33,906 bases of DNA, from positions 1 to 33,906 of the forward strand of contig JAZSHN010000097.1 in the NCBI GenBank assembly GCA_045533315.1, in the 5' to 3' direction. Made by a program: the position numbers and the translations under genes. This stretch comes from Eubacteriales bacterium. GTDB taxonomy: Bacteria > Bacillota > Clostridia > Oscillospirales > CAG-272. Below the pieces are notes generated by a model. That model saw nothing but the letters and a program-made list of their open reading frames with translations. It did no database searches and was not told where the DNA came from. How positions within the stretch are numbered: the stretch's first letter is position 1; every line of letters starts with the position of its first letter. Below, in pieces: positions 1 through 33,906 of the stretch.

Positions 1-86
1 TGTCGAACATATGCACGGAGCCAAAGCAGACACCTTTTGTTCGTTTCCCCCCCCATTTAGACACCTTTTCACTCGTTTAAGGCAAT

Positions 87-116
87 AAAAAAGCACCTCG
101 TATGAGGTGCTTTTTT
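87..116. terminator. Bidirectional rho-independent terminator hairpin
   Basis: AAAAAA-GCACCTC-gtat-GAGGTGC-TTTTTT. The 7-bp stem is perfect (93-99 / 104-110) with a 4-nt loop, an A-run upstream and a T-run downstream, so it reads as a terminator on either strand. It lies ~125 nt downstream of the minus-strand CHR gene pair. Confidence 0.75.
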
Positions 117-241
117 GTGAGTAATCTAAAATATTGATACCATTTTTAGGAGGGTGCAAATTTTAGAGTTTTGGGTGCATTTCGGTGATAAGGTTTGCAC
201 CTATTTTAATTTGATTAATTGGAATTTGTTTATCAAGACTT

Positions 242-814
242 TTATAATGAATACATCAGCATTCCGAGCCCCGCCGATATGACTATCATCAGTATCGGAG
301 ACGGCTTTTTCTTCAGCATAAGCCTTGCTACGATGCTGATTGCTATCAATAAGGCAAATATAATAATGCCATTGAGGTCGATAGCAAGCGTATCTCCTAT
401 ACCACTAAAGCCGATTGCCGTACTCATGAGCATCGTGATTGCCGTTGCGAGTATCAAGCCAATGATGCACGGACGGATGCCTCCTAGGAACGCCTTTACC
501 CCCGCATATTTCAATAAGTTGCGTATCAGAGCTGCGATTATGAGAATGATAAAAAATGATGGCAATACCACACCAAGTGTAGCAAGAAGTGCTCCGAAAA
601 AACCGCCTTGCGACGAGCCAACGAAGGTTGCCATATTAACCGCGATCGGTCCTGGGGTAGATTCAGCTACGGCAATCATATTGAGCATTTCTTCCTCGGT
701 AAGCCAACCGTACATCAAGACCTTTTCTCTGATTAACGAAATCATTCCGTATCCGCCGCCAAAGGAGAATGCACCGATCTGAAGGAAGGTTAAGAACAAT
801 TCAAGATAGATCAT
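242..814 (-). CDS. CHR (chromate ion transporter) family half-size membrane protein, downstream member of a pair
   Basis: 190-aa ORF. N-terminal 'FLQIGAFSFGGGYGMISLI...AVAESTPGPIAVNMATFVG' matches the chromate-transporter family signature, and the rest is hydrophobic multi-pass. It overlaps the upstream paralog by 14 nt, suggesting translational coupling. Stop is TAA. Confidence 0.85.
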   Translation of the reverse strand: MIYLELFLTFLQIGAFSFGGGYGMISLIREKVLMYGWLTEEEMLNMIAVAESTPGPIAVNMATFVGSSQGGFFGALLATLGVVLPSFFIILIIAALIRNLLKYAGVKAFLGGIRPCIIGLILATAITMLMSTAIGFSGIGDTLAIDLNGIIIFALLIAISIVARLMLKKKPSPILMIVISAGLGMLMYSL

Positions 815-1400
815 GCTTTTTCTCCTTCCTGAATTTGCCGATAAGATATACCACTACACCGCATATCCCACTGATCAGTATGTAAAATATCGTTGAAAAC
901 TTCACCGCGAACAACGAAAACACGACCATACAAACAAGTGTTACCAAAATAATGATCATATTAAAAACGTTTTTCTTCATCTGCTTCAGCATCTTCAGCC
1001 CTGCTGTGAGAATCAAATACACCACGCATATCTGAATACCCTTGAAAGCGTATGCAACCAATGTCAACGAAAGAAAGGCATCAAAGAACAGCGATATAGC
1101 ATAGATAATAACAAAAGACGGAATACAAATACCAAGCGTAGCAATAATTGAGCCGATAATCCCGGCATTTTTGTATCCCATGTAAGTTGCGGCATTGATA
1201 GCGATAGGCCCGGGCGTGGATTCGGCAATCGCCGCAACATCCAAAAATTCATCTTTTTCAAGCCATTTCTTTTTTTCTACGAACTCATTTTCAAGCAGAG
1301 CGATCATGGCATATCCACCACCAAAGGTGAATAACCCTATTTTCAGCATTGTCAAAAAAAGCCAGAGATAGCCTTTTATTTTCCCCACAAGAGCCTCCAT
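801..1400 (-). CDS. CHR (chromate ion transporter) family half-size membrane protein, upstream member of a pair
   Basis: 199-aa ORF with an ATG start. 'MLKIGLFTFGGGYAMIALL...AIAESTPGPIAINAATYMG' is the same family signature as the neighbour. Paired short-chain CHR genes are a known Firmicutes arrangement. Confidence 0.85.
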   Translation of the reverse strand: MEALVGKIKGYLWLFLTMLKIGLFTFGGGYAMIALLENEFVEKKKWLEKDEFLDVAAIAESTPGPIAINAATYMGYKNAGIIGSIIATLGICIPSFVIIYAISLFFDAFLSLTLVAYAFKGIQICVVYLILTAGLKMLKQMKKNVFNMIIILVTLVCMVVFSLFAVKFSTIFYILISGICGVVVYLIGKFRKEKKHDLS

Positions 1401-1437
1401 TTATCTCACTTACAAATTCTTATTTAACGGTGAGGTT

Positions 1438-1466
1438 ATTATATCATATTTCTATGAGCTTTTCAA
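1438..1466 (-). promoter_or_regulatory. Sigma-A type promoter for the CHR pair
   Basis: Minus strand reads TTGAAA-agctcatagaaatatga-TATAAT. The spacer is 17 nt and the -10 is extended (TGaTATAAT). The -10 box lies ~38 nt upstream of the ATG at 1400. The spacer contains the palindrome TCATA-gaaa-TATGA (1444-1457). Confidence 0.7.
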
Positions 1467-1505
1467 CCGATTTGGCTTTTCTTTGTTTCCTCCGACGCAA
1501 ATTTT

Positions 1506-1534
1506 GAGAGCTGACAGTTTTGCTGTCAGCTCTC
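1506..1534 (-). terminator. Hairpin downstream of ktrA, a probable terminator or REP-like palindrome
   Basis: GAGAGCTGACAG-tttt(g)-CTGTCAGCTCTC forms a 12-bp stem ~40 nt after the ktrA stop. On the minus strand it is followed by AAAATTT rather than a clean U-run, so the terminator call is tentative. Confidence 0.45.
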
Positions 1535-1571
1535 GCTCTTATTTCTCGCGGTAAATCGGATTTTGACGGTC

Positions 1572-2222
1572 TTATTTCAATTTTCCCAATTTTGCGGTGT
1601 TTGCTATAACAATCAGCGTAGTTTCCGCGTCAAGCACCTGCTCGGGATTTATATTCACGTTGACCTTGTCGCCTTTCTTGATAGCGACGATATTAAAGCC
1701 GTATTTTTTGCGGAGATTCAGTTCAATCAGGTTTTTACCGCACCACTCGTCCTTAACGTCGATTTCAACCATAGACACATCCTTTGACAGGGAAATCATA
1801 TCGATAAAGCCCGAGCTTAAGAGGTTTTTGGCAAGGCGAATGCCCGATTCGTTTTCGGGGAAAACCACATTATCCGCACCCACGCGAAGCAGTATTTTTT
1901 GATGCATTTCGTTGGCGCACTTTGCGATTACTGTCTTAACTCCCGCCTCCTTGCAAAGCGTGACCGCCATAACGCTCGCTTCAAGATTGCTCGCCATACA
2001 AACAATGACCGTGTCAATATTTCCGATACCAAGACGTGAGATAACCTCCGCATCGGTCACATCGGCGCATTTGCAAACGGGTAGATATGCCGCCGCATCG
2101 TTAACTATTCTTTGCTCGGCATCCACGGCAATAACCTCCATACCGCACTCTACCAGCTCTCTCGCCACGGCTATACCGTACCTTCCAAGTCCAAAAACCG
2201 CATAAGTTTTTTTTGATTTCAT
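1572..2222 (-). CDS. ktrA: K+ uptake system peripheral NAD-binding (RCK) subunit, KtrA/TrkA family
   Basis: 216 aa. It has the N-terminal Rossmann motif 'YAVFGLGRYGIAVARELVECGMEVIAVD' (TrkA_N) followed by a TrkA_C-like C-terminal half. It sits 11 nt downstream of the TrkH/KtrB-type membrane subunit. Confidence 0.9.
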   Translation of the reverse strand: MKSKKTYAVFGLGRYGIAVARELVECGMEVIAVDAEQRIVNDAAAYLPVCKCADVTDAEVISRLGIGNIDTVIVCMASNLEASVMAVTLCKEAGVKTVIAKCANEMHQKILLRVGADNVVFPENESGIRLAKNLLSSGFIDMISLSKDVSMVEIDVKDEWCGKNLIELNLRKKYGFNIVAIKKGDKVNVNINPEQVLDAETTLIVIANTAKLGKLK

Positions 2223-2233
2223 TATTTTTCTCC

Positions 2234-3616
2234 TTATCCTATACTGATATCTTCCGTCGGCTCGGAAATTACGTTCTGACTCTCGTTATTACTGCCAAGC
2301 GCAACCGCAAGCGAGATGGGACCGACTCTGCCGAAATACATTGTTACAATGATAATTAACCTTCCAAACGTGTTAAGCGTTACCGTTAAATTTCTCGAAA
2401 GTCCGACAGTCGCCGTTGCGCTGACCGTTTCATAAACCGCGTCGATAACAGATGCGTTGCTTGTAGCCATCAAGAGCAAGGTGGACGTGGCGCAGATTGC
2501 AATAAACATTACAACGACCGCAACCGCCTTTTTTATCGATTCCTCGGAAATACGGCGACCGAATAGCGTTGCACCGTTCTTATTCCTTATCGTAGCGAAT
2601 GCAGAGCAAACAAGGACGGCAAGCGTAACCGTTTTCACACCTCCTGCCGTTCCTACGGGGGAGCCGCCGATCAACATCAAAATAACGGTTACGGCAGCAG
2701 AGGCATTTGTCAGATTTTCTTGCGGAACGGTTGCAAAGCCTGCGGTTCTTGCGGTGACAGATTGAAAGAGCGACACTTGAATTTTATCAAACAGGGACAT
2801 CTCTCCAATGGTCAACGGGTTGGAATATTCAAAAATAAATATGAGAATTGCACCAAAAATAATAAGCCCCGAGGTAACGGTAATTGCAATCTTTGAGTGC
2901 AAGGTCAAGTGCTTGAATATCCTGCGGTTCTTTTTTGAACGGCTCCGAGCGACACGAAGCACATCCCACCACACGATATAACCGATGCCGCCGAGGATAA
3001 TGAGTGCCGCAGTTACAATGTTTATTAATGGATTTGTAGCGTAGCCGCAAAGACTGTCCTCCGCAATAATATCAATGCCCGCATTGCAAAAGGCGGAAAC
3101 CGAATTAAAAACCGATATCCATATTCCCCTCGCACCAAACTCGGGAACAAAGACGAGCATATAGAGAGCAGCTCCGATTCCCTCGATAATCAATGTGCCG
3201 AACAGTACGTTTTTAACGAATTTTGCAAGCCCCGACATCGTATTCAGATTAAACGCATCCTGAATGAGCAATCGGTCACCGATACCCATTTTCCTGTTCA
3301 AAAGAAGCATCAGCCCCGACATAATGGTGATGATACCAAGACCGCCGATTTGTATAAGAAGCAGTATGACAATCTGCCCGAACACGCTCCACGCGGAAAC
3401 CGTGGGAAGCGTAACGAGCCCCGTCACGCAGGTGGAGGTGGTTGCCATAAAAAGAGCATCAAGATACGACACGGCTTCGCCGTCGGCGGAGCTTACAGGC
3501 AACGCCAAAAGCCCACTCCCCACAAGAATGGTCGCGAGGAAGCTTATTAATATAATCTGCGTGGTTGAGAGGTTAAATTTCTTTTTTCTAACCATAATCT
3601 TTCCTCTAAAAAGCAT
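2234..3616 (-). CDS. ktrB: K+ uptake system membrane subunit, TrkH/KtrB family
   Basis: 460-aa multi-pass membrane ORF with repeated pore-loop-like segments ('TSTCVTGL', 'NAGIDI', 'TARTAGFAT', 'VGLSRN') typical of TrkH/KtrB. An alternative and possibly better start is the ATG at 3595 (MVRKKK...), with GAGGA 6 nt upstream. The ATG at 3616 has GGAGG 11 nt upstream. Confidence 0.9.
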   Translation of the reverse strand: MLFRGKIMVRKKKFNLSTTQIILISFLATILVGSGLLALPVSSADGEAVSYLDALFMATTSTCVTGLVTLPTVSAWSVFGQIVILLLIQIGGLGIITIMSGLMLLLNRKMGIGDRLLIQDAFNLNTMSGLAKFVKNVLFGTLIIEGIGAALYMLVFVPEFGARGIWISVFNSVSAFCNAGIDIIAEDSLCGYATNPLINIVTAALIILGGIGYIVWWDVLRVARSRSKKNRRIFKHLTLHSKIAITVTSGLIIFGAILIFIFEYSNPLTIGEMSLFDKIQVSLFQSVTARTAGFATVPQENLTNASAAVTVILMLIGGSPVGTAGGVKTVTLAVLVCSAFATIRNKNGATLFGRRISEESIKKAVAVVVMFIAICATSTLLLMATSNASVIDAVYETVSATATVGLSRNLTVTLNTFGRLIIIVTMYFGRVGPISLAVALGSNNESQNVISEPTEDISIG

Positions 3617-3675
3617 AAAGGGACCAACCTCCTCTGCAGTCAGCTGGTTCCTTTTTCAAATTATTCTTTTCTGTA

Positions 3676-3704
3676 ATTATATCACCACTTTCCCTTTTTG
3701 TCAA
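3676..3704 (-). promoter_or_regulatory. Sigma-A type promoter for ktrB-ktrA
   Basis: Minus strand reads TTGACA-aaaagggaaagtggtga-TATAAT. Both hexamers are consensus, the spacer is 17 nt and the -10 is extended with TGn. It lies ~60-80 nt upstream of the ktrB start. Confidence 0.8.
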
Positions 3705-3752
3705 TATATTTTTGTTCGGCATATTATCAGGTCCTCCGCGACCAAAAATTTT

Positions 3753-3784
3753 GGGGCTGACAGAAATCAATCTGTCAGCCCCCC
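3753..3784 (-). terminator. Hairpin immediately after the 207-aa membrane-protein gene, a probable terminator
   Basis: GGGGCTGACAG-aaatcaat-CTGTCAGCCCC forms an 11-bp stem 8 nt after the TAA at 3792-3794. On the minus strand it is followed by AAAATTTTT. It shares the GCTGACAG/CTGTCAGC arms with the hairpin at 1506-1534. Confidence 0.5.
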
Positions 3785-3791
3785 TTGTGCT

Positions 3792-4415
3792 TTATCTCTG
3801 TGGCAAATCGGATTTGATTTGTGCAGGCGTTCGTTCTCTGCTCTTGAAACGCATTTTTCCGCTTCTTACAAGGTTTAATCCAAGCAAAAAGGCAATCACG
3901 CAGACCGCCGAGCCGAGCGCGGCATTCATAATCACGATTTCCGCCTCGTTCATTCCGTCAAAGGATACGAGCATTGAGCGTTGCAATGCAAATATCGAAG
4001 CAAACGCATCGGCAAAGGATATATTTCGGAGTGTAATCAGCGTTGCGGACGAGCTGCGACGGGATTTTACAAGATTAACCGTGGCAAGCGTGATTTTTGT
4101 AAACGCATAAAGCGCCATTGCAATCATCACAATCATATGCAGCTTAAGCCCTCTGTCGCGAACCACGGACAGAATGACAGTTCCCACAAGCGGTACAGTC
4201 AGCACCATCAGCATAACGCCCGCAAGCCTCGTTGCCAACCGTTCCTTTTTCTCCGAACGGAGAACGAAGAAGCGAACAAGGCTTAACACCATATAATACG
4301 AGCCAAGCGTTAAGAGCCACCATGATTTTGACACGATACCGAATACGAAATGATATACCGCAAACGCAGTGTTCAACAGCAGGCTTGCCAGAGCAAATTT
4401 CAAAGCCTTATCCAT
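3792..4415 (-). CDS. Multi-pass membrane protein of unknown function
   Basis: 207 aa with about 5-6 hydrophobic helices. ATG start with GGAGGA upstream, overlapping the TetR stop by 8 nt, which suggests it is co-transcribed and coupled. I recognise no family. Confidence 0.75.
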   Translation of the reverse strand: MDKALKFALASLLLNTAFAVYHFVFGIVSKSWWLLTLGSYYMVLSLVRFFVLRSEKKERLATRLAGVMLMVLTVPLVGTVILSVVRDRGLKLHMIVMIAMALYAFTKITLATVNLVKSRRSSSATLITLRNISFADAFASIFALQRSMLVSFDGMNEAEIVIMNAALGSAVCVIAFLLGLNLVRSGKMRFKSRERTPAQIKSDLPQR

Positions 4416-5004
4416 TCATCCTCCTATCGCCAAGCACGCAGTCCGTAATGATTTTGATAATTGTATTCATATCCTCCGAGCAATCTCGTTGAAGCCACTC
4501 CATAACAACGGCAAATACCCCCGTCAGGTAGAATTTGATTACGTAATCTCGCTCTCCTCTCGGAACGTTGAATTTTGCAAGAACCGGGTCAAAAATATGC
4601 TCGAACATATTTCCGTAAACCTCGTCCATATTCATAGCGTGAAAGTGCTTTATGGATATTTTGAAAATACGCCTGTTCTCCTTAATAAACGTCAGATACG
4701 GGGTAAGATATTCCGCGGTAACGAATACCAGATCCCTTTGCTCGCAGCTTTCAAATCGGTTCGTTATGTTTTTTGTATCGGCAGAGTAATAAGCAAAGTG
4801 CTTATCGAGGATATACCGAGTAGTTTCCTTTAATAGGTCGCAGGTATTCTCGTAGTGAAGATAAAACGTAGAACGGTTCACGCCCGCGGTATCGCAGATT
4901 TCTTTTACCGTAATATACTCAAAGTCCTTTTTTTCAAGCAAGGTGATGAGGGCCTCGTCCATTTTGATTGCCGTATTAAAGTACTTGCTTTCGTTTTTAT
5001 TCAT
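4408..5004 (-). CDS. TetR/AcrR family transcriptional regulator
   Basis: 198 aa. The N-terminal HTH 'FEYITVKEICDTAGVNRSTFYLHYEN' is the TetR_N signature and the C-terminal half is helical. GGAGGG RBS lies 6 nt before the ATG. Confidence 0.9.
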   Translation of the reverse strand: MNKNESKYFNTAIKMDEALITLLEKKDFEYITVKEICDTAGVNRSTFYLHYENTCDLLKETTRYILDKHFAYYSADTKNITNRFESCEQRDLVFVTAEYLTPYLTFIKENRRIFKISIKHFHAMNMDEVYGNMFEHIFDPVLAKFNVPRGERDYVIKFYLTGVFAVVMEWLQRDCSEDMNTIIKIITDCVLGDRRMNG

Positions 5005-5024
5005 AAGACGCCCTCCGTGATTAT

Positions 5025-5378
5025 TTATTTTCCTTCGCTAATCTCTTTTGCAAGCTGCACAATCTCGTAAGCATACCTTTTCTTGCCGTTTTCAAGCATT
5101 TTCTTGTATATAGGATAGTTCACACCGCATCCTATCATACCTATGATGCCGACGACAATTCCGAGTACCATACCGACAGTACCGCTGCCGATAACCTGCA
5201 TACCGAGGCACATTCCCGTACCGAATACAAGCGAGAATACGATACCCCAGGTATACGTGAATACGGTTGCGGGCAGCTTTGCCTTTCTGTCAAGCTTGCG
5301 AAGGGCAACGATTTTAGAGCTGTCCTTGGGTGCGTACTCCTTTGCAATTGATTCTGCGTAGATTTTGTCTGTGTTCAT
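5025..5378 (-). CDS. Small two-TM membrane protein, first gene of the TetR operon
   Basis: 117 aa. A polar N-terminus is followed by two Gly-rich hydrophobic helices (TWGIVFSLVFGTGMCLGM / MVLGIVVGIIGMIGCGV). AGGAGA RBS precedes the ATG. Confidence 0.75.
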   Translation of the reverse strand: MNTDKIYAESIAKEYAPKDSSKIVALRKLDRKAKLPATVFTYTWGIVFSLVFGTGMCLGMQVIGSGTVGMVLGIVVGIIGMIGCGVNYPIYKKMLENGKKRYAYEIVQLAKEISEGK

Positions 5379-5413
5379 TTTGTTTCTCCTTTTTGGTTGG
5401 TTTTTGTGACTTA

Positions 5414-5422
5414 ATTATACCA
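5414..5422 (-). promoter_or_regulatory. Possible proximal extended -10 promoter element
   Basis: Minus strand reads TGgTATAAT (TGnTATAAT) ~35 nt upstream of the ATG at 5378. The corresponding -35 is poor (TTCCGA). Confidence 0.35.
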
Positions 5423-5475
5423 ATCAACGAGGGAAATCGGAACAACAAGATTTGCAAAATGTGTTGATTTATGAA

Positions 5476-5493
5476 AAATTTGCCGTCAAATTT
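5476..5493. promoter_or_regulatory. Candidate operator palindrome, possibly the TetR site
   Basis: AAATTTG-ccgt-CAAATTT has perfect 7-bp inverted arms with a 4-bp spacer. It lies ~20-35 nt downstream of the distal -10 box (5512-5517), in the leader of the operon that encodes the TetR regulator. Confidence 0.35.
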
Positions 5494-5511
5494 GGAATTA
5501 TCGGTAAGCCC

Positions 5512-5540
5512 ATTATATCACATTTCTATGAGCATTTCAA
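5512..5540 (-). promoter_or_regulatory. Sigma-A type promoter for the small-membrane-protein / TetR / membrane-protein operon
   Basis: Minus strand reads TTGAAA-tgctcatagaaatgtga-TATAAT, with a 17-nt spacer and TGn extended -10. It is 33/35 identical to the CHR promoter at 1438-1472. Confidence 0.65.
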
Positions 5541-5570
5541 CCGATTGCCCGTTTCGGTACGGTGCGAATA

Positions 5571-5603
5571 CAAAAGAGCCCGCGAGGACAAAGCCCCGCG
5601 GGC
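5571..5603 (-). terminator. Rho-independent terminator closing the surface-protein cluster
   Basis: Minus strand reads GCCCGCGGGG-ctttgt-CCTCGCGGGC followed by TCTTTTG. The stem pairs 9 of 10 bp and starts ~50 nt after the TAA of the 1031-aa ORF. Confidence 0.8.
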
Positions 5604-5652
5604 ACTCGGTTAATTTATTGCTTTGGCTTTAAAGCCGAATAGCGTCGGGTTA

Positions 5653-8600
5653 TTAAACAACCTCGGTAAGCGTCTGGTTTGAATACTGCCAAACGATAGC
5701 GCCGTCAACCTCAGCCTGCTTTATCGTATAGGTCTTTCCGCCCGCTTTGATGATGAACTGGGGCAGCTGACCGTCCTTGATATAGGTTCTTATAATCTCC
5801 GCATCCGACGCTGCACCGCCGTCAACCGAAACGGTTGCCGTTGCGCCGATGATATTGCCGCTTGCATCCTTTTCAAGGTTAAGGGTAATGACGTAGGTCT
5901 TGCCGCTATATACGCAGGTCCAGCTTCCCTCAAGAGAGGGCTCGACGGGTGCTATGAAGTTAGCGTACATATTTTTGTTTGCCGTTACCGTAGCGGTAAA
6001 GTCGAAATAGGTAGAGCCGTTACCGGATGAAAACCAATCGCCGGAGTAGTAAGAGCCTTCAACGGTCATAAGCTCCGCAGCAAGAGCCGCAAGCGCATCC
6101 GCGGATACGGTATCAGACTCTACGCCCGTCAGCTCCTTCGAGATAACCTGTGCAAAGGTCTTTCCGTATTCTACGGGAACCTCTTTATAAATCGATCCGT
6201 CCTGCTTGTAAATTTTAAGGAGCTTATCAACGCCCTTCCATTTTGCGTCGAGGATAATATCGGCGGTTACGGGAGAGGAGAAATCGTACTCGTTATCGCC
6301 GAGATACCAGCCGAGGAAGTCGTAATTGCTACGGGTGGGAGTGCCAAGCGCGGAGAGTGCCTGACCGTCCGCAACGGAATATGTGCTTGCAGCTCCAGTA
6401 AGCTTACCGCCGTTAAGATTAACGGTTACGGTATGCGTGGTGACCTCCCTCCATTTTGCAACGAGGGTGATATCGGCGGTTACGGGAGAGGAAAAATCGT
6501 ATTTGTTATCGCCAAGATACCAGCCTTCAAATGCGAAGCCAACCTTTTCGGGAGCCTCGGGAGCATCAACCGCTTCACCGTTACCTACGGAGACGGTCGT
6601 GGTCGCATCGCCGTTATCGGGGTCAAAGGTTACGGTAAGGTTGCCCGCCTTTTGGATAACGAGAGCGCTCGAGGAGGTACCCGTTGCCATAGAGCCTGTT
6701 TCGGTGTTGTATGTAAACGCAAGAGATTTGGTTTCGGAAGTAGAGGTATAATTAACGACAAGCTTAAGAGCATTGCTCAAGGTCTGATATCTGAACCAAT
6801 TTACCGTAAGCGCCTCGCTTCCGAGGGTAACGGTAACGGTATTTTGAGCCGCATCGATTTCTATCGTCCAATCGCCCTTGCTGTCGGTTCCCGTCCAAGT
6901 GCCCTCTATATCATTCATCGAATAAACGATACCGGGATAGCACTTCTTGTCACTTTCTACCGCCTTATTAACTACGTCGTTAACGATGTTGGAGGTTGCA
7001 GAGCTATACCAGAGGCCGTTAAAGATTGCTCCCTCGGTGATTACCATACCTGTTGCGGGAACATCCTCCGCGGGTACGGTTTCACCGTGGTTAACGAGAA
7101 CCTCCTTAAGAACGGTGCCGTCCTCCTTATAGAAGGTTACGGTGTAGGTTTTAACCTTCCACTTTGCAACGAGGGTGATGTCGCCCGTAATGGGAGCTTC
7201 AAGATCGAAGAGAACGCCGTCAAGATACCAGCCCTCAATCTCGTGACCCGACCAGCTCTTTGAAGGTTCTTTTGCGGCATCGCCGTGCTTTACGGTTACA
7301 AGCTTCGGATCGGTCGGCTCCTTGTAGTCGCCCCAATCAAAGGTAACGGTGTAATTTCTGTAAAGAACAAGCTCGGTGCTCATTGCTCCCTCGGAGGTGG
7401 TAAGAATGCCCTTGTCCGCGGATACGGTGAATACCATATCCTTTCCTTCGGTAGCGCCCGCGGTATAGTTAACGGTAAGCACGCCGTCCTCGTACAAAAC
7501 GTAGTTTACGGTCATTGTAACGTCGGTGTAGCCCGAGTTGTAGGTTGCGGTAATAACGCCGTTGGCGGCAATAACGAACTCATACTCGGTGGTGGTGTAC
7601 ATAACCTGCTCCTCGCCCGTCCAGATGCCCGCAAGCTCGGTAAGGTCGGGAAGGTCAAGCTCCCACTCTGCAACAAGAGTGATAGCCTCGGTTACGGGAG
7701 TGTCAAAGTCGTATGCAGCACCGTCAAGATACCAGCCGACGAATTTAAATCCCGTCTTTTCGGGTGCGAGAAGGGGTGCGCTTGCGGTGAAGCCCGCGCC
7801 AACCGTTTGTGCGGTGCTTTCTGTTCCGTTGTCGGCATCAAAGGTTACGGTAATAGCCTCAACCCACTTTGCAGTGATGGTGATAGTGCCTGTAACGGGG
7901 GCATCGAAATCGTATTCGGCATCGCCAACGAACCAACCGACAAATACGAAGCCCTCGTTTACGGGCTCCTCGTTGGGAGCAACAACAACAGAGCCGTGGG
8001 AAACGGCTTCGGTTTCGTTCTCCGTACCGTTCTGTGCATCAAAGATTACGTTGTAGACGTTGAGAGTCCAGCTCGCCTTAAGAGTGATAGCACCGGTAAC
8101 GGGCGTCTCAAAGTTATAGGCGGCATCGCCAAGAAGCCAGCCCGCGAAGGTATAGCCCTCCTTTTCGGGAGCAGCGGGTGCAACGGCGAGAGAGCCGTGG
8201 GAAACGGTCTGCTCGGTGCTTTCGGTACCGTTGTCAGCATCAAAGGTCACAACGTACTCGTTAAGAGTCCACTTTGCCTTGAGCGTGATGTCGGAGGTAA
8301 CGAGAGTCTCAAAATTGTAAGCTGTATCACCGAGGAACCAGCCCGCAAAGGTGTAGCCCTCCTTTTCGGGAGCAGCGGGCGCGGAAACCGCAAAGCCGTG
8401 GGTAATACCCTGCTCCGTCGGGGTCGTGCCGTTGTCAGCATCAAAGGTTACGGTGTAGTCGTTGAGAGTCCACTTTGCCTTAAGGGTAACGTCCGCGGTA
8501 ACCGCGGTCTCAAAGTCGTAGGCGGTTTCACCAAGGAACCAGCCCGCGAAGGTGTAGCCCTCCTTTTCGGGAGCAGTGGGCTTCGTTGCCTTTTCTCCCG

Positions 8601-8733
8601 AGGCTACGGTCTGTGCCGCAACGGCAGTGCCGCCGTCGGCATCAAAGGTCACGGTAAAGCTCTTTTCCTTGCATCCTGTAACGGCAAGGAGAGTCAATGC
8701 GACCAGAAGTACAGCTATAAGTATCTTTTTCAT
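5653..8733 (-). CDS. Surface lipoprotein built from about 9 Listeria-Bacteroides (Flg_new) repeats interleaved with three 'EGxWTG' beta-rich modules
   Basis: The track ORF begins at a TTG (8748). The ATG at 8733 (MKKILIAVLLVALTLLAVTGC, lipobox VTGC) has GGAGGA 7 nt upstream. The repeating motif is 'TVTFDADNGT...APEKEGYTFAGWFLGDTAYNFET.VT.DITLKAKW'. Confidence 0.9.
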   Translation of the reverse strand: MKKILIAVLLVALTLLAVTGCKEKSFTVTFDADGGTAVAAQTVASGEKATKPTAPEKEGYTFAGWFLGETAYDFETAVTADVTLKAKWTLNDYTVTFDADNGTTPTEQGITHGFAVSAPAAPEKEGYTFAGWFLGDTAYNFETLVTSDITLKAKWTLNEYVVTFDADNGTESTEQTVSHGSLAVAPAAPEKEGYTFAGWLLGDAAYNFETPVTGAITLKASWTLNVYNVIFDAQNGTENETEAVSHGSVVVAPNEEPVNEGFVFVGWFVGDAEYDFDAPVTGTITITAKWVEAITVTFDADNGTESTAQTVGAGFTASAPLLAPEKTGFKFVGWYLDGAAYDFDTPVTEAITLVAEWELDLPDLTELAGIWTGEEQVMYTTTEYEFVIAANGVITATYNSGYTDVTMTVNYVLYEDGVLTVNYTAGATEGKDMVFTVSADKGILTTSEGAMSTELVLYRNYTVTFDWGDYKEPTDPKLVTVKHGDAAKEPSKSWSGHEIEGWYLDGVLFDLEAPITGDITLVAKWKVKTYTVTFYKEDGTVLKEVLVNHGETVPAEDVPATGMVITEGAIFNGLWYSSATSNIVNDVVNKAVESDKKCYPGIVYSMNDIEGTWTGTDSKGDWTIEIDAAQNTVTVTLGSEALTVNWFRYQTLSNALKLVVNYTSTSETKSLAFTYNTETGSMATGTSSSALVIQKAGNLTVTFDPDNGDATTTVSVGNGEAVDAPEAPEKVGFAFEGWYLGDNKYDFSSPVTADITLVAKWREVTTHTVTVNLNGGKLTGAASTYSVADGQALSALGTPTRSNYDFLGWYLGDNEYDFSSPVTADIILDAKWKGVDKLLKIYKQDGSIYKEVPVEYGKTFAQVISKELTGVESDTVSADALAALAAELMTVEGSYYSGDWFSSGNGSTYFDFTATVTANKNMYANFIAPVEPSLEGSWTCVYSGKTYVITLNLEKDASGNIIGATATVSVDGGAASDAEIIRTYIKDGQLPQFIIKAGGKTYTIKQAEVDGAIVWQYSNQTLTEVV
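7654..8658 (-). repeat. Five tandem 201-nt (67-aa) coding repeats, each one Flg_new module
   Basis: ORF-track residues 31-365 form five head-to-tail 67-aa units with high mutual identity. The period is also visible as paired out-of-frame 65-aa ORFs at 8046-8243 and 8247-8444 with near-identical sequences. Confidence 0.85.
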
Positions 8734-8819
8734 AGCATTTTCCTCCAAAAAGATTTGTATTTTTTATAAGCTTTCACTGAATAAAAAATCATTTCAATTA
8801 TCCAAAAAGGATATTATAT

Positions 8820-8848
8820 ATTGTATAACTACATTGCGAATTTGTCAA
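8820..8848 (-). promoter_or_regulatory. Sigma-A type promoter for the Flg_new lipoprotein gene
   Basis: Minus strand reads TTGACA-aattcgcaatgtagtta-TACAAT with a 17-nt spacer, in an AT-rich 220-nt gap ~87 nt upstream of the ATG at 8733. Confidence 0.6.
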
Positions 8849-8968
8849 GAGCTTTTCGTCAAAAAAATGAATTTTTATTCCTTTTTTATTATACTATTAA
8901 GAAAATCGGCAAATAAAGCACATTTTTAAGACTTTAAAAGCTTTTTACGCTTTTTTAATCCGACCGAG

Positions 8969-11900
8969 CTATGCAAGAAGCTGCTCCGCTTTATTCACAT
9001 AAAATGAATAAATATTCACAAGACACTGAAAGTCCTCGCCGTCCTGTGCGGGAAGGTCACCGTACATAGTCGTCACCTCGGAAAGGAGGCTTGCTACGGT
9101 TTCGAGGGTGATGCTGCTCTCGGATACCTCGTAGGTATATATCGCGGTTTCAAGGGCAAAGAGCTTCATCGCAAGCTCCGCCGCCCGTTCCGTAAACGTC
9201 TCCGAGATGAACAGCTCGAGCGCGGCTCCGTACATATTCACCCCGCCCTCCAGCGTGTAGAACAACGCCTTTTCGCTTGAGTCAAGCGACTTGAATGCCT
9301 CAAGCACGGCAAGAACGGTGTCCTTATCAAATACGGGCTGTCCGTCGGATTTGTTAATATATGCGCTTGCCATACCGTAATAAAGCGAAAGGAAATCATC
9401 CATTTTGCGGTCGTAATAAACGTCGTAGATGCTTACGCTGTCGGCTCCGAAGCCGAGAAGCGTTTCTATATAGACAGTCGTGCGGTAGAGGTTAAGCGTG
9501 TAATCGCAGGACCAAAGGATTTTTTCCGTTCCGTCGGAATATGCCTCGAAAAGCGGCTCGTGGTAATACGCATATATTACCTCCGCGGGAGCATCGCCGT
9601 TGAGTATGCTGTCCCTGATGTCCGCAGCTCTTTCGTAGGATGCGAGGAAATAATTATAATTCGCAAGCTCGCCCGACTGCAAAAGGTGGGCTGCAGTGTG
9701 CAAATCCTTTAAAGCGAGAAGCAGAGCGTTGAAGCATTCCGCCCCGTTGCCAAGCTCGGTGCCGATTTCAAGATTGTCGCGTATTTTCGAATATTTGTCG
9801 TACGCGGTAAGCAAATAGGCTTCAAAAAATTCCTCGGCTTCGGTGCCAAGCTGCTTTTTTGCAGAGGTAACCGCATCCATTCGTGCGATAAAATCGTTTT
9901 CCCATTCGCCGTAATCGAATCGGTTGGCATAAACCTCCATTGCAAGAACGAGGTTGTCGTAAATATCCGAAGCCTCGCCAAGCCCGTTACGCATAAAGCC
10001 GCCGAGGGTGACGGTAAAGAAATCAGCATAGACGGCATACTTATCCTCCTTGTCAAAGACAAGCTCGGGTGCGCCGTGTCGGTACAGCATATTGAGGGTT
10101 GCCAAAAGATTATACTGCTCCACGGGGGCAAGATTTACAAATCGGTTAAACAACGCCCCGAGAGCTGCGGCATATTCCGCAGAGCCCTCAAAGCCCTCCG
10201 TATCTATACAGCTTCCGATAAACGCGACGTAGTCTTTTATAAAGGCATCGTAAACGGCATCCTCCGAAAGTCCAAATGTAACGCTTAACACCGCAGCTCT
10301 TATCTGCTCGAGCAGGTCGTCAAAGCTTACGCTGACCGAGGAGTCAATTCCAAAAAGAAGATTTGCCGAAGCGTTAAGGTAGAAATATTTTTCCGCCTCG
10401 CTTTCTCCGCACTTTACCGACTCCGCGGCATCCCGTGCCGCATAATAATTATAAAGGAGCTTTGTCGTATCGAGATATTTGAGTCCGTTAAGGTCGTCAA
10501 TCGCCAACAGCGCGGTGAGGGTGTGCGCGTAGAAGTCGCGAACCTTGGTGGGCAATCCGTAAATCATAAGCGATTTCATTGCATCCTTTTCATCCGCCTC
10601 GTAAAGATACGTGTAAAGCATATCGAAAAGGTCGTCGCCCTCGCGCCACTCGGATACAAGATAATATATATCGGGATATTCAAGCACATAGCCCTCGCTG
10701 AATATTGTAAGGACTGCCTGCCTTAACGCGTCGTGATGCTCGGTTATTCCAACGGTTTTCCAATCGTCGGGTATTTCACTTACAAGGTCGTAAAGCTTTA
10801 ACGTATGACGGAGCAGCGACTCCATCGAGGCAAGCTCGTAGCTATCCATAACGGGATAGGTATTAAAGTATATCCGTGTGGTTTCGTTTTCGTAAATAAC
10901 CCTGTCACCGTACATATCTATAAGCTCAAGAAGCAGGGGCGCGAGGGTATATATGGGACTGTCCTTATCCTCAAACAGCAGGAGCGAGTCGGAAACCCCC
11001 TCATAGCTTTCAAGATAGAGGACGCGCTCTCCGTATTCGATGGCAAACACACCCCTAAACTGTCGGATATTATCGCCCCAAAGCTCAAAGCCGTATACCA
11101 TCGCGGCGCGAGCAACGTTAAATACGGTTTGCTCGTCAAGCAAAATTTTCTCGGATGCGGGCATATCCATATATGCGTTCATAAGACGGATTGCAAGCTC
11201 GCCGTCGCTCTCGCCGATTTGCGGCTCTGTATCCGAATTCCAATTTATGAGATTGAACGGCTCGCTGTTTTCCCTGAACAGGGATACGCTCGTATAGGTA
11301 AGCTGTACCTCGTACTCGTACCTCGCTCCGTTAAAGCTAACGGTGAGAATTTGAGTGTCCGAGGGATTTTCCTCATTAACAATTGAAAGGTCAAGACCCG
11401 AAATCATATCCGACGTAATGGGAATTTCCCTTCTGATTTGACCGCCGTTGCCTTTTATTACAAATCTTCCGCCCGAGGCATCTGCCTTTCCCTCGTAATG
11501 GCTTCCGTAGGTGATTTTATTCGGTCTGTAAAAGTCAACCGCTTCAACCGCGTAGATTTTGACGGTCAAATCTCCCTCAAGCCTTTCGCCGTTTCTCGTA
11601 TACGCAACCTTAAGCTGCAGCGAGTCGTTTGCCGCCGAGGAGTCAAAGCCGTCAACGGTAACGTTATTCGCGGAAAGCTGTACGGTTTTGGTGCTTCCGT
11701 CGTATTCGGTTATTTTCAGAACTCCGCGGCTTTTGTCAAAGGAATCGCCGACAAGATAATCGGTAACCGCACCGTTTACCGCAAGGCGGGGGTTTACTGT
11801 AACCGTAACCTCGGTATACGCGCCGCCGTATTCTATTCTGACGGTCTGTTTTCCGATTTTATTGCCGTCGTATCCCGAAACGGTAACGTCCTTTGAATTG

Positions 11901-12106
11901 AGAGGGACCTCGACAACCTTTTTCCCTGTGTTGACCGTAAGGACGGAATCCGAGAGGTTGAGCTCCTGTCCCTTTACGTAAACCGTTTGAAAGCCTCCGT
12001 CCGTGTCAAGGGAGACCGACTCTGCCTTTACGGAGCATGACGCGGCGAAAATCAAAAGCGAAAGTGCCGCCGCAATTAACAACAAAAATTTAATGCTTTT
12101 TTTCAT
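8969..12106 (-). CDS. Lipoprotein with three N-terminal bacterial Ig-like domains and a ~780-aa Tyr/Leu-rich all-helical region of unknown family
   Basis: 1045 aa. Signal and lipobox are MKKSIKFLLLIAAALSLLIFAASC. The Big_3-like motif is 'VTVSGYDGNKIGKQTVRIEYGGAYTEVTVTV'. I recognise nothing in the remainder. It starts 33 nt after the upstream LRR gene stop. Confidence 0.85.
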   Translation of the reverse strand: MKKSIKFLLLIAAALSLLIFAASCSVKAESVSLDTDGGFQTVYVKGQELNLSDSVLTVNTGKKVVEVPLNSKDVTVSGYDGNKIGKQTVRIEYGGAYTEVTVTVNPRLAVNGAVTDYLVGDSFDKSRGVLKITEYDGSTKTVQLSANNVTVDGFDSSAANDSLQLKVAYTRNGERLEGDLTVKIYAVEAVDFYRPNKITYGSHYEGKADASGGRFVIKGNGGQIRREIPITSDMISGLDLSIVNEENPSDTQILTVSFNGARYEYEVQLTYTSVSLFRENSEPFNLINWNSDTEPQIGESDGELAIRLMNAYMDMPASEKILLDEQTVFNVARAAMVYGFELWGDNIRQFRGVFAIEYGERVLYLESYEGVSDSLLLFEDKDSPIYTLAPLLLELIDMYGDRVIYENETTRIYFNTYPVMDSYELASMESLLRHTLKLYDLVSEIPDDWKTVGITEHHDALRQAVLTIFSEGYVLEYPDIYYLVSEWREGDDLFDMLYTYLYEADEKDAMKSLMIYGLPTKVRDFYAHTLTALLAIDDLNGLKYLDTTKLLYNYYAARDAAESVKCGESEAEKYFYLNASANLLFGIDSSVSVSFDDLLEQIRAAVLSVTFGLSEDAVYDAFIKDYVAFIGSCIDTEGFEGSAEYAAALGALFNRFVNLAPVEQYNLLATLNMLYRHGAPELVFDKEDKYAVYADFFTVTLGGFMRNGLGEASDIYDNLVLAMEVYANRFDYGEWENDFIARMDAVTSAKKQLGTEAEEFFEAYLLTAYDKYSKIRDNLEIGTELGNGAECFNALLLALKDLHTAAHLLQSGELANYNYFLASYERAADIRDSILNGDAPAEVIYAYYHEPLFEAYSDGTEKILWSCDYTLNLYRTTVYIETLLGFGADSVSIYDVYYDRKMDDFLSLYYGMASAYINKSDGQPVFDKDTVLAVLEAFKSLDSSEKALFYTLEGGVNMYGAALELFISETFTERAAELAMKLFALETAIYTYEVSESSITLETVASLLSEVTTMYGDLPAQDGEDFQCLVNIYSFYVNKAEQLLA

Positions 12107-12139
12107 AACAAGCCTTTTCCTTGTAGCTTTTACTCATAA

Positions 12140-14896
12140 TTAAGATGCCGATTCGTCGGCAAAAATGAACACGGGGTACACCCTTTTGCCGTTTTCAAGT
12201 CCGAAAACAGCGTCAAGCGGATATTCCGCAGAATCCGCATCGGGGCTTTCGCTCCAGCCGATAAATACGTATCCGTCCATTTTCGGGGCGGAAAGCTCGG
12301 TGTCCGAGAAGCCGTTTTCAACCGCAGTCCTGCCACCCGTAAGCGAAACCAGCTTTCCGTCGGGCGAGATTTCACAGCCGACCACAACAGGCACAAAGGT
12401 TGAATTCCAGTTAAGACTCCATCCGCTGTTATTCCCGCCCGCAGCCGTGTAAAGGGTCAAGGAATCGCAGGAATAGAATGCGTGAGAGCCAATGCTCTCC
12501 ACCCCGTCTCCAAGCACGAGCGAGGTCAGGGACATACAATTGCGGAATGCCTGCTCCCCTATTGAAACAACAGAATTTCCAAGCTCTATATCGCTTAAAA
12601 GCAGGTTGCCGTAAAATGCACCGTTTCCGATAATCACAGGTCCGCTGCCGAGCCGTACGCTTTTGAGCGATTCACACCTGTAAAAGGCGTAGTCGCCGAT
12701 TTCGCGAAGCGAGTCGGGAAGGCTTACCGAAAGGAGGGAGGAGCATTTATAGAACGACTTTTCACCCACGGACACAAGGCCAAAGCCGACGGTAAGCTCG
12801 GTGAGAGATTTGCAGTCGTAAAAGGCACGCTCGCCTATCGTCTTTACCCCTCCGATTGTGACCTCCCTTAACGAGGAGAAGCCGCGGAAGGCACATTTTC
12901 CGATATATTCAAGCCTATCACCCATAATTATGATATCTATTCCGCAGGTGGCGGTTTCGCCGTCCACGGCATCGGCGCGGCGGTATCCGCAGCCAAAGAA
13001 GGCATAGTCACCGATGTATGTAACTCCCGACGGGATTTCAAGCCTGTCACTGTCGGTGTCGTCGACGTTATCCGTCACGCCGCACTTGTAAAACGCGGAT
13101 TTTCCGATTTCGCGAAGCATCGGCGGAAGGCTTGTCAGCCTTAACGACGAGCAATTATAAAACGTATAGTCCTCTATTTTGGTAAGAGTGTCGGGAAAAT
13201 CAACTCTTTCAAGGCCGGCGCAATTGTAAAACGCACCCTTTCCGATTACCTTAACGCTTCCGTCTATTTTGATGCTTTTAAGCTCAGTACAGCCGTAGAA
13301 GGCATAACGGGCAATTCCGACCGTCCCCCTCTCCACCGTAAGCTCCTCTGTAATCGTTTTATTGAAATCCACTATCCAATTTCCCGCGTATACCGCGCCA
13401 CTCAACGCCCCGTTGTATATTTCGGTGTTTCGAAAAGCATAAGCGCCGATGTCGGTAACGGTGTCGGGAATTTCTATTCTCGCAAGCTTTGTACAATTCA
13501 TAAAGGCATAGCTTCCTATGCTTAAAAGCGAGCTTTCGTCAATGCATTGGTCGGTAAAATTGTAGGAGCCGAGTGCAACGTCTATCAGCCTTTCGCAATA
13601 GAGAAACGCCTGATTCGCTATTTGCTTAACTCCGCTTCCCATAACAATGCTGATAATATTGCTTACGGCAAAGGCACTGTCACCTATATATTCCACGCTG
13701 TTCGGAAGGACCACGGCTCCGACGTTTTTATTGCCGTAAAGCGCGCTGTCGGCTATGCCAACCGTGCCCTCACGTATATTTACGGCGGTGACGCTTACAT
13801 CCTTTAGCCCAACAAACCAATTGCCGATATATATTTCGTTGGCGACGGAGGAGTCGTACACCGCGGTATCGAGAAACGCCGACGAGCCAAGCTTGGCAAG
13901 ACCGCTGCCAAGCGTTACCTCCGATAGCGCGGAGCAATGATAGAATGCGCCCCTTCCGACCGAGCAAACGCTGTCGGGTATTGTCACGGAGGTGAGCGAG
14001 ATTACCTTTGAAAAGGCAAATTCCCCGATTTCGGCAAGCCCGTCGGGAAGGAGAACAGACTCCAAATCCGCGCACGCGGCAAAGGCGAAGCCTCCGATTT
14101 TCTTTAACGAGTGCGGCAAGGTGACGTATTTTATATCCGAGCAATCGGTAAAGGCGTTTTCGCCGATTTCGGTAATCCCCTCGCCAAGAGTAACGCCCGT
14201 AAGAGCCGAGCAGTAGGCAAATGCACCCTTTGGAATTTCGGTAATTCCGTTTGGCAATGACAGCTCTCCGCCAAGCATACGGCATCCCGAAAACGAGCTT
14301 TCGCCGAGGGAGATAAGCCCGTCGGGCAGATTTATTTTTTCAAGATAGGAGCATCCCGAAAACGCGAACGCACCTATACGCTTTATGCTTTCGGGGAGCT
14401 TTACCTCCGTGATGCCTCCCGCGTTAAAGAACGCCCCTTCGCCGATGGCTACCACCGACCTTTGTCGGTAGGTGGCGGGTATTACGACCACACCCGACGC
14501 ATCGGTTATTCCCGATACCTCGTACCCGTCGCCGACAAGCTTAAAAACGAGTCCGTTTTCCGCATCGCGAATGAAGTCAACCGTCTTTGAATAATCGGAG
14601 GCGTCGGATTTTCTTTTTCCCACCGCCTTGACGGAAAGCTTATATTCCCCCGCGGCAAGCGAATTGAGAGGATAATTGTTTTTACTTACGTCCACCTCGA
14701 CGGGGTCGCCCCCCTCCCTCTCAATGCGGACGGTATATATTCTTGCGCCGTCAACCTCTCCCCACCGCAGCGTCAGCGTTTCGTATTCCACCGCAACGCC
14801 GCGCGGAGCGTCGGGCTCCCCCGACGGGGAGCAGGCGGCAAGAGCCGACAGGGAGATAATTGTAAAGCAAAGTGCAAATAAACGAATCAGCTTCAT
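12140..14896 (-). CDS. Lipoprotein with an Fn3-like domain, ~700 aa of BspA-type leucine-rich repeats (LRR_5) and a C-terminal Flg_new module
   Basis: 918 aa. Signal and lipobox are MKLIRLFALCFTIISLSALAAC. The Fn3-like segment is 'LTLRWGEVDGARIYTVRIE'. It has about 25 repeats of 'LP.S(V/L)..IG..AF..C..L..V.L', and the C-terminal motif is 'DGYVFIGWSESPD'. GGAGA RBS. Confidence 0.9.
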   Translation of the reverse strand: MKLIRLFALCFTIISLSALAACSPSGEPDAPRGVAVEYETLTLRWGEVDGARIYTVRIEREGGDPVEVDVSKNNYPLNSLAAGEYKLSVKAVGKRKSDASDYSKTVDFIRDAENGLVFKLVGDGYEVSGITDASGVVVIPATYRQRSVVAIGEGAFFNAGGITEVKLPESIKRIGAFAFSGCSYLEKINLPDGLISLGESSFSGCRMLGGELSLPNGITEIPKGAFAYCSALTGVTLGEGITEIGENAFTDCSDIKYVTLPHSLKKIGGFAFAACADLESVLLPDGLAEIGEFAFSKVISLTSVTIPDSVCSVGRGAFYHCSALSEVTLGSGLAKLGSSAFLDTAVYDSSVANEIYIGNWFVGLKDVSVTAVNIREGTVGIADSALYGNKNVGAVVLPNSVEYIGDSAFAVSNIISIVMGSGVKQIANQAFLYCERLIDVALGSYNFTDQCIDESSLLSIGSYAFMNCTKLARIEIPDTVTDIGAYAFRNTEIYNGALSGAVYAGNWIVDFNKTITEELTVERGTVGIARYAFYGCTELKSIKIDGSVKVIGKGAFYNCAGLERVDFPDTLTKIEDYTFYNCSSLRLTSLPPMLREIGKSAFYKCGVTDNVDDTDSDRLEIPSGVTYIGDYAFFGCGYRRADAVDGETATCGIDIIIMGDRLEYIGKCAFRGFSSLREVTIGGVKTIGERAFYDCKSLTELTVGFGLVSVGEKSFYKCSSLLSVSLPDSLREIGDYAFYRCESLKSVRLGSGPVIIGNGAFYGNLLLSDIELGNSVVSIGEQAFRNCMSLTSLVLGDGVESIGSHAFYSCDSLTLYTAAGGNNSGWSLNWNSTFVPVVVGCEISPDGKLVSLTGGRTAVENGFSDTELSAPKMDGYVFIGWSESPDADSAEYPLDAVFGLENGKRVYPVFIFADESAS

Positions 14897-14962
14897 TTGC
14901 TTCTCCTTTTTGTTTTGTTAGAGCAGACGAGCCGCAGGCACAGAGTTGTAACCGTTGGCGCG

Positions 14963-17677
14963 CTATCTCCTTTCCTTCCTTCCTTCAGCGATAAGCTCGT
15001 GAAGCCATTTGAATTTGAATTTACGCACCGCAATATCAAGAAGGAAAAGGACTATCGCAACGATAATCAATATGGGTGCGGGGTTATATTCCACGGTCAG
15101 GCTGTCGTCAAGCGATGTGAATACCGCGGCGGGGTCGTCGATAACCGATCCACCGCCCAAAAGCGCAAGCTCCGACATAAGCCTCTCTCCGTCAGCCTCC
15201 TCCGTTTTAAAGGTGTTGTATTCCTCCGAATACGAAAAGGCTTTATAGATGGGGATTTCGGTCACGACACCGTCGTCCGCGTTTACGGAGATAACCGTTA
15301 TCTCGTAAAGCCCCGCCTCCGAAAGCGTAAAGGTAAACCTGCGCCCCTTTTCGGCGGAATGAACCTCTATCTCACCATATAAATGCTGCAGCTCCGAGCT
15401 TACGGGATTTACCGTTACCGAGATTTCCGCACCCGCGGGTGCGCCGTGAATGTTAACCCAATTGAGGTAATTATCCGATTTCAGCTCGTATTTTATATCG
15501 TCGGCACGGACGTCGTTTGAAGGGAAAATGCTCTCCACAATGTTCATTACAATCGCTCGTCCCGCGACGCTGCCTACAAAATTCGCCGACCACTCTCCGT
15601 TAAGGTCGGACATAAAGCTTCCAACCGTGCCGTTTCCGTATTTATGCACCGCGTAAATCGGCACGTATTCGCCCATAAGGGGAACGGTGGCACCCTTTTT
15701 CGCAACCGTACCGTAATATCCGCTTAAGGTAGGAATGGCGTTGCTGTCTATTCCCGATAAAATCGGGCTTTTATCCTTAACCGTCAGTGCGAATTCCTTT
15801 CCGTACTGAATTTCGGGAATTGCCTCCTCGGTAAGGTCCTTGTACATAGTTCCCGAAAGAGAGCCCGCATCGCTGACGCCGTAGTATTTACCTCCGCCCG
15901 CGCTTGCCGCCTTTTGCATCTCCGCCTCATCTCTCGGGTCGTCTATGCCGACGGTCATAACCGACATTGTAATTCCCCTTTCCACGTTATCCTCTATATA
16001 ACGCTGATAATCGTCGTAGGAATCGTTCGGCTTTCCGTCGGTTATGAGAATAAGATGCTTTTTCTCTACGTTGTTAATAAGCGCGAGGGCGTTACCCGCC
16101 TTCATAATCGCATCCGAAAACATAGTGCCGCCGCCCGCGTTGTCCTCCAGCTTTTTAATGGTCTCCGAGATAGTTTCCCGCTGCGATACGGGAAGAACGC
16201 TGAGCCTTTCGCTTGATGCCGTGCTGAAGGATACGATTCCGCAGTAATCCCTGTCGTGCAGGGCATCAAGACAGGAGCTCGCCCCCTCTATCGCGGCAGT
16301 AAGCTTTCCGGTGCTTTTCATAGAAAGCGAGGTATCTATAACAAGCATTACGGCAATCGGAGGGGTGTAATCCTCCGCATTAACGGGAAGCATATGCTTG
16401 AAGTAAACCGAGCCTTCTATATCGGCTCTGTTATATGCGTGCGGGACAAGCTCTCCGTCGGTGCCGTAATCGTTTCTTCCGCCCACGGTGAAAAGCCCGC
16501 CGCCAAGACTGTATACGTATTCGTTGAGCATAGCCTCGAAGCCAGAGGGCATATCCGAGTATGCGATATTCACGAGTATAATCTGCTCATATTCCGCCAT
16601 ATCGGTTATGCTTTTCGGAAAATCCGCAAGGTTTTCCTCCACGCTTATATCGGTTACGCTCTTGGTTTCGGAGAGGATTTCCTTTAATAATGCGGACTCC
16701 CCTTCGTATTTTTCAATGATGAGAATGTTTTCAAGCTCCTCGAGATTAACGTAGGTTTTGTAAACGTTGTTTTGCTTTACCGTATCCCGAAGCGGCTCGC
16801 CAAACAGGTCGTAATCGGTGACAAGCTCAAAGCTTAATTCGTGCATTCCTCGCTCCGAAAAGGTCAAGGATACCGAAGCCTCGTTACTGCCGTTTTTTAT
16901 GCCTACTGCAGTCTCGCCAAAGAGGCTTCCGTTATCGTATACCCTGATTAGCGCTGCCTCCTCGCTCTCGGTGGAGCTGCTGCTTATAACAAGATTCACC
17001 TCAAAGGCTTCGCCGAGGACGATGTCCTTGCTGCCTATTTCCGCGCTTACTATTTGTATATCCGCGCACTCCTCCCCGACAAAGACGGCGGTATCCACCG
17101 TAATCCCCTCGGATACAAGGTCGTAGATGGACAAAAGCGCATCCCCGTCGGTTTCAAGACCGTCGGAGGCAACCAGGATTTTGGCGCTTTCCTTGTTTGT
17201 AAACAGGCTTGCGGTATATTTCAGTGCATCCGCAAGCGAGGTTGCCGACCCATCGGGATTTTCGGAGGTCAGATATTTCTCCATAATTCCGTCGCGATTT
17301 TTCGTCAGCTCCACGGCATAGGTGTGCCCGTTGCCGAATTTGACTATTCCGATTTTACAGCCCTCCGAGCTTACGTTTATTACAGAGCGTATAAGCTCCT
17401 CCTTTTCTGCAAGCTCGTCCGCGGAGCTGTCGGATACGTCGACGAGGATTATAAGCTCGTTATCCTCGTTCGGCACATCATAGCTGAAGCCGAGCCCCGA
17501 CAGAAGATTTATAGCCAACACCATCGCGGTGATATGAAGCGTCATAGAGATTATTTTGTTCCGCGTAAAGCGATAATTTTTGCTTAAACGAAAATACGGA
17601 ACAAGTGTCAAAAGCACCGCAGGAATGATAAGCAAAAGCAGCCAGGGGTACTTATAGGTTATTTGAAAATCCGACAT
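14963..17677 (-). CDS. Membrane protein with a BatA_N-type double-TM N-terminus, two VWA domains flanking a GATase1-like domain, and a C-terminal TM
   Basis: 904 aa. The N-terminus is 'YKYPWLLLLIIPAVLLTLVPYFR'. MIDAS 1 is D-V-S-D-S at nt 17426-17440 and MIDAS 2 is D-T-S-L-S at nt 16322-16336, followed by 'GGGTMFSDAI...LITDGKPND'. The middle segment 'YEQIILVNIAYSDMP...LGGGLFTVGG' is GATase1-like. The C-terminal helix is 'PILIIVAIVLFLLDIAV'. Confidence 0.85.
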   Translation of the reverse strand: MSDFQITYKYPWLLLLIIPAVLLTLVPYFRLSKNYRFTRNKIISMTLHITAMVLAINLLSGLGFSYDVPNEDNELIILVDVSDSSADELAEKEELIRSVINVSSEGCKIGIVKFGNGHTYAVELTKNRDGIMEKYLTSENPDGSATSLADALKYTASLFTNKESAKILVASDGLETDGDALLSIYDLVSEGITVDTAVFVGEECADIQIVSAEIGSKDIVLGEAFEVNLVISSSSTESEEAALIRVYDNGSLFGETAVGIKNGSNEASVSLTFSERGMHELSFELVTDYDLFGEPLRDTVKQNNVYKTYVNLEELENILIIEKYEGESALLKEILSETKSVTDISVEENLADFPKSITDMAEYEQIILVNIAYSDMPSGFEAMLNEYVYSLGGGLFTVGGRNDYGTDGELVPHAYNRADIEGSVYFKHMLPVNAEDYTPPIAVMLVIDTSLSMKSTGKLTAAIEGASSCLDALHDRDYCGIVSFSTASSERLSVLPVSQRETISETIKKLEDNAGGGTMFSDAIMKAGNALALINNVEKKHLILITDGKPNDSYDDYQRYIEDNVERGITMSVMTVGIDDPRDEAEMQKAASAGGGKYYGVSDAGSLSGTMYKDLTEEAIPEIQYGKEFALTVKDKSPILSGIDSNAIPTLSGYYGTVAKKGATVPLMGEYVPIYAVHKYGNGTVGSFMSDLNGEWSANFVGSVAGRAIVMNIVESIFPSNDVRADDIKYELKSDNYLNWVNIHGAPAGAEISVTVNPVSSELQHLYGEIEVHSAEKGRRFTFTLSEAGLYEITVISVNADDGVVTEIPIYKAFSYSEEYNTFKTEEADGERLMSELALLGGGSVIDDPAAVFTSLDDSLTVEYNPAPILIIVAIVLFLLDIAVRKFKFKWLHELIAEGRKERR

Positions 17678-17689
17678 ACTCTACCCCTT

Positions 17690-18157
17690 TTAATAATTCT
17701 TTTTGATTTCCAGCAGCCACTCCGCAAACATAAGAGTGACAAGTGCCATCGCAAAATAAAGCAATGCGTCACGGTATTCGGTAATATAGAGCTCCTCCGC
17801 CTCTGTAAACGGGAGAGCCTCCACCGTTTTGGTCGTGTCCGATTCGGAGGCGGGAATTTTTACGAAAAAGCTTTCCTCGGGCAGCTCCTTTCCGCCGACC
17901 GTTGTCTGCGTCAGGGTGTATGTTGCGGGGCGGGTGGGGACAAATTCGCCGCTTGCGCCCTTGTATATCTCCTCTCTGCCGTCGCCCGACACCGTAAGCG
18001 TATCGCCCCTGCCGTTAAGACTTATGCTCTCCCCGACCTCAAAGACGTTGCCGCCGAGGGCTTCGGGAACGAAATAACCGAACATATTTAAAATCAAGGT
18101 TGAAAAATCGGGCAAGGCAATAAGGTTTGAATAATTCAGGTCAAACGCCCAAACCAC
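17690..18157 (-). CDS. C-terminal fragment, ending in a TM helix, of the BatA_N/VWA-like gene interrupted by an in-frame TAA
   Basis: 155-aa ORF in the same frame as 18179-19591, separated from it only by TAA (18179-18181) plus 7 sense codons. Its 'start' is a GTG with no properly spaced RBS. It ends 'ALLYFAMALVTLMFAEWLL', the C-terminal anchor expected for the full-length protein. Confidence 0.6.
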   Translation of the reverse strand: MVWAFDLNYSNLIALPDFSTLILNMFGYFVPEALGGNVFEVGESISLNGRGDTLTVSGDGREEIYKGASGEFVPTRPATYTLTQTTVGGKELPEESFFVKIPASESDTTKTVEALPFTEAEELYITEYRDALLYFAMALVTLMFAEWLLEIKKNY

Positions 18158-18178
18158 AACCCTTGCTTCGGGGGTACT

Positions 18179-19591
18179 TTAAAGCCTCATTACAGGTCTT
18201 CCGTTAAAGAACATAAGCTCCTCGTAGCCCTCGCTCAACACGATATCGTTGTATTTCGCGATTGTTATACGCTGTGCAGAGGTGTATTTGGTAAGCTCGT
18301 GCGACGGTCCGTCGGTGAGAACGGAGCTGCTGTCAACCGCCAACGCGGAGCCAATCTGCAAATCCGAGCCAAGCGGCGCGGTTGTCGGGTCAACGAGCAA
18401 AACGACACCGTCGGTCGGAAGCACGTCGGGCATTTTATGCTCGAAAATGTAAATATCAAAGCCCTCGGTTGCAAACGGCTCGGATGCGCCGAGCATAGTA
18501 AGCTCTACGTCAAAGCTTTCTCTTTTGCTTTGGCGAATGCTACGCAAGGCACTCTCGAAGAAATTGTTCGGAGAGGATGAGGCGTATTGAATTTTCACAG
18601 GGCTTTTTTTACCGCCGTAAAGGAAGAAAAAGTTATCCTCCGCAAGGGAGTCCCTTACGCTTACGTATGCCTCAATATAGTCGTAGGAGTAAATAGCTCC
18701 CCCCGTAACGTCGTCGGAGGTGAATACAAGCTCCCTTTTTTCGGCTGACGGGTCAAAGAATTCGCCCTTTTCAAGAGTTACGGAGCTTGACGAATCGCCG
18801 TTAACTCCGTGTATCTTACAATAGACCGTAATAAAATCGGTTTTGCCGTAGCACGCCGCCTCTACCGTTATTCTGTAATGGTTATCGTTGTCAAGCTCGG
18901 CACGGCATCCGAGAATGCCGACGTTCCATTCCTCCGCGCTGGCTACGTTCACCACGCTTACGCCGTTTTTGTGTACGTAGTCCGTACCCGTGTAAAAATA
19001 CACGCCCGCAGACGGGTTGGATTCAAGCACCGATTCCGCCAAAGTCATTGCAGCAGAAATATCTGCCGCAGAATATATACATCTCTCCTCCGCTTCGGCA
19101 TAAAGAGCGTCAAGCGAATTGAGCGCGGTTGCCCTGTCCCCGCTTCCGAGTCTTGTGAAAACGAATTCGGGCGAATCGTCCGCAAGTATAAGACTTACCC
19201 GCGAGCCGCCGTCAAGCGTGCTTTCCACCTTTTTTCTCGCCTCGCTGACCGCGCGCTCGAACCTTGTGCCGTCCGAATCCTTTATCCTCATTCCCGCGGA
19301 GGCATCTATCACTATAACAGTTTCTCCCTCGTCCCTGCCGCCTACCGCCGCGATAACGGGGGTGGCAAGCATAACTCCGAGAGCTGTAAGTATCAGCACC
19401 TGACACAAAAAGGTCAGAAGGTTGTGTATTTTGCTTACGGGTATTCTTTGTTTTTTATATTTAAGGCTCTGTCGCCATATATACGTTGAGCTTATTCGCT
19501 TATTCTGATAATTCGGCTTGATTATATAAATTACAACTAGCACAATTAAGCTCGCTAAACCCAAAAAGCCAATGGGTGTCAGCCAATTCAT
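18179..19591 (-). CDS. BatA_N (aerotolerance-regulator N-terminal double-TM) + degenerate VWA-like protein, N-terminal 470-aa part
   Basis: ATG start with AGGCAGGA RBS. The N-terminus 'MNWLTPIGFLGLASLIVLVVIYIIKPNYQNKRISSTYIW' matches BatA_N. The VWA-like core 'VIVIDASAGMRIKDSDGTRFERAVSEARKKV' has a degenerate MIDAS (DASAG). It terminates at a TAA that is in frame with the next ORF. Confidence 0.8.
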   Translation of the reverse strand: MNWLTPIGFLGLASLIVLVVIYIIKPNYQNKRISSTYIWRQSLKYKKQRIPVSKIHNLLTFLCQVLILTALGVMLATPVIAAVGGRDEGETVIVIDASAGMRIKDSDGTRFERAVSEARKKVESTLDGGSRVSLILADDSPEFVFTRLGSGDRATALNSLDALYAEAEERCIYSAADISAAMTLAESVLESNPSAGVYFYTGTDYVHKNGVSVVNVASAEEWNVGILGCRAELDNDNHYRITVEAACYGKTDFITVYCKIHGVNGDSSSSVTLEKGEFFDPSAEKRELVFTSDDVTGGAIYSYDYIEAYVSVRDSLAEDNFFFLYGGKKSPVKIQYASSSPNNFFESALRSIRQSKRESFDVELTMLGASEPFATEGFDIYIFEHKMPDVLPTDGVVLLVDPTTAPLGSDLQIGSALAVDSSSVLTDGPSHELTKYTSAQRITIAKYNDIVLSEGYEELMFFNGRPVMRL

Positions 19592-19635
19592 TCCGTATTC
19601 CTGCCTTTAGTAATTATGAAAATTGCTTAACGGGG

Positions 19636-20664
19636 TTAAATTCCGTTAAAATACATCTCGAAAAATTCAATAACCTCCTCGGGAATGTCGGTTTCCGAGT
19701 CAAATATTCCCGTCGCGTATTGATAATAAAATTCAAGATAGTCCCTGTAATAGGTGGCACCGTCGATAAACTGGTTTCTGTCCTGCCATTTTCCGCCGCC
19801 GTTACCGTCGCCGTCGTCCTTGACGTTATCTCCGCCGATCTGATCGGAGCTGCCTCCGCCGCCCTCCTCGATAACGCTTCCGTACGGGAGGTCGTCCGCA
19901 GAGTCGCTGTCCTCCTCGTCGGGCGAGATACTGTCTATTTTTTCAAACACCGCCTTTACGGTGATATCCGAGTCAACGTTATTCTCGCATCTTTCGGGGC
20001 TTTTTTCCCCATCGCTCCAGCCGACAAACATCCATCCGTCCTCCGCAATCGCACGTACGGGCTCTGTCGATGCACCAAGCCTTGCACTTTGTGACTGCCT
20101 GCCTCTTATGTATCCACCGCCGTCAACCGTATATCTTACCTCAAAGCTGCCGTCTGCGCCCTGTGACATCAAATCTCTGCCATACGGGATTTTACCGAAG
20201 TGGGCAAAAAGACCGAGCATACCGAAGAAAAGCGAAACGGTTACAGTGACCGATATAACCGATGCAAAAAGCGGCGATACCTTAAATTTAATGCTTTCCG
20301 CAGGAAGCGCGGCAAGGCTTTCGAGGGCATCCCTGCGCTGAAGTCTTGCGATTTCGGAGCCGTCGTCATTAAGCTCCAGCATCGTTATTATTCTTTCCTC
20401 AAGTCCGTAGCGGTCAAGGCGTCCCGCCGCTGCCCTGTCGGTTAATCTGTACCTCAAAAGGTAGGTCGCGATGCCGAATGCGACACCGCCGCAAAGACCC
20501 GTAACCGCACCGAGCCATACCGCACCGAAGCCGAGCATCCAGTATAAAAGCGAAAAAATCCCGCCGACGAGAAAGCCGACGCCGACCCCCGCGAATACCG
20601 ATTTCAGAATGCCGTGTGTCAAAAGGCGGCAGTAGTGCTTGCCAAAAATTTGCTTTACGTTCAT
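19636..20664 (-). CDS. Three-TM membrane protein with one extracytoplasmic Flg_new module and an acidic/Gly-rich, Tyr-rich tail
   Basis: 342 aa with AAGGAA RBS. It has two N-terminal helices (VFAGVGVGFLVGGIFSLLYW / AVWLGAVTGLCGGVAFGIATYLL) and a third at 'ASVISVTVTVSLFFGMLGLF'. The Flg_new motif is 'EDGWMFVGWSDGEKS...DITVKAVF'. The tail reads 'EEGGGGSSDQIGGDNVKDDGDGNGGG...YYRDYLEFYYQYA'. Confidence 0.8.
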   Translation of the reverse strand: MNVKQIFGKHYCRLLTHGILKSVFAGVGVGFLVGGIFSLLYWMLGFGAVWLGAVTGLCGGVAFGIATYLLRYRLTDRAAAGRLDRYGLEERIITMLELNDDGSEIARLQRRDALESLAALPAESIKFKVSPLFASVISVTVTVSLFFGMLGLFAHFGKIPYGRDLMSQGADGSFEVRYTVDGGGYIRGRQSQSARLGASTEPVRAIAEDGWMFVGWSDGEKSPERCENNVDSDITVKAVFEKIDSISPDEEDSDSADDLPYGSVIEEGGGGSSDQIGGDNVKDDGDGNGGGKWQDRNQFIDGATYYRDYLEFYYQYATGIFDSETDIPEEVIEFFEMYFNGI

Positions 20665-20746
20665 CTATATGTTCCTTAACGAATTGAATTTCAAGGTTGA
20701 TTTCAAATTTAAATCGCCATAAAAGGCAAAGAGCTCTAAAGCCTTC

Positions 20747-20809
20747 AAAAGCCGAAAATTGCTTGTAAAGAGCCGAAAATTGCTTGTAAAAAGCCGAAAA
20801 TTGCTTGTA
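20747..20809 (-). repeat. Three perfect-period 21-bp tandem repeats in the 300-nt gap upstream of the 342-aa gene
   Basis: Plus-strand units are aaaagccgaaaattgcttgta / aagagccgaaaattgcttgta / aaaagccgaaaattgcttgta at 20747-67, 20768-88 and 20789-809. There is one substitution in the middle unit. Confidence 0.9.
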
Positions 20810-20964
20810 GACTCTGCATTGGGTGCGCTGTAAGGGGCAAATGCACCCGCCCCGTTGGGGGAGACCCGCAAAGAGCGAGCCTCCCTTTTGTTTTGGGGTT
20901 ATTCACGCGCTTTTTCGCCGTCATCGGCGTTGCGCAAACGGGCTTGCGGTCATCGGACCGCCGT

Positions 20965-23900
20965 TTATACCCTTGTAAAGGTGACCTCGAAGCTGCCGGA
21001 CTCTCTGCTTTGGTCCTTATATCCAACTCCGATAAAGTAGGTGCCCTCCTTCACAAAGGTGAAATCGTAGTTAATATCGTGGATTAAATCCGACGTTTTC
21101 GACGAATATTCAAGTATTACGTTTCCGTAAGCGTCGTAAATCCATATTTTGTGATAGCCCATACCCGACGGGGTTGCGATATTCCACACATCACCCGCCG
21201 CGGCGGTAAGCTTGAAGTAATTTTGCGTCCCCTTTGCCCTTATATCAACGGCAAGGGTGGCTGTGCCGAGAAGGTCGTGAGCATACTCCATTGACTGACC
21301 TCTCAAATATTTTTCAACGTATTCCGCCTCGTCCATATAGGCTGCATAAAGCTCGGTTTTTGACGAGCTGTAATACTCGGCGGGCAAGGGCTCACCCACA
21401 AGCTCCGCGTTATCGTACCAGCCCATAAATACCTTGCCATCAATGCTCGGTGTCGGGAGCTTTATCGGGTTGGAGGAAACGACGGGCTCGATAGCAGAGG
21501 CTCCGTTGGTGTTAAAGGTATAGGTGATTTCCGCGCCCGTATATCCGACGAAGACGGGGTGACCGTTATTCCAATTATTGGGCCACGTGTCGGGTATCGC
21601 CTCCGACATAAGGAGTATGGCGCGAAGATTGTCACAGCCGTCGAACATAAAGCTTCCCTGCAGGGTTACGCCCGACGGAACGATAACCGCCTGTACCGAG
21701 GTGTCCATCGAGAACATATACGGTGCAAGCTCATAGCTTCCGTCGGGTAATCTGATAACGCTTTCATCACCCTCGTAGCCGATGAGCCTTTTTACTCCCG
21801 AAACCGTGGTGAAAAGGAATTCTCCCTCTCTTTCGATAACAGAGCTTCCCTCCGTGGGGGTGAAAATATTCACCCTTGCACCGATGTAGGAGTTGATGTT
21901 TATGTAGTCAATGTAGGTATCCTTTGTTATATTTTCGATAGAGGATTCGTTATAAACCTCGTAGAGCTTTGCACATTTACTGAATGCGGCATAGCCAATC
22001 GTTTTAACGTTCCTCGGAATCGTTATGGAGGTAAGTCCGTAGCACTCCCTGAATGCATAAGAGCCGATTGAAACGAGTCTTTCGGGAAGCACGACGCGTC
22101 GTATCTGATAGCATCCGTCAAAGGCATAGCTTCCGATATTGAGAGCCGCGGTTCCGCCCTCCTCGAATATGACCTCCTTTATTCCCGTGGAGTATCTGAA
22201 GTTGCCCTCTCTGATTTCGACAACCTCCTTTGGAATGAAAAGAGTGGTAGAGGCGTATTTCGGCGGGAAATACACAATCAGGGTTTTGGACGCGTTGTAT
22301 ATAATTCCGTCAACAGACACAAGGCTTCTGTTTTCCTCGGCAACTTCAAACTCCTCCACCGAGCTTCCGCGGAAGCAATCCTCTCCGATTTCGCCGACCC
22401 CCGAGGGGATAAATATATGCGTCAAGGACGTACAGCCCTCAAACATCCTTTCGGGAAGGCGGTCGGAGCCCGTGTTCATTTCCACGCGGGAAAGAGAGGT
22501 ACAGCCCGCGAAAGTGCCTTCGCCGAGCTTAACCGTTCCTCTGTGGATAACGATTTCGGAAAGCGAGGAGCAATCCGCAAAGGCAAAATTACCGAGTGTG
22601 CCAACGGTGGACGGAATACCAAAGCCGACAAGCGAGCTGCAGCCGCGGAAGGCGTAATCACCGATTACGGTGCAGAAATCATCCCCCTCGAAGCCGAACT
22701 CGGAAAGAGCCTTGCAGCCCTCAAAGGCTCCGTTGTCCTTTGCTCCGCCAAGCTCTCTTACAAGCGTGGGGACGGAGAAGCTCTTAAGCGAGGTGCAGCC
22801 GTAGAAGCAGCCCGCGGGAATAGCCTCCAGCTGTGAGCCCGATGCAAACGAAACGCTTTGAAGCTGCGAGCAGCCGTAGAAGGCGGAGGCTCCGAGCGTT
22901 TTAAGGCTTGCGGGTAGGTGAACGGTTTTGACGGAGGAGCCTTTAAACGCCTCCTTGCCGATGGCTTCAAGCCCCTCGCCGAAGACCAGCGACTCAAGCC
23001 TTGCGGCTCCGTAAAACACACCGTCGCCGACGGTAGTTATACCACTCGGCAGAATTACCGCAACAAGCGGAGTGCCGGCAAATGCATAGCCTCCGATAGC
23101 GGAAAGCTGATATACCTCGGCACTCTCAAAGCTCAAGAGAGCGAGCTTTGAATTGCGGAAGGCGTCGTTTCCTATGTAAGCCAGCCTTGCGGGAAGCTTT
23201 ACCGCACCGACACCCGAGCCGCCAAAGGCTCCGTCACCGATAACGAGCTTTTTGCCCTCGCCCTCCGCGAAAAGCAGGCTTTCAAGCGACAGGGTATTCG
23301 AGAATGCGCCATCGCCGATTATTTCAACCGATACGGGAATTGTTACGGCGGTAAGCGCGCTGCAGCCCTCAAAGGCTCGCTCGCCGATTTCAACAAGTCC
23401 CGAGGGCAGGAATACGGTATGAAGGCTTTCGTTGCCAGCAAAAGCTCCCGCGCCGATGGAGAGTGCTTCCGAATTTACCGTATATTCCGCGTCTGTGCGT
23501 CCGTAGGGATAAAGCAGAAGTACGGTCTTGTCCTTGCTGTAAAGGACGCCGTTTTCCGAGCAAAGTCCCGCATTTTCGGACGGAACGTATATATTTTTCA
23601 GTGCCGTACAGCCGTCGAATACCGAAATATCGAGGCTTTCGAGATTTTTGGAGAGCGTTATGCCAAGGAGAGAGGACGCATTGTTAAACGCACCTTCTCC
23701 GAGCGAGCCGACACCCGAGGGAAGCGTTATGCTTTCGATAGCGGAAGCACCGTAAAAGGCATAGTCGCCGATATAGGAGAGATTGCTCTTTCCCGCGAAG
23801 GTGACGGAGCTGACGCCGTTACAGCCGAAAAAGGCGTAGTCCTGTATTCTCGTTACCGAGGACGGAATAACAACGTCGGCAGAAAGCGAGGTCGGGCAGT

Positions 23901-26900
23901 AAACAAGCTCGCCCAAATCCGCGGTATAAAGCACACCGCCACTGACCGTGTAGGGGCAGCCCTGCTCGCAGCCTATATCCGAGAGGGAGCGCGCACCGTA
24001 AAATACCAGCGCGCCGTTTGCGAGGGGCGGGATAACCGAGCCGTCCGCGCTTACGTAGGACGAAAGCCTTGCGGGTAATTTGATTGACGTGAGCTGCGAC
24101 TGGTTTTCAAAGGCACCGTAGCCTATCGTCAAGGGATAGGAATTAAAATCGGTAAGGAAGGTGATTTCGGTAAGCCTTCCGACGGATACCGCAAATGCGT
24201 AATCACCGATACCGAGTCGGTTGTAAAGCGAGCCGTATTCCTCTATCGGCTCAAGATTTCGGACGGTTGCGGGAACGGTAAAGCTCACAAGCTGCGACTT
24301 GTAGAAGCAGAACGCACCGATTGTTGCGAGCCTCGAATCGGCAGGCAGGCTTACCCTGAAGCCGAAATCACCCGATTTTGTAAAGCAATAATCCCCGAGT
24401 GCGATGACGTTGGGCGAAAGGCTGACCTCCGTAAGCCGTGTACAGGAGGCAAAGACGTTGCCCCTTTCGACAGAGAACATCTCCACCCCGTCGCTTTCGT
24501 ATTTTCTGCGATATGCCGTACCGATTGTAAGGTCGGGCGAATCATCCGTTCCAAGAAAGCTTACGGTGGTAAGCATCTGACAGTTTTCAAAGGCACGCGC
24601 ACCGATGGTATGTACCGAGGCGGGAATCTCAAGCGTGCTTATCGGCACCTGATAGGTATATGCGGATGCGGCAAAAGCGTATGCACCGATTACCTCAAGA
24701 GAGACGGGGAGCGTCAGCTCTGCAAGGTTATAGCACTCGTAGAAGGCATAGTTACCGATGCTCTTTACCGAATCGGGAATAATCGCGGAGGTTATTTTTG
24801 CATTTTTGTAAAAGGCAAAGTCGCCGATTGAGGTAAGCGCAGAGCCTTCCGCGGTGAATTTTACGTCCATAAAGCGATGTGCGGTGACGTAAGACGTGCT
24901 TAACGTTTCGCCCGAGAAGCAATATTCGCCGATTGACACAACGCTCGCAGGTATGACGAGCGCCGCGCCGTTGTCGTTGCTCGGATTATAAAAGGCATAG
25001 CTTCCGATAGACTCAAGACCGTCGTTTAAAAGAATTTTTTTGTAGAAAACTTCGGCAAAGGCATAATCGCCGATTGATTTTGTATGCGGGGGGAGAGTGA
25101 AGTCGTATCCCTCAAACCTCGCCCCTTCAAATGCGGATTTGGCGATAACAAGCTCGTCGGCATATACGTCGCCCATAAACACAATTCGGTCTATGTCCGT
25201 GTTCTTGAATGCCTCCTCTCCAATGTAGGAAACCGTGTTGGGGATAACGAGCGCGGTGAGCGACCTGTTGCCCGCAAACACTCCCGCCGCGACAGAGGTA
25301 ACGGTATCGGGAATTGCGTATTCACCGCCCTTTCCCTGCGGGAAATATATAATTTCGGTTTTATCCTTGTTAAAGACAACGCCGCCCTGGCTTGTGAAAT
25401 AGGGGTTGTTTTTATCAACCTTTACCTCCTTTAGGGAGGTACAACCGCCGAATATACCGGGAATAACCGACACGTTGGCGGGTATATTTACCGTTGTAAG
25501 GGCGGTACAGCCGCCAAACACGCCTTTACCGAATTCAAGCGCCCTTTTTCCACCCTCGAAGCTCACACTTTCAAGCCCCTTGCAATTCTCGAATGCGCCG
25601 TCCCTGATTAAGACGACCGACGACGTTATAGTAAAGCCCTTAAGAGAGGTACAATTGAGAAAAGCTCTCTCGCCGATAACCGAAATCTGACTGCCCTCCT
25701 CAAACATAACCTCCGAGAGGGAGGTGCAATTCGCAAATGCCCTGTCACCCACGGTAACCGAGCTGAAGCCCATTCCCTTAAAGGTAAGCTTGCCGATTTG
25801 AATTGCCGAGAAGGCGTATTCTCCGATATATGTTACCGTATTCGGAATAACAATCTCGGTTATGAGGTCACAGCCGACAAAGGCACCCGATGCAATAGAC
25901 TGTGTACCCGGGGCAATGTTAACAACACCGCGCTTTGCCGTGGGACAGTATATAAGCTGCCCTCCGTCTGCGGAATATATCATTCCGTCAACGACGCTGT
26001 AATAGTGAGAGCCGCTTGCCACCTTTACCGATTCGAGAGCCGTACAGCCGACAAAGGCATAATCCGCACTCTCGCAAAAGGCTCCGCTTGAATTGAGATA
26101 GTATTTGCTCAAATCCAAGGAAGAAAGGCGAGTGGGGAGGGTTATATTTTCAAGAGCCGTACAGAATGCAAAGGCTCTTTTTCCGATGGAAAGCTCCTTT
26201 TCGGTATCGCCGCGCGAGAGCGCAAAGGCTACCGTTTTCAAAGAGGCGGCACGGTTAAAGGCATCGTTTCCGATTTTTGTAACGTCGGCAGATACGGTAA
26301 CCGAAGCAAGAGCCGAGTCTGTGAACGCTCCCTCCGCTATTTCACCGATTCCGTCGGGGATAACGTAGCTCCCCGTTCTGCCCGCGGGCATTCTCAAGAT
26401 GGCTGCGCCCGTGGACCTGTTCTCTATGAGAACGCCGCCCTCCGATTTGTATTTCGGAGAGCCTACACCCTCGACCGCATACACGTTTATGTCGGTGAGC
26501 GACGAGCAGCCCGCAAAGGGGTCAAGCCCCGAAATCACCTCCACCGTCGCGGGAATGCTTACCGTTTTAAGACCGATACAGCCCGCAAAAGCTCCGCCGT
26601 CAATCATCGCAACAGGCAGGCCGTTATGGTAGGCGGGCACGGTAACCTCCGCAACAAGCGAAATTCTCGGACCCATAGATACGGCGTAGGCATCACGTCC
26701 GTTAACCTTTACCTTGTTAAAGACGAGCGTTTCGTCTATCCAAAAGGCGTAAAGCTCCTTTCCGCCGACGGTATTCCACGGAATAAGACTGTTTCCAAGG
26801 GGGTCGGTGTACTGTGTACCCTTTCCGTACGGTGCCTCGAACCATCCTCCGAAGGATAGGGTGACTTCATTCGCCACGGGGATTTCAAGAGTATAGTCGC

Positions 26901-29286
26901 TTCCGTATTCGACAGTGCCGTTAGCTCCGCCGCCCGTACCGCCAAGTCCGTAATTGTATACTATTTCGTATTTTTCGGGGAGGTAATATGCGTAAAGCGT
27001 GATGCTTTCCTTGATTTCAAAGAACTGCTCGTCAATTCTTTTGCCGTTTGCGGCAGCTCCGCCCGGAACGTTATACCAATCCAAGAAACGGTAGCCCGCC
27101 CTTTCGGTAAGCGGAAGGGATATTTTATCTCCCGTTGCCAAGTATACGGTATTCACCGCGGTGCCTCCGAGGGTATCGAATACAACGGAATGGGCAACAA
27201 CCGAAATTTGCGTCCATTCCGAAGCGCCCTCACCGTTAACAAAGCGAAGCTTTATTATGTTTTCACCCGCTTGCGTGAGGGGGAGCTTTACAAGGGTCGC
27301 ACCCCTTACCTCCTCTGCGGGGAAATCGTTTATCTTAATTTCGTAATAATCCGCCTCTATAACGCAGTCCCAATAAAGCACACCGTCGGAATAGGTCGGC
27401 TCTGTGCCCACAAATCCGCTGTGACACACTATGGGTGCGGACCACGCCGATGCCGTATCTCCCACGGCACGGATTTTAATTTCATAGGAATTTCCGTTTT
27501 CTATATTGACAATTGCGGAGAGGTCAAGGCTGTTCCCCGCAGCCGAGTAGATGCTTCCGTTAACCGAAAGCTCGTAGCCGACGGCTTCGTCAACCTCCGC
27601 CCAGGTGATGAGCGCTCCGTTAACCGAGAGTCCGTCGGGGGTGGGGATTGTCACCTTTCTTACCGTTGTTTTTGAGGGTGCGGGGGATAGATATCCCTCC
27701 GCAACGGGATAAACGCTTACGCCGATTTCGCCGGCACGACAGCACCCGAGGTCAAGGGTGACGGTGGCACCGTTGATTTTAAGCAGGTGGTTGTGGCTTT
27801 CTCCGCAGTCGACGCTTACCGTATAAAAATCCGCATTTTCAACCGAATTCCAGGTTAAAACCGAGTCCTCGCCGTTCCAATTGAAGCCATCAACGGCGGA
27901 AAGCTCCCGCTTATAAATAAGCTCGTCGGAAACCGAGGTCAAAAATCCGTCGGCAACCGCCTTTACAGTAAATTTTATTCCGTCCTTCGCCATAGGACAG
28001 TTAGCAAAGCTAAAGGTTCTTGAGCTTCCGTTATCGACGTCGGTGTGAATGTGATTTTCATTGCCGCAGACCACGGTGACGAGATAACGCTCTGCTCCGT
28101 CGACGCCGTCGTAGACAAGAAAGCTTCCGTCCGAAACGAAAAGTCCGCCAACCTTATCAAGTCCCTTGTTGACGTATGTATAATACGCCTCCGAATTGTC
28201 CTCCGCAGCGGTGCTTGCGTTGGCAACGACCTTTACGGAGAAAACGCCCGCGGGGTAGTCCGCAAACGGAATATCGATTTCAGAGTTGCTTACCGATTTG
28301 GATAAAAGCACGCTTCCTCCCGCATCGGTTACGGTTACGTCGTAAGAACGAGCGCCCGATACCGCACCCCAGGAAACGCCGCCCGCAGAAACGGTAAGCG
28401 AGGGGGGCAGAAGCACAGTGCTTTCGGTCGAATACCAAAGGGCGTATACGGTTGTGCTTGAGGTAATAACGACGTCCTCGCTCAACCGATAGGAGAGTCT
28501 TTCCGCATTGTTATCCGTGCTTATCCACCAGCCGTTGAAGACAAAGCCGCTTCTTTCGGGTATGGGGGCGTCGAAAATCCTGCCTCCGATTGTCGGAATA
28601 GCAGCAAAGGCTTCGCCGTCGGTATATCCGACGTCAAAGGACACGGTATATTCGCGTAAGCCGTTATCGTCTATCCACCTTGCATAAAGGGTCAGGTCGG
28701 AGGTAACTATGTCCGAGGCAAAGGTAAACGGCAGCTTGAATTCGCTGTCCATATACCAACCGACAAAGAGGTAATTTTCCTTGACGGGGTCGGCGGGCTT
28801 TTTAACGGTCTGTCCGTTGGTAACGGTCACGGCGGCAAGCTTGCTTCCGCCGTCGGTTTCAAAGCTTACGGTATAGTCAACCCTTCTGAAAAGGCGCAAG
28901 GCAGCACCGTTATAGCTTAAGGTCACGGTGGCATTTTCATATACCGCAACGATGCTTTTTTCGCCATCCTTGTCAAAATCAAGAGTAATCGACGAGCCCT
29001 CAAGTCGGTAGTCGCCCGTAAGCGATAGCCCGTCGAGGACGAAAAGAAATTTTCCGGTTTCCTTTAAGGTAAGCTCGCACTCGCCCCCGCCGATGCTATA
29101 ATAGCTACCGACAGCCGAGGGGTCAAACCTTTCCTTCGGGCGGTTTGTGCGAAGCAGCGAGGATATAATAAGCACCGCGGCAACGGCAAGCGCCGCAACG
29201 GCGAGAAAAACAGCCGCAATCAGAATTATTTTTCTTTTGCTTGCTGTCGAATCCTCTGAATTCCTGTTTTTTATTGGATTTCCCAT
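20965..29286 (-). CDS. Giant (~2773-2777 aa) N-terminally anchored surface protein: 5 Flg_new + ~5 Fn3-like + ~1700 aa BspA-type LRR + PPC-like C-terminal domain
   Basis: A single uninterrupted ORF. The track start is a GTG at 29298. The ATG at 29286 (MGNPIK) has GGAG 11 nt upstream. The TM helix is 'IILIAAVFLAVAALAVAAVLIISSLL'. Flg_new motifs include 'ENYLFVGWYMDSEF...DLTLYARW'. Fn3-like segments read 'VSWGAVSGARSYDVTV'. LRR_5 units of the type 'IP.SV..IG..AF..C..L' run from roughly nt 21619 to 26646. The C-terminus 'NYFKLTAAAGDVWNI...GTYFIGVGY' looks like a pre-peptidase C-terminal (PPC) beta-sandwich. Confidence 0.92.
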   Translation of the reverse strand: MGNPIKNRNSEDSTASKRKIILIAAVFLAVAALAVAAVLIISSLLRTNRPKERFDPSAVGSYYSIGGGECELTLKETGKFLFVLDGLSLTGDYRLEGSSITLDFDKDGEKSIVAVYENATVTLSYNGAALRLFRRVDYTVSFETDGGSKLAAVTVTNGQTVKKPADPVKENYLFVGWYMDSEFKLPFTFASDIVTSDLTLYARWIDDNGLREYTVSFDVGYTDGEAFAAIPTIGGRIFDAPIPERSGFVFNGWWISTDNNAERLSYRLSEDVVITSSTTVYALWYSTESTVLLPPSLTVSAGGVSWGAVSGARSYDVTVTDAGGSVLLSKSVSNSEIDIPFADYPAGVFSVKVVANASTAAEDNSEAYYTYVNKGLDKVGGLFVSDGSFLVYDGVDGAERYLVTVVCGNENHIHTDVDNGSSRTFSFANCPMAKDGIKFTVKAVADGFLTSVSDELIYKRELSAVDGFNWNGEDSVLTWNSVENADFYTVSVDCGESHNHLLKINGATVTLDLGCCRAGEIGVSVYPVAEGYLSPAPSKTTVRKVTIPTPDGLSVNGALITWAEVDEAVGYELSVNGSIYSAAGNSLDLSAIVNIENGNSYEIKIRAVGDTASAWSAPIVCHSGFVGTEPTYSDGVLYWDCVIEADYYEIKINDFPAEEVRGATLVKLPLTQAGENIIKLRFVNGEGASEWTQISVVAHSVVFDTLGGTAVNTVYLATGDKISLPLTERAGYRFLDWYNVPGGAAANGKRIDEQFFEIKESITLYAYYLPEKYEIVYNYGLGGTGGGANGTVEYGSDYTLEIPVANEVTLSFGGWFEAPYGKGTQYTDPLGNSLIPWNTVGGKELYAFWIDETLVFNKVKVNGRDAYAVSMGPRISLVAEVTVPAYHNGLPVAMIDGGAFAGCIGLKTVSIPATVEVISGLDPFAGCSSLTDINVYAVEGVGSPKYKSEGGVLIENRSTGAAILRMPAGRTGSYVIPDGIGEIAEGAFTDSALASVTVSADVTKIGNDAFNRAASLKTVAFALSRGDTEKELSIGKRAFAFCTALENITLPTRLSSLDLSKYYLNSSGAFCESADYAFVGCTALESVKVASGSHYYSVVDGMIYSADGGQLIYCPTAKRGVVNIAPGTQSIASGAFVGCDLITEIVIPNTVTYIGEYAFSAIQIGKLTFKGMGFSSVTVGDRAFANCTSLSEVMFEEGSQISVIGERAFLNCTSLKGFTITSSVVLIRDGAFENCKGLESVSFEGGKRALEFGKGVFGGCTALTTVNIPANVSVIPGIFGGCTSLKEVKVDKNNPYFTSQGGVVFNKDKTEIIYFPQGKGGEYAIPDTVTSVAAGVFAGNRSLTALVIPNTVSYIGEEAFKNTDIDRIVFMGDVYADELVIAKSAFEGARFEGYDFTLPPHTKSIGDYAFAEVFYKKILLNDGLESIGSYAFYNPSNDNGAALVIPASVVSIGEYCFSGETLSTSYVTAHRFMDVKFTAEGSALTSIGDFAFYKNAKITSAIIPDSVKSIGNYAFYECYNLAELTLPVSLEVIGAYAFAASAYTYQVPISTLEIPASVHTIGARAFENCQMLTTVSFLGTDDSPDLTIGTAYRRKYESDGVEMFSVERGNVFASCTRLTEVSLSPNVIALGDYCFTKSGDFGFRVSLPADSRLATIGAFCFYKSQLVSFTVPATVRNLEPIEEYGSLYNRLGIGDYAFAVSVGRLTEITFLTDFNSYPLTIGYGAFENQSQLTSIKLPARLSSYVSADGSVIPPLANGALVFYGARSLSDIGCEQGCPYTVSGGVLYTADLGELVYCPTSLSADVVIPSSVTRIQDYAFFGCNGVSSVTFAGKSNLSYIGDYAFYGASAIESITLPSGVGSLGEGAFNNASSLLGITLSKNLESLDISVFDGCTALKNIYVPSENAGLCSENGVLYSKDKTVLLLYPYGRTDAEYTVNSEALSIGAGAFAGNESLHTVFLPSGLVEIGERAFEGCSALTAVTIPVSVEIIGDGAFSNTLSLESLLFAEGEGKKLVIGDGAFGGSGVGAVKLPARLAYIGNDAFRNSKLALLSFESAEVYQLSAIGGYAFAGTPLVAVILPSGITTVGDGVFYGAARLESLVFGEGLEAIGKEAFKGSSVKTVHLPASLKTLGASAFYGCSQLQSVSFASGSQLEAIPAGCFYGCTSLKSFSVPTLVRELGGAKDNGAFEGCKALSEFGFEGDDFCTVIGDYAFRGCSSLVGFGIPSTVGTLGNFAFADCSSLSEIVIHRGTVKLGEGTFAGCTSLSRVEMNTGSDRLPERMFEGCTSLTHIFIPSGVGEIGEDCFRGSSVEEFEVAEENRSLVSVDGIIYNASKTLIVYFPPKYASTTLFIPKEVVEIREGNFRYSTGIKEVIFEEGGTAALNIGSYAFDGCYQIRRVVLPERLVSIGSYAFRECYGLTSITIPRNVKTIGYAAFSKCAKLYEVYNESSIENITKDTYIDYININSYIGARVNIFTPTEGSSVIEREGEFLFTTVSGVKRLIGYEGDESVIRLPDGSYELAPYMFSMDTSVQAVIVPSGVTLQGSFMFDGCDNLRAILLMSEAIPDTWPNNWNNGHPVFVGYTGAEITYTFNTNGASAIEPVVSSNPIKLPTPSIDGKVFMGWYDNAELVGEPLPAEYYSSSKTELYAAYMDEAEYVEKYLRGQSMEYAHDLLGTATLAVDIRAKGTQNYFKLTAAAGDVWNIATPSGMGYHKIWIYDAYGNVILEYSSKTSDLIHDINYDFTFVKEGTYFIGVGYKDQSRESGSFEVTFTRV

Positions 29287-29342
29287 TCGGTAATACACTC
29301 CGTTTTTCTTTATGACGCGGTTGCGTCAATATTAACCAAAGG

Positions 29343-31166
29343 TTAATCGGTAACAGCCTCCGCAAAGGTCAGTCCCGCATTTTCCTTTGTATAGGATTCC
29401 ATATCCGCCTCTCCCATATCGAGAGCATACTCTGCATAGAGGGCGTCCCAATCCGTCTTTTCCACATCAACGGCGGTTCCGTTTTCCAGCTTGTAGTATC
29501 TCTCCACGAGGTCGGAGGAGTCGTACTCAACCCCGATTGCGGTCAGGCATTTAAGCTCTGTGCCATTGATTTCATAAACGAAATATTCGCTGTTGCTTTC
29601 ATTTCCCTCTATTATTCCTACCTTTACGTGAATGCGTCCGTCCGCATCGATAAACGCCCGTCTTACGTCGGTGTAGGAATCAAGAAGCGCGGGGCTCCCG
29701 TCAAGCTCTGTGAATATCGCGAGAACGGCGTAATTGCTGTCAAGGAGGATAAGCTCCTGTATTCCGTCCTTGTTAAGGTCCGCCCTTGCAAATCCGAATT
29801 TCGCGTTGCTGCTCGGCACAAGGGCACAGGCGGCAAAAATCCTGTTATAAATGACGAAATCAGCCTCCGAATTAAACCTCATACCCTCGTCGTAATCTCC
29901 CGCAATCCATTTGCTGCGAGTGAATTTTCCGCCCGCAGCCTCCGAAAGCATAAGACCAAAGGTCTTAATTATCGCATCGTAGGAGGAATAATCGGCAACG
30001 AGCGTTGTAACGAGCGAGGTTGTAAGTGCAGGATTGTAGGTAAGATTGTTAAGCTTTGTAAGTCGGGTGGGATTTTCCCAATAATAGGAATAATAGTCCC
30101 TGATTTCCTTATATTCCTCGTAGGTCAGAGAGGATTTGTTCCCGTCCCCGTCTACAATGTAATGAACGTCGTCGCCCTGTGTTGCATAGTCGGCATCCGA
30201 ATCCTCCCAGCCGTAGGAAATGCCAACAAGCCTTCCGCCCTCAAGACGGGTGATATGGTATCCGAGGAAGATTTGTCCTCCGTTAGAATCAAATTCCTTT
30301 GTGTTAAACAGCACAAGACCGTTCTGTCCGAGGTAGCCCATCCCCTGCTGAAAGGCTGCGACGGGTGTCGGAGTCTTGTCAACGAGAGTGAATATGGCGT
30401 AAAGGCTTTTCGTGCTTTCCGTCAAAAGCAGCTCAACGTATCCGTCCGAATCAAGGTCCATATAGGTGTAGCCAAACTTGTTATAGGGCTGGAATTGAGC
30501 AACAACCTCATAAAGAACGTCCACAAACGGAGGCTCGTCCGTTCCTCGGGGAGGAAGCTCCTCGTTCATATATTTATAAAGAACGAGGTATTGGTATTTT
30601 TCAACGACTTTGTTGTAGTATTCTCTTCCACCGTCGGCGGGAATATAATCCTCGTCAACCGCTGCACAATGGACGCATGCGCCCTCGAAGAAATAGTGCG
30701 TGCAGACAATTTCGCACTTTGCACAAACGCTGTCGACAAATACGTGACGGCAGGGAATGCCGCAGGTAACGCACGCCCCCTGCGAGTAGCTGTGCAGGCA
30801 AACGGTTTCGCATTCGGCACAAACACCGTCGGTAAAGGAGTGAGTGCAAATCTTTATACACTTGATACAAACGCCGTTTATGTAGCTGTGAGCACAGAGA
30901 GTGCCGCATTTCGAGCAGACCCCGTCGGTATAGCTGTGCTCGCAGGGCGGAATGTAATTCGGGTCGCTCTCTCCGCAAGAGGTGCAAGCCCCATCCGAAA
31001 ATGTGTGATTGCAGGGCGGAACATATCCCGGGTCCTTTTCCCCGCAAAGCTTACACGCACCGTCGGCAAACTCGTGCTTACACCCTTGGCAGGCGGCAAG
31101 CATTGCAGTAAGGAGAAGCACAACGGCAAAAAGACAAATCAATTTGTAGGCAAGCTGTTTTTTCAT
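29343..31166 (-). CDS. Lipoprotein with eight tandem Cys3-His modules followed by a domain with DxDxDG-type (FG-GAP/VCBS-like) motifs
   Basis: The track start at 31178 is a TTG. The ATG at 31166 (MKKQLAYKLICLFAVVLLLTAMLAAC, lipobox LAAC) has GAGGT 5 nt upstream. The repeats read 'C.H.(F/Y).(D/N)G.C..C'. Later motifs are 'YMDLDSDGYVELLL' and 'RADLNKDGIQELILL'. Confidence 0.88.
   Translation of the reverse strand: MKKQLAYKLICLFAVVLLLTAMLAACQGCKHEFADGACKLCGEKDPGYVPPCNHTFSDGACTSCGESDPNYIPPCEHSYTDGVCSKCGTLCAHSYINGVCIKCIKICTHSFTDGVCAECETVCLHSYSQGACVTCGIPCRHVFVDSVCAKCEIVCTHYFFEGACVHCAAVDEDYIPADGGREYYNKVVEKYQYLVLYKYMNEELPPRGTDEPPFVDVLYEVVAQFQPYNKFGYTYMDLDSDGYVELLLTESTKSLYAIFTLVDKTPTPVAAFQQGMGYLGQNGLVLFNTKEFDSNGGQIFLGYHITRLEGGRLVGISYGWEDSDADYATQGDDVHYIVDGDGNKSSLTYEEYKEIRDYYSYYWENPTRLTKLNNLTYNPALTTSLVTTLVADYSSYDAIIKTFGLMLSEAAGGKFTRSKWIAGDYDEGMRFNSEADFVIYNRIFAACALVPSSNAKFGFARADLNKDGIQELILLDSNYAVLAIFTELDGSPALLDSYTDVRRAFIDADGRIHVKVGIIEGNESNSEYFVYEINGTELKCLTAIGVEYDSSDLVERYYKLENGTAVDVEKTDWDALYAEYALDMGEADMESYTKENAGLTFAEAVTD
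30666..31082 (-). repeat. Coding tandem array of 8 Cys/His modules, two of 23 aa and six of 13-16 aa
   Basis: CKHEFADGACKLCG.. / CNHTFSDGACTSCG.. / CEHSYTDGVCSKCG / CAHSYINGVCIKC / CTHSFTDGVCAEC / CLHSYSQGACVTCG / CRHVFVDSVCAKC / CTHYFFEGACVHC. The spacing is invariant, C-x-H-x5-6-C-x2-C. Confidence 0.9.
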
Positions 31167-31195
31167 TTTGTACCTCAATAATTATAAATAAATGT

Positions 31196-31224
31196 ATTAT
31201 ATCACACACGCATAATTATGTCAA
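31196..31224 (-). promoter_or_regulatory. Sigma-A type promoter heading the surface-protein cluster
   Basis: Minus strand reads TTGACA-taattatgcgtgtgtga-TATAAT. Both hexamers are consensus, the spacer is 17 nt and the -10 is extended with TGn. The -10 box lies ~30 nt upstream of the ATG at 31166. Confidence 0.8.
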
Positions 31225-31957
31225 GAGAAAAAGGAAAATAGCTTTACTTCAGCTAACCTTATCGTCAAAGCACTCCGCAATCGCCCAAAAGTGCCACCCC
31301 GTGTTAAATTTTCCCCAAAATTCGGGGGGATAAAAACCGACACCGTTACAGACAAGAAAGTCAAATCCCGCCTCGACGTACGATTTACAGCAACAGCATC
31401 AATTAACGGTGAATTATCCGAAAGTCACTGCACGCAATAAGCATAATTGTAAATTATTCTTTACATTTACGCCGTTGTATTCTTAAAATTGTAACTTATT
31501 GTTGGCAAAAATGATAAAAGCTAAAAAACCGCTTACCTGCAAAAAAACGAAGAGCGAATGCTTGTAAGGAGGCAAATCGTAAAGCAAAGCACGACGTTAC
31601 CCGTGCTTTCGCGAAGAGTTGCCGAAAACATGGAAGCGACGCGTTCGATTTCCTCATTATCCGCGCCCCTTTATTACCCGTTGTCCGTTTCGCCCATTAC
31701 CTTCTTCTTTCTTCTCAAAGGGCAAATTTTCAGCAGCCGTGACCCGTTTTCGTTTTTCCGACGCACAAGGGAATAATATTTCAAAAATGAATATTTATGC
31801 ACCGCCGTTATTATCACTTCTGCGCCCATTGTGAACAAACGGTAAATTTTAGCTTTGCAGATTGAAAAAATTTTAACAAACTTTTTTCGCGCTTAATCCT
31901 CTTTTTTGTAATAAAAGACAAAATTAGCTTATTTGCAGTTTTTTTACACTTTTTTTC

Positions 31958-31986
31958 TTGACTTAAATTGACAGAATTTGTATAAT
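31958..31986 (+). promoter_or_regulatory. Sigma-A type promoter for the S8 peptidase gene
   Basis: TTGACT-taaattgacagaatttg-TATAAT with a 17-nt spacer, ~55 nt upstream of the ATG at 32041. That ATG has GAGGA 6 nt upstream. Confidence 0.75.
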
Positions 31987-32040
31987 ATCATAGCGTGTGC
32001 TTTTTTACATACGCGCACAAGAAAAATTCGAGGAATTAAA

Positions 32041-33732
32041 ATGCAAAATCTGAACACCACAACTCAAAAAAGAAATGGCAAAACATTTACGAAGCTTACC
32101 TCCCTGCTTCTGTTTATAGCATTGCTGATACAAGCCCTTTCGGTTTGCTGCTTTGCTATGGCGGACGGCGGCGTCCTCTTCGGCGACCCGTCAACCGGTA
32201 AGGGCGGTATCCTTAACGGAATTGGAAGCTTTAACAGCGACGAAACAATCGTCCAGCTTAAAAAGGACCTTATCGCTTCAATGAACAAGGACCTTGTTAA
32301 GAGGGTAGAGGATTATCAGCTCAAGGGCGAGGTGAGTGCAATCGTCACCTTCTCCGACAGCTCGCTTATATCCGCTTACACAAGCTCTACGGCGGTAAGA
32401 ACGATGAGCTTTGCCGACTATCGCAAGTCCGAATCCGCACTGAACCTAAAGAGTGCGCTTTCAAGCAACCAGTCAAGCGTGCTTGCTTCGCTTAAGTCGG
32501 CGGGGCTTATCGATGAGGTTGAATACAATTACTTCAACATCATGGACGGCGCGGCGGTCAAAACTACATACGAAAATCTTGAGGCAATCACGCAGCACAG
32601 CGGAATTGAAAGAGTAATGGTATCCAACACCTATCTCCCCGCTGTTGCGGTTGACAACCCCGTAGACGTATACGAGACAGGTATATTCAATAGCAGCGAT
32701 ATCCGCTTCACCGGAAAGGGCACAATCGTTGCGGTTCTCGATACGGGCTGCGACTATACTCACAGCGCGTTTACCTCCTATACCGTTCTCGAGCCCGCTT
32801 TTGACAGAGCGAGAATTGAGGGACTTCTCGACAAGACCGTAGCATTCAGCTACGACAATTCTCTTGAGGCAAGAGAGGTATACTACGGTAACATCACCGG
32901 CGGCAAAATCGCATTCGGCTACGACTACGCCGACAAGGACCCCGATATTATGCCCTTCTCGGAAAGCCACGGCACTCACGTTGCGGGCGTTATCGGCGGC
33001 AAGGACGATACCATCACGGGCGTTGCAATCGACACGCAGTTTGCAATAATGAAGGTATTCAGCGACTACAAAGCGGGCGCGGAGGACGACGACATCCTTG
33101 CGGCTCTTGAGGACTCGGTTACCATCGGCGTCGATGCAATCAACATGAGCCTTGGTACCTCCTGCGGCTTTACGCGCGAGGTCGACGAGCAGTACAAGAA
33201 CGAGGTTTACGACAGAATCAGAGAGGCGGGCATTTCCCTCATAGTTGCTGCCTCTAACGATTACAGCAGCGGTATGGGCGGCGAAGAGGGTAACACCAAC
33301 AAGACCGAAAATCCCGACTCCGCGACCGTCGGCTCTCCCTCCACCTACGATGCGGCAATGTCTGTTGCATCAATTAACGGCCGCAAAGAGAAGTATATGC
33401 TCGTAAACGGCAAAACCGAGGTGTTCTTTACCGAAGCATTTAATATGAGCTCCGAGGAATACGATTTCTTCGAGATGCTTGGTATAAATAAGGATAATCC
33501 CCACGCAGAATTCGAATACGTAACCATTCCCGGAAACGGTTATCAGATCAACTATATCGGTCTTGAGATGGAGGGCAAAATCGCCCTTGTAAGACGAGGC
33601 GATATAACCTTTGAGGAAAAGGTGCAGTATGCACGCGAGGCAGGCGCGGCAGGCATTATCATATACAATAACGTTTTCGGCTCGATTTCAATGACGGTTG
33701 GTAACAACCTCCAGATTCCCGTCGTTTCAATC
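32041..33732 (+). CDS. Secreted S8 (subtilisin-like) serine peptidase with inserted PA domain; 3' end missing (contig end or artifact)
   Basis: Signal peptide is 'KLTSLLLFIALLIQALSVCCFAMA'. The catalytic Asp motif 'VAVLDTGCDYTH' has its GAT at 32740-32742, and the His motif 'HGTHVAGVIGG' has its CAC at 32968-32970. The PA-domain motif is 'GKIALVRRGDITFEEKVQYAREAGAAGIIIYNN'. The catalytic Ser region is not reached. The apparent stop at 33760-33762 lies inside adapter sequence. Confidence 0.88.
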
Positions 33733-33816
33733 AAGTCGGATCGTAGCCATGTCGTTCTGTGAGCCAAGGAGTTGAACAACTTGCTTGTCTTCCTAAGACC
33801 GCTTGGCCTCCGACTT
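33733..33816. other. Complete MGI/BGI DNBSEQ library adapter, non-biological sequence
   Basis: 33733-33774 is AAGTCGGATCGTAGCCATGTCGTTCTGTGAGCCAAGGAGTTG, the standard BGISEQ/MGISEQ read-2 adapter. 33775-33784 (aacaacttgc) is a 10-nt index. 33785-33816 is TTGTCTTCCTAAGACCGCTTGGCCTCCGACTT, the exact reverse complement of the read-1 adapter AAGTCGGAGGCCAAGCGGTCTTAGGAAGACAA. Confidence 0.95.
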
Positions 33817-33906
33817 GGCGCGGCAGGCATTATCATATACAATAACGTTTTCGGCTCGATTTCAATGACGGTTGGTAACAACCTCCAGATTCCCGTCGTT
33901 TCAATC
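33817..33906 (+). repeat. Artifactual exact 90-nt duplicate of 33643-33732
   Basis: ggcgcggcaggcattatcatatacaataacg...cccgtcgtttcaatc occurs identically on both sides of the adapter. This is the pattern expected from reading around a short-insert circular DNB template. Confidence 0.9.

Follow-up and report, generated by a model that had tools for sequence, protein, structure and literature searches.

The question raised by this locus is whether giant surface proteins and the VWA membrane proteins encoded among them belong to one apparatus, and what such an apparatus would do. The window, meaning the whole stretch of 33,906 nucleotides analyzed from a Eubacteriales bacterium, carries eight consecutive minus-strand envelope genes, one of them split by a TAA codon, with a 12/12 promoter ahead of them and a strong terminator at the end. 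An earlier note on this DNA had described the arrangement, and ORF and signal checks found its reading frames, their strand, and the bracketing promoter and terminator all as placed. The gaps, which it gave as mostly 12-66 nt with exceptions of 300 and 220 nt, were measured in gene order as 44, 300, 44, 21, 12, 66, 33, and 220 nt. The features are as follows:

31196..31224, minus strand: promoter, sigma-70-type with an extended -10 (TTGACA, 17 nt with TG, TATAAT; 12/12)
29343..31178, minus strand: p611 lipoprotein, 611 aa, lipobox LAAC, Cys-rich N-terminus
20965..29298, minus strand: giant surface protein, 2777 aa, N-terminal TM anchor, Flg_new and LRR_5
20665..20964, minus strand: intergenic region of 300 nt, 21-nt x3 tandem repeat and AT-rich element
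19636..20664, minus strand: p342, 342 aa, 3-TM, Flg_new_2
17690..19591, minus strand: BatA-type protein, BatA_N TM hairpin, VWA, C-terminal TM, TAA-interrupted
18179-19591 (470 aa) and 17690-18157 (155 aa), minus strand: the BatA ORFs, in the same frame, with the TAA at 18179-18181 between them
14963..17677, minus strand: double-VWA membrane protein, 904 aa, two VWA domains and GATase1_like
12140..14896, minus strand: LRR918, BspA-type LRR_5 lipoprotein, 918 aa, lipobox LAAC
8969..12106, minus strand: Ig/alpha-solenoid lipoprotein, 1045 aa, Big_3, AASC
8820..8848, minus strand: internal promoter in the 220-nt gap (TTGACA, 17 nt, TACAAT; 11/12)
5653..8748, minus strand: Flg_new x8 lipoprotein, 1031 aa, lipobox VTGC
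5578..5603, minus strand: intrinsic terminator, 10-bp stem with 9 GC pairs, then a T-tract

The upstream promoter is followed by GAGGT and then an ATG at 31166, and translation of the 611-aa and 1031-aa genes probably begins at the internal ATGs at 31166 and 8733, respectively. A single 25.5-kb transcript for the whole cluster is no more than a prediction. The 300-nt gap contains the 21-nt tandem repeat (20747-20809) as well as an AT-rich element 5' of the p342 start that is common to some relatives; because of the size of this gap and the hairpins that follow the giant gene in relatives, the region may be an attenuator or an internal promoter. Rfam and tRNA scans of the window returned no matches. 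A GC offset between the cluster and its flanks was not taken as evidence of transfer because it was not reproduced in relatives.

All products are envelope proteins, in agreement with the earlier description. The four proposed lipoproteins stand, with LAAC in the 611-aa and 918-aa proteins, VTGC in the 1031-aa protein, and AASC in the 1045-aa protein; this last motif is non-canonical, and its Cys24 is invariant across 31 homologs. The giant has a single N-terminal TM segment (residues 24-42), and p342, BatA, and the 904-aa protein have three TM segments each. Pfam supports LRR_5 in the two proteins for which it had been claimed, the giant (765.8 bits, 12 stretches) and the 918-aa protein (477.7 bits, 7 stretches), both of which combine tandem LRR_5 with an export or anchor signal (a TM anchor and a lipobox, respectively). 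Flg_new had been assigned to four proteins, and three of these pass the threshold: the 1031-aa protein (356.6 bits, 8 copies), the giant (134 bits, 4 stretches), and p342 (Flg_new_2, 28.6 bits). The fourth match, in the 918-aa protein, is weak (E = 0.017). The Fn3-like domains described in two proteins had no PF00041 match in Pfam, nor was there a match to PPC (PF04151), which had been listed for checking. The 1045-aa protein is made up of three Ig-like domains (Big_3) and an alpha-solenoid of ~770 aa; Foldseek of this protein found low-TM architectural likeness to nucleoporins and Ig-domain matches, with no enzyme fold. For p611, there was no match in Pfam, NCBIfam, or the PDB (searched by sequence) beyond faint FG-GAP matches (E = 0.014). 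NCBIfam gave no family-level name for any cluster protein, and scores against its adhesin models were far below the cut-offs. Three protein families are without annotation: p342, p611, and the 1045-aa protein's alpha-solenoid region. A model of sortase-assembled pili with VWA tip adhesins was rejected because sorting signals were not found: no cluster protein has an LPXTG-type motif within its final 60 aa, and the scanned cluster proteins contain no sortase Pfam domains.

The BatA_N and VWA assignments of the earlier note were all upheld by Pfam. The 470-aa part of BatA matches PF07584 (41.1 bits, cut-off 25.9) and PF13519 (VWA_2; 43.5 bits, cut-off 27). BatA has TM segments at 6-24, 65-83, and the C-terminus, and its cytoplasmic loop contains nine K/R residues and zero D/E. 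The 904-aa protein matches PF13519 (86.6 bits), PF00092 (71.8 bits), and GATase1_like, and has an N-terminal TM hairpin, a C-terminal TM segment, and a conserved basic tail; an exact-sequence lookup of this protein found no record. Membrane topology was assigned from hydropathy, the positive-inside rule, and one experimentally studied homolog. Experiments on the BatA-type protein BB0173 showed three TM helices, with the VWA domain located in the periplasm (PMC5700661). Of the MIDAS residues in the second VWA domain of the 904-aa protein, conservation is 100% for D448, S450, and S452 and no lower than 95% for T518 and D547. BatA D96 and S98 are ~100% conserved, and window-type BatA has a degenerate MIDAS, DASAG, in which the third residue is Gly. 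The third membrane protein, p342, is the marker of the system. It combines a conserved juxtamembrane helical domain in the cytoplasm with an Flg_new_2 domain outside the cell, and it also has an acidic linker that is disordered and a helical bundle at the C-terminus; both the cytoplasmic motif ARRxDRxGLEER... and a D..ADDLP-type motif in the linker are invariant in relatives. Foldseek found no significant whole-chain match for p342 in the PDB, the best being the Flg_new repeat structure 2kvz (E = 0.46).

Scanning with the 342-aa protein turned up relatives in 159 species-representative genomes, drawn from a broad set of gut Clostridia of humans, ruminants, rabbits, chickens, and mice, including one cultured species, Pumilibacter intestinalis. 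This family size is only a lower bound because multi-repeat Flg_new proteins overwhelmed a profile search based on the p342 alignment. At every locus with at least 9 kb of downstream sequence, BatA, the double-VWA gene, and an LRR918-type gene downstream of it are present (52/52 each), and MoxR and DUF58 occur at 46 and 45 of the 52, respectively. Of the 53 loci with 9 kb or more of upstream sequence, 43 have a collinear giant directly upstream of p342; the remaining ~10 carry another lipoprotein in its place. These giants, of 2,470-3,290 aa, align collinearly over ~2,500 aa at 27-43% identity, and the giant of the window is their ortholog. Gene order is kept from ~66% down to ~28% p342 identity, and the flanking genes differ among genomes, with complete turnover around the cluster. 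The main survey was conditioned on p342. When double-VWA homologs were instead picked regardless of p342, the same eight genes were found at 3/3 loci. Outgroups with BatA and the double-VWA protein but no LRR partners lie outside this sample, since the best 120 double-VWA homologs are all at least 49% identical. The linkage of VWA and LRR genes in relatives is the opposite of the pattern that the earlier note said would refute it, and an order conserved across differing neighborhoods, probed from both the p342 and double-VWA sides, bears out its view of the cluster as one functional unit.

The conserved unit is not the set of eight genes in the window, as had been assumed. The ancestral unit is reconstructed as the giant, p342, MoxR, DUF58, BatA, the double-VWA protein, the LRR_5 lipoprotein, and the Ig/alpha-solenoid lipoprotein; the last of these, which closes the unit, belongs to a family conserved over its full length. 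MoxR and DUF58 genes lie between the p342 gene and BatA at 65 of 75 informative related loci, and their products give AAA_3/bpMoxR and PF01882 Pfam matches, respectively. The window holds a derived copy in a paralogous clade that has lost both genes (tblastn for MoxR returned only noise, E ≥ 0.82, and there is no DUF58 gene) and that has gained two lipoproteins specific to its subclade: p611, with homologs only there, and the 1031-aa protein, which has its own promoter. This MoxR-less clade is monophyletic, with a MoxR-containing clade as its sister, and MoxR was lost at least four times independently. The apparatus, ~24 kb in length, can occur in two or three copies per genome, and loci duplicate with all components together. 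Four MoxR-less assemblies also hold a MoxR-containing locus, and the window-type clade presumably relies on the MoxR and DUF58 of another, complete locus within its genome. Where MoxR and DUF58 have been lost, BatA and the double-VWA protein are always kept, and the two diverge in step with each paralogous set of surface proteins.

The claim that this locus has no recognizable precedent is only partly correct, as its core is a module of the Bat/MoxR-proper (MRP) type. Such systems are made up of MoxR, DUF58, BatA, BatB, and BatC/D/E and are known from Bacteroides, Leptospira, Borrelia, and Francisella. As in Bat, a 3-TM protein with BatA_N and VWA is followed by a second VWA membrane protein (904 aa), most relatives have MoxR (AAA_3) and DUF58, likewise ordered, immediately upstream of BatA, the VWA domain is predicted to lie outside the cytoplasm, as in BB0173, and the accessory partners are repeat proteins suited to protein-protein interaction. 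Unlike Bat, the second VWA protein carries a pair of VWA domains and GATase1_like and lacks the TPR of BatB, the host is a monoderm, and the window's copy is without MoxR and DUF58. The giant BspA-type LRR/Flg_new protein, the LRR_5 and Ig/alpha-solenoid lipoproteins, and the new 3-TM p342 are likewise foreign to Bat. TPR, SH3, and BatD, which characterize the BatC/BatD/BatE accessories, had no Pfam match in the cluster proteins or the listed related loci, and the LRR, Flg_new, Ig, and alpha-solenoid surface proteins appear to replace them. Their strong LRR_5 matches and surface anchoring recall BspA-type proteins (Tannerella BspA, Treponema TpLRR/LrrA, and streptococcal HupY/LrrG), as their strong Flg_new matches and anchoring recall InlB B-repeat/Flg_new proteins. 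Both are known as stand-alone adhesins, whereas here the LRR orthologs are operon-locked with a MoxR-VWA module. The relatives also resemble NorQ/NorD, CbbQ/CbbO, and RavA/ViaA in pairing an AAA+ MoxR with a DUF58 partner, which we take to have a VWA-like fold. Those pairs are cytoplasmic and mature enzymes, whereas here the MIDAS-bearing VWA domains are predicted to face outward and the candidate targets are surface proteins. Integrins offer an analogy only, in their extracellular MIDAS VWA domains, short conserved basic cytoplasmic tails, and possible inside-out control; homology is limited to the VWA fold, and signaling is not in evidence here.

The best explanation, to which we give about an even chance, is a Bat-like MoxR-VWA system in which outward-facing, metal-binding VWA domains organize giant surface proteins. 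An N-terminal TM hairpin and a C-terminal TM helix would fix both BatA and the double-VWA protein in the membrane, with their MIDAS-bearing VWA domains displayed on its outer face. There, surface proteins tethered to the membrane would be held and organized by metal-dependent VWA contacts, forming a single adhesive assembly. Known MIDAS sites engage an acidic residue on their target, and MoxR hexamers work by way of a VWA partner (PMC9976466); it is plausible that MIDAS-based target recognition of the kind seen in MoxR/VWA chaperone pairs applies here (PMC9976466), with the acidic ADDLP-type motif of p342 as a candidate ligand. Cytoplasmic MoxR-DUF58 could power assembly or conformational switching by way of the conserved loops and tails that BatA, the double-VWA protein, and p342 have in the cytoplasm. 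An envelope complex has been proposed for the Bat proteins themselves (PMC3557215). Physical cooperation of the cluster proteins and a role in adhesion are what we infer from sequence. Against this explanation, MoxR and DUF58 are absent from the window, and its BatA has a degenerate MIDAS and is truncated by the TAA.

Alternatively, MoxR, DUF58, BatA, and the double-VWA protein could be a chaperone or quality-control system for the giant and its partner lipoproteins, serving their export, folding, or metal-loading and forming no structural part of the assembly. We consider this improbable overall, albeit the strongest competitor. The MoxR/VWA pairs studied to date serve as chaperones in the maturation of specific targets (PMC9976466, PMC3893208), one MoxR-vWA pair has been suggested to recruit substrates as a co-chaperone (PMC3495828), and the loss of MoxR/DUF58 at some loci while another is kept would suit a shareable catalytic factor. 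However, the co-divergence of BatA and the double-VWA protein with the surface proteins is that of specific partners, unlike a shared catalyst, and their large ectodomains with conserved MIDAS are permanently tethered to the membrane at both ends. A lower probability attaches to the idea that the VWA module and the LRR/Flg_new proteins serve distinct functions in the envelope and are neighbors through shared regulation or inheritance only. Internal promoters and intergenic hairpins permit separate transcription and the giant is missing from its upstream position at some loci, but the order withstands divergence and flank turnover, the LRR918-type gene is invariably in place, components duplicate jointly, and giant-less loci fill that position with another lipoprotein.

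It is equally doubtful that the window's copy is a decaying, non-functional paralog. The lack of MoxR and DUF58, the Gly in the BatA MIDAS, and an in-frame TAA where all relatives carry Lys or Arg are consistent with decay. Yet the remaining ORFs are intact, including the 8.3-kb ORF of the giant, as are the p342 cytoplasmic and linker motifs and the double-VWA MIDAS, and the MoxR-less clade is conserved in at least eight species with intact BatA of 632-645 aa. The TAA is a private, single-base nonsense change that could be an assembly or strain-level variant. Least probable by far is a vWA-MoxR conflict or defense system (such modules do occur in conflict systems; PMC7159879), rejected because PADLOC gave no match for any window protein and with no effector, nuclease, or protease domains found by Pfam, or an ATP-powered motility machine like the Mycoplasma Gli349/Gli521 legs, which shares the theme of giant surface proteins with a cytoplasmic ATPase, but for which the sub-threshold NCBIfam match of LRR918 to Gli349 (NF045861, 118.8 bits against a cut-off of 1750) is repeat-level, covering only the LRR segment, and cytoskeletal or motor components other than MoxR are lacking.

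Bat/MoxR-VWA operons are widespread. Their function "remains elusive" (PMC3557215), and no paper was found linking a MoxR-VWA module with these LRR/Flg_new surface proteins. The conserved cluster gives a first contextual clue to what Bat/MoxR-type modules act on. The module is tied tightly and repeatedly to defined, co-evolving surface proteins, which names candidate substrates or partners and therefore makes the question of Bat function testable, and a conserved ~24-kb surface apparatus is defined in poorly studied, uncultured gut Clostridia. A bolder and distinctly tentative extension, less probable than the explanation above, is a trans-membrane adhesion machine of monoderm gut bacteria, in which integrin-like MIDAS/VWA receptors would hold an LRR fiber of ~3,000 residues and its lipoproteins, switched or assembled from the cytoplasm by a MoxR AAA+ motor with DUF58 via p342 and the conserved cytoplasmic loops. 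If this were true, Bat-type MoxR-VWA operons would in general serve to assemble or regulate cell-surface protein complexes in an ATP-dependent manner.

The cluster is made up of nine successive minus-strand ORFs that run from 31178 to 5653 and are separated by gaps of 44, 300, 44, 21, 12, 66, 33, and 220 nt. ORF calling returned the same gene coordinates as the earlier, sequence-only note, whose promoter, internal promoter, and terminator were all recovered in place, as were its lipoboxes and TM segments, and Pfam agrees with its main domain calls (LRR_5, Flg_new, BatA_N, and VWA). The features of the cluster are:

31224-31196, minus strand: promoter, with a perfect TTGACA, 17 nt with extended TG, and TATAAT, then GAGGT and an ATG at 31166
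29343-31178, minus strand: p611, a 611-aa lipoprotein
20965-29298, minus strand: the giant, a 2777-aa surface protein; LRR_5 (765.8 bits, 12 stretches) and Flg_new (134 bits, 4 stretches)
19636-20664, minus strand: p342, a 342-aa 3-TM protein; Flg_new_2
17690-19591, minus strand: BatA, as 470-aa and 155-aa ORFs; BatA_N and VWA_2 in the 470-aa ORF
14963-17677, minus strand: double-VWA protein, 904 aa; two VWA domains and GATase1_like
minus strand: LRR918, a 918-aa lipoprotein; LRR_5 (477.7 bits)
minus strand: 1045-aa lipoprotein; Big_3
8848-8820, minus strand: internal promoter, 11 of 12 positions matched
minus strand: 1031-aa lipoprotein; Flg_new (356.6 bits, 8 stretches)
5603-5578, minus strand: terminator, a 10-bp stem with 9 GC pairs and a T-tract

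Flg_new had been assigned to four of these proteins, which stands for the giant, the 1031-aa protein, and p342 (as Flg_new_2), but the match in the 918-aa protein is only weak (E = 0.017). The Fn3 and PPC domains once proposed have no Pfam match in the cluster proteins. Sortase signals are also absent from these proteins, and so every component is anchored by a lipid or a TM helix. The 1045-aa protein has a non-canonical lipobox, AASC, but Cys24 shows no variation across 31 homologs. The predicted model of this protein (pLDDT 88.8) contains three Ig-like domains and an alpha-solenoid of ~770 aa, with no enzyme-like structural match. In p611, a Cys-rich stretch, CQGCKHEFADGACKLCGEKDPGYVPPCNH (CxxC...CxxC), begins at the lipobox Cys, and searches of Pfam, NCBIfam, and PDB returned nothing beyond faint FG-GAP and EF-hand-like matches at residues ~463-491 (E = 0.014).

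The 300-nt gap between the giant gene and p342 (20665-20964) contains exactly three copies of a 21-nt unit, AAAAGCCGAAAATTGCTTGTA (plus strand), at 20747-20809 with a 95% match. This repeat is absent from close relatives, which have GC-rich hairpins past the stop of the giant; the window shares with some of them an AT-rich element, TTGAAAATTCATTGG..CCAATTT..TAAGGAATAT, directly before the p342 start. An operator, attenuator, or promoter function is possible for the gap element. The cluster has a GC of 0.51 and a GC3 of 0.57-0.59 (5653-31178) against 0.44 and 0.47-0.53 in the left flank (1-5500), an offset not found in the related loci L086-L088 or L002. At 242-1400, 1572-3616, and 3792-5004 the flanks hold unremarkable genes, namely a split chromate-transporter pair, TrkA, TrkH, a 207-aa ORF without a Pfam match, and a TetR-family regulator adjoining the cluster terminator. 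A divergent 594-aa subtilase (31978-33762, plus strand; Peptidase_S8 and PA domain) has its own 11/12 promoter at 31958-31986 and a GC3 of 0.60, nearer to the cluster than to the left flank.

The p342 family forms 64 clusters at 90% identity; with clustering at 50% identity, at least about 55 of the representatives among the top 150 matches of a profile search are full-length. A 57%-identical relative lies in the window's gene order, and relatives at 34-38% identity lie in that order plus MoxR (AAA_3) and DUF58 genes between p342 and BatA. A scan of species-representative genomes gave 159 with a p342 relative, and 80 loci were kept; most carriers are MAGs, and one that can be cultivated is Pumilibacter intestinalis CLA-AA-M10. 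By tblastn, among loci selected on p342, the coupling that the earlier note had read from a single contig recurs throughout: BatA, the double-VWA protein, and an LRR918-type gene are each present in 52/52 loci with at least 9 kb downstream, MoxR in 46 and DUF58 in 45 of the 52, and a giant of at least 1,500 aa lies directly upstream in 43 of the 53 loci with at least 9 kb upstream. Genes flanking the cluster are different in every genome. In the reverse direction, three of three double-VWA homologs picked irrespective of p342 show the identical eight-gene arrangement; the homolog search with this protein stayed short of outgroups.

Distant giants can be aligned collinearly with that of the window across ~2,500 residues (27-43% identity), variation being confined to the final ~200 aa, and the giants of related loci are true orthologs. 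The 1045-aa protein belongs to a full-length family of 1,035-1,130 aa (26-61% identity). Window-type relatives, which lack MoxR and DUF58, continue 3' of its gene with a gap of ~210-230 nt, a Flg_new protein, and then unrelated genes, and MoxR-containing loci stop directly after the Big_3 gene. The conserved unit is therefore giant, p342, MoxR, DUF58, BatA, double-VWA protein, LRR_5 lipoprotein, and Ig/solenoid lipoprotein. Of the eight genes first grouped together, the BatA/double-VWA/LRR coupling is conserved, whereas the lipoproteins of 611 and 1031 aa occur as additions only in the window's subclade.

Loci without an upstream giant have a lipoprotein of ~287-294 aa immediately 5' of p342 (L028 5002-5865, L029 9090-9959, L060 9087-9971, and L075 9119-9982). 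L029 and L072 have a Flg_new/LRR-like lipoprotein after the LRR_5 gene. The sister clade with MoxR has a conserved ORF of ~84-104 aa (p84; L002 1474-1728, also L013, L014, L019, L021, and L022) directly upstream of the giant, where p611 sits in the window clade. Two complete Clostridia-type loci under proteobacterial labels, L058 (Parasutterella excrementihominis) and L068 (Acidiphilium sp.), are probably mis-binned or mislabelled.

Like Bat operons, the window system has BatA and a second VWA protein, and its relatives also have MoxR and DUF58; unlike them, it is without BatC, BatD, and BatE. Literature searches found no paper naming MoxR together with BspA, Flg_new, or LRR_5, in keeping with the earlier note, which knew of no described system coupling the two sets, and the surface-protein partner set of this VWA module has not been described before.

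MoxR and DUF58 were not found in the window (tblastn, only noise at E <= 10). Among the 80 kept loci, MoxR occurs in 65 and p342 leads directly to BatA in 10. When BatA sequences are arranged in a neighbour-joining tree, the window groups with L006-L012 in a single MoxR-less clade whose sister clade contains MoxR. L036, L071, and L084, also MoxR-less, fall singly within MoxR-containing clades; these positions imply at least four independent losses. The window's copy is a derived paralog. For four MoxR-less assemblies (JAZUPL, SVTB, JAZNZC, and SVLC), the 80 loci include a complete one as well, which suggests that supply of MoxR/DUF58 in trans is possible.

The topology of BatA recurs in the double-VWA protein: TM hairpin, large domain, and C-terminal TM. 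The hairpin loop of BatA is very strongly conserved, with 9 K/R and no D/E, which places the VWA domain outside; the same topology was shown experimentally for Borrelia BB0173 (PMC5700661). The BatA MIDAS reads DASAS in most loci and DASAG in the window clade. The double-VWA protein has a fully conserved MIDAS in its second VWA (D448, S450, and S452 at 100%, T518 and D547 at 95% or above); in the first, D80 is 100% conserved, S82 87%, and S84 85%. For the cytoplasmic tail of this protein, AxRKFK, conservation is at least 95%. The N-terminal part of p342 (AF2 model, pLDDT 73) is made up of a TM hairpin, a helical cytoplasmic domain of ~45 aa with an invariant ARRxDRxGLEER motif, and a third TM helix. 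Next come the Flg_new_2 beta-domain and a disordered, acidic linker in which D254, D258, and P260 are invariant, and a helical bundle forms the C-terminus. As a whole p342 matches no PDB fold. The cytoplasmic motif is still invariant within the MoxR-less clade.

In Pfam, DUF58 is assigned to the vWA-like clan. A partner is bound at a MIDAS site through an acidic residue, and hexamers of MoxR work via a VWA-type adaptor (PMC9976466). For Bat proteins an envelope complex has been proposed, their function being unknown (PMC3557215). In the present system, outward-facing VWA domains would organise the surface proteins into a single adhesive assembly, the acidic motif of p342 being a candidate MIDAS ligand, and MoxR/DUF58 may act from inside via the conserved cytoplasmic elements.

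A chaperone role of the module in biogenesis only is plausible; what weakens it is that duplication and divergence of BatA and the double-VWA protein always involve their surface partners as well. Decay of the window copy is possible for BatA, a single gene that an in-frame TAA (18179-18181) divides into ORFs of 470 and 155 aa. In 12/12 relatives examined, BatA is intact at 627-662 aa and has Lys or Arg (AAA, AAG, or CGN) at the aligned codon; the stop is therefore either an assembly error or a nonsense change of one base, private to the window. The remainder of the cluster is intact, however, and the MoxR-less clade is conserved. Mere co-location of the VWA module and surface-protein genes is hard to square with a gene order kept despite complete turnover of flanking genes. 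Defence or motility readings found no support in the PADLOC and NCBIfam searches.

These data show a conserved, co-evolving unit, putatively at the operon level, in which a Bat-type MoxR-VWA module is coupled to giant LRR/Flg_new surface proteins. Across loci, MoxR keeps 65-97% identity and the exposed proteins only ~25-70% (L002 being the reference for MoxR and DUF58 and the window for the other proteins), a pattern consistent with rapid evolution of the surface components around a conserved motor. Several assemblies contain the whole locus as two or three paralogs (L006+L024, L010+L026, L011+L022, L047+L071+L081, L029+L072, and L041+L065), ~30-60% identical to each other and each with its own giant, and these copies point to a multi-copy, diversifying surface apparatus.
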